This document shows, piece by piece, positions 1-64,000 of a DNA stretch of 64,000 bases. The DNA comes from Bilabrum cf. latius (lineage: Eukaryota), in NCBI GenBank assembly GCA_965178125.1, contig OZ237753.1, positions 558,001 through 622,000 of the forward strand, given 5' to 3'. Numbering within the stretch: position 1 is the stretch's first letter; every line of letters starts with the position of its first letter. Below the pieces are notes generated by a model, which did no database searches, was not told the origin of the DNA, and saw only the letters and a list, made by a program, of their open reading frames with translations. The translations under genes and the position numbers were made by a program.

Positions 1-2
1 AA

Positions 3-3000
3 TCTCAGCTGCGGCTGGGCGTGAGTGGCGGAGACAGGACGGTGTCATCTGAGCTGGGCTTCAGTATGGGCGCTGGGGCGGGGCGAGGTGCCAGCACCGG
101 CGTGGATCCTGACTTCGATACTACTGGCACTGCGCTTGATCCTGGGTATGATGTGGGGAGATAGGTGCCCATTCAGGTGTACCAGTGGTCGTGCGTTGCC
201 ACGCCGAGTGGAGGCACGACATAGACGGCCTGTCCCGAGCTGGTGCCGGGCAATGGCTAGCCCACGACTGTGGCTTCGATTCAGGTGTCGACTGCGACGG
301 CTGCGTCGTTCGCAGGTCAGCGGCTGGTACTGTCGGTGAATGCATCATCAGGCTTGGTGACTCTGAACGAGACAGGCAGGCGAGAGCTGCACGCCACGAC
401 TCGCATGCTGCAATCACAGGCATTGGTATCATCTATCGATGCAACGACTCTGGTCACGAGCCAGACCAGCAGTCGGGTCACGGTGGCACTGCCGGGTCTG
501 CCCTCGGTCGAGGTGAACGCGTTACGGACGAGACTGACTCGGCTGTCGGCAGAAGGGGGCAACACGGTGGTATCGCCATCTGTGAGGACCGTGCTGGATG
601 CAGTGGTGAATGGCATTGCCCCTCAGGATGCGAGAATCTCCGTGCAGGAAGAGGGCCTGACCCTGCTGTGGACGCAAGTGAGCGGGCCTGAGATTCCGGG
701 GCTGCGACGGGTGAACTCGACTGTGGCAACTCCTGGCGGCAGTGCGATTCTGACGTCACCGACGGCCCGCAGCATGGTGCTGCGGGCGGGCGTGCTGCAG
801 GTGGGAGCCACGTACACGTTCCATGTGGAGTCCTCGCTGGCATCTGTGAGTGCCGAGCTGTTGGAATCTGGAGACGTGACCGTGTCCGCCGATATCACCC
901 TTGTTGTGAACACCCCACCGCGGCCGGGTCAGGTTGAGTTGAATGGCCTGGTGGGATCCAACCGGACCATCCCGCGCGCCTTGCTGGACACGGTGCGTGT
1001 ATCCACAGATGGATGGATCGATGCAACGGAAGACTTCCCGCTCGAGTTCTCCTTCTTTGTGGACACCCTGGGACTGGTGGGGTAGAGGGATGCTTCCACG
1101 GCTGTGGTGTCGCCTAGCGAGATCGCGTCCATCTTGTCTAGAGCTGGCGTGATTCCGCTGCGTGGCGCCGGGCTGGAGTCGCAGCTGTCCTCAGTGCTGC
1201 CTTCGGGTCCCACTGTCGCGGGACAGCCGCCTGTGAACATGACCATCATCGCCACTGCCAGGGACCCCTCAGGTGCGCTGGGCCTGGCTGCGACGCAGAT
1301 CCAGGTAGCCCCGGCGCTGGACGAGTCCGAGCTGAGGAACAGCAGCGTGGTGACGAGTGCAGCGACAGATCGGCTCAACGAGGCCATCAACAGCGCGGCA
1401 TCGAGCGACCCGGGCAAGGCGCTTGTGCTGGCCGGGGCATCTGCTGGGCTGCTGAACTCGCTGGACACGAATGACACGTCGGCACAAGAGGAGGCGTCTG
1501 GCATCCGGGATCAGGTGCTGGGGCTTGTGGCAACTGTGGCCGAGACTGTGGATGTCACGGGCGAGAACATGCAGCTGGCCGCAGAGACTGCATCCTCGGC
1601 GCTGTCCACTGCCAACGCCACGACCGAGCACCAGCTCGGATCAGCGCTGAACGCCACGGAGCTGCTGCTGACTCGCCGACTGCAGGAGGGCGACCCTGAT
1701 GAGCCCTTGGACGACGGGCCGGCAGGGTCGCTGCTGCAGTCGTTGCGCGTGGCGTCGAATGCGGGAGCATCGCTGGGCGGTGGTGAGGCAGTGACGGGCG
1801 GGGAGCGCATGTCAAACTCGTCAGGACTACTTGGTCAAGCAATGTTGCGTGGGTCGGTCCCAGGCGAGGAGCAGCGCGTGCTGACATCTGAGAGCGGGGA
1901 CGGCAGCGGGATCTCGCTTGAGATGGTGGCGGGCCGTCTGGACGTGCTCGGCCTGGACACCGCAAATGTGTCGGTGGTGGCGGGCGGGGCAGATGTGCTG
2001 GGCCTGGTGGCCATCGGCAATGGGTCGGCTGCGGACTTCCGCACGTTGGCACAGCGGTATTGCAACCGGGCTGCTGGTGCACTGGTGGGCGAGGCTGCAT
2101 CCGGTGGAAATGTATCCGACAACAGCAGTGCGGGGGTGACATTCGGCGTGGCACTGGTGGATCAGAGCGGCGGTGGGAGGCGGCGCATCTTGCAAGAGTC
2201 TGGCGAGGACCTGTTTGGCGGTGTGGATGCCACGGCCATGGAGTGGAAGACGGATGGCAGCGGGGTGCGGTCGCCGCATCCGACAGAGTAGGTGGATCTG
2301 CTGTCCACGCACGATGTGGGCGGGACGGATGAGAACGCCACTGTGGGCGCGGCACTGAACCAGACAGGCGCTGACCTAGTGGAGACGAACCGCACGTCGA
2401 TCTCCACGACCGAGTCAGTGGGCGGGGGGCTGGGATCCACAGTGTCGATCGACCTGAAGGCGGCTTCGTCGGGCGGGTCTGTCGGCTTCTCCTCCGATGC
2501 GCTTGAGGTGTGCGTGTTTGTGCCCAAGGCGCCTGCACCGCCTGTGCCTGATGCGCTGGTGGGCCAGGAGCTGCCTGTGGTGGCCCTGGATGGAGACACA
2601 GGCGGGGAGCAAGCGTTCCCTAACCCGCGCGTGGAGGAGTCGGCAATCAACCTGACGCTGCCGCAGTCGTGCAGCGAGCCGCTGCTCGAGAATCAGACAG
2701 AGCAGGTGTTTGAGGTGCAGCAGGGCCTGACAGCTGCCGCATGCATCTACTGGAATCCTGATGAAGCGGCATGGCGGTCGGACGGGTGTCAGGCAGTGGC
2801 TCTGCTGGAAGGAGGCACGGTGTGTCGATGCACGCACCTGACGGATTTTGCGTCTCGCGTGGAGCTGTTGCTGTAGTCGAACAAGGAGGTGTTTGCGGTG
2901 GGCTCGCGGCCCATCACGGCAGCCGATGTGCTGGCCAATCCTGAGACGTTCATCGCCATCGGGGCCATGAGTCTGGGCGTGATCATCGCGGCTGTGGGCA

Positions 3001-6000
3001 CGATCTGGATCGAGCAGCGAGACCGGATCCGGTTCTCTCGGCGCCTGGTGCGGGACCCCGAGATCGCTGTGGTGCGCGACATGGTGCGGCTGGAGGGCAC
3101 GGCGGAGCTGCTGGGGAGCAGCCTACGCAAGTGGGAGCGGGAGGTGCTGTCCACGACGGCCGAGCGGGGAGGCAAGCCGCTGAATAGGACCGATGAGCAC
3201 GCGGCAGATGCACAGTTGGACGAGGCACTGCGGTTCGGGAGCCAGGCCCTGGCTGCAATCAGCGGGTCAAGCGTTGCAGCCGAGCCTGATGCCGGCAGCA
3301 AGGGCCAGGACGGGAACGAGCTGAGCGGGCTGCGGCCCCGCGTGCAGCGCCAGATGCGTCGGAACAAGGTGTCGAAGAGAAGCATCCCGCTGTTCGAGCT
3401 GTTCATCCCGGGCACGCGCGCCTTCCTGGAGCAAGAGATCCTGGCTCGGGCCACGAACAAGGCCGAGGCACAAGCGAGGGACGGGTGGTGCTATTGCTGC
3501 TTCGAGTGGTGCTGCAGTGTGAAGGACCTGTAGGTCGAGAGTGAATACAAGAGTGACGATGATGGCAGCACGGCCTATGGCAATCTGTCTGTGGCCGGCG
3601 ACAGTCTGCAAGACATGTACAAGGGCGTGGTGGAGGAAGGCAAGGACAGTCCTGAAGGCAGCCTAGGCAACCACGCCCTGGTGTCTGCGCGTGGGAACAG
3701 GAGGAAGCGGGCCGGGTCAAGCAAGTCCGGGGCGGCGGTACGCAAGCCGCCGAGTAGCCGTATCCGCAGGAGCGGGTACTCGGCTGCAGAGCTGTCTGCG
3801 ATGAGTCCGTGCTACCGCGCTTGGGTGCTGCGGTGTGACTTGCTGTCCCTATGGTGCGCCCGGCTGCCGTACGAGCACATCCTGCTTGCCGCTTTCTTCC
3901 GCTTCAACTATCAGCAGGACCGTATCATGCGGCTGGGCCAGCTGCTGGCTGTGATCTTCATCGGGATGTTTGCCACGGCGTTCTTCTACAGCATCACGGG
4001 GGCGGACTACTCCGGCATTGACGAGGACTGTGACGGCGAGGATGACTTTGCGCCCCTGGCTCTGTGGGAGCAAGCAGTGTTTGCGGTGGCTGCATCGCTG
4101 CTGCAGCTGCCAGCTGGGATCCTGTTGACTGTGCTGTTTGGGATGTCCGGCGATGCATGTTTCTTGTGGCGGTACTTTCCGATTTGGCGCGAGCTGTAGC
4201 TGCGGTCTGTGGCTGAGGTGCACCTGGGCTCCAAGGTGGGCGACTTGAGGAGGAAGCTGCAGGTGCTGCAGACGTCTCTGGCGAACTGGCTGGAGACCAC
4301 AGAGGAGGCGGTGGGCAGCGATGACTTCGATCAGCTGCGCACGGTGGGAGAGCTGCTGGGCGACGAGAACACGGAGAAGCTGATTGACGATGTGATGGAA
4401 GGCAGACTGGCAAGGGGCAGCAAGCGGCTGGCAGCGGCTACCACATTCACGCTGGATGGCAAGCAGGCCGATCTAGTGGCAGACTCGCCAAGACGTGATG
4501 GCTCTAACATTGCAATGGCAGCATTGCATGATACAAAGCGAGTGACGGCCTTGCGTTCTCGCCGCACTGCCACCCGGTTGAAGCTGATCCGCGCCCTCCG
4601 CGACTATGGTGACTTCTTGGTGTAGGCGAGCCGGAGCGAGCTGGGGTGCATAGGGTACATCTGGTCCTGCAGATGCGCCGAGTTGCCGTGTTGCATCAGC
4701 GAGGCCCGTACACTTGCCCAGGCCGAGCATGAGAGACTGGTAGCTGAGTTGACTGCTGAGCTGGCCATCAGCAAGACGCAGGGCGCCAAGGACGACCTGA
4801 AGACTGCACGGGCGCTGGGACGGCGGGCGCTGCGGGAGGTGGCAGATGCATCCAGTCAGCCCAATGTGTTCTGGTTCCTGCCTGTGGAGGTGCTGCCTGA
4901 CATCTTCAACCCGGTGTCGCTGGGGTGGAAGAAGGCGCCGCGCACGTGCCAGATGTGCTGCCCGTGCATGGTGTGGTGCATGAACCGCTTGCCGGCGCAA
5001 AAGCCCTTGTTCCTGATCCAGCAGATGGCGGCTGATGGCCGTCCGTATGGGTGCTGCCACACTCGTCGGGACATGCGATCTGACCCCACGCTGCAATGGG
5101 TGGATCTGATGCGAGCCGATGCGGAAGCGAATGAATTGCCGTGGGAAAGGAAGCAGAGAGAGCGAGAGAATGCCAGCAGCTCAGGGGGCAGCTAGGGCAC
5201 TGGCGTCGATGGCTTCGACCCTGTTGCCCCGATGCCAGGGAATGATGATCGTCGCTCTGATGGCATGTCTGCAGATTCGGTGCCTGTGGATGTGCCGATG
5301 GTCCGGGCGAATAGAGCCATTCGGAAGGCTGTGCAGAACACGCGATACTGCGTGTGGTGCGACTGCTGCGAGTGCGGGCCCTTGGACTCGCTGCGGTGCG
5401 TGTGCTCTGTGGAGCGGCCAGCACTGCGCGGCACTGTCGACGTCCAGCGCGAGCAGCGTGGCTCGAAGGTGGATGAGCTGACAACGCAGCTGCAGACTGC
5501 AGATGGGCAGCGATCTCTATTGGTTGGAGCTAGCAGTGTGGGATCAGGGGCTTCCGATCCTTTGCATCAGCGCATGGCAGCGATCTACGAGCGACACGAG
5601 GAGGATGCGCTCACAGCTGCGGAGTCTAAGATCTATGGTCCAGAAGTAGCGCTTTCTCGGCAGCAGTCTCGACAGACGATGCACTCTACACTGGAGCGAA
5701 AGTCCTCGATCGGAGCAATGAGCATCGACTGGGAAGAGGATGAAGATTCCGAGATCTTACGCCAAGAGCAGCAACGTGAGCAGGAAGAGCGATCCATGGA
5801 TGCTAGGCTGCGATAGACCGTCGATGGGTATGACGATCTGCCCGAAGCCGATAAGGCAGACTACAGATCAGCACTGGGCATCGTACTGTCGGGATTCCGA
5901 GGCAGCACAAAAATGACGCTGAGACGAAGACACAGAAGCGACCCAGGCAGTATTACAAACGATCCGACTGATGGCGTGGCTGACGATCCTACAATTGCAA

Positions 6001-7151
6001 AGTCTTCGAGTCTGTAGCAACTCCTCAGCGAAACTCTGGGCGACGAGGGGATGCGGGCCGCAGTGCGGGGCACCTTGCTGCAGGAGGACGGCGCATGCTC
6101 TGCGGCTTTCATGTACTCGGCAATCTCCTTCGTGCTGCTGGCCGCACTGCTGTCGTTCGTGCTGTGGTTCATCCTGGCGTTCGGGCTGACTCGGGGGCGG
6201 GCCGTGATCAGCGAGTTTATGGTGACGTTCTGGACCTCCCAGGCCATCACGTTTCTGGTGACGCAGCCGCTGGTGGTGTTCGCGGCAATCGCGTGGGCCA
6301 CTACGTTTGGGCCAGTGATGGGCAAGCAGTGCTCGTGGATGCCGCTGTGCGGTGCGAGCGACGAGGCGCAGGAGTTCTCTGGGTCTCGCGTGCTGTCGGG
6401 GCGCGTGGAGAATGTGGCCATGCTGCACGCGGTTGGGGCCACGGCGGGACTGGCTGCACGCGACAGCTTGCTGGTGTTCTCGCTGACATCGGCTCTGTCG
6501 ACCGCATTCGCGCAGGAGTTCGACAAGGGCGCAGGTGCTGCGAGGGGCTCCGGGCCAGACGGCTATGACGGTCCTGATGACGATGCCGAGGGGGAGGCGG
6601 TGGATCAGCTGGTCGTGGCCGCGATGTCTGGGGGACAAGGCTAGTCAGCTGAGCAGGATAAGGTGGATGGAGCGAAGAAGCGGAGGAAGGCAGCAGAGAA
6701 GCGGCAGCAGGCTGCATTCTACCGGATGGAGAGCAGACTGCACGACACGCTGACTCGCGAGTTTGCCCGGTTCCGCTTCCAGGCAGCGGTGGAGCAGATC
6801 CGACGAGTGGCACGTCGCGTGATGGAGCTGGGCAAGCAGGCCGAGGAAGCTCAGAGGCTGCAGGGCCATGCAAATGGCGAGTTAGTGCACGTGGGCGGCA
6901 AGGCCCCTGCAGACGGCGGTCCTGACCGCGTGGCTGGGTTTGGGGATGCAGTCCCACAGGAGCCTGAGCCAGCTGAGGGTGGCTTGCTGAGCGTGGCTGG
7001 ATTGGACCGAGACCGCAGGATCAAGCGGCTTCGGAAAGTTGCATCAAGGGGCCGGCGGGCTGCACGGCTGCTTGAGCTGGTCAAAGCGGCGGTGCAGAAG
7101 CAGAAGTAGCGGCTGCGGAAAGAGGTCAGGGGAGCCGTGGATGGAATTTAA
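3..7151 (+). CDS. Gene A: polycystin-1-like (REJ-GPS-multi-TM) receptor, 5'-partial, TAG read as Gln
   Basis: ORF-track pieces 270, 1104, 2292, 2889, 3591, 4209, 4683, 5232, 6051 and 6663 share one frame. They are separated only by 14 TAGs (162, 222, 258, 1083, 2289, 2874, 3531, 4197, 4623, 5193, 5814, 6015, 6642, 7107), with no TAA/TGA until TAA 7149-7151. REJ-like motifs: VVNTPPRPG, DGWIDATEDFPLEFSF. Canonical GPS: CIYWNPDEAAWRSDGC...CRCTHLTDFAS. Hydrophobic TM segments near 2950, 3940-4150 and 6110-6310. Confidence 0.88.
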
Positions 7152-7306
7152 TTATCGCGGGTAGAATCCGTGCATATTTTGCTAATCAACAATTGCTATT
7201 CTCAATTTTCACACTTCCTGGAAAAATCATCAAAATGTGCTTTGATACAAAAATAGCAAACAAGACTAAAAATCCTATTGATGCTACGATAGGCATAGTG
7301 GAACAT
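7152..7306. terminator. AT-rich 155-bp unique spacer, probably the shared 3' UTR/termination region of convergent genes A and B
   Basis: Sharp GC drop between the mirror-positioned stops TAA 7149-51 (+) and TGA 7307-09 (-). The spacer is not itself palindromic. Function is inferred from position. Confidence 0.5.
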
Positions 7307-10300
7307 TCACAGTCCGTCCATCGCGCCTCGGACTTCTTGACGTAGCCGCTACCTCTGCTCATCTACAGCAGCTTTGACCAGCTCAAGCAGCCGTGCAGCC
7401 CGCCGGCCCCTTGATGCAACCTTCCGAAGCCGCTTGATCCTGCGGTCTCGGTCCAATCCAGCCACGCTCAGCAAGCCACCCTCAGCTGGCTCAGGCTCCT
7501 GTGGGACTGCATCCCCAAACCCAGCCACGCGGTCAGGACCGCCGTATGCAGGGACCTTGTCGCCCACGTGCACTAGCTCGCCATTTGCATGGCCCTGCAG
7601 CCTCTGAGCTTCCTCGGCCTGCTTGCCCAGCTCCATCACGCGACGTGCCACTCGTCGGATCTGCTCCACCGCTGCCTGGAAGCGGAACCGGGCAAACTCG
7701 CGAGTCAGCGTGTCGTGCAGTCTGCTCTCCATCCGGTAGAATGCAGCCTGCTGCCGCTTCTCTGCTGCCTTCCTCCGCTTCTTCGCTCCATCCACCTTAT
7801 CCTGCTCAGCTGACTAGCCTTGTCCCCCAGACGTCGCGGCCACGACCAGCTGATCCACCGCCTCCCCCTCGGCATCGTCATCAGGACCGTCCTAGCCGTC
7901 TGGCCCGGAGCCCCTCGCAGCACCTGCGCCCTTGTCGAACTCCTGCGCGAATGCGGTCGACAGAGCCGATGTCAGCGAAAACACCAGCAAGCTGTCGCGT
8001 GCAGCCAGTCCCGCCGTGGCCCCAACCGCGTGCAGCATGGCCACATTCTCCACGCGCCCCGACAGCACGCGAGACCCAGAGAACTCCTGCGCCTCGTCGC
8101 TCGCACCGCACAGCGGCATCCACGAGCACTGCTTGCCCATCACTGGCCCAAACGTAGTGGCCCACGCGATTGCCGCGAACACCACCAGCGGCTGCGTCAC
8201 CAGAAACGTGATGGCCTGGGAGGTCCAGAACGTCACCATAAACTCGCTGATCACGGCCCGCCCCCGAGTCAGCCCGAACGCCAGGATGAACCACAGCACG
8301 AACGACAGCAGTGCGGCCAGCAGCACGAAGGAGATTGCCGAGTACATGAAAGCCGCAGAGCATGCGCCGTCCTCCTGCAGCAAGGTGCCCCGCACTGCGG
8401 CCCGCATCCCCTCGTCGCCCAGAGTTTCGCTGAGGAGTTGCTACAGACTCGAAGACTTTGCAATTGTAGGATCGTCAGCCACGCCATCAGTCGGATCGTT
8501 TGTAATACTGCCTGGGTCGCTTCTGTGTCTTCGTCTCAGCGTCATTTTTGTGCTGCCTCGGAATCCCGACAGTACGATGCCCAGTGCTGATCTGTAGTCT
8601 GCCTTATCGGCTTCGGGCAGATCGTCATACCCATCGACGGTCTATCGCAGCCTAGCATCCATGGATCGCTCTTCCTGCTCACGTTGCTGCTCTTGGCGTA
8701 AGATCTCGGAATCTTCATCCTCTTCCCAGTCGATGCTCATTGCTCCGATCGAGGACTTTCGCTCCAGTGTAGAGTGCATCGTCTGTCGAGACTGCTGCCG
8801 AGAAAGCGCTACTTCTGGACCATAGATCTTAGACTCCGCAGCTGTGAGCGCATCCTCCTCGTGCCGCTCGTAGATCGCTGCCATGCGCTGATGCAAAGGA
8901 TCGGAAGCCCCTGATCCCACACTGCTAGCTCCAACCAATAGAGATCGCTGCCCATCTGCGGTCTGCAGCTGCGTTGTCAGCTCATCCACCTTCGAGCCAC
9001 GCTGCTCGCGCTGGACGTCGACAGTGCCGCGCAGTGCTGGCCGCTCCACAGAGCACACGCACCGCAGCGAGTCCAAGGGCCCGCACTCGCAGCAGTCGCA
9101 CCACACGCAGTATCGCGTGTTCTGCACAGCCTTCCGAATGGCTCCATTCGCCCGGACCATCGGCACATCCACAGGCACCGAATCTGCAGACATGCCATCA
9201 GAGCGAAGATCATCGTTGCCTGGCATCGGAGCAACAGGGTCAAAGCCATCGACGCCAGTGCCCTAGCTGCCCCCTGAGCTGCTGGCATTCTCTCGCTCTC
9301 TCTGCTTCCTTTCCCACGGCAATTCATTCGCTTCCGCATCGGCTCGCATCAGATCCACCCATTGCAGCGTGGGGTCAGATCGCATGTCCCGACGAGTGTG
9401 GCAGCACCCATACGGACGGCCATCAGCCGCCATCTGCTGGATTAGAAACAAGGGCTTTTGCGCCGGCAAGCGGTTCATGCACCACACCATGCACGGGCAG
9501 CACATCTGGCACGTGCGCGGCGCCTTCTTCCACCCCAGCGACACCGGGTTAAAGACGTCAGGCAGCACCTCCACAGGCAAGAACCAGAACACATTGGGCT
9601 GACTGGATGCATCTGCCACCTCACGCAGCGCCCGCCGTCCCAGCGCCCGTGCAGATTTCAGGTCGTCCTTGGCGCCCTGCGTCTTGCTGATGGCCAGCTC
9701 AGCAGTCAACTCAGCTACCAGTCTCTCATGCTCGGCCTGGGCAAGTGTACGGGCCTCGCTAATGCAACACGGCAGCTCGGCGCATCTGCAGGACCAGATG
9801 TACCCTATGCACCCCAGCTCGCTCCGGCTCGCCTACACCAAGAAGTCACCATAGTCGCGGAGGGCGCGGATCAGCTTCAACCGGGTGGCAGTGCGGCGAG
9901 AACGCAAGGCCGTCACTCGCTTTGTATCATGCAATGCTGCCATTGCAATGTTAGAGCCATCACGTCTTGGCGAGTCTGCCACTAGATCGGCCTGCTTGCC
10001 ATCCAGCGTGAATGTGGTAGCCGCTGCCAGCCGCTTGCTGCCCCTTGCCAGTCTGCCTTCCATCACATCGTCAATCAGCTTCTCCGTGTTCTCGTCGCCC
10101 AGCAGCTCTCCCACCGTGCGCAGCTGATCGAAGTCATCGCTGCCCACCGCCTCCTCTGTGGTCTCCAGCCAGTTCGCCAGAGACGTCTGCAGCACCTGCA
10201 GCTTCCTCCTCAAGTCGCCCACCTTGGAGCCCAGGTGCACCTCAGCCACAGACCGCAGCTACAGCTCGCGCCAAATCGGAAAGTACCGCCACAAGAAACA

Positions 10301-13300
10301 TGCATCGCCGGACATCCCAAACAGCACAGTCAACAGGATCCCAGCTGGCAGCTGCAGCAGCGATGCAGCCACCGCAAACACTGCTTGCTCCCACAGAGCC
10401 AGGGGCGCAAAGTCATCCTCGCCGTCACAGTTCTCGTCAATGCCGGAGTAGTCCGCCCCCGTGATGCTGTAGAAGAACGCCGTGGCAAACATCCCGATGA
10501 AGATCACAGCCAGCAGCTGGCCCAGCCGCATGATGCGGTCCTGCTGATAGTTGAAGCGGAAGAAAGCGGCAAGCAGGATGTGCTCGTACGGCAGCCGGGC
10601 GCACCATAGGGACAGCAAGTCACACCGCAGCACCCAAGCGCGGTAGCACGGACTCATCGCAGCCAGCTCTGCAGCCGAGTACGCGCTCCTGCGGATACGG
10701 CTACTCGGCGGCTTGCGTACCGCCGCCCCGGACTTGCTTGACCCGGCCCGCTTCCTCCTGTTCCCACGCGCAGACACCAGGGCGTGGTTGCCTAGGCTGC
10801 CTTCAGGACTGTCCTTGCCTTCCTCCACCACGCCCTTGTACATGCCCTGCAGACTGTCGCCGGCCACAGACAGATTGCCATAGGCCGTGCTGCCATCATC
10901 GTCACTCTTGTATTCACTCTCGACCTACAGGTCCTTCACACTGCAGCACCACTCGAAGCAGCAATAGCACCACCCGTCCCTCGCTTGTGCATCGGCCTTG
11001 TTCGTGGCCCGAGCCAGGATCTCTTGCTCCAGGAAGGCGCGCGTGCCCGGGATGAACAGCTCGAACAGCGGGATGCTTCTCTTCGACACCTTGTTCCGAC
11101 GCATCTGGCGCTGCACGCGGGGCCGCAGCCCGCTCAGCTCGTTCCCGTCCTGGCCCTTGCTGCCGGCATCAGGCTCGGCTGCAACGCTTGACCCGCTGAT
11201 TGCAGCCAGGGCCTGGCTCCCGAACCGCAGTGCCTCGTCCAACTGTGCATCTGCCGCGTGCTCATCGGTCCTATTCAGCGGCTTGCCTCCCCGCTCGGCC
11301 GTCGTGGACAGCACCTCCCGCTCCCACTTGCGCAGGCTGCTCCCCAACAGCTCCGCCGTGCCCTCCAGCCGCACCATGTCGCGCACCACAGCGATCTCGG
11401 GGTCCCGCACCAGGCGCCGAGAGAACCGGATCCGGTCTCGCTGCTCGATCCAGATCGTGCCCACAGCCGCGATGATCACGCCCAGACTCATGGCCCCGAT
11501 GGCGATGAACGTCTCAGGATTGGCCAGCACATCGGCTGCCGTGATGGGCCGCGAGCCCACCGCAAACACCTCCTTGTTCGACTACAGCAACAGCTCCACG
11601 CGAGACGCAAAATCCGTCAGGTGCGTGCATCGACACACCGTGCCTCCTTCCAGCAGAGCCACTGCCTGACACCCGTCCGACCGCCAAGCCGCTTCATCAG
11701 GATTCCAGTAGATGCATGCGGCAGCTGTCAGGCCCTGCTGCACCTCAAACACCTGCTCTGTCTGATTCTCGAGCAGCGGCTCGTTGCACGACTGCGGCAG
11801 CGTCAGGTTGATTGCCGACTCCTCCACGCGCGGGTTCGGGAACGCTTGCTCCCCGCCCGTGTCTCCATCCAGGGCCACCACAGGCAGCTCCTGGCCCACC
11901 AGCGCATCGGGTACACGCGGTGCAGGTGCCTTGGGCACGAACACGCACACCTCAAGCGCATCAGAGGAGAAGCCGACAGACCCGCCCGACGAAGCCGCCT
12001 TCAGGTCGATCGACACCGTGGATCCCAGCCCCCCGCCCACTGACTCGGTCGTGGAGATCGACGTGCGGTTCGTCTCCACTAGGTCAGCGCCTGTCTGGTT
12101 CAGTGCCGCGCCCACAGTGGCGTTCTCATCCGTCCCGCCCACATCGTGCGTGGACAGCAGATCCACCTACTCTGTCGGATGCGGCGACCGCACCCCGCTG
12201 CCATCCGTCTTCCACTCCATGGCCGTGGCATCCACACCGCCAAACAGGTCCTCGCCAGACTCCTGCAAGATGCGCCGCCTCCCGCCGCCGCTCTGATCCA
12301 CCAGTGCCACGCCGAATGTCGCACCTGTACTGCTGTTGTCGGATACATTTCCACCGGATGCAGCCTCGCCCACCAGCGCACCAGCCGCCCGGTTGCAATA
12401 CCGCTGCGCCAACGTGCGGAAGTCCGCAGCCGACCCATTGCCGATGGCCACCAGGCCCAAAACATCTGCCCCGCCCGCCACCACCGACACATTCGCGGTG
12501 TCTAGGCCGAGCACGTCCAGACGGCCCGCCACCATCTCAAGCGAGATCCCGCTGCCGTCCCCGCTCTCAGATGTCAGCACGCGCTGCTCCTCGCCTGGGA
12601 CCGACCCACGCAGCATTGCTTGACCAAGTAGTCCTGACGAGTCTGACATGCGCTCCCCGCCCGCCACTGCCTCACCACCGCCCAGCGATGCTCCCGCATT
12701 CGACGCCACGCGCAACGACTGCAGCAGCGACCCTGCCGGCCCGTCGTCCAAGGGCTCATCAGGGTCGCCCTCCTGCAGTCGGCGAGTCAGCAGCAGCTCC
12801 GTGGCGTTCAGCGCTGATCCGAGCTGGTTCTCGGTCGTAGCGTTGGCAGTGGACAGCGCCGAGGATGCAGTCTCTGCGGCCAGCTGCATGTTCTCGCCCG
12901 TTACCTCCACAGTCTCAGCCACAGTTGCCACCAGCCCCAGCACCTGATCCCGGATGCCAGACGCCTCCTCTTGTGCCGACGTGTCATTCGTGTCCAGCGA
13001 GTTAAGCAGCCCAGCAGATGCCCCGGCCAGCACAAGCGCCTTGCCCGGGTCGCTCGACGCCGCGCTGTTGATAGCCTCGTTGAGCCGATCTGTCGCTGCA
13101 CTCGTCACCACGCTGCTGTTCCTCAGCTCGGACTCGTCCAGCGCCGGGGCTACCTGGATCTGCGTCGCAGCCAGGCCCAGCGCACCTGAGGGGTCCCTGG
13201 CAGTGGCGATGATGGTCATGTTCACAGGCGGCTGTCCCGCGACGGTGGGACCCGAAGGAAGCACTGAGGACAGCTGCGACTCCAGCCCGGCACCACGCAG

Positions 13301-16300
13301 CGGAATCACGCCAGCTCTAGACACGATGGACGCGATCTCGCTAGGCGACACCACAGCCGTGAAAGCATCCCTCTGTCCCACCAGTCCCAGGGTGTCCACA
13401 AAGAAGGAGAACTCGAGCGGGAAGTCTTCCGCTGCATCGATCCATCCATCTGTGGATACACGCACCGTGTCCAGCAAGGCGCGCGGGATGGTCCGGTTGG
13501 ATCCCACCAGGCCATTCAACTCAACCTGACCCGGCCGCGGTGGGGTGTTCACAACAAGGGTGATATCGGCGGACACGGTCGCGTCTCCAGATGCCAACAG
13601 CTCGGCACTCACAGATGCCAGCGAGGACTCTACACGGAATGTGTACGTGGCTCCCGCCTGCAGCACGCCCGCTCGCAGCACCATGCTGCGGGCCGTTGGT
13701 GACGTCAGGATCGCACCACCGCCAGGAGTTGCCATAGTCGAGTTCACCTGTCGCAGCCCCGGAATCCCAGGCCCGCTTACTTGCGTCCACAGCAGGGTCA
13801 GGCCCTCTTCCTGCACGGAGATCCTCGCATCCTGAGGGGCAATGCCATTCACCACTGCATCCAGCACGGTCTTCACGGATGGCGATACCACCGTGTTGCC
13901 TCCTTCTGCCGACAGCCGAGTCAGTCTCGTCCGCAACGCGTTCACCTCGACTGAGGGCAGACCCGGCAGTGCCACCGTGACCCGACTGCTGGTCTGGCTC
14001 GTGACTAGAGTGGCTGCATCAATAGATGATACCAGAGCCTGTGATTGCAGCATGCGAGTCGTAGCGTGCAGCTCTCGCCTGCCGGTCTCGTTCAGAGTCA
14101 CTAAGCCTGACGATGCATTCACCGACAGTACCAGCCGCTGACCTGCGAACGACGCAGCCGTCGCAGTCGGTACCTGAATCGAAGCCACAGTCGTGGGCTA
14201 GCCATTGCCCGGCACCAGCTCGGGACAGGCCGCCTATGTCGTGCCTCCACTCGGCGTGGCAACGCACGACCACTGGTACACCTGAATGGGCACCTATCTC
14301 CCCACATCATACCCAGGATCAAGCGCAGTGCCAGTAGTATCGAAGTCAGGATCCACGCCGGTGCTGGCACCTCGCCCCGCCCCAGCGCCCATACTGAAGC
14401 CCAGCTCAGATGACACCGTCCTGTCTCCGCCACTCACGCCCATCCGCAGCTGAGATCTACGAATGCCCACACCTACCAGGCTCCAACCCTCAGCCAACTA
14501 CTCCCCAGAGCCCAGCACATTCTACACAGCCCCATCTGCACCCACAAGCACAGGGGTGGCCCTCACTGCGAACAAGTACCCGTGCCGCACCCGCAGCGCG
14601 GAGGCAGGGATGGTCAAGCTGGCGCTCCCAAGCGAGGACTCACCCCGAGAGAGCCGACGGAACCAAGCACTGGCGGACATGTCGTGGGCTGCTACCCGGC
14701 CGCCCAGCGCATCCACATCCTCACGGGCGTTCGATACATCGAATGCAGCGAATGGGGCAGTGGCTCGAAGGGAAGCCAGCCTTCGAGATGGCTGGGCAGC
14801 TGTGGCTGGAACCGTCCGTGCTGTGTCAGATCCTGCAGATAGCCAGCGGCCAGAGAGCTCTGATGCTGCGATGCCAGCCTTCTCGATTTGCTCACGAAGG
14901 CTGGGCTGTCGAACCAGTGAATCACCACTCCCGAATTCATCATCACTACCCCAGCCGCAGTACTCTTGGCCAACACAACCATGGTTCATGGACTATTCGT
15001 CAGCCTCTTCATCCTCAACGGTACCAAACATGGCATCCCACCAGCTCTGCAGGAGCGTGCGAGACCTTCGGACTCTAGTGTTCGGACCATTGATGGGGTC
15101 ATCAAAGCCGGGAATGCCAGGACCATTGATGGGATCGTCAAAGCCGGGTATGCCAGGACCATTGATGGGGTCATCCAAGCCGGGGCCGCCAGGACCATTG
15201 ATGGGGTCATCCAAGCCGGGGCCGCCAGGACCATTGATGGGATCATCCAAGCCGGGGCCGCCAGGATCATTGATGGGATCATCCAAGCCTGGGTCACCAA
15301 TTTGCCCACCACCACCGGACGAGGTTGGCGATGGCGTGGTGCTGGGAATTTGCGATACAATGGAGGTGGAGCTGGTGGCAGTCGCTGTGGCAGAAGCAGA
15401 TGAAGATGACGACGCTGATGGAGATACATTTGCTGACGGCGTAGTGGCAGCTGATGCAGTCCCTGTTGATGAGGGTGTTCCAGACGCGCTCGGCGTGTTT
15501 GACGGTGTGGGGCTGGAGGAAGGCTACCCCAGCCCATCCTGCACACCGGTCAAGTAAGAGGTCACATCCGTGTATCCTCTTACCCCTGATCGTGATACAA
15601 GCGATCCAGACCCGACAGATACCAGCCTTGACGGATCCAGAGCCAGCGCCCTGTCCTGCACAGAGGCCACTTGCACCCAGTCGAATGCCAGCGCAAGTCG
15701 GCTCCCAGCAGGCACTTGCACTCCCGTGGATCCGCACATCTCAGGCTGGGGCCCAAGCTACAGCTTCTGTGTGCGGCCTGCCACAACAGCACTAGTATTG
15801 CGCGGGGTCAGCACTGGTCGAGGCACACCTACGCTCGTCACAGCCAAGGACGCAATGCTGCCCCGAGTGCTGATCCCAAGAGGGCTGCTCGAGTCCAATC
15901 CCCGACTCGCGTCCCTTGCACGCAGCTTGACCTCGAATACCACACGCTGCCCCAGGCCCACCCGCGGCAGTGCCAGCAAAGAAGCATCCAGCGCCTGTGT
16001 TGCCTGCAAGTTGCGCTGGCCTGCGTCCGATGCAGCCACTACTGGCAGCACCAGTGCATCACTGCTTGCAAAGCTTGGCACAGATGCAAGGCCTTGCAGT
16101 GCAGATGCCAGCCGAGCCACGGCTAGCCGCACATCTGCAGACCCCGCATCTGGCGAGCTGGGATGCACGCCCACGAACCACTCGTACCGCAAGCCTTCCC
16201 CGCTGCCATGGGCAAGCACCCTGCTGCCTGTAGCCGACAACTCTACCATGCCATCGCAGTAGTCCAGCAGATACGAGCCAGATGTCACAGATGCTGAAAC

Positions 16301-19300
16301 TACCGGAGCTGGTCCTGGCGTACTGCTAGGCGTGCTGGATGGTTGTACTGACTGTGAGCTGGAGGCCGATGGACTGGCTGTGATGGAGACTGCTGGCGAC
16401 GCTGATGGTGTGGCACTGGGGAAGGCCGCGCTCAGGAACACCACCTCCACTGACCCGCTGAACTGCGCGCCCACCGTGGAGCCCGGCCGGCCGATCACCA
16501 GGTCGCTCCGTCCATCCCCATTCAGGTCAGGCATCACCGCCACTGAGGCTCCGAACGTATCGAAGTCGGACACCAGCCGAGACAGGAATCCAGATGTCGC
16601 ACTGCCTATCACCTGGTGACTCTGTACAGGCACTGTTGTGCCATTGGACCGATCCAGAAACAGCAAGTACACCACGCCTCTGTCCGTGCCCCCTCCTGCA
16701 TCCAATGGAGCCCCCACAGCCAGGTCGTACTGGCCATCACCATCCATGTCACCAGCAGACTACACGGCGAATCCGAAGAATGACCCTTGCGACACGGACC
16801 CGTCCTGCACTCCTCCCTTCCCATTCGAGATCTGCACGATGCGTGCGTCACCGTCAGTCCTCAAAGCCCCATCCCGACCCAGGGGAGCCAGCAACACAGC
16901 ATCGCTCCCAGGCGCGCCCAGTACCAGATCCACAGGGCCCGCCCCATCGAAAGGAGGCAGCGCTGACATGGATGTGCCCAGACTCAGAAGCGGCAGCCCA
17001 GGTGCATCGAAGCCCTCCCCCGCTGCTGGGCTCAGTCGAGTAAAGGAGCGCACAGTGTCATTCGCGCGCATGAACAAGACGTAGATCAGCCCGTACCCAG
17101 GCCCCCCCAGCACTATGTCATGCAGCCCATCACCATCCACATCCCCTGCATCGCCAGTCACGCCACCGCCCAGCGATGTCAGTGCATCCGCGAAGCCTTC
17201 AAAGCCGCCCTCGCCGTCAGCCCCTATGATCACATGGCTCTTGTACATACCATTCGGCCTCAGTCGAATCACCCACAGCCTGCCTTCAGGGTTGGCCGTG
17301 CCTCCCTTGGGTTGGCCAACAAGCAGACGCACCAGATCGGGATCCTCGCCCAGCGGCTACCGTATTGCTCCCAGCCGGGCACCCTCCATCGTCACCCCAG
17401 TGTCACTCGACAAACCCAGCAAAGCAGAGTCCGAGTCCATCACGAAGCTCGCTTTGACGGTTCCGTTGGCCGCCATGCGGAACACCGCCACCAAGCCAGG
17501 AGCCACAGTTCCAGTCCCAGTCGCAGACACAGCAAGGTCCTCCACACCATCCCCATCGATGTCCCCGAGGTTCGCCATGGAAGAGCCAAAGGCGCCCTGT
17601 ACCACAGCCACAGTAGACGGGGCGCCGCCCGTGGATCCGCCGATCGTTTGCTGACCCAGCACGGTGCCGGGTGCAGCAGGACTGGGCGTGCTGGAGGCTG
17701 TCGGGGACACGGATGGAGTGGTGCCAGACGTCGGACTGCTTGACGGGCTTGCGCTGGGTGTGGGAGTGATAGACGGTTGCACGCCCCCCATGAACATCAC
17801 CACCACCGCACCTGCAAACTGCGTGCCCCCGGATCGACCGCCTACAACCAAATCAGTTGTGCCGTCTCCATCCAGATCGCCCACGTTTGCAATCCCAGAC
17901 CCGAATCTCATACCCGAAGTCACGATTCCACTCCCCAGGCCACTTGAGCTGCTCCCAAGACGACTGATGCCCACCACTGGCTCTAGGGTGGCATTGCGGC
18001 GGTCCAGAAACAGCAGGAACAAAGCGCCTCGCTGATGTCCATCCGTGATGTCCTCGTTGGCCCCCACGGCCAGGTCCTCATGCCCGTCACCGTTGATGTC
18101 CCCGATGCTTGCCATGCTTATACCGAACCTGGAGTCAACTGCAATCGTGTTAGCCGGCACGCCGCCGCGTCCATCTGCGATCACCGTCCAATTGCCGCCT
18201 GCCTATCCACTGCTGTTGAGTGGAAGCAGCACGATCATGTCGGACCCAGGAAGCGACATGGCAAGGTCCACGGGGCCTGGACTAGTCCCAGCAGGAGACA
18301 GCGCAGCAACAGCCTACCCAAGAAACTGATGAGATGGAGACAGGCCCTGCAAGCCCTCGCCTGCAGCCCGGCTGATTTGTGTGTGAGACCTCACCGTGTC
18401 ATCTGCAGCCATCAGCAGGATGTGCACGCTGCCATCATTAGATCCAACTGCATCGTCCAAATGCATTCCTACGGCCAAGTCATTCAGTGCATCCCCATCC
18501 ACGTCCCCAAGAGTGGCGAGGCCCTCACCAAACAGCGATGCCGGCTCAAACAGCGAGGATGGCAAGCCGCCCTCTCCCTGACCGATCCGCTGGTGATGCG
18601 CCACTGTCGCATTGGGAAGCAGTCGTAGCACCCAGACCCGGCCGGCGTTCACCGAGGCGCTGTCGAATTGTGGCTGACCCACCACCAGCCGCAGCAGCTG
18701 GCCCTCGTCCCCAGCTGGTTGATCCATCGCCACCAGGTTGGCACCGAACCATCCCTCCCCAAGTTCACTGGGCTCGAAGTCAAACCCGCTCGAGTTCTGA
18801 CCAGCCCCGATCTCAACATGACTCTTTACCGTCCCGTTCCGGTGCAGATACAGCACAAACACAGTACCTAAGTTGTCAACGGCATCCATGCCTGTCCCCG
18901 GTGCACCGACAGCGATGTCAGGGGTGTCGTCTTGATCAAGATCACCCAGGCTCGCCACACCGTCCCCGAAATAGTCCCATCCCAAGTGGACTCCTGAAGG
19001 CAGCCCGGCCTGGCCGTCTCGAATGGCGACAGACCGGACGACATCGCCGGCAGCGACTGGGCTGGTTGAAGGCGTGGGGCTCGCAGATGTGCTAGAAGAC
19101 GGCGTGGGACTAGAAGAGGGGCTGGTACTTGGAGAGGGGCTGGCTTGAGGAGCCCGTAGCCGCATAATTCCAACCTATTGGTTTGCCTCTCGAGCTGTGG
19201 CAACGTATGTATCGAGGTGACCAGCGGACAAGTACTCGAGCTTCGAAATTGCGGTCGGGTGCCTGCCAAACTCTGCAGGCACTTGCACTAATCCGGTCTG

Positions 19301-22300
19301 TCCGTGTATCCCATCCAGCTCTGTAGGAGCAGGGAGCACATGGTGGCTTGACGCTGTTTGAAGGTTGATAGGATCCAGCTCAACGACGACCAGCAAGGTT
19401 CCCTCACAGCCCACGATCAACTCAGGCTGGCCATCTCCAGTCAGGTCGCTCATCTCCAGGCCGCGATAGCATATCGTCTCAGCATCTGGCAAGCCAAACT
19501 CAATCTAGCTCCCAAGGAATGATGTCAGCAGTCTATGCGTCTGGTTTATCCCCAGTCCAGTCTCATTCAGAACGGCTAAATGCAGCTGATGCTCGGATGC
19601 GGTGTCCTGGGACGACACCGCCAGCAGTCCCCGGAAAGATCCAGAGCTCGGGTGCCAGATCGATCCAACCGTTGATGACATCACCAGGCCAAGGCGTTCT
19701 TCGCTCTCAGGCATGCCTGCCATGATTTGATATCCGCCTGAAACCCCAAATGACTCAGTTTGAACCTTAAAGGCGACCACGGCGCCGGATCTGGCGTTGG
19801 CGCCCGGTGCGCCTACGTACAACATGTTCCCCTCTGGCCAGTAGGACAAAGTCAGCCCAAAATAGCAATCAATTTCCGGAATTGAGATATCAGGATCTTG
19901 GATGTCCGAGACGCCGTAGGTAGCCACTGATTCCACCTCAAAAAAGCCACCGGTCGATACTTCACACACTTGCACCAATGCAAAGCCGCCGCTTCGGGCT
20001 AGGGACAGACTGTCATCGCCCGCAAGAGGCATGCCGGCAGCAAATGTGGTACACCACAGAGCTGGGCTTGCTGATTTCAGGTACCCGCCGCCCACACCAA
20101 CTAGGGAGTGGCCGAAAAGGCTGCCCAACTGAATGTCTGGCTAGCCGAGCCCACTGGTAACATCTGGTTCCAAGACGGTTGTCGGACCACTGGGCAGGCC
20201 AGTGGAAGCATTGACCGGGGAAATGTACACCTTGCTGGTTATTCCGACGAATTGCAGGAATCGACGACCAATTGGATTCCAGCGCGTCGTTGCACCATTA
20301 GATGCCTGAGCCCGTCGATTCTGCCCTTGGAGTGGAATCTCACCTCTTGATCTGCTAAAGAAATCGGGGATACCATACATATCCGAATACATTTCCAAAT
20401 CAAAATCGTCCGCCACCTCTTCCGGCTCAACGTGCTGCTCTGAGCTCAAAAGGGCAACCCTTTCACCGTACTGAACACTGCCGAGAGAGTACCCGTACCC
20501 AGTGCCTGTGCTAGCTGGGCGCATGGCAGCAGACGAGTTCTCTAGCAATGCAGTCATCGTCAGGTTCCAGTGCGTGTTGCTCTGCACACCCGGAGTCGAA
20601 CTTGGCGTGATACTTGGCGATGGTGTCACACTGGGCGACGGTGTAGATGATGTGCTTGCACTTGGGCTGGGGCTCAAACTGACGGATGGCGTCGGACTAG
20701 CACTTGCAACAGCTCCTCCCATGAAGGCCACGACAACAGCACCTCGATTGCCGCCACCGGTGTCGTCTCCAGGCATTCCTAACAATAAGTCTACTCTGCC
20801 GTCACCATCGATATCAGCGTGTGAATTTCCAGCACGCATGACTCCGCCCAGCTGAACGACCCCACTCAGACCAGTGCTCAGAGCTGTCAGCTTCGCTAAT
20901 GATCGAACAGGGTCAGTCGAATTGTGCTCAGCCATGTACAGGATGTATATGGCACCGCTACTTGAGGCCCCAGTGCTGTCAAAACTCGCACTAGACACAA
21001 TGTCATCAATGCCGTCTCCATCGGTATCTCCGATGGCACCGGTCGTCAAACCAAAGCTAGATGATGCTTGTATGCTGCCAGGCGGAACGCCTCCCTTCCC
21101 GTCAGCGACTACGGAAACTGAGCCAGTGATCTGTCCAGTGCTATTCAGGGAAAATACAAGCAGCTAGGCAGGTGTTCTCGTGCCCAGAACCACGCTGACA
21201 ACGCCAGTCTCTACTCGCGGCGGCAGCACGCACAATGACAAGCCGAGGTTGGAGGCCGGCTGCAGCAGAGCATCCAGCCCTTCCCCAGTAGCTTGACTTA
21301 TCCGTTTGAGCTCTTTGACCGTGTCATCTCCGTTGAGAAACAGTAGAAACATAACGCCTCCATTCTCTGGACCAGCACTTTTGGCATCGGCAGTGACCAG
21401 CAAATCGTTGAATCCATCACCATTAATGTCACCTGTACCTCCGTGCAGTTCCTCTCCAAAGCGATCCCCGGACACTGTGGTGCCCGATGGCAGCCCACCC
21501 ACACCATTGCTGATAATTTGCGTGTGGTTCACCGTGGCGTCTGCATTCACCCGGAACACAATCACCCTACCACCAATCCCTCCAAGTCGTTCCCCTACAG
21601 CAATGCGGGGCAAGCTAGGGTCTGTACCCCAAGGCTGATCAAACCTCGACATACTGTACCCAAATTGTGCATTTAAGGCCGCGATGTAGCTGGCCCCGCC
21701 CTAGGTGCTCGAGATCTCCTGCGAGACCTTCACCGTGCCGTTGCTGTTCATCAGCAGCACCCACAGTGAGCCAGCTGAGGTTTGCCCGTCATCCGCGAAT
21801 GGTGCACCGACAGCAACATCAGAAATACCGTCTCCATCAATGTCACCGATGGCGGCTAGCTTGGTCCCAAACTAGTCAGCATTTTCTAGCAGCGGTGGGT
21901 CTGTTCCGCCGGAGTTGTGCTCGATGATTGTGGCGATGCGGACCACGCCCGGACCGGCGGGGCTTGGTGACGGCGAGGCACTGGGAGTTGGGCTCGGGGT
22001 GGGACTAGCAATCGTTCGTATATCCAGCACATGTACCGCGCCTTGTCGAGTTCCAAATCCACGAGATCCTGCCAATATCAGACCCGATACACCAAACGGA
22101 TCGGATTCCACCGGCGGCATGAAGCCCATTGACGTGGCAAACTGGTCAGAGGCATTGTACGTGCCACTTGGCAGGCCCCCCTGGCCGTTGGCAACTCGCT
22201 GCGTCAGCTGAACTGCACCCGCGCTAGCATCAAGCCTCGCCAGAACAATGTAGCCCTCCGCAAATTCCGTGAAATCTCCTGCACCAATTGCCAAGTCGAG

Positions 22301-24916
22301 TGGATCGATTCCGTCAAGGTCAACTGCAGCGAGGCCCTGACCAAGCTTTGGGACGGCGTTGAGGTCAGAAAATACGCCTCCGTTGGCAAGCGTCAGGACA
22401 TGAACAGCAGATCCATTCGATCGCAGAACCATGACCAGGACCATACCGATGCCATTCAGGTCTATTGCACCAGATGCAATCGCACTGCTGCTGTCGTCCC
22501 ACGGTCCAAGCCATGCAAGTGAGAAGCCGAGGCCGCCTTGATAAGTACTAGGAGGAACACCACCAACCCCATTGGAGAGCTCTTGAGACCGAACTACTTC
22601 CAGACTTTCGTTCCGTTGCAACACGTACACGGCGCCCGTACCCTTCACGAAGTCACCGCCAACAATCACATCTGGCACTCCATCGTGATTCACATCGCCA
22701 GAGGCTACTGATGACCCGATGCGACCGGGGTTCACATTGCCCTCAATTCCCGGGGAGCTGAGGTTGTATCGCTTGACCCTGGTAAATGAGCCATTAAGAC
22801 GTATGGTTAAGTCATAGAATACGTCATTCAGTTGGCCCACAAGCAGACGGGCCCCAGTCTCTCCTTGGTCGAGCTGTTCGAATCCCACGAAAGCCATACC
22901 ATGACCAAAGTAGTCGGACAGCGTTCTCGCGCCTGCATTCTCCGGAACTGGTGCATCGAACCCTGGACTATCTGGCGTAAACTCAATGACTTGTTTTGCA
23001 GTGTGATCATTATTTAGCAGGAAAACTAGTAGGCGGTGATCCACAGCGGCGCTGGCCACGAAGTCACCAATCCCGTCACCGTCCCAGTCACCCAGACCAG
23101 CCATGGCGACAGAGAGCTGGCCTTCATTTCGTAGCAGACCTGCAGGCACACCATTCACGCCATTGGACAGTCGTGTGGACTGAACAGCATGGAGGAACGG
23201 GGCCGGGCTTGGGGAAGGGGTGGCGCTGGGTGCGATGCCTCCGAGGGAGAGCAGTCCGATGGCGCCTCTGTCTTGGCCTCCCGTGTCGTCGAGTGGGAAG
23301 CCTGCCACAATGTCTCTGCGACCGTCACCGTTAAGGTCACTAAGCACTGCAATGGCCTTCATCCGTGTCGAGATAGGAACGTTACCGTTGAGACCCGTCC
23401 CATCAACGGTCAGCTTGGTCACAGACAGCACCGGGTCGGTCTCATTGTGGGCTGACATGAACAAGATGTAGATAGCCCCAGAGTCAGCGCCTCCATTGTC
23501 AGTCCCAGCGCTCGACGTAATGATATCTGCTGCCCCATTCCCGTCCATGTCGCCTGCTAAGCACAGAGGAAGACCGAAGTCAGCGTTAAAGTCCATCAAT
23601 CCGAATGGAAACCCCCCCGTACCCTCAGTGATCAGCTGGGCCCCTAGTGCAACGATCCCCCCTCCCTGCTGCAGGTGCAGCACCAACAGGCCATCTTGGT
23701 TGCCTACAAAGACATACGTCATTAAAGCCACCGGGAAGGACTCATTCCGAGGAGGCAATGCCACAAGCCCCCCCCCAATCCGGCTATACAGACCGAGCTG
23801 GCTCTCCGGGAGCATGTCCAGGCCCTCGCCGGTGGCCTGGCTGTGCCGTAGCACACTCTTGACCGTGTCGTTGCCGTGCATGAGTAGCACAAAGATGGCA
23901 CCGCTGTCCGTGTTTCCCAGGTCAGACTTCCAAGCGCCCACTACGATGTCGTTCAGACCGTCTCCGTCCAGATCGCCCAAGGCGCCCTCCACGGCCACGC
24001 CGAACTCGTCGCCTTGGCTGGTTGTGCCTGCGGGTAGCCCGTTTTCACCGTTTGATAGGATGGTCTCGTGACCCACGGTGCCATCCGAGAGCAATCGAAA
24101 CACCACGACCTTACCCGAGTCGACAGCGTTGGGCTCGTCACACAAGCGGCAACCCGCGACAAGCCGCAGCTGCTCAGGTGACGACCCGAGCGGCTGATCG
24201 AGCACGGAAAGGGAATTTCCAATGGTGTCGCTACTCGATGTTGCGTATGACATCCCTCCCTCGGTGTCACTGATCTTCTGGTGGTGCTTCACGGTCCCAT
24301 TGCCGTGCATGAACAGCACCCACAGCGCGCCCGCGTTCGTCTGGCCGTCGTCGTCATGCAGCGCCTGCACGACCAGATCGACCACACCGTCGCCGTCCAG
24401 GTCGCCTAAAGCGGTACCTGCAGACCCGAATCGGTCATCGTTGTCGAGGAGGTCCGAAGGAAACCCCCCGAACCCATTTCCAACAAGCTTGGTGTCGATG
24501 ACAGCTCCAGCTGCGGCAGGAGACGGGCTCGCAGAAGCTTGCAGACGACGTGGTGCTCCAAGTTCGTTTGCGATGGCATTCCACTCGAATCGGGTTCTGC
24601 TAGGATCGGATTCGGGCAGCAACAGTGCACCTCGATGCAGTCCGAACTTGGCGTTGCTCGGCTATGGCCCCCAGGGCAACTGAAATTGTGAGAGTGCTTC
24701 AGACTTGTCAGGTATCTTTTCGGTATGCTCATTTATCGCCTGTCGTTCGCCGTGAGAGCCCCACAATATTCTTGAGATCCAGCTGCTTTCCCTGGGTTCA
24801 CGAGAGGATGGCAATGCTGCACCATCTACCGCTGCTACAAGCTGACAAGCAAGTATGACACCAATTATTTTGATAACAAGGCAGAATCCATTGCTTGGAA
24901 ATTCAGTAATCTTCAT
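7307..24916 (-). CDS. Gene B: giant (~5,869 aa) intronless FG-GAP-propeller / REJ / GPS / multi-TM polycystin-1-like adhesion receptor, TAG read as Gln
   Basis: All minus-strand pieces from 24662 to 7349 share one frame, separated by about 30 TAGs, ending at TGA 7307-09. ATG 24916 gives a signal-peptide-like MKITEFPSNGFCLVIKIIGVILACQLVAA. Many GDLDGDG..DLAVGA FG-GAP repeats with PSPSPS linkers lie at 16400-24500. The C-terminal ~2,380 aa are the paralog of gene A; GPS HL/T lies at about 11615-11623. Confidence 0.88.
15084..15292 (-). repeat. 36-bp coding tandem repeat, about 6 copies, encoding G[LF]DDPINGPG[GI]P in gene B
   Basis: Unit ggaccattgatggggtcatccaagccggggccgcca is directly visible. 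It sits next to a Ser/Thr-rich stalk segment. Confidence 0.95.
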
Positions 24917-25286
24917 TATCTGAGAAGAAGCTGCTACCGTTGGCTTTCTTCGAGTGCCCCGCCTGTGCTCTGGAATAAACACCAATCCAACCTCAGATAT
25001 TGACTTGTTTTTAATTTGCAAGTTAGCGTGGTGACACGCGCACAGCTTATCGCTGCAGCAATCAACTGGGTGAGACAGAGCCAGATATGCTGGGCCCAGA
25101 ACGTGGGATTTTGCCCTTTGGAGCGCCAACTGCAGTCAAAAGTATCCAGAATCCCCACTTGATCGAACTTAATTCAAGCAGAATGTATCCCTGGCAACTT
25201 TTAGCCGGTGTTTTGTTCGATTTTCTTTCTTGCGAGGAGGCCGTCTTGTTGGTCGCAAGCATCGATTGTTTTGATCTTCTTCTTGA

Positions 25287-26735
25287 AGTTCTGCACCGTT
25301 GGGTCATTCACCTCGAGATTTGGGCTGTGAACGCCCACAACGTGTGGACACCATGTTCCTTGGGGCCACCATGCTCCGACACCTCATCTGGGCACCGAGC
25401 GCCCTGACAAGAGCGGATCTCGCTACATACCGGGCAGCAGTGGACCGGATCAGTGAGGACTCCTTCGACCTCATTAGATACTCACTGTGGAAGCTGATGG
25501 AAACGAACGAAATCTAGGGGACCAACCTTCCATGTGGGCCCCTCAGAAACATGGCAGCCATCCTCGTGCAGACACATGGCAATGCCTTGTAGGTGCTCAA
25601 TCTAAGGACAACCACCAAGACAGACCGAGCGGTCCATACCGAGAGCTTCAAGGCCGTGCTGCACCATCGCAGTCTGGATAGATAGTGCCCGAAAATGCAC
25701 GAGACAAGCTCGCATGCTGAAAAGTACGCAAGGCTCTTCGATAAACACCCAGGTGGAAGGCGTGCGGGACTATGCGACTTACTTGGAGTCTCCCATGCAC
25801 AGTGGTTTGGACCGAAGTGCATCCCACGAACGGTACGTACGGGACTGCCGGGAGCCGATTCTCGTCGTCTCCTCCGAAGACTGACAGGATACTACCCTAG
25901 GGCCTGCAGTGCCTCGGACAAGACCAAGGAACACGTCCTGGAATGCATGACGCAAGCAGAGTCCCTGCACAGCGCTTCAACAATTCCATGGCAGGCCACT
26001 GAGGCAGGCAGGAAAACGTGGATCAACAGTGTGACAAGCACGGACCCATGGCTCGCGAATGAACCCACAATCCGGGAGAAGCTGAGTGAGGTGGATCGCC
26101 GCAGTACGTGGTCTCTGAAACGTCTCATTCGACACTTCCTCGCAAGGAATCCGGAGCTGGACACTACTTGCCCGCAGATTGCAGCTGTACAAGCCTTCCT
26201 CGAGGAGTCTCCGACTGTTCGCCGCAAGGCACTCTCCCTGGGAATACCCTTACCGCTGGCTATCTCCTGCCAGATACCCGGGGTGGAGACAAGCATTGGA
26301 TCGTGGTCCTCTGGCTCTACCTAGCGTAAGGTGCTCAGACGCCTAGAACGCCGACTCGACAAGGCATGGACAGTTCGGCTCGCCTCGGCAGCACATGCCA
26401 CCTCACAACTCAGAGACGAATTCATGGCCACTCTATCACGCCGACGTGCGTGGTGGCGGCGACCTGAAACATTGACGGTGCAGGCAGCATCAATCGCGAT
26501 CTGCCCATCACCGTTCGCGTTCCCCAGATACTAAAGCAGTTTTGGGGGATACCGGTGCCACAGCGACCGCTGTGGTTGGGTGCGAGGGCTTGTCCCGCAA
26601 CAACCCGCCTGTTTGGATTTCTGCTTTTACTATGTTAGGTGTTCTACCGCACAGTTTTTCGGATTTTCGAGTTGTGTGTTTGTACACTATCGTGAATTGC
26701 ATCTTAAACCAGAATTTCCTTCCTTCCTTCCTTCC
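25287..26735 (+). mobile_element. Probable 5'-truncated non-LTR (LINE-like) retrotransposon remnant
   Basis: ORF pieces 25299, 25695 and 26331 join through 4 TAGs into one frame from 25287 to TAA 26532-34 (~415 codons). The frame contains RLLRRLTGYYPRACSASDKTKEHVLEC, which resembles the degenerate Cys/His knuckle found C-terminal of LINE reverse transcriptases. A T-rich 3' region and a (TTCC)5 tail follow. No RT catalytic motif is seen. Confidence 0.4.
26716..26735 (+). repeat. (TTCC)5 microsatellite
   Basis: ttccttccttccttccttcc is directly visible. Confidence 0.9.
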
Positions 26736-26803
26736 TTTCATTCTCGGCCAATTCAAGGATATAATTAGCAACCAAGAAGCCCAACTTGAGACTCGAAATC
26801 CAG

Positions 26804-29800
26804 TCAAACCCCTGAGCCTCGCAAAATGATGTCCTCTAAAGAGACGCCGCCCCCGATCCGACCTGCTTGCTTTTGAGCACCTGGCGCCTCGCCGTCCGAT
26901 GAATCAGCAGCCCTCTTTGGCTACTCCGAGGTGCGGGAGCCATGCTCACTCTCTGACCCAGCACGCCCATCAATGCCGGCGCGTGCCGCCACTGATGCGA
27001 CCACGATGGCCCTTGCAGAGTCGCTGCCAAGCTTCCACAGGAAGAGCACGATCACCTTGCCCAGCTGCACCAAGGGTTCCTGGAGCACAATATCCACTGC
27101 AAACGCCACGAGGCTGGCTATCACCCACGCTCTCGCCTGCTCGGGCGTAAATAGGATCCCGTACAGACAGCACAGGTAGAACATGAAGCCCACCAGCACT
27201 AGCATCACCCCGTACACCAGCCCGATCATCAGGCTCCTGTCCCACCATGCCTCTTCCCAATCGTTGACCATTCGCTGCCTCCTTCGGCGGATGATTGCTC
27301 TCCGTCTTCGGAGCAGCTGCGCGATGCGACGAGCCGAGGTGCGGAACTTCTCGTCGCCGCGCATTGCCTCCACCAGCTCACTGCGAATCCGTACCTGCTC
27401 TGTTCCCCTCAGTTGAAGCCCGCCGCGGAGCCATTCAAATACGAAATACCCCACCAGCACAGCAATCGCCGGTAGCACTTGCAGGCCAAAGACAGCTGCA
27501 GCCGCCTCTGTAGCGAAAGGGAGAGACAGGGCGCCGAAAAGCGCCCCCCCGATGATCTGCAACACGATCGCAGGCACGATCGAGCACAGCGCGTTCTGGA
27601 CCCATCCCCTCCTGGACTGGATAAAGGACACTGTACCGAGCACTAGCATGGTAAACCCGACTCCTGTAAGTAGCAAGATGGACCACGCTGCCCCATCCTG
27701 ATCCGCCCACACCTCTGCGCTCAGCAGGTACAGCCCCAGCAGCATGCCAACGAATCCAGCCCACACGTACACGAGAGATATGATACCGAGTGAATTGAGC
27801 CACGGCCTAAGCCACGGCTCCGGCAGAGGAGCTCGCGCCGGCCTATCCCTGCCGGATTCTCTACCAGTCGCGGCCTCCAGGCCTGCCGCTCCAGCTAGCT
27901 GCAAGCTCCGGTATGCCCGTCTGCATGTGGCCACAAACTCAGCCTCTAGCACAGCCCAGTCCCACCTGGCACTGCCGACTCCGTCTGCATCGCTTGTGGG
28001 GGCGACCGACTCTATATCATCGCTGTCAGGCTGGAGCTTCGATGGAGCAGTGAAAGCCGCTGACTGCCTACGGACCGAAGGTCTCCGCGGTTCGATCGAG
28101 ACGGCCTTTGGTTGACTTGTTTCTCCGCGCACCAGCCGGTGAGCCAGCGCTGCTGACAGCGCGGCTAGCAGGGTGCGGCTGCTGGTTGGCACATCTGCCT
28201 CCACAGCCGTCGGGTCTTCTTCCTCCCCTTGAATACCCACTAGCAGAGCGCGGCCAAGTCTATTGACGTCCATGGATTCCCTCAGACTCCGGTCGTTTAG
28301 AGAGTTGCCGCGAGTTAGAACGCCTGGTTTTGCCACCACGTTCAGCATGACGCTCTGCACCTCCTCCGGGGTCATGATCGAGGCTCCGCCTCCCCTTCTA
28401 TACACGAACCACTCCAGTGCGGCATCGAGGTCGTTCAGCGCTCCCAGGACCGCCCTAGAAATGCGATCTGCCTGGCGAGGGCTGCACTGCGACTGGTGCC
28501 TAACGATCGTGTCATCTGCGCCTGAGCTTGAGTTGTCATCAGGGTCTCCACTGAAGCGGCCTGCGCGAACCTGGCGCATGCCGCTAATGACTACCTCGAG
28601 TGGTATTGTGGACTGGGCGTCAGGACCGCTGCTTCTGCTCGAAGCATCTTCGTCCTCATTGGAATGCTGTGATGAGCTACCAGCTGACCCAATCCATTCA
28701 CCGTTCGGGGTCTGCTAGGATCCGCCGCCAGTGTTCCCGAGATGCTCCGTTTCAACTGCGGTCGAAGCACCGCCATCATGCACTGGTGGATCGCCGTCAT
28801 CAATCTTCGAGATTCCGGCAGACCCAGCTGTAGGTGGTTTCTCCTGCAAGGCTTCCTCAGAGTTTTGATATTGTTCATGCTGCTGATTATCGTCGCCATT
28901 TTCTTCTGCTACCAAATCTCCGATAAAAGACGGAGTTTCCGCCATGACGCCCCGCCTGGCAGACTCCTGGAGGGCCTCGAGCGCCTCAGCCTTCCTACGC
29001 GCTAGCTCCTTGGATCGCTGCTGGCGGACAGCGTACGACACGTCCAGACTCTCGGCACGAAACGTGTTGATGAAAGCAAACAAGAAGGGGGACAACCGCT
29101 CGACTGGTACCATAGATACAGCAGAAATGGCTGCTGACACGAACCGGGCGGAGATTCGCTCAGCATCGCTCCCAAAGAAAATGGCGTTGATGGCCATTGA
29201 GGTCAGGCAGGTGGCCGTCAGGATCAGCAGGCGCTAGGGCCGGGTCACCACCAGCAGGTCCTCTTTTGGCGTGAAGAAGATGCTGCCCCACATGTGGCCT
29301 CGTCTCAAGGCGTCAATCCATTGCTGGGTCAGGTAGGCCACTACGAGCCAGAGTGTGCCTCTCTGGCGAAGATCCATCCACTCCTATCTGGCATCCTCCT
29401 TGTCCTGTCGAATTGCCTCTAGTTGTGCCCCGAGCCCGTCTTCCTCGCCTCGTACAGCAGCTTCAATGCGATCCAAGTCCACGTACTCCGGATACACCGC
29501 AAATAGCTCTTCTTCCAGAGAACTGGAAGCAAGATCGATCTCTGGGGCACGCTATTCGGCGGATCCACTGAGTTTGGCTCCACGTTTATCGCCAAATCCT
29601 GCTACCTGTAGCTTCTACTCGCCGGACGGAGCGGACTCATCACGAGGAGTAACCTTCATCGAATGCGCGCTTCCTGCCCTGGCCAGCTGGCCCAGAGACA
29701 CACCGGCTGCAGAGAGAGCCAGCTCTCCCTCGGTGCCTTGTCGACTTGCCCCGCTTTCAGAGGCTCCTTCGCTGGCCGCTGCCGCGTACTTAACAGCGAG

Positions 29801-32800
29801 ACTGCGCGACCTTTTCGGTGTTTCAGAGGCGTGAGACGCTGGCGAATCAGAGATATCGTCAAACTCGCTATTTGAGCCTGCTGCACTACCGTTCGACCGC
29901 ACATTTCCCCGCCTCCTCTGTTCGGCCATGATTCGGGCCCTGTATCTCTGCAGCACCTTGAGGTATACCTCAAGCTGGTCCTCGATGTGCAGCTGCTCCA
30001 TTCCCACAGCCCTCTGAATCCGTCCGAATCGAAGCATGTGGGCCTGCCTCAGCTTCCTGAGCTCGGGCCTGCGCCAGCCCTCCACGATGGCGGAAGTGAC
30101 CCAAGCAAACATAAAAGCTAACAGGAGCACTCCAAGCACAATAACTGGGAACAGGTTCTCGGGTTTCAGGTAATTTCTGAGCAGCCCAGCGTCGCCCAGA
30201 GGGTCCACTCGATTCACTGCAGGGATATCCTAGCGCACGAGAGCCGTAAAATCTGAGAGATGCGTCGTCGCACAAAGCGCGGTGCGGCGGCCCGACGATG
30301 GATCAGTCTCGATTCGCAGCAGCACCAGGCCCCTACTTGATTCTTGTTCGTAGCTAGCGCCATCCAGTCCCTGGCACACAAACGACTGAGCTGATGCGTC
30401 TGCCGAGATTGGCAGCCGGACGGCAATTGGGCAGGTTAGGCCACCAATGACCTCGTTTTCGACAGACTTCGCACTTGCAATGCCTACGCTTACAAACCCT
30501 GACGGACGTAATGGACTCGCTGTGCTCGCCGACAGAGCGTCTACCGGTGCCTGTGGAGATCTCTGCCAGTGGACGAGGCGAAGGTCAGTTGCCTCGTTAA
30601 CGGCTGCCGCTGCCCTCCCCACATTAACCGATGCAGACCTGCTTGCTATCGTGGATTGGCTCATGCTCCTTGACGTCGAGATTTGTGCCACACCTGGCAG
30701 GCTAAGGACAAGTGGTTCCTCGCCAGGCACCACATCGATCGCGGCAGAGGCAATCAGCCGCTGCAGCGTGCCGTCCGTCGACGCACGATAGGAGCTCAAT
30801 TGCTGCGACAATGTTCCTTCACTAACCTGCAAACGACGCAGCCCATGCACCCTACGCGCGTTTCGAGTCGAATTAACTGCCAGGGCTGCCTGCAGAAGCC
30901 CTTGGATTTCACGACCCAGCGTCTCCATCGATGCTAGCGCAGATGCCTGGCCAAGGGACTGATCCTGTTCACCGGTAAACATGCCCAGCAGCTCATTGAC
31001 GCCAGCCTGCTCATCGTCGGAAGATACAACGCCGCCTGAGGTTCCAATAGACCCGGGTGCAAGCCCTGCAGCTGAGATGACCTTGTCGAGCAAAGAACGC
31101 AATATCACTTGCAACAGCTCTCGGGTGCCTGGAGGCAACTCGCCTGGGTCGCTAAACAGTCCTGATACCACGCTGAGAGCTTGCTCTGCTTCATCTGGCG
31201 ATGCCTGCTCCAGCTACTGCAGAGAATTGCGAAGGACACTAACGCCGGCTGCACGAAGCTCTTGAACTCCCTGCAGCACGGCGACATCGACGTCGCACGC
31301 CCGCCCGCTCCAGTCACTATCGCATTCGCACACGGCGGTGCAGCCAACCTCATTGGATTGGAAGCAGCCTCGAGCAGATGGAAACCTTGAACAACTCCCA
31401 TGCCCGCTGCATTCCACGACAGGTACAGTTCCATCAGGAGTCGCCGTTTGCGCCCCACTAGAGGATCCTGGACACTGCAGCAAGGCATTGGAGCTGTCAG
31501 TCATTGCATCGCCTTGAATGCAACGTCCAGCAAAACATGTCGCGGAACCTCCACTCTCAGTTTGACAGCTAGATGCATTGCACGCAGGCTCACCAGCAGC
31601 CGAACTTGCGTCGCTGCTACCGACCTTGGTGATGAACGCAGCCTAGTCAGATACCGCTTGCAGCGCAGCGAGGACGTCGTCCACAGCGCGAAAAGCAGTG
31701 TCTTCCCCAAGACTAGTGATATCACCGACCAAGCCATCTAGTCTCTAGATTGCCTCGGCACTCGCGTTTGATGGAGTGTCGCTTGATTCTCCAAGCACGC
31801 GCACTACCAACGGCCGACCGTTGCTTCCATACAGTGATTGAACAGCAGCTCCAAGCTGATCTCGCACCTCTACGCTCAACACCACCACCTGCACTGCTTG
31901 AGGTGATACGGCAAGTGCGGCCCTGGCCTCCTCACTTGGAAACACCTTGACCCCATCAAGCGTCGGCGAGGTGGTAAAGCCGCGGTGCAGGGGCACAAAT
32001 TCTGCCTCTGCAAGTGGGAGCTATTCAGCACCGCCTTCCTCAGACGTAGTCGTACTAGCAGCGACAAGCTACTCTGACACAACTTGTCCGAATCGGTAGT
32101 ACCCGAAGCGATAGGAGAGCGGCATATGCTCAGATGCATCCGTCCAGCCGATGGCCTCCAGCTGCATCCCACCCTACGACAACAGCGAGATCGTGCTTTG
32201 GGATGCCGTCAGGTATCCAGAAGATGGAGGGGCATTGGTATCTACGGAAATGCTCGCTTCTACTTTCCAGTCGGCCAAATCGCTCGAAATAGATAGTCGG
32301 AACGTATATCGAGCACCTGCCTGCAGGGCACCAGGTCGCACCACTGCACCACTGAGACCGGGAACACCGCTGAAAACACTCGAACCGAGCGCGAAAGGCT
32401 GTTCGTCAATGCCCCCTTGCTGCACCACAAACTCAACGGAAGCATCGGAGGGCAAGTCACCAGGTGCCATCATTCTTCCACTGATGCGATCCAAAAACTG
32501 TGTGTTCAAAATCACCCGCCGAGCCGCATTGACCAGTGGTGTTCCATCGGCAGCCTGTACCTCTGGCAACATAGTCGAGGAGTCTAGACCCAGGCGAACG
32601 AGTGGTGGAGCGCTCTAGGAGTCCGCATTGCTGGGCAATACACCAACCGCAACATAGGCTGTTTGCTTTGACGCTGCCAGCGGGTATACGTCCTGCGACA
32701 GAGGTGCAGCCGGATTCCGAGCAATGGTCACAGAGAAAATGAGAACCGATCCTGGGCTACTCCAACCCCCTTGCAGACGCAGCATGGGACCTCTGCGGGT

Positions 32801-35800
32801 CGATTCATCTGGCGACTCTCCCCTTAGCGCGATGGGCACCTGTGTTGGCGGCAGCGCGTCGGGCGAGGTGAGATTCACTCCAGGACACGTAGTCCCAAGC
32901 GAAAACGACTCTGGCAAAGACATAATGCCGAGAGTTGCACTCGTTACAGCAGCATCACTGCTAAGGTTACGAGAAACTACTCTGCAGGACCACGAGATAG
33001 ACAATGGCCGCCTGGTCAGGTCGAGATCAGCTGACTCTCTTGCATCGAGCTCAAAATCCGCGCCCTCGGACACGAGTTGATGGAGGCCGCCGGCGATGCT
33101 TGCGCGCAACCCTGTCGGCCGAGTCACCACTCGCACTGGAGCCGATGCAGACACGGTCGAAATGGCGCCACCAAACGATAGTTGCTGCCTGACCGTAGCA
33201 ACGAGTTCGTACGTCCGACCAGGACGCAGTACGCCAGCCGGGATAGATAGCACACGGCCTCGCTGCTGAGTGTAACGCGCCAACTCAGAATCAGCCAGAC
33301 CTTGTACCGCAAGGCTGGGGTCAGACTTTCCAGCGGTTGGAGCGGCCCCTCTCATGGACCATTGCACAATATCCTGCTGCACAGACGCGTCAACGCATGT
33401 TGACGCAGTCACTCTCGTGTATATCTGGATCGGCCTCAGTGCAGAGCCCGTGACGAGCTCGCCCCCCAGCATGAAAATCTTCGGGACATTGGTGCTGAGC
33501 CTAGACACGGTGATAGTACTTTCACCCAAGGTAGGTGAAAGGAAATTCGCGACTCGGACGCGCAGCGTTACGTTGGTCGCACGCAGAGTGGCAGCGGCAG
33601 GCAATCGAACCGATGCTTGTCTGCCTTCTGGTCCTGCCAAATTGCTTCGGACAGCACTGATGTCCGCAGCAGTCACACCGCTTCCGTGCATGGATACAAG
33701 CGACCAGTAGAACTAAAGGGGTCGACCCAAACTACCGTACGACGCTTGTGCCGATGCCTCTACGACGTCACACGGACCGACCTCAGTTGGAGTTCGGATG
33801 ACAGCGACCGGGGCTTGTGCGTCTGCGCGGGGCGGCTCGACTTGCAGACATGATGCTCCCATGCTGCGAAGCGAGTGCGGTGCCGCCCGGACTTGTCCTG
33901 GTCTAAACACAATCTACGAAAGCTGGCTTGCTGCAGCGACAGAACCAGCCCTTGCGTTCGCCTCAGCCGGGCAGGCAACAACGCCATCCCACGGTCTCAA
34001 AGGCAAGACGGAGGCACCCGGACCCAGAAATATATCAAGAACCTGACTAGAGCGGAACACACACCATGCCGTCTGCCCACGCTGGCCGTTAGGTTGGGTG
34101 GCCAGCATGCCTTCGACGTTCGAGATGAGCTAGCTGCAGGGGCCAGCGAGTGAGCGAGCAGCTCCGATCACGCCATCCACTGCGCTTGCAAACGTGAATG
34201 AAATCTTTGCCCCAGAGGAGTCAAACACAGCAGATGTCGGCAGAGGGACAGGGAGCCTGTCCCGAAGCATAGCTGAGCCAGATGTGAAGCGGTAGACTGC
34301 CTCCTGGTTGGATGCCAGAGGCTAGCTAGGGCCAGCAGCTCTAATTGTGCCACTAGTCACCCTGACAGTCTGGCCAACGCTGACATGCAGAGCTCCCATT
34401 GAAACGGGCGGAACCACAACGAGGGTTGCAGGAGAGTGCCATGCACACATGACGCGGTCGGTGACAGGAGTTGCAGGCTGTACGCCCTCGGGCTACCCGA
34501 ACACCTGTTGCAAAACAGAGTCTGGCAAGAGGGGTCGTGCTCCATCATTGCACGGAAACCCACGTAATCGAACGGCAGAAATGAGGCTATTTGAAGCGCC
34601 TTGTCCGGCTAGACTTGCTGGAAGCTGCGTGGCTACCCGAGCCCCGTTCATACTGGTATCTCTGTCGAACTGCAGCAGCACAGCCTCGGCCACTTCGAGC
34701 ACCCTCGCCTGTAACAGCACGGGCGCCTCGACGAACACGATCTCTTGCACCTGCTGGACCGGTTCCACGATTTCCCGGATAACAACGGAAGTGCTATCTG
34801 GGTCTGCTAGAGGGTTATCGGACTAGCCAGACTGCATCTAAGTCGCGGAGTCGTACTCCGGATCAAAACTCGCGAGGAAAATTTGAGCCACGTTGTCAAA
34901 CCGCAGAGGGGAAGTCAGCGAGCTTGGCACCGAAACAGGCGAGGTTCGGATGGTGAACTCAATGGGTGTCTGCCAGTCGACTGGGTCCACCTCGAGCCGG
35001 CCGCTTCCTATCACGACAAGGAATCCCGTAGATGGACTTGGCTGTGTCTCGAAGGAGACCGAAACGTTAACAGTTGATGCTGGCCGGCTCCCCAGACGCA
35101 GCTGCAATCGAGCATCTCGATGTGTGAATCCAGACCCAGCTTGCTCGATTGCAACGACAATCACGTCGCGAGGCTCAAGCGACAGGCCTATCCGATCACT
35201 CTCGATCAGCGGCAGCTGCAAGGTTGCATTATTCTGAGACTCATCTGAGGCAATGCTCTTATAGACTGGGTCATTTGTTCCAGCTTCGACCACCCGGGCG
35301 GTAACTCTGACCGGCGATCGTGACGGAGTTGCGATGCCGTCAGTCTAGGTGACTACGCGAGCCACGGCAGGGGCGCTCCAGTTGGTCGGGGAGAACACCA
35401 AATCTGAAGAATCCACCATAGTGCGGGAAGCCAATGGCAAAGAATCTGGATCCAACGCCTCGATCTTGATATGCACGCGCCCAAAAGGTTCAGACGTCAG
35501 GGCTACGGCCACAAAAACCACATCTCCTTCCGCTACTGTTGGAACAACCTGATCCTAGTCAGCAGCCAGCAGCATCGTGATAAACGTTTGGTTCAGAGGA
35601 ACCCTAGAATCCGATCTAAGTTGCAATCCAGCTGGGAGCCCGCTGGATGCATCGATGGGAGCAACACCAGGAGCGCTGAGCACCAGAAAGCCCGCCTCGT
35701 CATCATCACGCTGTATGAGTTCAACGCCGATGCCCGTCAGGTACTCGCCATCACCCGACTGCACCGCGATTCTGAATTGAAGAGTCGAGCAATTACTTGT

Positions 35801-38800
35801 TGCGTCCACTCTGTTGTCTGGTATTTGTACCACCAAATCAACGAGGGAATCCCCAGCACCAAGCGACACTGAAGATATGACGCTGCCATCTGCAATCATG
35901 CTTCGAAGATCGACTCCTCTGAAGGCAAGGGGCTACAGCACCGACAATGTGCAGGCAGGGTCCTAGTCCATTCTCGAATACTCCGGGTGTGGCAGTATGC
36001 GAACAGAGGCAGCAGCGCCACCTGGGGAGCCTCCTTGCAGCTGCAGCCGCATGCCGAGCTGGACGCCTTCGTCGGCGACGACAAGCAAGCTACCGTTGCG
36101 ATAGCGCCTGCCATCTGATGCCACGCTCATTGCAGAGCTTGCTTCAAACTCAAACGTCTATATACCAACTGGAAGAGACGAACCGGGCGCAGTGGGTCCG
36201 AACGGCTGCACTGCAAGTAGTGCGATCGGTGCAGGGCTGGGGCTTGCTGAGACGGCAGCGCTTGGCGAAGGGCTTCCGGCAGGACCAGTGATGCTAGGAG
36301 CCGGGACGTGTGTGAGGGTCATGGATGCTGACTAAGTCGGCGTGCTGCTGGGGACAATTGAGGCAGTCGGTGAAGTGCTGGGCGTTGGTGTGGCGCTCGG
36401 GATGCTTCCCCCCATGAAGGCGATGTATACCGCACCTCTGTCGCTGTCCGAATTGCTTACGTCACCCGTGTCGTCACGACGTGCAGAAAATGCCAAATCC
36501 GTTCGACCGTCCCCGTCTAAGTCCCCAATCGCGGCAGCTCGCCCTAAGCGCGCGCCAGACTGCGCGATACGAGATAGACCAGCCGACTGGTAGGTGATCT
36601 TGGTGAGCGATTTGACCGGAGACGATGAACCGCCAGGGTTCATGAACAATATGTATGTGGCGCCAGAGTCCGCTGCACCCGTGTCATCCAGCGGTGCTCC
36701 CACGGCAAGGTCAGAGTGCCCATCTCCGTCCATGTCGCCGATCATTGCTACGTACCCAAACCCGGAGCCAGCCTAAATGGTGCCACTGGGGATGCCCCCC
36801 ACACCGTCTTCGACCAACTCCACAGAGCCTTGGATCACGGTGCCGTTGGAAGCAAGTCGAAACAGGGCGAGGGAATCAGAGTCTAACGAAGGAATGCACA
36901 GGTCCACAGGGTTGCCAAGAAGCCTTGGAGGAACAGCGGCAACGTCCCAGCCCATTCGAGCACTAGACAACCACCCGAGAGAAACAGTTCCACCAAGGGA
37001 TGAAGTCGTGATGACGGTGAATCGCTTCACAGTATCATCACCGTGCATAAAAAGAATGAAAACTGCTCCAGCGTTGCTGACGGGGTCGTCCCACTGAGGA
37101 GCACCGGTTGCGAGGTCCGTGAAGCCATCACGGTCAACATCACCAAGAGACGAAGTCCGGGCCCCAAATCCACTTTGTGACGGTATCATACTGGCCGGGA
37201 TCCCCCCGGATCCGCTATGAATGGGTTGCGTATAGTTTGCAGTCCCATCTGGACGCATACGAAGAATGTATAAACGACCCGCAGATACGTCAGCTCCATA
37301 CTGCCCGCATGCCAGTCGAGGCATGTGGCCATCATCACCTGCAGGCTGGTCGAAGCTGTTGCAGGATCCAAAGAAACCAGACGTGAATGCAGCAATTTCA
37401 GCCCCTCCCTGCGTGGCCGAGATCTTCTAAAAACGCTTGGCTGTGCCATTACGGTGCAGAAATATCACATAGGCGGCGCCGCTATTCAAAGCTCCATCGT
37501 CATCTAAAGCTGAGTGGGCCACGATATCAGGGACACCGTCACCATCAAGGTCACCGATTGGCCTGGGATTGCCTAGTGTGTCTCCCATGTCGAGAATCCC
37601 GGCAGGTAGCCCGCCTGCTCCATCCGCAATTTTTGTAGCCGATGTAACGAAGCCTGCGGCGGCATTGCTAGGACTTGGACTGGCACTAGGACTTGGACTA
37701 GGGCTAGCTATTAAAGACTTCGCTTTAACGATCCACATCGAGCCGGGCTCAGACCCGCCACCATCTTCGGGACGGGCACCGACTGCCAGGTCAGCAGCAC
37801 CATTGCCATCCAAGTCACCGAGACCAGCAACCGACGCGCCGAACAGATCAAGGTCGGCCAGTGTGCCTGCAAAGCCACCCTAAGTGTCAGATATCTTCAA
37901 GTGCCCATTGACCGCGCCAGTCGTGTTGAGGAACAGAATCCAAACCGCACCACGACTGGGACCGCCATCATTATCAAATGGGGCCCCCACTGCAAGATCA
38001 CGGGTGCCGTCTCCGTTTACGTCGCCTACCAGAGACATGGAGAAGCCAAAATTGATATTGACGTAAGCATTGAGGCCGCCCTGGGTTGCCGAGATCTTCT
38101 GGTGGCTCAATACGGTGCCATTCGAAGTGATGAATAAGACACGCACTGCCCCACGAGCGGGACCGCCGTCGCCATCGAAAGGACTCCCAACGGCTAGGTC
38201 AGGTGCACCATCTCGATCTAGGTCTCCAAGAGCTGCAAGCGAGTAGCCAAACTGGTCGCCGTTCTTCATACTACCATTAAAGCTGCCTTCCATGTCCGAA
38301 ATCTTCTAGTGGCCCTTCACGGTGCCATTCTCGGCAAGGAACAGGATCCACGCTGCGCCTCGGTTTGTGCCGCCATCGTCATCAAACGGTGCTCCAACAG
38401 CCAGATCCATGACACCGTCACCGTCCACGTCACCAAGAGCTGCGCTCGAAGAGCCGAACTGGTCGCCGTTGCTCAGAATTCCAGTGAAGCCGCCCTGTGT
38501 GTCTGAAATCTTTTGCTGATGCTTTGCTGCACCGCTGCTGTTCAGATACAGGATCCATACCGCGCCACGATTGGAGCCACCGTCATCATCGCGAAGGGAT
38601 CCCACGACCAGGTCGGGAACACCGTCTGCATCAAAATCACCGATTGCGCTCAGTGAATTTCCAAACCATTGGGTGCTGCTGGCCACACCGGCATCAAAGC
38701 CTCCTTGGGTGGCCGAAATCTTCTAGTGGCCCTTCACGGTGCCATTCCCAGCAAGGAACAGGATCCACACTGCGCCTCGATTTGTGCCGCCATCGTCATC

Positions 38801-41800
38801 AAGCGGCGCTCCAACAGCCAGATCCATGACACCGTCACCGTCCACGTCACCAAGAGCTGCACTCGAAAAGCCGAACTGGTCGCCGTTGTCCAAAATGCCA
38901 GTGAAGCCGCCCTACATTCGGGTGATCTTGGTCTGATCCCGCACAAACTTCGCCAGCGGGCTCGTACTTGGAGATGTGCTCGGGCTGCTGCTTGGGCTCG
39001 GGATGTGGCTCGGACTAGGACTGGGGCTCGGGCTCGCACTGGGCACGCCTCCTCCCAAAAAGGCGATGTACACAGCACCGCGATTGGGACCGCCAGTGTC
39101 GTCCCTCCTGCCACTGATTGCTAGGTCCACGCGCCCGTCACCGTCCAGATCGCCGATTGGTATGGCACCGTTGAGCTACGACCCAGCCTGCACGACGCCG
39201 TTCAGTCCTGCCGTCAGCCGCGTAAGCTTGATAAAGGACTTGACGGGCTCAGTTGCACCACCCACGTTCAAGAAGACTATGTACACAGCGCCAGACTCTG
39301 ATACTCCACTGGTGCTGTCGAAAGTAGCAGAAATGCCTAGGTCAGCTTGACCATCGCCATCGAGATCCCCCAAGGCAGACACAAGACCAAAACTAGATCC
39401 AGCCTAAATAGCACCGTTTGGAATTCCACCGACACCATCCTCAATCAACTCCACAGAGCCTTGGATCACAGTTGCATTCGCGGCAAGCCGCGCGATTGCA
39501 ACGGAGTCGGACGCGAGCGACGAGACGACGAGGTCGACGGGATTGCCAGCTTGCCTAGGAGGAAGAACTGTGAAGCTCCAGCCAAATGACGGCGGGTTGG
39601 ACCACCCGAGCGCTCCCAGGCCTCCAAAGGCAGCACTGGTCAAGATGTTGTACTCCCGTACCGTGTCATTGCCATGCATTAATAGAATAAAAATCGCACC
39701 GCCATCAGCAATGGGTTCATCCCAGCCGGGCGCACTGACAGCAAGGTCATTGAGACCATCTCCATCTACATCCCCGATATCGCCACGACTCCTTGAACCG
39801 AATGCACTATTCGTTCTCAATATTGTGTTAGGCATCCCGCCCGTTCCGCTGTATATCGCCTGAGTATGAGCCACGGTTCCATTGGGTCGCATCCGGAGGA
39901 CGTACGTGCGGCCGCTTGTCGCCGTCACATCATCCGCCCCGTACTGCCCGCACGCCAAGCGAGGTATGTGCCCACTTACGCCAGAAGGCTAGTCGAATCG
40001 GGTGCAAGCACCAAAGTACGAGTGCGGGAACTTGGCTACACCAGCCCCGCCCTCCGCGGCAGAAATCATCTAGAAATGCTTCACGGTCCCATTGCGATGC
40101 AGAAAGAGCACGTAGGCGGCCCCATTGTTCGTGTAGCCCGGCTCATCATGAAGGGCAGAGTGCACCACAATGTCAGGGATACCGTCTCCGTTGAGATCAC
40201 CGATTGGGCTTGGGCTACCGAAGGTGTCCTCATCAGCCAGCGTGTTGGCCGGGAGTCCACCCGTGCCATCGGCAATCTTGACCGCGGAGAGCACGACGCC
40301 GGCAGCGGCGGGGCTAGGGCTGGGAGTGACCGATGGGCTCGTGCTGGCAGACGGGGAAGGGGACGGGCTCGGAGTTGAGAGTAGAGCTGGCCCGACCCGG
40401 ATCTGAAACAGGTACACCGCACCTGCCCTGGGTGCTCCCGTGTTGTCATACCAGGCCCCTGCAGCCAGACTGAGAGACTAAACATCTCCATTAGCGTCAC
40501 CCAAAAGAGCCATGGCCTGGCCTAGTGCAGCATTGTTCATCGTCAAGCCATTCAGGGCTGGCACCGTAGATGATGAGATCTCCGAAAGACCAACGGCGCG
40601 TCCATCCGATCTGCGCAGTTGCATGATGTACAGGGTCCCGCGATTGATTCCGCCCATATCTGCTTCCGGAGCCGCTACCACAATTTCAACAGTTGCATCG
40701 CGCTACACATCTCCGAGGACAGCAAGGCTAGAGCCAACGTGTGTGTTGGCGCCAAAGGCGCTCGGGCCCAGGCCTCCGTTCGAGTTCGAGTAAAGTGTCG
40801 AGTTGCGGACGTACAGACTTCCGTTGGAATGCTGGTCGAATCGGACGAGTAGAACGCCTCCTACTTGCGAGCCGTTGACCACAGTATTCGGTGAGCCGAG
40901 CAGAAGGTCAGGTAGGCTGCAGAAGTCAAGAGCAGGCATGCTAACAGGCTTCCAGAAGTTGCCTAGTGTTGTTCCCATTGTTGTCCACCGCTCCAATCCA
41001 CCGCCGGCAGTCGAGCTGATTGTGGTCACTGACAGCACCGTGTCGTCGGCAGCCAAATGCAGGATGTATGCAGTTGGAGTCCCAGCCAGTGTTGTCGCAA
41101 CCACATCCAGCAGCCCGTCACCGTCCATGTCATCCAAGCCGCCTAGTGCGAATCCAAACTGTCCATTTGAACGCAGCGATCCTGATGGCAAGCCGTTGAC
41201 ACCGCTTGAGATGCGCAGGTGGGAGTGCACCAGGCCGGACGCATTCAGCCGCAGCACGTGCAAGGCCCCTTCGTTGGAATTGAATGCACGCTCACCAACG
41301 AACAGCCTCGGCATGCTGGGGTCATCTCCGAGAGGCTGGCCGCTGGGCAAGCTGCCCATGCCAGCGCCAAGGATTGATGCAAAACCAGTGTCGAATCCGC
41401 TGCTGGGATCGGTCCTTGTTGCAGTATCCTTGGCAATGACGCTGTAACTCATGACACTCCCGGATGAGTCCATGAAGCAGATAAAGATCCGGCCTCTGTT
41501 GATGCCGCCAGTGGTGGTGGCGCTGATTGCAAGATCGTCCACGCCATTGCTGTCAAGATCCCCGACATTTACCACCTCACGGCCGAAGCGATGGTCCATG
41601 TTCAACAGTCCGGACGGAAGGCCACCTTCGTTGTTGCGGATGGCAGTCACACCCATGACAGAAAGGTAAGCAACAGGGGTCGGACTCGGTGTAGCGGAGG
41701 GTGAAGGCGTTGGGGTGGGACTCGGTACAGCCCCGCCCATGAAGGCGATGTATACCGCACCTCTGTCGCTGTTTGAATCACTCGTGTTGCCGGTGTCGTC

Positions 41801-44374
41801 GCGTCTGGCCGCAAATGCCAGATCCACCACACCATCGCCGTCTACGTCTCCAATCGCCTGCGTTATCCCGAGCCGGGCACCCGCCTGGCTCACCGCGCTC
41901 AGCCCTGCACTCTCGTGTGTGATCTTGATGAAAGACTTGATCGGGTGTGCGAATCTGCCAGGGTTCATGAACAGCAGATACACTGCACCAGAGTCTGTAA
42001 CAGTCCCGTCCTCATTCTGTGCAGCGACAGAGAGATCAACAATCCCATCTCCGTCAAGGTCACCGACAGCAGAGACAGCGCCGAAGCCTGATCCTGCCTG
42101 AACTGTTCCATTGGGAATTCCACCGACACCGTCTCCGATTACTTTGGCAGACCCGGGGATCACGGTGCCGTTGGAAGCGAGCCGAAACAGCAGGAAGGAC
42201 GAATACCTCGATGAAACTGCCAGATCCACTGGATTACCTGGCAACTGGGGCGACAAAGCAGCAATCCTCCAGCCAATAGACGGCTCTATCGCCAACCCAA
42301 GTGACGCCAGGCCCCCTAGGGAAGCAATGCTAACGACAGAGAGATCTCGCACGGTGTCGTCGCCATGCATGAACATTATGAAAACAGCTCCTCCATGAGC
42401 AACGGAACCGTCCCAGCCAGGGGCGCTCACTGCCAGGTCGTTGAGACCATCGCCGTCCACGTCGCCGAGGTCGCCAGCGTTCGAGGCACCAAAAAAGTCA
42501 CCACCAGACAGGGTACCCGATGGCAATCCACCGACCGCATTGTAAATTGGCTGTGTATGATGAACGGTGCCATTGGAACGCATCCGTAGGACATAGAATC
42601 GACCACTGCCGTTGGGGACGTCGTCCGCCCCGTATTGGCCGCACGCCATGCGAACCAGCCGGCCGTCAATGCCAGCAGGCTGGACAAATCGCGAGCAGGA
42701 GCCAAAAAACGAGCTAGCGAACGGTGCGATCTCAGCCCCACCCTCGAGAGCAGACACCTTCTGGACATGTTTGACCGTTCCGTTCCGATACAGGAAGAGA
42801 ACGTAGGCGGCGCCGCTGCTCGTTGCTCCATCATCGTCAATAGGGGCGTGGACGACGACGTCAGGAACACCGTCCCCATCCAGATCGCCAAGCGGGCTCG
42901 TGTTACCCATCGTGTCACCGGCATCCAGTAGCCCACTCGGGAAGCCCCCGGACCCGTCTGCAATCTTGACAGCCGACAGGACCGTCCCAGCCGCGGCCGG
43001 TGCTGGGGAGGGGGAAGGGCTGGGCACCGGACCGCCGAGAGTTGCGATCACCACCTCGCCTGTGTCAGTGGCCGCATGATCGCTGCGACTGAGGCCAAAG
43101 ATGATCTCTTTCCGTCCGTCCCCATTCACGTCATCGAGCGTTTTGCCAGAGAGGCCGAACTGGGAGGAGTCCGTCTCTACATTTGCGCTAAGAACAGGGG
43201 AGGTGTTGTTGAGAATGTCGTAGCTCAGCACCTGCCGGTCAGCGCCGAGGTAGAGCATGAAGAATGCACCGGGTGCTCCACCGGGGGCTGGATTCGGCAC
43301 GGAGAGCGCTCCGACCAAAATGTCGTCGTTCCCGTCCCCCGACACATCACCCAGCGGAGCGACAGAGTACCCGAATCCTGAGGACGAAATGGCGGGACCA
43401 CCGGCAGGCAACCCTCCGACGCCGTCGGCAATCACTGTCACCGTGCCAGCGACGCTGCCATTCCTCGCAATAGGAATGATCATGACGCCACGGTAGTTGG
43501 GCGAGGATTGCATGAGCTCGAATACGACCGAGCTGTCGCTTCCGCTTCGTGGTGGCAGCACGTCAAGATCGTAGCCCAGGAGCGCCATTGCGGGTATGCC
43601 CAGCGCGACGGCGTCCAGCTGACCCCCCGGCTCCTGCGAGAGGCGCGTGTAGCTTTTGACCGTGTCGTTGCCATGCATAAAAAGCACGAAGATTGCACCC
43701 TCGCTGCTGCTGCCAAGTCTGTTGGCCGACGTCACCAGGTCGTTGTAGCCGTCGCCATCAATGTCACCGCAGGCGCCTGTGACGCCATGACCCAGCTCAT
43801 CTCCATGAACGATGCCGTTGCCGGCAAGCACACCGGTTGCACTGCCGTCGATTTTAGTGTACTAGGCCACTGAGCCGTTCACATGCATCCGAGCAACGAG
43901 CAGGCTGCCCCCGCCGCTTGAGAACGGCACGCCCACCAAAAGCCTACGTAAGCTCGGATCGGGCCCACGCGGCTGTGACATAGTGCTCAGACCCATGCCA
44001 GGCCTCCCATTCGAAGGAAAGTCAGCAGGATCGAGGCCCGCTGAGGCCGCCGACAGCTTTGCGACCGATCGCGCTGTGAGGTTAGCTTGCAAGAAGACCA
44101 CATAGACCGCCCCGCCCCCATAAGCGCATGCAACAAAATCATCAGTACCATCTCCATCAATATCACCGGCCGAGGCCACCATGTAGCCGAACAAGTCACC
44201 TCCAGCCAATAATCCTTCAAGAGCGCCTCCGGTGTCCGCGTTGAACACCGAGATTGAGCCAATCCTACCCGTCGGGGCTGGACTGGGCGATAGACATGAG
44301 ACAATACAGATCATCAAAGACAAAATCACAGGATAAAGCCATGCTGGCAAGCGTGTTGGTCCCATATTCGGCAT
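26804..44374 (-). CDS. Gene C: giant (~5,856 aa) intronless FG-GAP-propeller / Ig- or Calx-like / REJ / EGF / GPS / multi-TM polycystin-1-like receptor, TAG read as Gln
   Basis: All pieces from 43862 to 26921 share one frame with more than 30 TAGs, ending at TGA 26804-06. Signal peptide MPNMGPTRLPAWLYPVILSLMICIVSCLS. FG-GAP modules at 36400-44250. LVFSPTNWSAP motif near 35380. REJ-like motifs (SYGSLGRPL*FYW, AIGWTDASEHMPLSYRF). EGF-like CSGHGSC...CECDSDWSGRAC near 31290-31420. GPS end CATTHLSDF near 30250-30275. PKD1-type TRP*RLL motif at 29234, then TM segments. Confidence 0.88.
38297..38914 (-). repeat. Recent internal duplication of one FG-GAP blade in gene C (38297-38497 and 38714-38914, offset 417 bp)
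   Basis: Near-identical DNA, e.g. atcttctagtggcccttcacggtgccattc and ccagtgaagccgccct occur in both copies. Confidence 0.9.
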
Positions 44375-45177
44375 CCTGGCTAGAAGAAGCGAAGAATGCG
44401 ACTAGCGGACTGCACGAAATGCTGCGAAATGGGACATTCAACAGCAGCTTAATTGTTAAGCAGATCTTCTGTATATCCCGAACTAGCTGCGTCAACGAAT
44501 CCCTGCGTTGGAGGCTGGAATGGCGGCTAATAACACTGCGTGGCAGCAATAACGGATTGCACTCTACTCAGTCTCTACGAGTGCGACAGCACCGTATGTA
44601 CATCATTATATCAATGTATCGGCAAATTTGGAATTCATTTGCAATTCGTTCCGCAAGAGGGTAGCAATTACGTATTTCTGGTCGACTTCCACCGAAATCA
44701 GCATCGGTCCTACAGCACGCATTTGCCAAGATATCACGACGAAAATGCCCCAATCAACTTGTATAGTATATAATCCTACCATTTTTTGCATGGAAGCCCT
44801 AGAAATATCAGCCAATAGGGAGCAAACTAAATCCAAGCGACGCGCGGGTTAAACGATATTGGCGCCTGCAACTGGCGTTTTGAAAGATCTCACACCCTGG
44901 AACAATTTTTGAATACACTATACACAATCTAGCTGTCTGAAACCCAACTTCAACTGGAGGATCAGTTCAAATTAGCCTCGATTCGGACCCCGCCTGGCTG
45001 GCAACAATTGGTCGCAACAGCCCCATTCAGGCTCCGGGTCAACTTGAAGTTCATCAATGCACGCCCGGCAACAGCGTCCCAAAACATACCTAGGTGATTC
45101 CAAATGTGAGCTTGCGCCATTGCAAGAATCTGTATCGGCCTAACAGCCTCAGCTCGCCCATGAAAGCCCGATTGGAC

Positions 45178-48100
45178 TCATTCGCCCCAGCCTCCTGGTT
45201 GCTGCATCATCGCCGCCACGGTGAAATCCCGGGGCGGCACCACAGCCGGAACACCGAGGCCCCTCGGTCGCTGCACGGTCGAGTGAAGAATCGCACCATC
45301 GCTCCGCCCGCGATACTCGGCGTACAGCACGTCTTGCAGCGCGCACACCCTCCTGACCTGCTCCTGTTGGAGATACATCTCAGGGCAAGGAAGCCGGGAG
45401 GAAGCGTCGCCTGCACCGCGAGGGCGCGATGCATGGCCCAGCTTCTTGGAGTTCCCGATCCGCACGCCCGCCGCCGCCTCCGTAAAGCTATTCCTCTTCC
45501 TGGACTCAGCAGCCTTGAAGGCACCTCTATGCTCCTCCTCTGCGCGGCGCCGCGCCTCCCTCAGCAAGCGGAACTTGCTCAGGTGAGCAGTCGAGTACCC
45601 GTCCGCCACGCTCGGCCTGGCATCAATCCCCATTGAGGCTGCAAGCTCCCTCATATTCTGCAAATCAACGCTGGCATCGCCGCGTTCTGCTCGTGCCCCG
45701 CCCCCAGATAGACCAACAGAAGAAACCCCAGGCCCCGTGGAGCGGATTGCGGCGAGTAGCCCGTCGCTTGAGCCGCCACCCAGCCGGTGTTCCTTCGTGC
45801 TGACGTACTCGGGCTCCCACCACTGCAGCCCAGACTGCTGCTGAAGCCCTGTGCCACCCCCCTTCCTGCTCGGCCTAGTGGAGCTGCTAGATCTTGCAAC
45901 ATGATCAAGTCCGAGCTCAGATTTAACACCTGCCAAAGACTTCTGACGACGAATATCGTCGGAGCTTCGGGGTGCTTGAGTCGGTGTGGGCGTTCGCGGC
46001 GGCTTCCCCCCATCATCGAGCCCGTTCGATTGGCCCGATTGCCGCTACCTGCGGGGCTGCGGCTCCTCTGCTCCATTTGGTTGGATTCGGGGAACGCCTG
46101 AACCGCCATCTTTGATTGGTACCGTCGTCGTTGTAGGTGTCTGCAAAGCACTCGGTGGTGTTGCAGACCCTCCGTCTCGACCTCCAGCCCACCCTGACTG
46201 GTGCTGGCCATGCCCTTCAGTGGTTGTGGGGGTCGATGCAGCGTCGGATTCACCGCCCTGCCGATGCTGCAGCTACTATTGCATGGCATGCATATTAGTC
46301 TGGAAGGTGCGTCCCACACGCAGAGGAAAATCGTCTCGTAGCCTAGCCAGGGCCTAGCCCTCGTCCGCGCCCTTCGCCCTTGCCTCCTCAAGCACGGCCA
46401 AGTCTTCCCGCAGTACCTACCGCTGCGTTGCGATCGATACTTGGCCCCACCCACTTCCTCCGTCCCTTCTGGCTACAGGTGAGAGAGGCAGTTCCCTGGC
46501 AATGGCAGCATCCCTCACCTTGCGAGCAACGCTGCTGGACAGTACACGAGTGCCAGCCATCCCTGGCACTAATCCAAACGATGATTGCGACGATATTGTT
46601 CGCTAGACGTCGCCCTGCGACGCTTCCGAGCCTCCGGTGATGGTTCTGCGCACAGCGCCTGCGCCCTGGCTGCCGCTGCTCACAGCAAGCGAAGAGCCGT
46701 CCGCGGTTGTGAAACCAGTGTGTAGTCGCGGTGCATGGACCACACCTGTCAGCTGCTTGCTGGTCATAGGTGCAAGAAGCGGTCGCGCCCTCGGCGGCCT
46801 CACCAGCTGGCGAAAGGGCGCCTCCGATCCGAGCTGGAGCCTGCTGAGCAGCTCCTCGGGCGGCAGCCCGTACAGTCTAGCCAGCATCGCACCACCCACG
46901 AGCGCAGCTCTACCCCTACCCGTGCCTGAGAAAAGGTAGATCTTCTCGCCGCGGCGGATGCGTGCTTCTAGGGCCTCGCACAGCCGAACGAGGTGCTGGT
47001 CCCTTGGCGTCGTGCCGTACTCGATCGGAAACTGCAAAAAGTGGACCTCGGACGGATAGCTCCGGAACAACCCTTTCACCTTCGACCATCGCTTGGACGC
47101 CTCTGCAGCCTCTCGCTGCAGTCGCAGCACTTTGTGGATGGCGTACCCTTGTTCCCTGGCTCTCTCCGCTCTCCCCTTGATTTTGAGGTAGGTGGTCTCC
47201 TCCCTCGCCCGGAATGCGTTCTTTCTCTTCCTGATCTCACGCACCACCCTCCTGGCTTCGTCTTCCGCTCGAGAACGCCTTTCGGTCAGCTCCTCATCGG
47301 TGCACAGGCACACAAAGGTGGTGATACCATCCGCGAGGAGTGCCCCGATTGCCGTCTCCCGGGCTGCCACCTCCAGCACGCTCACCGGGGCGCTGGGGCC
47401 CGGCACACCCTCCCTTGACACTACCGACTCTCCCTTCGCCTTCAGTTCCGCCAGCTGCGCCTAGAGGTCCGTTTGCCCCGTGACCGCCCCTCGGTACCGA
47501 GCGGCGCTCGAGGGCCCGATGGGCGCAGGGCCAATCTGCAGGTGGGGCCGCATCAGCCAGAACGATGTGTCCAGGCTTCCCCTAGAAAGCTCTCGGAATC
47601 GCTTCCAGACCGCTGACTTAGCCACCTCGCGCTCCCCGCTGCTGTGGATCACAACCCCGGTGGGCAGCAGGCGGGGCAGCCGCATGCCCAGAGCAGGGTG
47701 CCACATCACATCGCCGACGAGGCCGGTCGACACAGGCGGCAGAAGCATGCCACGCTCTTTGGCCCCCGGCTCCACCGCCTTCTCTAGACCGGCTCGCGCC
47801 GTGGTGTGGTGCAGGGCAACGCGCTGCTGTGACGTAAGCTGCAACCCATCGGTGGGCTATCCTGACGTGCCCAGAGGTACCAAAGCGCGAGACACTGTCT
47901 CTGCGAGCGGGTCATGCGGAACCATCGAATCTGACGCAGGAGGCAAGTCCGAAGCGCCGCTACCATCACCCCCCTCTGCCTTTCGCAGCATGGACGCAGC
48001 GATCTGCATGGTGCCTTGTCTGGCATCAGCGGCAGTGGAGCTCGACTCACCCTCAACAGCCGAATCAGCCGGTGCAGCTTCGACTGCATCTAGCGCCCCG

Positions 48101-51100
48101 CGCTTACGGGCCACGGCTACTGCCACCTTTGCTGCTTCCTCATCTTGGCGCTTTGCAAGCTCCTGCGTTACATGTGCTGCCTCTCGAGCCGCCTGCATCT
48201 GTGCTTGGAATGCAGCTGGGGTCAGCGACCAGCCGTCCTCGGATAGGTCCTGCGGCCTAGTTCCAAGCGTCTAAGAGGTCTCAAGCGTGCGAGCCGCTGC
48301 ATGCAAGAGATAATCTCCGCTAATTTCGGTGCCTGTGCCTGCTTGCGTGTCTACGAAAAGCCCCGGGGCATCCGCTGCCGTGCGACTCGCAGCCAGCGAG
48401 ATCTCGTCCTCGATGCCGTCGTCAACCTCACCTACTTCCCGTGGCCGTATGCCTTGATCACCCTCCATTGAACCCGATGCACCCCCTGATTCAATGCTGG
48501 CATCAGCTTCATCTCCTTCTTCTTGCTCTTCAAGGCGAAGGGTCCTGTGCTCCAAATCTTCTCCCCTCGCACTCCCCAGCTCGCTGCTGCTAAGCTCACC
48601 GCTGCCTTCCGCGTGCAGCCCAGTTGGGTCCTCGTCTTCGAGAAAGAGAGCTGCAACGCGCGTGCCGTGTGTAAGCATGCCAGCCTACTGCCATACACGT
48701 TGCCTCGCCCTGCCAATCAATGCCCCTGACCGTCCGGAGTTGAAGTAGCGCGCCAGGTCGCAGGCTCTCACGAAGCGCCCGAACCGACAGTACGCGCGCA
48801 CAGCATCAAGGGGACTGACTAGTGCCTCAAGTTCCGCAGATGCGCGGCGCCGAAGCACTCGACGCGCTCGCGATGGATGCAGCAGGGGATCCTCTGTGTG
48901 GCTCTCGTCGTCACCTTGCTCCAGTCGCAGAAAGCTCCGCTGCGACACGGAGCCCCCGTCCTCGCCTACTCCTGCCCGGTTCAGCGCCACGCCAAGGTCA
49001 CGGCTGATGATCCGGCCGGCTCCAAGTCTAGAATACGAAAGCCGGGCCATCAGAGGCCGCCCCGTCTCGTCCGCTCGCGTCGCCGCAGTCTCTCGATCGG
49101 TCTCAAGCACAGGAAAGAGTGGACCCTGGGGCCCTCCAGGTCGAGGACCCGGGAGCGCATTGCCTGCCCAGGCGAGCAGCACCCTGGTTACCAGGGTGCG
49201 CTACTGCTTCTGCACTGACATGTGTCCGTTGAGCTCGCGGTCGAAAGCCCTCCCTTGCATCCACGCCCAGCCCTCAAGCTCGATCCTCGGCAGGAGCACG
49301 AGCGGGTTCGTGCCGGCAGCGTCCTCCGCCACGCCCTTCCACCAAGTACCCTCCATGGCTGCAGCTGCCTCGCCGTGCCCCACTCGCAGCACCTCCCACC
49401 GTGCCAGCGCCGACGTAGCCTTACTTCCTGCGCTACCCTTTCCCTCTGCAGCGAGAGTCACGAGCCCAGCAGGGTCCGCCTTGAGCGTGTAGAGCCCTAC
49501 TGCGAGCTCGACCCACTCGGCGAACTCGCGAGCGCGCAGCCACTCCCTTGGGAGCCCCGGCAGGAGCCAGGCAGGCGACCTGCCACCTCGCTGGTCGTGC
49601 TGGCTGACCCTGTGCCTGCTGGGCCACAGTGGGTGCATCAGGTATCTCCGTAACAGCGTCACCCGCCTGGCGATCGCCACACCACCGTGTCCGTCTTCGC
49701 CTTCCAGTGACACCTGCACGCAACGTCTCATCTCACGAGCCAGCCGCGGCGCAGGCAAACTCAGCATCTTCGCGATTACCATCCATGATCGCACGACCCG
49801 CTCAGGCGGTCCCACCGAGAGCCGCTGGGGCCCACCGCTAGCAGAAGAAGAAGCAGCAGTATTTCGTCCGTTGCTGCCATTCTCTAGCATCGCCTGTCGC
49901 AGCAGCCCCTCGGGGCTCGGAGGGGTTTCAAACGGCTTGGTGGGGAACAACAGGGCCATAAGGGCCTCAAAAACGAGCATCACTGGCACCGACGCACCCT
50001 CAAGTGTATCGTCCTACTCGCCTACGAGCCCACGCGCCGAAGTGGCTTCGTTCGCTCGCCCGCGATGAGCCCTAATGTCCTTAACAAGGTCACGGGACGA
50101 TGGCGTCTGCTCGACGGCTTCAACGCCCCCTATGCCGCGGTCAGGCCCATCAGCACCAACGACTGGCTTCTCCTTGCCAGCAACAGCCTTGCTCGCAATC
50201 GACTCCGCAATTGTGGCAATGTATCCGTTGAGGCCCTTCTCGCAGTCTTTCTGCAGCGCCTCCGTCACCTCACCCACCCACGGGATGTCCCCTGTCTAGA
50301 GAGATGGAAATGAGTCTGGGTCCAGCCCCTGTGCTGCCTCTGCTTGCTCGCATAGAAGACGTGACACGTCCCTGCCGCACGAAGCAGACCACAAAGCGAG
50401 GCAAATGCGCGCCCGCCCGGCTAGGCACTACTGCACGGCCGCAGCTCTCGCCTGCTCCCAAGCACGCCGCGTGCCCGTACACCTCACGACCGCCACATCA
50501 ATCCCAAAGGAATCGGCGGTGCCTACATTCTAAGCGGCAGCCCACGCAGGGTCAAGCCCAGCTACCTCTCGCACGCGCCCGGGCAGCCACGCGCTGCTGC
50601 TGACCGAGCGCATGCTCAAGCTCTGACTGCCAGCAGCCAACGCCCCCGTCTGCATTCCTCCAGTTCGCCATGCTTTAGCCCTGCCTCCGCCTGCTGCAGC
50701 TGCTCGAGCAGCACCAACTGCAATGTCGCTGAGCCTCCTACCCCTTGCAAATGTGCGAGGGGCGCTTGGATCCCTACCCGGCTGAAAGAGGGCCCCACGC
50801 GGAGATGACTCGCTCGTATGAGCACCAGACGCATGGCTGTGGTGGCTTGGAGCTTTACTGCCGCCACCTACACTGGCATAGACTCCGGGCGAGTCTATCT
50901 ACAGATCAGAGAATCCGTCGTCAGTGGCAGCGCCCTGCGACTGCCTGGCTCGCCACGCAAGCGCTGCTTTGCACATTGAAATGAGCTGATTGGAGGCCCT
51001 GGGCCGGCGGCCCGCCCTCAAGCGGTTGCAACAGGCTGTCGCCCTTTGCTCCATCTCGTCCATGCTTCGGGTGAGGACCCCACGCACAGAGCCCTCCGCT

Positions 51101-53166
51101 TCCTTGGACACCCACACGTCTGCCTGTCGACTGGCAGGGAGTGCTCCCTTCGTTTCTGACAGCAGCTGGGAACCGGCATCGGTGCGCGGTGGTGCGGACC
51201 AACCCCTGTGCCCTGCATGGATCTGCTGCTGTCGTGCCCTGCCCCTATCCTTCATCCGAGTTATCCCAGCAGGCGTGCTTGCCTCGTTCCACATGCTTTC
51301 CCCGTCCAACCCTCGCTGCATCGGCTTCAATGGACCAGTGTATCGACACAGCGTCAGAGACCGCCGCCTGCGCCGTCTCTGTCTTGCCATACCAACTGCC
51401 TCACCCCCAATGATCCAGATAGAGCTAGTGGCATCAGCTCGCACGGCGGATAGGTCCGCAGACCGCGAGGCCACGGAGGACGCGGCGGACACCCTAGCCC
51501 CACGGTGCTGCACGGCGGCAGAGCCGTGAGATTTGTGGCTGTTGTAGCCCAGCGTGTTCTTCTTCCACTGTGCTAGCGCAGGCACTAGCATGATGCGCCT
51601 GCACGGCCCGTTCCGCAAGGCAGTCTGCAACGCCAGCGCCCCTTGCCTGCGCCCCGACCGCAGTCGAGATAGTGCCACAAGTCTTCCAATCGATCGGATG
51701 ATCCCGAGGTCTCTCTCTGTGTGAAGAGCGCGGATCTCCGACGGGCCAGTCTTCGGCTCGCGCTTGCTGCTGCTCGCTCCAGTCGGATCGCTTTCTCCAT
51801 CGTCACGACTTGCGGCCTCGGCCACGCCGGTACCACTAGCAGTCGCGCCCTTCCCTCTGTCGGTTTCATCCTAATTTTCATCATCATCCTCATCCTTATC
51901 TTCTCCGATGAAACTGTCCTCCGAATCTGAATCGGAGTCAAACCAGCGCTCGGCCGCTACCCACGGCGCCAGAGGCCGCAGTCGCTCCTGCATGCCATCC
52001 GCCTCGTCCCGCAGCCTCAGGCCTTCTCGCCTCTCCTGCATCTTGAACCCCTCGTCCCTGCATAGCCGCAGCGCGTCCGCCTCCACTCCTGCCCAGTACG
52101 CCCGCCACGCCCGCTGGATCCGCATACAGGAGACGAGGGCACGCTCCACGGCGCGGACCCGCATGACGAACCGCTTCCAGGTGCTCATCCCGCGCCGGAG
52201 CCAGCTCGTGTACATCCTCACGACGATGGATCTCTTCTGCAGCTTCGTGTACTCCTGTTCCCCCATCATGAGCTCCTCGCGGACCAGCTGCACGCGGGAC
52301 ACCAGGCCCTTGCTGTCCTTGGGTGCGCCGTCGGAGCCCAGGACAGTCGTTGCTGCCGCTCGTGTGGTCCCTTCCGGCGCAGCCTCGAGGGTCACGCTTC
52401 CCGACCCACCAGCTTGACTGGAGCCGTCTTCTAGCCGAAGCATGTGCCCGCTGCCATGCTCTGCACTGGCATCCCGAGCCTCGCCGGTCCCCGCCTCTGC
52501 ACGAGCATCGAGAATCGCCAACGGAGTCACGCGCGCTCCCTCCGCGAGAGCCCCGGCCCTGCCCTCACCTATCCCAAGCCGGCGGCCCACCCCAATGCCG
52601 TGCCCTATGGCGGGCTGTCCCAGTAGCGCAGCGTGACCCCTGCCTCCCTGTGCCTCAAGCACAGCCATGTGTCCGTTGACTGCCCCGCCCTCGCCCGCCT
52701 CGCTCATGGAGCCCCCAGGGAGGTCACTCCCCTTCCCCCACAGCCTCCTCGTCGCGAGCACCGCACCTTTCCCGGCATGCTGCGTGGAAGGACCCTGCCA
52801 GTACCGGTCCAAACGCCTGCGGCGAGCCGCAGCGAGCAGGACTCCAGTGTCGCCGGGCTGTTCCCCAGCCAGCCCCAGCCTCGTCACCGGTGCGTCCATC
52901 AGGGCGTCGTCTCCGTAGACTCCTCCTCGCGAGAGTCCTAGCCCTCCCGTGTCTCTGCCTGCATTCTTCGGGCCGTAACCGAGCATCTTCGCCTATTTAG
53001 ACACGTCAGGTTCTTTTTCATACCCACCGCTCGCGAGGTCGGCCTGTTCCTGCGCCTGGCTCTAACCTAAAGACCCGCGATTGCCGGCCGGAGGCAGCTG
53101 TTGGTGGTGCAGCAGAGAAGAAGGCCGTGACTCCCCTGCGACGGTCAGATCGAGGCCTTCTACGTC

Positions 53167-53198
<32 letters not shown>

Positions 53199-54273
53199 TC
53201 TGTCCCAGCTCGTCCTGCGGCCCATGCCGAAAATACACGCTCCCGTTCCACTGGCTACCCGCCTGCGCCGCCCCTGCCCCTGCCCCTGTCGGCATCTCGT
53301 TCCCACCAGCCGAGCCAAGAGTGCCGGCACCAAGGAAGGAGGTGCTCTCGATACCAAGGCTGCCCGTTGAATTGTCTCCGGCATCGAGAGCACCTCCTGC
53401 TCGTAGGCTGCTCGCCAGGCTGTCCTCGCCTGTCGCTGCCAAGGAAGGGTGCTGCTGCAGTCCTTCCGCAAACTGGGGCTCCCCTGCTCGCTTGCGAGCG
53501 TACTCGCCCTGAGCAGTTGCTCGCAGGTCGACGAGCAGACTAGGGGTGGCGTCAAACCCGGCGAGGCGTGCTCGGTCCTTGGCCTGCAGCGCCTGGCGCG
53601 AGGCTCCCATCATCCTGGTGGGCGGCCGCCTCGCAAGTTCGGGCGTGGATGGCCTGCCGAACACAAGGAGGTTGGCACGAGACATCGAGGCGTCTGCTGC
53701 GCCTACTGAGTGGCCGTGTCGAGCTTGCTTCTCCATGCTTCGCTGGCCTGCTTGCGTCACAGCCGCCTGGGCTCTCTAGCCTAGTGATGGAAGCGGTCGT
53801 GGGTGCACCGCTTCGACTCTGTACAGCCTCGCCCCGCCGGGTCCTTTGCGGACGTGTGGCTGTCCGTTGGCGCCCGGCAGCACAATTCCCTACCGCCACC
53901 TGAACTGGGATCCGTACTCTCCAGAAAGGAAGTAAATTCGTTCACCCTCAGTAAATATTGTACGCAACGACATTCTGCGGTTCGATGCAAGCTCCTATGG
54001 CTGTACTGGAGCAGATTCGCCCGGGTGTGAAACACCTCGCAAAACCATCGTAGCGTGCTCTTGCTGCGGAGTCAAGTCCACGAGCTGCCGTGCTACCCGA
54101 TTTAAAGCTTCAGACGAATCGAATCCACTTTCATTGGGGTTGCACTCTTTGGATTCATTTGCTGCAGTGCCATCGGTTGACGCATCAGCCAAGCTATCTT
54201 CCTTTAGTCTTTGCCGACGCAGTGCGTCATTGAGCGATTCGCTAAGGTCAATGTGCTAGATCCTACGTTTCAT
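45178..54273 (-). CDS. Gene D: large (~3,030 aa) mostly low-complexity protein with an IQ motif and a C-terminal PTP/DSP-fold pseudophosphatase domain, TAG read as Gln
   Basis: Pieces 53995, 53062, 51871, 50899, 50014, 49201, 48685, 48271, 47857, 47461, 46603 and 45178 share one frame, joined by TAGs, ending at TGA 45178-80. The most upstream in-frame ATG is 54273. IQ motif CMRIQRAWRAYW near 52095-52130; polyQ near 53170-53200. Phosphatase-fold motifs: SFWLMRPHLQIGPAP, GITTFVCL, HFLQFPIEYG, GEKIYLFSGTGRGRAALV. Confidence 0.75.
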
Positions 54274-54570
54274 GTGAGCTCGTACACAGTATCATACATG
54301 GCTTGCAGATTGGAAAGAGCGTCATTCCGTCTTGTGCGGATGGATGTGACGAATCGGGCTGCAACAGTGTGCAAATATGTTAAGGCTAGCCTCCCCAAAA
54401 CGTGCGGTGCCTTGCAAGGCAGTATGTGTAGCCTGAATGAACAGGGCCTATCTTCAACGATGGAGGCGCTGTCGCCAGTGAAACTGTTGGAGGCGCAGCT
54501 CGCCACCCAGAAGAGAAGCGGCCTACTGAGCAGCCAAAGGTTCTGTGCTAAACTACCTGTTGCTTGCATA

Positions 54571-55088
54571 TCACTTCAAATTCAAGAGCTTGAGCGCCAT
54601 CTGCTTCTGTCCACCCCGCAGCTCTCTATCAGGCCCCATTGAGTTCACCAGCTTGCGGCCCTTGTGATACATGTTATGTCTTCTGTTCTGAGCAGCATGA
54701 ATCACGCGGCCCTTCGCTGTGACTGTATACCGCTTGGCAGCAGATCTGTTTGTCTTTCCTGACTGCGAATGAAACACGGTCGTGAGCTATTGCGTAGAAA
54801 TAAGTAGTGGCCGACAGGAACCCTTCGCAGTCTACCTGGCACAGTGCTTCTTACCTTGACGCCCCTGGTAATCCCTTTGATCACAGGTCTAACTCTTCGA
54901 AGGGTTCGGAGAATATCAACCCGCTTTCTTGGGAAATACTCCCTGCGAGAAGAGGAGGGACGCAAGGATGACAAGAGTGTTCCCAAAATGGGCGCCTACA
55001 GGTACACTTGACGGACATCAACCGGCAAGGCTCACGATACACCCTACAATACCCGCATGGTGGGATGGATTATTTTCGATGCCATCAT
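54571..55088 (-). CDS. MRPL35: Nuclear-encoded mitochondrial ribosomal protein bL35; 3 exons (55088-55036, 54942-54855, 54762-54571)
   Basis: KTNRSAAKRYTVTAKGRV...RRHNMYHKGRK matches the bL35 signature. Two phase-compatible introns: GTGAG...TCGCAG (93 nt) and GTAAG...TCGCAG (92 nt). The basic N-terminal extension resembles a targeting peptide and contains one TAG. Stop is TGA. Exon 1 is the least certain part. Confidence 0.8.
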
Positions 55089-56123
55089 GAAGAGCAGATG
55101 AAAGGATACAAGCGTGCTTTTGTGACAAATCGGATCAGTTGCAAATAATAACGCTACAATCCGGTTTTGCGAGGCCACGCAAGAGAGTACCAAGTGAGAC
55201 GATTCTCGTCGGCAATGAGCAAATATGACTTAATGGCAAGCAATGCAAGTGCGGTCGCTTGGTATGCGCCAACGAATGATCCACAGGAAAGCGTTTCGAA
55301 CGCATACATACAGCCCACCAGATCTAGCGACTGTACTCTCCTCTCTCCGACCAGAAGACACAGCCATTGAAATGACAACGTACTTGTCGCGCGACCCGTG
55401 CGGCTTGGCTGCGCGACGCTGGAATGATCCTACCATACACCCTGCCTCAGGCTGGCTAGCAGGAATCCAGCGGACTCCCCCGCACCCGAGTCTGCCCCGC
55501 AATTGCCCCTCACGAGTTGCCTAACCCCAAGTCACAGCAGTCGTTTCGTTCCTGGTGGGGCAGAGGGGGCTCGCACCAACGGTAAAGGAGACTGAACATC
55601 TCGATCGAGTTCGCAGGTTGGAAAAATGCGAATCTTGCGGGTCCTCGTAAGCTACGTACCACTGGCATGGCGATCCGCTGCCAGTGACTGATCGTTTAGC
55701 CGGCTGCATCAGAAGGCCTGATGATCACATGCGGCACTGATCAGAGTACATGGGCACTGCTCACCTGATAGGAGTTTGTGCATGGCAGACCTACTATGTT
55801 TCTGTATGCGGACTATTCATTTTGCATTTCCGGTGGCTGGAGTCAGCACTCGTCATCATGATGTGCTGGGTTGGCAACGGCACCGTGACGAGACCCAATG
55901 AAGGTGTACTGCGATTGGTAGCACCTTCCTTCGCAACATGTTTGTCTTTATGCAAGTGAATTTTGTAGTAGCATCAATTCAGGGGACACGTTCTGTCACC
56001 GGCACAGGTTGGTTGTACGGCGATCAAGCACTGGCTGAGCACCACCCTTTCAAAAGACGCGCGTGTTTAGCATGACCTGCACGCCACGACCTGCACGCCA
56101 AAGGCGGTGCGATCGAGCCGCTC

Positions 56124-56560
56124 TCATTCATCCCTGCGCACCATGTATGCAGCGCCCACCGCGGCTGCAATCGCCGCTACCACGGATGTCGTGGCTGCAG
56201 CGAGGGCCCCCGCCGGGCAATTACCCACGCGGGTCGCCTTGATCCCGCCGAACATGATGGTGCCGTCTTTGGTGGGGCACAGGGGACTCGTGCCAGAGAT
56301 GAAGTTGGACTGCACGTACCAGTCGGTGACGTTCATCGTGGTGTTCTGTACCTTGGCGACCCCGACGCACATGCGGTCCCCCACGGTGCCGCAGTAGACC
56401 GAGTTGCCAGTGCACGTGATAGGAGCCTGGTATGTGACGAAGGTGGGGTTGGTGCTCCGGTCGGGATCGGCAGTAGCCGTGGCGGTCGCCTTGAGAGTGC
56501 CCAGCCGGAGGTTGTTCTGAACGTTTGTCACCTCAATGCGCATCTTTTCGGGACAGGTGC
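56124..56560 (-). CDS. Last exon of a small Cys-containing surface protein with a hydrophobic C-terminus (TM or GPI signal)
   Basis: GC3-rich ORF ending ...AAATTSVVAAIAAAVGAAYMVRRDE then TGA. A polypyrimidine/TTCGCAG acceptor just upstream implies earlier exons, which I could not resolve. Confidence 0.6.
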
Positions 56561-57281
56561 TGCGAAACGCAAATGAACAAGAAGGAAGCTGTGCACTTGT
56601 TGGTTGTTATCTATGATGCAGCTTCGGCGAGCACTGCCTGCCAGCGGGCAACATGCGACAGCGGCCTCCGCTGTCTGGTCGCACGTTGTGGCCCCGAAAA
56701 CAAGTGACCAATCCATGCAAAGTCCGGCATCCAGACACTATTGGTGCCCATGGCGTGTATTATTTTTATGACGCGCGTGCACTTACTCGACTGTGTACTC
56801 AGTTTCGCCGCTTCCGGACCCGATAGTGTAGCGGTAGCGCCACGCGAACGATTGCGCCGATCCGGAAGATGCGAGGAGAGCTGCGATTGCACCTGCGAAA
56901 GAATGGCATATTCATTTCACGTGTTTGTGAAGCTTGCACATAGAATGGCGAGGTTAACACACGTGGACACAGCCTTTGGCAGCCGACGCGAACTGCCCGA
57001 TTATTGAATACAAACCGGCGGTGAGCACTGGCAGGCACCGCACTAGCGCGGCAATTCAACTTGAAGCAGCTACTTACTGAGACCCAACACGAACATGCTT
57101 CTATTTCTTGGCGATTTGATGTGGGTTACACGGCTGCACGGTGGCACGGTCTACCCCGCAAGAGCCATCCCTCGCATGTTTGGGGTCATGCAATTTCGTC
57201 CCCAAATTTCCCCTGGTGCGATTGGAGTCACGGCGGGGACCACCTGGGATCACGGCGAGCCACAAACAGTCTTCCTGTGCC

Positions 57282-59471
57282 ATGCCAAGGAGAAGAGGGA
57301 GAGGTAAACGAGGCAGCAAGAAAAATAGTAAAGGTGTTGCTTCGGGTGGAGCAGCGGTGGCCGCAAAGCCAGCAGAGACAGACAGCGTGCAGCCCGACCC
57401 TGCACACGCGATCGAACAATCGAGGACCGCCACAGATAGCCTGAAGGACACACCTCGAGCTGCATTGATGCCAACACCAGAATCTTCCCCATCATCGCTG
57501 GGTATTAATGCCGGAGCTGCTCCTGGCAGTGCTTCAACTGGTTCGTAGCAGCCTGAGTTGCCGTTAGGATCTCACAGCAACGGAGGCCAAGTTGCGGGAC
57601 ACGGCCAGCGCGACCGCAGTGATGTTGCCACGAATTCTATGCGCACTAAGACTGCCGTAGTGCGGCACCGCCGCCCAGCTGCGGCGTCTCCTGCAACTGG
57701 GTATGAGCCAAGCGAGGAGAGCGGCATGGATACTCCAGCAGATGTGGGAGACCGAAGGCGCGCACAGGGTGATTCGAGCGGGCCAGCCGGAAGCCATCGT
57801 GCCGGTTTTACCAACGCAGCAAACGGCCCTAGCATTGATATTCTGCGACCAGCCAGCGCCCGGTTTCCTGGCATTTGGGGCAAGCGTGCGGCTGTGACCG
57901 GCGCTGCCACCATCAAGGAAGACGTAGACGCCGAGCAGCCGCCGCCGGAATACAAATTATCCGCCGCGACGCAGCCTGAGTCGTCTGCAGGAGGCCAGCA
58001 TGCTCGCTCTGGGCACCCGTAGCTCGGATCGAGGAGTGCTTCCCCGAGGCAGTCGTCACAGCAGCCGAGCAGCCGAGCAGGCGCTCGTGCAGGAGCAGGA
58101 GCAGGATCCTAGGACCCCTCGGGGGCAGAGCAGGCAGGCATACCCACAGGGGTCGCCGCCTCCGCGCCCGTCCCCGCTGTTGACGCGGGAGAGACGACAG
58201 CGGATGACGGGGCGTATGCTGACGACGAGGGCAAGGGCAGGCAGGGGCAGAGGCAGTCCCGCACCGGAAACGATCGGAGCGGCGGCTCCGCTAAGGCGAG
58301 GCACAAGCACCACCACCGGGGGAATGAGGCCGCCCTCCAGCAAGCCCTGCAGTCGCAGCAGTCCAAGATGCAGAGGACCAGCAGCACAGGTACCGCGGTT
58401 GCAACCACCTCCGAGGACGAGGAGGCGGGCAGTAGCGGTAGCGGCGGCGGGCGCACAACAGGGGCAGGGGTGGGGGCTGGTCCTGCCGTCGCACCTGCGA
58501 GCCGACGGAGCCCCGACCTCACCGAGGACCTGAATTCACCCGCGTCTGTCCGACCGTCACCGCCGGCCAGCAGGACCGGCAGGGGTAGCACGAGGCAAAC
58601 AAGTTCTCCCACGAAACGACCGATCACCCTGCAGCTGTCCCCCACGGCGCGCCTGCCGCCGCTCTCGCCCACACAGTCGCCATCGGCCGCAGCCGCCGCC
58701 GCTGCGGCCGCCGCTGCCTCGGGTGGCGGCAACGGCCAGGATGCCTCGAACTCTTGGTTCTATGACGCGGAGGAGAGCGCGGACCAGGTGCTAGGCCGCG
58801 CAGGGGGCGAGCGCGTAGCATCGAGGGAGGCGAGGGAGAGGGAACACAGGGAAGCACTTGCTAGGGCAGAGGGCGAACGAGCACGTGCCGCGGGGGAGGC
58901 GTCGGAAGCCGAGGAGGTGGAGGACGAGGACGAGGACGAGGATGCGGGGTAGGACGGCAGCGGTGGCGGTGGTGCTGGGGGAGGGGAGGAGGAGGACGAG
59001 GACGACGACGAGGATGCGGGGTAGGACGGCAGCGGGGGCGGTGGTGCTGGGGGAGGGGAGGAGGAGGACGAGTACGAGGGGGATAGCTTCGACGACGACG
59101 ATGATGACGATGACGAGCAAGGGGGGCAGCTGCAGCCGCAGCAGGGTGCCAACGCGAGTGCCATCCGGGCGGCGATCCGGGACGGCGGAGGCCCGGTGCC
59201 TCGCATGCAGGCGGCCCCTGCCCTCCCTCGCGCGCTCGAGCCACACCACGTGCAGCGGATCCGATTTGGGCTGGGCCTGCAGCTGTGCCACCGGCTGAGG
59301 CGCTCCGGGGAGCTATCGGATGCGGAAGCCAGGCGGCTGAAGAGGATGGTGCTGTCTAGGCACAGGTTCGTGTGGGCGGCTCTGGAGGCCTTTGAGAAAT
59401 CGAGGGACGTGGAGGACACGGTCGACACGATGAAGCAGGTGCTGGCTCTGGAGGTCGTGTCTTCTGGCTAA
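57282..59471 (+). CDS. Gene G: ~729-aa low-complexity protein with basic N-terminus, acidic tract and small C-terminal helical domain, TAG read as Gln
   Basis: Pieces 57141, 57558, 58368 and 59196 share one frame, joined by 5 TAGs, ending at TAA 59469-71. ATG 57282 gives MPRRRGRGKRGSKKNSKG (NLS-like). C-terminus: LSDAEARRLKRMVLSRHRFVWAALEAFEKSRDVEDTVDTMKQVL. Confidence 0.7.
58911..59066 (+). repeat. 72-bp coding tandem duplication in gene G (acidic/Gly-rich unit)
   Basis: gaggatgcggggtaggacggcagcgg.ggcggtggtgctgggggaggggaggaggaggacgag occurs twice; in-frame TAGs at 58950 and 59022. Confidence 0.9.
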
Positions 59472-59634
59472 GCACTGGACTGGACTGGTCGCGCGTGTAA
59501 CGACAGACACGGCCTTGGTACAATCGGCGCATGGCTTGGCGGAACCGGAACACGCAGCCGCACTTGCCGCACAAACACATGGCCATGTATGGAGCATCAC
59601 AAGCAACTTCCTAAATTAAACTTCAACGTAGTCA

Positions 59635-61707
59635 ATGAAGGGAATGCCTATTTATGACACTGTCATTGCTGCAGCGCTATTGTTGCCGGTGCTCTCTGCA
59701 GCGGATCTTGTCATTCGCGTGCACCAGCGGACCAACCAAGGCTGCGCGTACAAATCGCTTATGAGCCAGGTACTGGAGGGTGCGAAACCGATCCATACGT
59801 GCAATCTCTGGGATGCGACCGACTGGCTCCTGCGATCCGGCGAAGCAGCATCTCTGCTGCAGCTCGGGCGCCTCGAGAGAACGGAACGCGTCATCGTGCA
59901 ACTCAACCAGGGTCGGCATTTTCTGGACGGAAAGCCTTGGACAATTCAAACCGACCGGAGCGCACTTCGAGCAGGCGGGTGGCAAGGCAGTCTTCACGTA
60001 CAGGGCCACGCCGAAGCGCCAGAGTCGGCCAGGAACTGGGATCCGGCGAGCGATGGGTACTACTTCGCTGCCAGCGGTGCCCGCGTCGTCGCACCCCCTG
60101 CGAATGGAAGCACTGTATCTGCAGGCCTACCTGTCACAAGTTGGTCTCCCGAGCCGAGCTATCCCGGCATCTGGAGCGCTCCACTCCCGGCCCCGCTTGC
60201 GTTCGCTCGGCAGCTCTATGTGAACGGCCGGAGGGCCCAGCGGGTGTCCCGCAACGCAAGCTGGGCCTTTGGCGACATGACATTTCGTGGATGGAACGAA
60301 GGCTACTATTCTCCGAACGCCTCGCTCGTCGCGCTCGCGAATTAGGGAGACATCGAGCTGACGATCACCAAGAAGGAGGCGTGGTACGTGGCTCGCTGCG
60401 TGGTCGCCAACATCACTCGGGATGGCGACTCAGGAGGGTCCAACATCAACATGCGGCTGCCCTGCTTCCGCGGTGCCATCCAGAGGACAAACCCGGTGAA
60501 CAATGCCTCGCACACGATCGAGAACGTGAGGGAGTGGCTGCTGCCTCCGTCCTCCCCCTCACGAGACGACAGCGGCCCGGAGGCGCCCGAGGGCAGCTTT
60601 TACGTGGACAGGTCGGAAGGGAAGGTGTACTACAAGGCGAGGGCCATCGACGGAGACATGACCCGCGCCGAGGCATTTGTTCCCTAGATGGAGCACGCCC
60701 TCGTCATCGACGCATCCAGCGACGTGGTGATCAGCTCGGTCGCGTTCGAGCACGCCGCGTGGGACCAGGTCAACTCGGATGGGAACGGGTACGTGCCGGT
60801 GCAGGCGGGGTTCTACCCGTTCTGGAGCCACCAGAGCCCCATCAAGTCCATGGTGCACATCAACGCGTCAACGAACGTTCGCCTGGAGAACTGCACGGTG
60901 AGGCACGGGGGAGGGTCGGGCGTGTGGGTGGCCGGGGGCTCGCACGACGTGGCGATCGAGGGCACCGCCGTGGCAGACATGAGCGGCGGCGGGATCTACC
61001 TGGGCGACGTGCACGTGTGGGAGCCAGACACGCCCGTCGAGCAGCAGGACCGGGGCCTGCAGGTGCATCGCACTGCGGTGGCGCAGGTGGGCGTGGAGTA
61101 CTGGGGCGGCGTCGGCATCTTCGGGGGGTACTTGGCCGACTCTGTTCTCTCGAGCAGCACCGTGACGAATGCGTCGTATTCCGCGGTCAGCCTGGGCTGG
61201 GGGTGGTCGGGCCACGCCTCCACCGGCACGTGGGCAAGGAACAACACGGTGACCCGCTGCCACCTCGATCGATACCTGGGCACCACCGTGGACGGCGGGG
61301 GGGTGTACCACCTGGGCCCCACCCCGGGGACATCGATCACCAGGAACCTGTTCACGAGGCAGATGCAGACAGGGGACGGGCACGGCGGTGCCCTGTATCT
61401 GGACGACGGCTCCGCGTGGACGACGTGGACGAGCAACGTGGTGGCCAACCTGACCCAGCCCCAGGGCTCCAGGTGGCTGTTTGCCTGGACGGACCGGGAC
61501 ATCGGTGACGTTGCCGCGGGCAACTGGGTGGACAATCCCGTGTACGGAGTGCTCTGGAGAGTCTCCAACGGCACGCTGGCCAACAACACGGTGGTGGACA
61601 CGGGCAAGGGGGAACAGTGGCCGGCGGAGGCCATGGAGGTCATCCAGGAAGCGGGGGCACCGGCCGAGGTGCTGGCGCGAGCGCACGCCAGCGTGTTTGG
61701 GTTCTGA
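59635..61707 (+). CDS. Secreted right-handed parallel beta-helix protein, GH141-like glycoside hydrolase (~690 aa), TAG read as Gln
   Basis: Pieces 59635, 60388 and 60688 are in one frame, joined by TAGs 60343 and 60685, ending at TGA 61705-07. Signal peptide. Motifs RQLYVNGRRAQR, IENVREWL...GSFYVDRSEGKVYY, SYSAVSLGWGW, DGGGVYHLG and ALYLDDGS. Confidence 0.75.
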
Positions 61708-62055
61708 AATTCGAAAGGAAGCGGTTTAGGCAATTGAGGTGTGTTGCAATGACACGAGTTTCTGACTCAGCAGGATGCCTCACCTAGACTCAATGCATTA
61801 CTGCGCCTCGGTCGAGGGCGCCCCGTTGTCGTGAAGCAGTCGCCAGTGGTGTGCGACCGCGAAGATGGTGGACTATGTCGCATCCAAACCGTTGACACTC
61901 ATCTCGATAAGTATTGTGTTCTAGTTGAGATTACGTGTTTGCCTGCGCGTGACAAATGATGCGTGCACTTGCGAATACCAGATAAATTTACGCGTGATAG
62001 GTCGCCAAGATGGCCGCCACAAAAGCCACTCGTGCCAAACAGAATTACGGACCAA

Positions 62056-63610
62056 ATGGCAGCCGTGTTCGTGCCACTGCTTGACAATGAAACTCGTGCC
62101 CCGGATGCCATTGCAGGCAAGACTGTCTCGTCTGTGGGCGGTACCAAAGGCTCTGGAGCGCCTCTTGTGCTCGTGACGGGCGCGACGGGCTTTCTCGGTA
62201 GCTGGATCGTGCAAACGCTGCTGCATTCGGGATACTGTGTTCGAGGCACGGCCCGTTCGCTAAAAGATGAGAAGGTTGGATTTCTACGCGCACTTCCCTT
62301 TGCGTCGGAACGGCTGGAACTCGTGACCGCAGATCTGCTTGACGGCGCATCTGTCTGGGACCTGATCGTTCGCGGCGCGGACTTCGTTCTTCACGTCGCC
62401 AGCCCATTCTTCCTCGGCGATGACGAAGACAAGTGAGCAAATGCTTTGAATTCTGAAGCAATCTACGAGTTTGTGGAGCCGAGGGACATCGTACCAGGCA
62501 AAAAGCACGACACTTGCACTTGCTCGAGAATCGACGTTGTGCCGGTCGTAACCAACAAAATGAATTCTCCGCGAGGTTGCGACCGCGGGAGTATCGCCGA
62601 GATCCCGCACCGGTTTCAGCTTCTTTCCATTGGCGTGCACGCGTGCAAAAAAAAATCAAACGCAAACGAAACGCTAACTTGTAGCTAGTATCTGCCCTTC
62701 TCGCAGGTTGATCAAGCCAGCAGTGAACGGCACGAGGTCCGTGCTGCTCGCCGCCAGGAAGGCACGCTCGGTCAAGCGGGTGGTGCTGACTGCGTCCACG
62801 GCAACGGTCATGTACGGGCACGGCGACCTCAACGCCAAGCGGTGGGGCCCGGGAGACTTCTCTGACCCCGACGGTCCGGACATCGACGTGTACGCGAAAT
62901 CCAAAACGCTGGCCGAGCGAGAGGCCTGGGCCATTGCTCGGGGGGACCAAGGCGAGCACGCCGCGCTGGGCGGGCCTGCCCCCTACACACTCACGACCAT
63001 GCACCCCGGCTTCATCACGGGCCCCGTCCTCGCCAAGCAGGGCACGTTCCAGTCCATGCAGGTGATGCAGCGCATCATGAGCGGCGCGTCGCTGATCCAC
63101 GCGGGCTTCAACTCGATCGATGTGCGGGACGCGGCACTGGCTCACGTGCTCGCTCTTACGGCACCAAAGGCGCCGGGAAAGCGCCTGATCCTCTCCCACA
63201 GCGCCGTGCCCATCGCCGCCATCCAGGACAGGCTGTCTAGGCGATTCAACCCGTTCGGATTCAACGTGTCCACGAGCCAGATCTCCACCTGGGTGCTCGT
63301 GCTCGCCTCGTGCGTCTCGAGGGAGGCGGCTCGGGCGGCGGCCAGGGCAGGTAAGTACCCGCAGCTGGACGCGAGCGAGACCCTGGATATTCTCGGCATG
63401 CGGTTCAGCGACCAGTTGAGCTCCTACGAGGACATGGCCCTGGCTGCCATCGCGCACGGGTACATCGACGATCCGTCCGAGGGCGGGGCGCTGTCCGGGC
63501 CGGTGGCTGGGCTGGCCGTGCCGTTCGTGCCTCCGTTGGCGCGCGGGCGGCTGCCGACAGAGGCTGCGGCGGGCGGGGCTGCGTCTCAATCCGCGGCGCA
63601 CTCCATTTGA
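62056..63610 (+). CDS. NAD(P)-dependent extended SDR (aldehyde reductase / dihydroflavonol-reductase-like); exons 62056-62432 and 62707-63610
   Basis: VLVTGATGFLGSWIV Rossmann motif, HVASP and YAKSK catalytic YxxxK. Intron 62433-62706 (GTGAG...GCTAAC...TCGCAG) splices to give DDEDK-LIKPAVNGT. Stop is TGA. Confidence 0.92.
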
Positions 63611-63695
63611 TCCCAGGTGGCTGTGGATCTATCGCGGGCCAAGTCTCGTACGGCTCCGCCTTGCTTGCGTCCATACAATGATGCAGCCCAATACA

Positions 63696-64000
63696 TCCCC
63701 AGCTACTAGCTTGCAGGTGCCTCACGTGTCCCCAGTCGCATCTACTAGCTTGCAGATGCCTCACGTGTCCCCAGTCGCATCTACTAGCTTGCAGGTGCCT
63801 CACGTGTCCCCAGTCGCATCTACTAGCTTGCAGGTGCCTCACGTATCCCCAGTCGCATCTACTAGCTTGCAGATGCCTCACGTGTCTCCAGTCGCATCTA
63901 CTAGCTTGCAGATGCCTCACGTGTCCCCAGTCGCATCTACTAGCTTGCAGGTGCCTCACGTATCCCCAGTCGCATCTACTAGCTTGCAGATGCCTCACGT
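63696..64000. repeat. 39-bp minisatellite, at least 7 copies, running off the window end
   Basis: Unit tccccagtcgcatctactagcttgca[g/a]gtgcctcacgt[g/a]-type, head to tail with no spacers. Confidence 0.95.

What the first reader, a model, noticed from the sequence alone, without database searches (positions are those of the whole stretch)
3..63610. Non-standard nuclear genetic code: TAG is a sense codon while TAA and TGA remain stops
Seen: frames of 7.1, 17.6, 17.6 and 9.1 kb are interrupted only by TAG, roughly 100 times across the window, and never by TAA/TGA. All ten inferred ORFs end in TAA (7149, 26532, 59469) or TGA (7307, 26804, 45178, 54571, 56124, 61705, 63608). After the TAG at 7107/7349 the two paralogs stay conserved as protein (RLRKEVRGAVDGI vs RLRQEVRGAMDGL) despite many synonymous changes, and they end at mirror-positioned TAA and TGA. 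Spliceosomal introns show this is a eukaryotic nucleus. Established: nuclear UAA and UAG normally change meaning together; UAG-only reassignment is rare (e.g. the fornicate Iotanema spirale and some phyllopharyngean ciliates). Inference: this GC-rich, intron-poor protist may be an independent case, needing a tRNA-Gln(CUA) and an eRF1 that ignores UAG but reads UAA.
Basis: partly seen in the sequence, partly recalled or inferred. Interest (0 to 1): 0.95.

Follow-up and report, generated by a model that had tools for sequence, protein, structure and literature searches.

The report
TAG read as glutamine in a protist
In this GC-rich piece of a eukaryotic nuclear genome the stop codon TAG is used as an ordinary codon, most likely for glutamine, while TAA and TGA still end genes; this is a rare kind of genetic-code change.

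Summary
Four giant reading frames (7.1, 17.8, 17.6 and 9.1 kb; 17,238 codons) hold 108 in-frame TAG and no in-frame TAA or TGA. The other two frames of the same DNA hold 284 TAG, 96 TAA and 847 TGA. The frames are real genes with FG-GAP, REJ and GPS domains, and two paralogs show purifying selection. Conservation of coding type runs 13 codons past a shared TAG and stops exactly at TAA in one copy and TGA in the other.

TAG most likely means glutamine. At four TAG sites in a conserved FG-GAP column, 64-86 of 150 outside homologs carry Q. A small Codetta-like test gives Q +14.9 bits against E -0.2.

Contigs from three RNA-like runs carry GT..AG splice joints that the DNA run lacks. They keep all 23 TAG of gene D unchanged.

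TAA is not a sense codon: 0 were seen where about 39 would be expected. The code therefore matches NCBI table 15.

The organism could not be named. It has an organellar bL35 gene, so it is not the fornicate Iotanema. tRNA-Gln(CUA) and eRF1 could not be examined because no genome is held.

The parts
3..7151 (+). Gene A, cut by the window start. It is a 98% identical copy of the C-terminal 2382 aa of B. It has 14 in-frame TAG and ends in TAA at 7149.
7307..25135 (-). Gene B, a giant FG-GAP / REJ / GPS membrane protein (frame of 5942 aa). It has 30 in-frame TAG and ends in TGA at 7307. The likely start with a signal peptide lies near residue 74 of the frame.
7107..7109 (+). TAG shared with B (7349..7351, minus strand), 13 codons before the stop. 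Coding-type conservation continues past it up to TAA in A and TGA in B.
26804..44437 (-). Gene C, a giant FG-GAP (15 or more repeats) / REJ membrane protein with a GPS-like motif (5877 aa). It has 41 in-frame TAG and ends in TGA at 26804.
37427..40072 (-). Stretch of C holding the four TAG codons (40070-72, 38723-25, 38306-08, 37427-29) that sit in the conserved column of the FG-GAP unit (..TVKxx[TAG]KIS..). There, 64-86 of 150 outside homologs have Q.
45178..54291 (-). Gene D (3037 aa frame; weak DSP-phosphatase match below the Pfam cut-off). It has 23 in-frame TAG and ends in TGA at 45178. All 23 TAG lie unchanged in contigs of run X5, which span 44932..54290.
54541..55064 (-). Nuclear gene for organellar ribosomal protein bL35 (Pfam Ribosomal_L35p, E 8e-10). 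Intron 54763..54854 is spliced out in runs X5, X8 and X9. The gene ends in TGA at 54571.
55950..57140 (-). Small gene H2 of no known family. Introns 56560..56786 and 56893..57077 (GTAAGT..CGCAG) are spliced out in X5, X8 and X9. It ends in TGA at 56124.
57120..59471 (+). Frame E, a low-complexity acidic protein of no family. It has 5 in-frame TAG, two of them inside a 72-nt tandem repeat, and ends in TAA at 59469.
59644..61707 (+). Gene F, a right-handed beta-helix protein. It has 2 TAG after the first ATG (3 in the whole frame). Both lie upstream of the Beta_helix domain and inside the stretch that aligns to outside homologs. It ends in TGA at 61705.
61960..63610 (+). SDR / NAD-dependent epimerase-like gene in two exons. 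The inferred intron is 62433..62706 (GTGAGC..TCGCAG); no spliced contig was seen for it. There is no TAG in exon 2, and the gene ends in TGA at 63608.

Best explanation
This is nuclear DNA of a GC-rich (about 60%), gene-dense, intron-poor eukaryote. In its genetic code UAG has been reassigned from stop to glutamine, while UAA and UGA remain the stop codons. The result equals NCBI table 15. Shown here: TAG stands inside real, selected, transcribed coding sequence; it is neither spliced out nor edited in the majority RNA form; it aligns with Gln in homologs; TAA and TGA are fully excluded from the frames. Inferred from established knowledge of other reassigned codes (passages of PMC5304391): UAG is read by a cognate tRNA-Gln with anticodon CUA, which pairs with UAG but not UAA, and the eRF1 has lost or weakened UAG recognition while keeping UAA and UGA.
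For: 1. Counts: 108 in-frame TAG against 0 TAA and 0 TGA in 17,238 codons. The two other frames hold 284, 96 and 847.
2. Real genes: FG-GAP E 1e-77 and 1e-117, REJ, GPS, Beta_helix. Conserved domains lie downstream of many TAG.
3. Selection: A versus B shows 134 differences in 7149 nt, 83 of them at codon position 3, with 84 synonymous and 45 replacement codon changes. Thirteen TAG are shared, one is TAG/CAG and one is TAG/TAT.
4. In the older, diverged tails a shared TAG is followed by 13 codons with 7 synonymous and 3 conservative changes. Then come TAA and TGA at the same position, then no similarity.
5. Amino acid, inside the window: opposite TAG in repeat alignments, Q fills 22 of 114 cells, 5.6 times the background.
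6. Amino acid, outside homologs: against the 150 best of 45,353 HMMER hits, four TAG sites have Q in 79, 74, 86 and 64 of 150 hits, and the next residue reaches at most 14.
7. Summed log-odds over 21 TAG columns: Q +14.9, E -0.2, A -6.9 bits. The same procedure names the right residue for 12 of 14 control codons.
8. RNA: runs X5, X8 and X9 (two studies) carry joints 54762>54855, 56559>56787 and 56890>57076 with CT..AC ends, which the DNA run X1 lacks. No 'other letters' rows were listed. X5 contigs are collinear over D and hold 23 of its 23 TAG; the listed pieces of X8 and X9 hold 4 and 3.
9. TAA is not sense: with CAA:CAG at 171:473, about 39 TAA would be expected beside 108 TAG, and 0 were seen.
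Against: 1. One well-conserved column speaks against Q. At C residue 1245, 121 of 143 homologs have D and 21 have N. That repeat's Ca-binding motif is otherwise degenerate.
2. Most other TAG columns are variable and uninformative, including both in gene F.
3. Two control codons, CAA and AGC, were miscalled by my test, so its power is moderate.
4. Run X5 is flagged 'RNA? (probably DNA)'. It holds spliced contigs, but the contigs over gene D might be DNA-derived. Contigs also drop rare variants, so partial editing cannot be excluded.
5. Whether TAG ever terminates a gene cannot be judged from ten genes read with TAG as sense.
6. No tRNA gene lies in the window, and no genome is held. The tRNA and eRF1 steps are therefore pure inference.
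Confidence: 0.88

Rival explanations
1. Ambiguous, context-dependent UAG. The codon would be read as Gln inside genes but would still terminate translation near the mRNA 3' end in some genes, as in Condylostoma, karyorelict ciliates, or UAA in Blastocrithidia.
For: The window cannot exclude it. ORF ends were defined with TAG as sense, so a TAG terminator would be hidden. In gene C the last TAG lies only 38 codons before the TGA, and nothing tests that tail.
Against: The TAG 13 codons before the end of A and B is clearly read through, because coding-type conservation continues to TAA/TGA. bL35, H2, the SDR gene and F end at TGA with no TAG nearby.
Confidence: 0.06
2. TAG is a sense codon for an amino acid other than glutamine, for example Glu, Leu or Ser as in other lineages, or Asp/Asn as one column suggests.
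For: C residue 1245 aligns with D/N in 142 of 143 homologs. Glu is the runner-up in the log-odds test. UAG=Leu and UAG=Ser codes exist (passages of PMC11687900).
Against: Q leads by 15 bits. Four independent conserved columns have Q as the clear majority, and L, S and E do not lead at any conserved column. Sister repeats inside the same proteins carry CAG or CAA at those columns.
Confidence: 0.04
3. The TAG are not translated as such. Either they are removed by splicing, or edited in the RNA (for example U-to-C giving CAG), or they are systematic base-call or assembly errors.
For: None was found. The only support is that the RNA nature of the contigs over gene D is not proven.
Against: Contigs from four runs of three studies agree with the window letter for letter: no 'other letters', no gaps, and no joints at TAG sites. 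Real introns are visibly spliced in the same runs. Thirteen TAG are shared by two diverged paralogs. Removing 108 in-frame triplets by splicing is not a known process.
Confidence: 0.01
4. Both UAA and UAG are reassigned to Gln (the common table 6 type), and TAA is merely rare because the genome is GC-rich.
For: GC is about 0.6, so TAA is the rarest of the three triplets in the window (188 against 421 TAG).
Against: There are 0 in-frame TAA against 96 in the two other frames. About 39 would be expected from the CAA:CAG ratio, giving a chance of about 2e-20. A TAA in A sits exactly where B has TGA, and conservation ends there.
Confidence: 0.01

Closest known systems
NCBI translation table 15 type code (UAG=Gln; UAA and UGA stop), as reported for the fornicate Iotanema spirale, the ciliate Protocruzia tuzeti and two phyllopharyngean ciliate lineages (passages of PMC11687900 and PMC5304391)
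   Same: The same codon is reassigned to the same amino acid, and UAA and UGA are kept as stops. Translating with table 15 reproduces the frames.
   Different: The host differs. It has an organellar bL35 gene, and by established knowledge metamonads such as Iotanema have no organelle translation. It is about 60% GC and has at least 64 kb of multi-gene chromosome with 92-274 nt introns. By recalled knowledge this does not fit AT-rich ciliates with gene-sized chromosomes; that point is an inference, not tested here.
UAR=Gln codes (table 6: many ciliates, Dasycladales and other ulvophytes, Hexamita, Streblomastix, Amoeboaphelidium protococcarum)
   Same: A stop codon of the UAR pair is read as glutamine, probably by a mutated tRNA-Gln.
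   Different: Here UAA is not reassigned: 0 in-frame TAA against about 39 expected.
Other UAG-only nuclear codes: the uncultured rhizarian exLh (Leu), some phyllopharyngeans (Leu) and Scotinosphaera (Ser) (passages of PMC11687900)
   Same: UAG and UAA are uncoupled, and only UAG is a sense codon.
   Different: The amino acid differs. Leu and Ser do not lead at any conserved TAG column.
Phage code 15 (crAss-like and other phages, TAG=Gln; abstract of PMC9523058 seen in the listing)
   Same: The codon table is formally the same.
   Different: This window is eukaryotic nuclear DNA with spliceosomal introns, not a phage.

Membership tests
UAG=Gln-only nuclear code (table 15 type) | In-frame UAG inside conserved, selected coding sequence | tested here: met
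   There are 108 TAG in 17,238 codons of four Pfam-supported genes. Paralogs show 84 synonymous and 45 replacement changes.
UAG=Gln-only nuclear code (table 15 type) | UAG aligns with glutamine in homologs | tested here: met
   Q +14.9 bits over 21 columns against E -0.2. Four conserved columns have Q in 64-86 of 150 homologs. One column (D/N) disagrees.
UAG=Gln-only nuclear code (table 15 type) | UAA is not a sense codon | tested here: met
   0 in-frame TAA against 96 off-frame and about 39 expected. TAA and TGA are interchanged at the end of A and B.
UAG=Gln-only nuclear code (table 15 type) | UGA is not a sense codon | tested here: met
   0 in-frame TGA against 847 in the two other frames.
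UAG=Gln-only nuclear code (table 15 type) | UAG present in the mature mRNA (not spliced out or edited) | tested here: met
   X5 contigs hold 23 of 23 TAG of D unchanged, and the same runs show spliced introns elsewhere. Caveat: these are contigs, and their RNA origin over D is not proven.
UAG=Gln-only nuclear code (table 15 type) | UAG is never used as a terminator | tested here: inconclusive
   Only about ten genes are available. One TAG 13 codons from a gene end is read through. A genome-wide test is impossible because no genome is held.
UAG=Gln-only nuclear code (table 15 type) | A tRNA-Gln gene with anticodon CUA | not testable with these tools
   No tRNA gene in the window, no Rfam match, no genome held.
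UAG=Gln-only nuclear code (table 15 type) | eRF1 N-domain altered so that UAG is not recognised | not testable with these tools
   The eRF1 gene is not in the window and no genome is held.
UAR=Gln code (table 6 type) | Both UAA and UAG are sense codons | tested here: not met
   0 in-frame TAA.
Context-dependent stop/sense codes (Condylostoma type) | The same codon is sense internally and a stop close to the 3' end | tested here: inconclusive
   The read-through 13 codons before the stop in A and B argues against it, but the sample is too small.

The most novel reading that the evidence does not exclude
This is an independent, so far unreported UAG-to-Gln-only reassignment in a GC-rich, mitochondrion- or plastid-bearing, non-ciliate and non-metamonad protist lineage that is barely sampled in public protein sets. 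The nearest named relatives of its genes are at most 43% identical. In a 60% GC genome UAG is not expected to become rare, so its capture would argue for an ambiguous-intermediate route rather than the codon-disappearance route. It would also give a genome-scale, possibly culturable system with a UAG-blind, UAA-reading eRF1.
Probability: 0.45. Interest if true: 0.8.

Novelty: new member of a known kind. Interest (0 to 1): 0.65.

Why it matters
Nuclear codes in which UAG and UAA have different meanings are few. The passages I read name Iotanema, Protocruzia, some phyllopharyngean ciliates, one rhizarian and Scotinosphaera.

A further case in a GC-rich, intron-poor protist with long contigs would add an independent data point on three questions:
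- How UAG is uncoupled from UAA.
- What eRF1 changes allow UAA and UGA to be read without UAG.
- Whether GC pressure helps or hinders stop-codon capture.

There is also a practical consequence. Any annotation of this genome with the standard code breaks its genes at every TAG. Here that is roughly one break per 160 codons, so the 5,900-aa proteins fall into 30-40 fragments.

Tried and rejected
- **Whole genome:** not held. Codetta on the assembly, a tRNA-Gln(CUA) search, eRF1 inspection and 18S placement could therefore not be done.
- **Naming the organism failed.**
  - Gene F has only 6 homologs, at most 30% identical.
  - The REJ/GPS/TM part of C has no homolog among proteins of 3232-10285 aa.
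  - Exon 2 of the SDR gene has one unnamed 96% match from Logan; the next best is 37% over 84% of the query, and the highest identity among the rest is 43%. The named hits (a nematode, a lichen fungus, a bacterium, plants) give no consistent placement.
  - The Atlas search with the SDR exon gave only generic epimerase clusters.
  - One scan of metagenome contigs with the C-terminal 838 aa of D found no relative.
  - None of the 150 FG-GAP hits shares the tails of B or C. One of them is named as a Planctomycetaceae MAG protein.
- **No RNA holder listed** by the look-up of sequencing runs. Three runs guessed as RNA were laid instead.
- **Neighbour test:** TAG next to Q codons in 8 of 94 cases against 64 of 546 for Q itself. 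This was uninformative.
- **TAG columns in F:** variable, hence uninformative.
- **Rfam:** no match in the window.
- **Literature:** six full-text searches found no report of UAG=Gln-only in a GC-rich non-ciliate other than the cases listed. Supplements were not seen, and subscription journals are not covered.
- **Pfam** failed on size or frame and were corrected.
Full report
**1. Observation**

Under the standard code the longest frame in the window is 1052 aa. With TAG read as a sense codon, four frames open:
- A, 3..7151 (+): 2382 aa, cut by the window start, 14 TAG.
- B, 7307..25135 (-): 5942 aa, 30 TAG.
- C, 26804..44437 (-): 5877 aa, 41 TAG.
- D, 45178..54291 (-): 3037 aa, 23 TAG.

Together these 17,238 codons hold 108 TAG, 0 TAA and 0 TGA in frame. 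The two other frames of the same DNA hold 284 TAG, 96 TAA and 847 TGA. So TAG occurs in frame at about three quarters of its off-frame rate, while TAA and TGA are completely excluded. That statement is circular, however, because it follows from reading TAG as sense.

**2. The frames are real, selected genes**

- B and C match FG-GAP (E 1e-77 and 1e-117), REJ and, for B, GPS. These domains are followed by transmembrane regions.
- F (59644..61707 +) is a beta-helix protein. Its domain lies downstream of its TAG codons. Its six outside homologs align on both sides of these TAG.
- A is a tail-to-tail inverted copy of the last 2382 codons of B. The two differ at 134 of 7149 nt, 83 of them at codon position 3, giving 84 synonymous and 45 replacement codon differences. 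Thirteen TAG are shared, one is TAG/CAG and one is TAG/TAT.
- The near-identity ends about 60 nt before the stops. In that older, diverged tail a shared TAG (7107 and 7349) is followed by 13 codons with 7 synonymous differences (including AGG/CGA) and 3 conservative replacements. Then TAA stands in A and TGA at the same position in B, and after that no similarity remains.
- This shows translation through a TAG that lies only 13 codons from the end, and termination at TAA or TGA.

**3. Eukaryotic, nuclear, transcribed; TAG kept in RNA**

The only listed holders are coded runs. I laid four of them on 44001..64000.
- Runs X5, X8 and X9 (two studies, guessed to be RNA) carry joints 54762>54855, 56559>56787 and 56890>57076 with CT..AC ends. 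The DNA-like run X1 lacks them.
- On the minus strand these are GTAAG..CGCAG introns of 92, 227 and 185 nt.
- No 'other letters', gaps or joints at TAG sites were listed for any run.
- X5 contigs cover gene D collinearly from 44932 to 54290 and contain all 23 of its TAG. The listed pieces of X8 and X9 contain 4 and 3.
- Caveats: these are contigs, X5 is flagged as possibly DNA, and rare edited forms would be dropped.
- One spliced gene (exon 54574..54762) is a bacterial-type ribosomal protein L35 (Pfam E 8e-10). It is a nucleus-encoded organellar ribosomal protein, so the organism has an organelle with its own translation.

**4. Which amino acid**

- Within B and C, alignments between sister repeats put Q opposite TAG in 22 of 114 cells, 5.6 times the background. 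S is at 1.2 times. Contexts such as TVKGH[TAG]KISATQGG beside HQKISATQGG in sister units illustrate this.
- A full HMMER search with C residues 1240-2439 gave 45,353 hits. I used the best 150.
- Re-aligned with X at TAG, four sites in the conserved column (C residues 1456, 1905, 2044, 2337) have Q in 79, 74, 86 and 64 of 150 hits. No other residue exceeds 14.
- One site disagrees. At residue 1245, 121 of 143 hits have D and 21 have N, in a repeat whose Ca-binding motif is otherwise degenerate. The remaining six sites are variable.
- Summed log-odds over all 21 usable TAG columns of B and C give Q +14.9, E -0.2 and A -6.9 bits. With each codon masked in turn, the same procedure recovers the right residue for 12 of 14 control codons; CAA and AGC failed.
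- TAG would then make up about 14% of glutamine codons.

**5. TAA and TGA**

If TAA were also Gln, the CAA:CAG ratio (171:473) predicts about 39 TAA beside 108 TAG. None is seen. TGA is the commonest off-frame triplet and is absent in frame. The code therefore equals NCBI table 15, which reads the A tail as expected.

**6. Mechanism (inferred)**

Passages of PMC5304391 state two things. A tRNA with anticodon CUA reads UAG but not UAA. A UUA anticodon would read both, which explains why UAG-only reassignment is feasible. By analogy I infer a tRNA-Gln(CUA) and an eRF1 with lost UAG recognition. Neither could be examined: there is no tRNA gene and no Rfam match in the window, and no genome is held.

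**7. Comparison and novelty**

- Passages of PMC11687900 list the known UAG-only nuclear codes: Iotanema spirale, Protocruzia tuzeti and two phyllopharyngean lineages (Gln); a rhizarian and some phyllopharyngeans (Leu); Scotinosphaera (Ser).
- The present organism is not Iotanema, because it has an organellar ribosomal protein.
- Its 60% GC, its multi-gene contig of at least 64 kb and its 92-274 nt introns do not look ciliate-like. This rests on recalled knowledge and was not tested.
- I could not name the organism. Its genes have no close named relatives.
- Six literature searches found no matching report.
- I therefore file it as a new member of a known kind of code. It may be an independent origin, but the genome's producers may already know of it.

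**8. Open points**

- Whether UAG is ever a terminator.
- The identity of the organism.
- The tRNA and eRF1.
- The gene status of ORF 25287..26534.
- The 5' end of the bL35 gene.

Noticed in passing
window 3..7151 (+) and 7307..14455 (-): Tail-to-tail inverted duplication of at least 7.1 kb at 98% identity. Near-identity stops about 60 nt before the two stop codons, where much older divergence begins. This could be a gene-conversion tract between paralogs or an assembly fold-back.
   Followed up: partly
window 54943..55058 (-): In the bL35 gene the only upstream ATG (55056..55058) is separated from the L35 domain by an in-frame TGA. Removing a further 93-nt intron, 54943..55035 (GTGAGC..TCGCAG), would join them. 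The X5 contig keeps that stretch. With it removed, codon 5 would be a TAG.
   Followed up: partly
window 54763..54854, 56560..56786, 56893..57077, 62433..62706: All introns seen or inferred end in the same TCGCAG and begin with GTAAG or GTGAGC. This is an unusually uniform 3' splice-site motif for so few introns.
   Followed up: no
window 63703..64000: A 39-nt tandem repeat, 7.6 copies at 96% matches, runs off the window end downstream of the SDR gene.
   Followed up: no
window 58913..59077 (+) and 15084..15293 (-): Coding tandem repeats. A 72-nt unit in frame E carries a TAG in each copy (..EDAG[TAG]DGSGGGG..). A 36-nt unit in B encodes DDPINGPGGPGL repeats.
   Followed up: no
window 37121..40720 (-): The regular ~70-aa FG-GAP units of gene C are 50-62% identical to FG-GAP proteins in the public set, one of them named as a Planctomycetaceae MAG protein. 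None of the 150 best hits shares the REJ/GPS/TM tail.
   Followed up: partly
window 25287..26534 (+): A 415-aa frame with 4 TAG between genes B and C. It has no Pfam match and is overlapped by an antisense frame of similar length, so it is unclear whether it is a gene.
   Followed up: no

Follow-up and report, generated by a model that had tools for sequence, protein, structure and literature searches.

Is TAG read as a stop or as an amino acid in the long genes of this locus, and, if it is an amino acid, which one? The question was raised by the repeat region of a giant gene designated gene C (positions 36773 to 40072, minus strand), which harbored ten in-frame TAG codons within three FG-GAP propeller units, with starts at 40070, 39989, 39404, 39176, 38912, 38723, 38306, 37880, 37427, and 36773; the whole 64-kb stretch of DNA that was analysed is referred to here as the window. 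Judged from sequence comparison, the window very probably represents nuclear DNA from a eukaryote that is rich in GC, carries spliceosomal introns, and uses UAG as a regular Gln codon, with UAA and UGA still ending translation. UAA and UAG are nearly always reassigned together; the code pattern of the window is that of NCBI translation table 15, a rare but previously known code variant.

The window had a GC content of 0.60 overall and 0.63 at third codon positions. Gene A (3 to 7151, plus strand; 5' end outside the window) harbored REJ and GPS domains (26.3 and 39.6 bits, respectively) and 14 in-frame TAG codons, 13 of which were common to gene B, and was closed by TAA (7149 to 7151). Gene B (7307 to 25129, minus strand) was a 5940-aa ORF with 30 in-frame TAG codons and a TGA stop (7307 to 7309), and it displayed the same architecture as gene C. 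Gene C itself (26804 to 44437, minus strand) was a 5877-aa ORF with 41 in-frame TAG codons and a TGA stop, and it was composed of FG-GAP propellers with Ser/Pro linkers, then a REJ domain (61.7 bits, E=6.6e-17), a GPS-like HLSDF motif, and a membrane region. The Pfam FG-GAP matches had E values of 1.7e-77 in gene B and of 4.3e-86 and 2.8e-37 in gene C. With domains exceeding the curated Pfam cut-offs, genes A, B, and C are predicted to encode FG-GAP/REJ/GPS (polycystin-1-like) receptor proteins; no polycystin channel domain was found in the three genes. Gene D (45178 to 54273, minus strand) was a 3031-aa ORF with 23 in-frame TAG codons and a TGA stop, and gene F (59635 to 61707, plus strand), which had two in-frame TAG codons and a TGA stop, encoded a GH141-like protein of 690 aa with a right-handed beta-helix fold.

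When TAG was read through, fragments of at most 1042 aa were joined into ORFs of 2382 (gene A), 5940 (gene B), 5877 (gene C), and 3031 aa (gene D), and these ORFs contained 108 in-frame TAG codons among 17,234 codons, with TAA or TGA present only as the closing stop; the off-frames of the same four genes held 96 TAA and 847 TGA. Gene A was 98.2% identical to the final 7.1 kb of gene B, of which it formed an inverted copy. The two copies differed at 129 codons, 84 of them synonymously, and 83 of the 134 changed bases were located at third positions; with two-thirds of the codon differences being synonymous, the copies appear to have been under purifying selection. In-frame UAG was thus common inside genes under such selection, the 13 shared TAG codons included, and its share of all Gln codons would be approximately 15% across giant genes B to D.

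TAA and TGA were both kept as stops. The TAA of gene A matched the codon position of the gene B TGA, and the similarity of the two copies ended right after these codons, with unrelated AT-rich sequence beyond in both; TGA closed not only gene B but also genes C, D, and F plus two smaller genes. About eight gene ends were visible, all of them TAA or TGA, with TAG being read through by construction, so the window cannot show a TAG-ended gene. This leaves room for a TAG with two meanings by context, namely Gln within a coding region and stop where certain genes end, and context-dependent codes are known in karyorelict ciliates and Condylostoma, as described in 10.1101/2022.04.12.488043 and PMC4967479. 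Against such a double use stood three results: (i) the last shared TAG (7107 to 7109, plus strand, in gene A, equivalent to 7349 to 7351 in gene B) was located 14 codons before the real stop, and 10 of the 13 codons after it differed between the copies, 7 of these 10 synonymously, a coding-type divergence which indicates that TAG was read as sense there; (ii) the A/B homology ended at TAA/TGA, not at TAG; and (iii) TAG was nearly as frequent in frame (108/17,234) as in the off-frames of genes A to D (284/34,468 codons). A context-dependent TAG is accordingly improbable, and TAG as a regular sense codon is the reading carried into the comparisons below.

The residue at TAG was addressed by aligning FG-GAP blades and homologues and tabulating the TAG columns, as the sequence-only reading had proposed in claiming Gln; a unit alignment was used for the repeats, since plain self-BLAST of genes B and C yielded only 39 HSPs with noisy columns. 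Gln ranked first in all three profile tests, which shared sites and were not independent of one another: (i) among the internal propeller repeats, Gln scored +13.2 nats, followed by Ser at +2.7, Glu at -13.9, Tyr at -29.2, Leu at -30.5, and Lys at -36.5, with Trp also far below Gln, and 57 of 61 sense codons were recovered in the control; (ii) with 150 outside homologues, which covered four of the ten TAG sites of the query, Gln scored 9.1 versus 3.5 for the next residue His and -0.1 for Ser, and 49 of 57 sense codons were recovered; and (iii) with a blade model for which none but outside blades (2076) were used, Gln scored 7.1, Glu 4.1, and Ser 0.2, the margin of Gln over Glu being only 3 nats, and 56 of 61 sense codons were recovered. 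At the two VKGH-TAG-KIS columns, Gln made up 231 of 530 and 232 of 576 residues of the outside homologues. The identity of the TAG residue as Gln was supported by these alignments.

In the alignment of 12 units, Gln accounted for 40 of the 231 residues paired with TAG, which was 6.6 times the background. Resampling of 22 sites placed the pattern beyond chance: the observed Gln score was reached by none of 5000 random-site samples and by none of 2000 samples for each of the 19 other residues, and it was reached by 10.9% of the samples drawn from true Gln sites. The motifs from which the sequence-only reading had argued were all located in frame, namely VKGH-TAG-KIS (38306 and 38723), KISDT-TAG-GG (37880), AI/TI-TAG-AGS (39404 and 36773), and HF/RF-TAG-M/KIS (40070 and 37427) in gene C together with NAD-TAG-FG (21872) and IR-TAG-PLG (17357) in gene B, and sister repeats with Gln were indeed present in the unit alignment. 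Its picture of TAG occupying Gln columns held at 14 of the 22 TAG sites of the repeat alignment, which were positive for Gln; the remaining eight were negative and fell in columns without Gln in the sister units (position 1245 of gene C in a conserved Asp column and position 1320 in a Gly column), and the list of motifs had therefore been selective. The same reading had cited TRP-TAG-RL at 29234, as a putative instance of the PKD1-family TR.QR motif, and the tandem TAG TAG of gene D (46273 to 46278, minus strand; context ATG CAA TAG TAG CTG CAG CAT), and both were found in frame as well.

The comparison was also applied to close duplicates, in which three codon swaps involving TAG were identified. 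Two of them, both real as earlier claimed, were TAG/CAG: TAG 1083 to 1085 (plus strand) of gene A had the counterpart CAG 13373 to 13375 (minus strand) in gene B, and TAG 38912 to 38914 (minus strand) of gene C had the counterpart CAG 38495 to 38497 in a tandem blade duplicate, the two 207-nt blade copies being 90% identical in DNA and having a second TAG in common (38723/38306). The third, left out of the earlier account, was TAG/TAT: TAG 7892 to 7894 (minus strand) of gene B corresponded to TAT 6564 to 6566 (Tyr) of gene A, and it was the sole swap pointing away from Gln. Among closest paralogues, the partner of TAG was CAG at seven of 15 sites and Ser at three; conversely, TAG was the closest partner at seven of 69 true Gln sites versus none of 231 Ser sites.

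These partners bear on a Ser reading of TAG with TAA kept as a stop, which has a precedent in the green alga Scotinosphaera, where only UAG is reassigned and TAA and TGA are stops, as in the window (PMC8271138). Besides its three paralogue partners, Ser came second in the internal-repeat test, and the Ser/Pro linkers and high GC would be compatible with a green alga. However, Gln was favoured over Ser by 7-10 nats across the three tests (10.5 in the repeats, 9.2 in the outside homologues, and 6.9 with the blades from outside proteins only), the Gln score was never reached in 2000 samples of 22 sites drawn from true Ser sites, TAG was the nearest partner of none of the 231 Ser sites, and no TAG/TCN swap was found in the close duplicates. 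TAG encoding Ser is therefore very unlikely.

Gln as the meaning of TAG would also be compatible with translation table 6, in which TAA is Gln as well and would merely be rare in a GC-rich genome; the high GC of the window, third positions included, lowers TAA use, and Ulvophyceae are a known TAR-to-Gln group (PMC2984419, PMC8271138). The counts spoke against it: no in-frame TAA was found in the 14,848 codons of genes B to D, while approximately 37 were expected beside their 94 TAG from a CAA:CAG ratio of 155:390, and the off-frames of genes A to D did contain TAA. Moreover, the TAA of gene A was located exactly where copy B had TGA, with AT-rich unrelated sequence beyond, and in ulvophytes TGA is the only stop found according to PMC2984419. 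A table 6 code can hardly apply here, and the preferred reading remained Gln for UAG alone.

The contigs of several sequencing runs were consistent with a eukaryotic source and with TAG as an encoded letter. A small minus-strand gene (54763 to 57075) contained three GT..AG introns (54763 to 54854, 56560 to 56786, and about 56891 to 57075), all spliced out in the contigs of X5, X6, and X10 but retained in the DNA run X1; such spliced joints in three runs identify the source as a eukaryote. Four X5 contigs spanned 44932 to 54290 without gaps or differing letters, and all 23 TAG codons of gene D were kept. The same letters were given by four runs from three studies, with the contigs of three runs coming from two other studies, which argues against sequencing errors and gave no sign of editing, and contigs from runs that also carried spliced forms retained TAG. 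Survival of TAG in mRNA has good support that falls short of certainty, because run X5 was flagged 'probably DNA'. No run listed with the stretch was on record as RNA. The transcript ends inspected showed no evident poly(A) signal of the TGTAA type. That the TAGs are untranslated (pseudogenes, sequencing errors, or mRNA editing to CAG), for which nothing specific spoke beyond the default that the standard code assigns to any in-frame stop, has next to no probability given frames broken by TAG only and never by TAA or TGA, A/B divergence under purifying selection, and identical letters across runs with TAG kept beside spliced forms.

As for how UAG would be read as Gln, a tRNA-Gln with anticodon CUA may decode it, and eRF1 may largely have ceased to recognize this codon, by analogy with the systems described in PMC5304391. 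Such a tRNA-Gln(CUA) would differ by a single base from tRNA-Gln(CUG), the reader of CAG, and could not pair with UAA. New TAG codons would then arise mainly via the now-silent C-to-T change from CAG to TAG, and this would explain both the TAG codons at Gln columns and the TAG/CAG pairing in recent duplicates. The tRNA scan of the 64-kb window detected no tRNA gene, and the Rfam scan of the same stretch gave no match; eRF1 was likewise not among the genes encoded there. For table 6 groups, the accepted reassignment route combines mutation of a tRNA-Gln with a change in eRF1 (PMC2984419, PMC5304391).

The reading of UAG as Gln was further set against known systems. The cited sources describe nuclear genomes splitting UAA from UAG in only a handful of lineages (PMC11687900, PMC5304391), with a UAG-only Gln code (table 15) in the fornicate Iotanema spirale, in Protocruzia tuzeti, and in two lineages of phyllopharyngean ciliates, Hartmannula sinica and Trochilia petrani (PMC11687900, PMC5304391). 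These lineages shared with the window UAG at Gln columns and UAA plus UGA as stops (PMC11687900, PMC5304391), but the phyllopharyngean genomes have 27.4-53.6% GC (PMC11687900) versus approximately 60% in the window, and the window displayed genes of 9-18 kb without introns, with introns of 92-227 nt elsewhere. Table 6 TAR-to-Gln groups, which include Ulvophyceae (Dasycladales, Cladophorales, Trentepohliales, and Blastophysa), many ciliates, hexamitid diplomonads, Streblomastix, and Amoeboaphelidium, likewise reassigned a stop codon to Gln (PMC2984419, PMC5304391), but TAA is also Gln and TGA the sole stop there, whereas in the window TAA ended gene A and was absent in frame. Scotinosphaera differed in the residue, its UAG being Ser. 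'Code 15' phages (crAss-like and other gut phages; PMC9523058) use TAG as Gln as in the window, which in contrast was eukaryotic nuclear DNA with spliceosomal introns.

The source might tentatively be a eukaryotic lineage without a previously known variant code, GC-rich and intron-bearing, possibly an alga or other protist and neither a ciliate nor a fornicate, and might then represent a further independent origin of the split between UAG as Gln and UAA as stop, although we consider this somewhat less probable than the contrary. No paper found in the literature search described UAG alone as Gln in an alga or protist of high GC; such cases could be present in supplementary files. One more UAG-only case, in a genome with high GC and long genes, would inform how the two codons can be separated by eRF1 and tRNA-Gln(CUA), and it would bear on the importance of low GC for code changes of this kind. 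In practice, annotation under the standard code would cut genes at approximately six TAG per 1000 codons, reducing genes of 3000-5900 aa to pieces of at most 1042 aa, and table 15 is needed for annotating the assembly.

Several TAG sites added little to the identity of the residue. At 29234 of gene C, the window's own paralogue appeared to have Met in a weak alignment with six of 20 flanking residues identical, and a PDB sequence search with the region around this site gave no matches. The C-terminal halves of genes B and C were only 25% identical, and their TAG columns were thus uninformative. For gene F, 39 homologue matches were found and 28 aligned; both TAG columns varied among these homologues and therefore say nothing on the residue. 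Two scans of metagenomes, for which genes F and D served as queries, found no relatives. Neither gene A, with one homologue match, nor an epimerase-like exon allowed a usable placement in taxonomy; for the exon, the best match was 96% identical, with named matches at most 43% identical.

The window had a GC content of ~60%, and scans of it found no tRNA genes and no Rfam matches. Under the standard code, the longest open reading frame (ORF) of the window was 1042 aa, and the region 36773-40072 was split into ~180-aa pieces; with TAG read through, four long ORFs were obtained: gene A (3..7151, forward strand, 2382 aa, 5' end open), gene B (7307..25129, reverse strand, 5940 aa), gene C (26804..44437, reverse strand, 5877 aa), and gene D (45178..54273, reverse strand, 3031 aa). 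As assigned by Pfam, genes B and C contained FG-GAP propeller units of ~420 aa each, separated by Ser/Pro-rich linkers and followed C-terminally by a REJ domain, a GPS-type motif, and a membrane region; gene A was the REJ/GPS/membrane portion of a B copy. The coding region of gene B also harbored a 36-base tandem repeat (15084-15293, reverse strand; 5.8 copies, 93% match), giving a 12-residue protein repeat. Gene D displayed a weak dual-specificity phosphatase match (PTP-SAK, 23.1 bits, cut-off 27) at residues ~2378-2464 (~46800-47400, reverse strand), and visual inspection suggested Ser where the catalytic Cys would normally stand; this may be an inactive phosphatase-like domain.

Genes A to D contained 108 in-frame TAG (14, 30, 41, and 23, respectively) in 17,234 codons, and TAA/TGA were present in frame solely as the closing stop codons; the two off-frames of the identical stretches contained 96 TAA, 847 TGA, and 284 TAG. 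Sequence comparison showed that gene A was an inverted duplicate of the gene B tail, with 98.2% identity in a gap-free alignment of 7125 bases: the two 7.1-kb copies of the REJ/GPS/membrane part (3-7151, forward strand, and 7307-14460, reverse strand) were arranged tail to tail around a 155-base AT-rich spacer, and they may represent either genuine paralogues or a pair of alleles that the assembly merged into one sequence. The two copies shared 13 in-frame TAG and differed in 129 codons, 84 of them synonymously, with 83 of the 134 changed bases at third positions, and therefore purifying selection has acted on both copies in this frame. The final shared TAG lay 14 codons upstream of the end; of the 13 codons past it, 10 differed (seven synonymously), one difference being AGG versus CGA (both Arg), and the similarity broke off directly behind the two stop codons (TAA for gene A, TGA for gene B), beyond which unrelated AT-rich sequence was found. 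This coding-type divergence, together with the point at which the similarity ended, indicated that TAG was non-terminating even near a real stop and that TAA and TGA both terminated. TAG is thus almost certainly a sense codon.

Part of the window was present in eleven public sequencing runs, of which four (X1, X5, X6, and X10) were aligned to 44001-64000. In this interval, DNA run X1, the probable source run, was unspliced, and contigs of X5 and X6 (from one study) and of X10 (from another) joined 54762 to 54855, 56559 to 56787, and 56890 to 57076, leaving out segments bounded by GT..AG on the minus strand; therefore, these three runs contained RNA-derived sequence, and the organism was a eukaryote whose genes carry spliceosomal introns. 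Four X5 contigs spanned 44932-54290 without gaps, so that all 23 TAG of gene D were retained, and X6 and X10 retained TAG wherever they covered it among the pieces listed. No differing letters were reported in any of the four runs, and these identical letters and the retained TAG argued against sequencing error and RNA editing, with the caveat that X5 was labelled 'probably DNA'. The joints belonged to a small spliced gene (54541-57400, reverse strand) with three GT..AG introns (92, 227, and ~185 nt), one of them in the 3' untranslated part, a TGA stop at 56124-56126, and a Cys-rich product with a hydrophobic stretch at the C terminus; X5 and X10 contigs, among those listed, started at 54541, possibly a transcript 3' end. 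The one ordinary enzyme gene, an intron-split NAD-dependent epimerase/dehydratase-like gene of the reductase type (61960-62436 plus 62678-63610, forward strand; TGA stop), had a 96% identical protein in public collections, and its named relatives were at most 43% identical. Metagenome scans with genes D and F as queries found no relatives.

The sequence-only reading had assigned Gln to TAG from internal repeats of gene C (36773-40072); its TAG positions and sister motifs all proved correct against the frames and the unit alignment, as did the TAG/CAG swaps in near-identical duplicates (1083 versus 13373-75, and 38912 versus 38495), and a further swap was TAG 7892 versus TAT 6564. Residue identity was tested in four ways, which overlapped in sites and were not independent, and all four agreed. 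(i) In an alignment of 12 propeller units from B and C, TAG was paired with 231 residues, 40 of which were Q (6.6-fold over background), the strongest enrichment among all residues. Leave-one-out column profiles, summed over 22 TAG sites, scored Q +13.2, Ser +2.7, Thr -12.6, Ala -12.8, and Glu -13.9 nats, with Tyr (-29.2), Leu (-30.5), Trp (-34.8), and Lys (-36.5) the lowest listed; this procedure recovered 57 of 61 sense codons. The Q score was positive at 14 sites and negative at eight, and the observed sum was reached in 0/2000 resamplings of 22 sites from each of the other 19 residues, in 0/5000 of random sites, and in 10.9% of draws of true Gln sites. (ii) Closest paralogues were chosen by local flanks, and the partner codons of the 15 TAG sites passing the flank filter were CAG (seven), Ser codons (three), TAG (one), and one each for Glu, Gly, Lys, and His; conversely, TAG was the closest partner at 7/69 true Gln, 0/231 Ser, 1/65 Glu, and 3/265 Ala sites. 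(iii) A 1200-aa query from gene C, in which X replaced TAG, was compared by phmmer with the best 150 of 46,089 relatives, giving 671 domain alignments that covered four of the 10 query TAG sites: at the two VKGH-TAG-KIS columns (38306 and 38723), Q made up 231/530 and 232/576 residues, the summed scores were Q 9.1, His 3.5, Thr 3.3, and Ser -0.1, and 49 of 57 sense codons were recovered. (iv) A single-blade model built exclusively from 2076 blades of outside proteins (the best 150 of 46,089 relatives) found 56 blades in B and C with 12 TAG on match columns, scored Q 7.1, Glu 4.1, Arg 2.8, and Ser 0.2, and recovered 56 of 61 sense codons. Gln ranked first for TAG in each of the three profile tests (i, iii, and iv).

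Several sites spoke against Gln or gave no information. Eight of the 22 TAG sites in the 12-unit alignment fell in Q-free columns; a single degenerate unit contributed two of these, one at an Asp conserved in the calcium-loop motif (C 1245) and one at a Gly column (C 1320). At 25% identity, the C-terminal halves of genes B and C had diverged too far for their TAG columns to be used; TRP-TAG-RL of gene C (29234) had been set against 'TR.QR', a motif ascribed to the PKD1 family, and the paralogue residue at this TAG was Met in a weak alignment, a PDB sequence search with the surrounding region gave no match, and Pfam found no channel domain. Gene F (59635-61707, forward strand), one of several smaller genes, was an intronless GH141-like right-handed beta-helix protein gene with two in-frame TAG, the columns of which were variable among 28 homologues; its 39 homologues were 22-35% identical, the few with an organism name were bacterial, and the gene may have been acquired by an ancient transfer and have taken on the code of its host afterwards. 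With Q first in the profile scores, the initial observation was confirmed and its reading supported: from these alignments, TAG very probably encodes Gln.

Genes B to D contained 94 TAG beside 390 CAG and 155 CAA in 14,848 codons, TAG therefore representing 14.7% of these three codons, and their GC content at third positions was 0.63. In ulvophyte algae with the TAR-to-Gln code (UAA and UAG both Gln), TGA was the sole stop found, according to the portion of PMC2984419 consulted. That code was ruled against by the absence of in-frame TAA in genes B to D versus ~37 expected if TAA were Gln at the CAA:CAG ratio, which set the window apart from these algae; TAA and TGA are, with high confidence, stops.

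Reassignment of UAG has been described, in the consulted parts of the respective papers, (i) to Gln, with UAG alone changed (NCBI table 15), in Iotanema spirale, Protocruzia tuzeti, and two phyllopharyngean ciliate lineages (PMC11687900, PMC5304391), (ii) to Ser in Scotinosphaera (PMC8271138), and (iii) to Leu in a rhizarian (PMC11687900, PMC8271138, PMC5304391). The window fitted table 15 on each feature tested and is a further case of this already described variant. The GC content and gene structure of the table 15 ciliates, as far as given in those parts, were unlike its own. The literature searched, supplementary files lying outside the search, held no report of a UAG-only Gln code in any alga or protist with a GC-rich genome. 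The origin may be independent if the organism represents a new lineage. By analogy with cases in the consulted part of PMC5304391, UAG would be decoded by a tRNA-Gln(CUA), which differs from tRNA-Gln(CUG) by one base and does not pair with UAA, and eRF1 would be weakened for UAG; neither gene was within the window. In Iotanema, a T32G change of eRF1 has been reported (PMC5304391), an example of an alteration in the N-terminal domain, which bears the GTS, NIKS, and YxCxxxF motifs.

The low-complexity, acidic gene E carried a 72-base coding repeat (58913-59077, forward strand; 2.3 copies) with TAG at the identical position in two copies. Over 1.3 kb around this repeat (58008-59341), the summed word depth was very high and false joints were numerous in every run, in keeping with a GAG/GAC-rich simple sequence. 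A 39-base tandem repeat (63703-64000; 7.6 copies, 96% match) continued beyond the window end.
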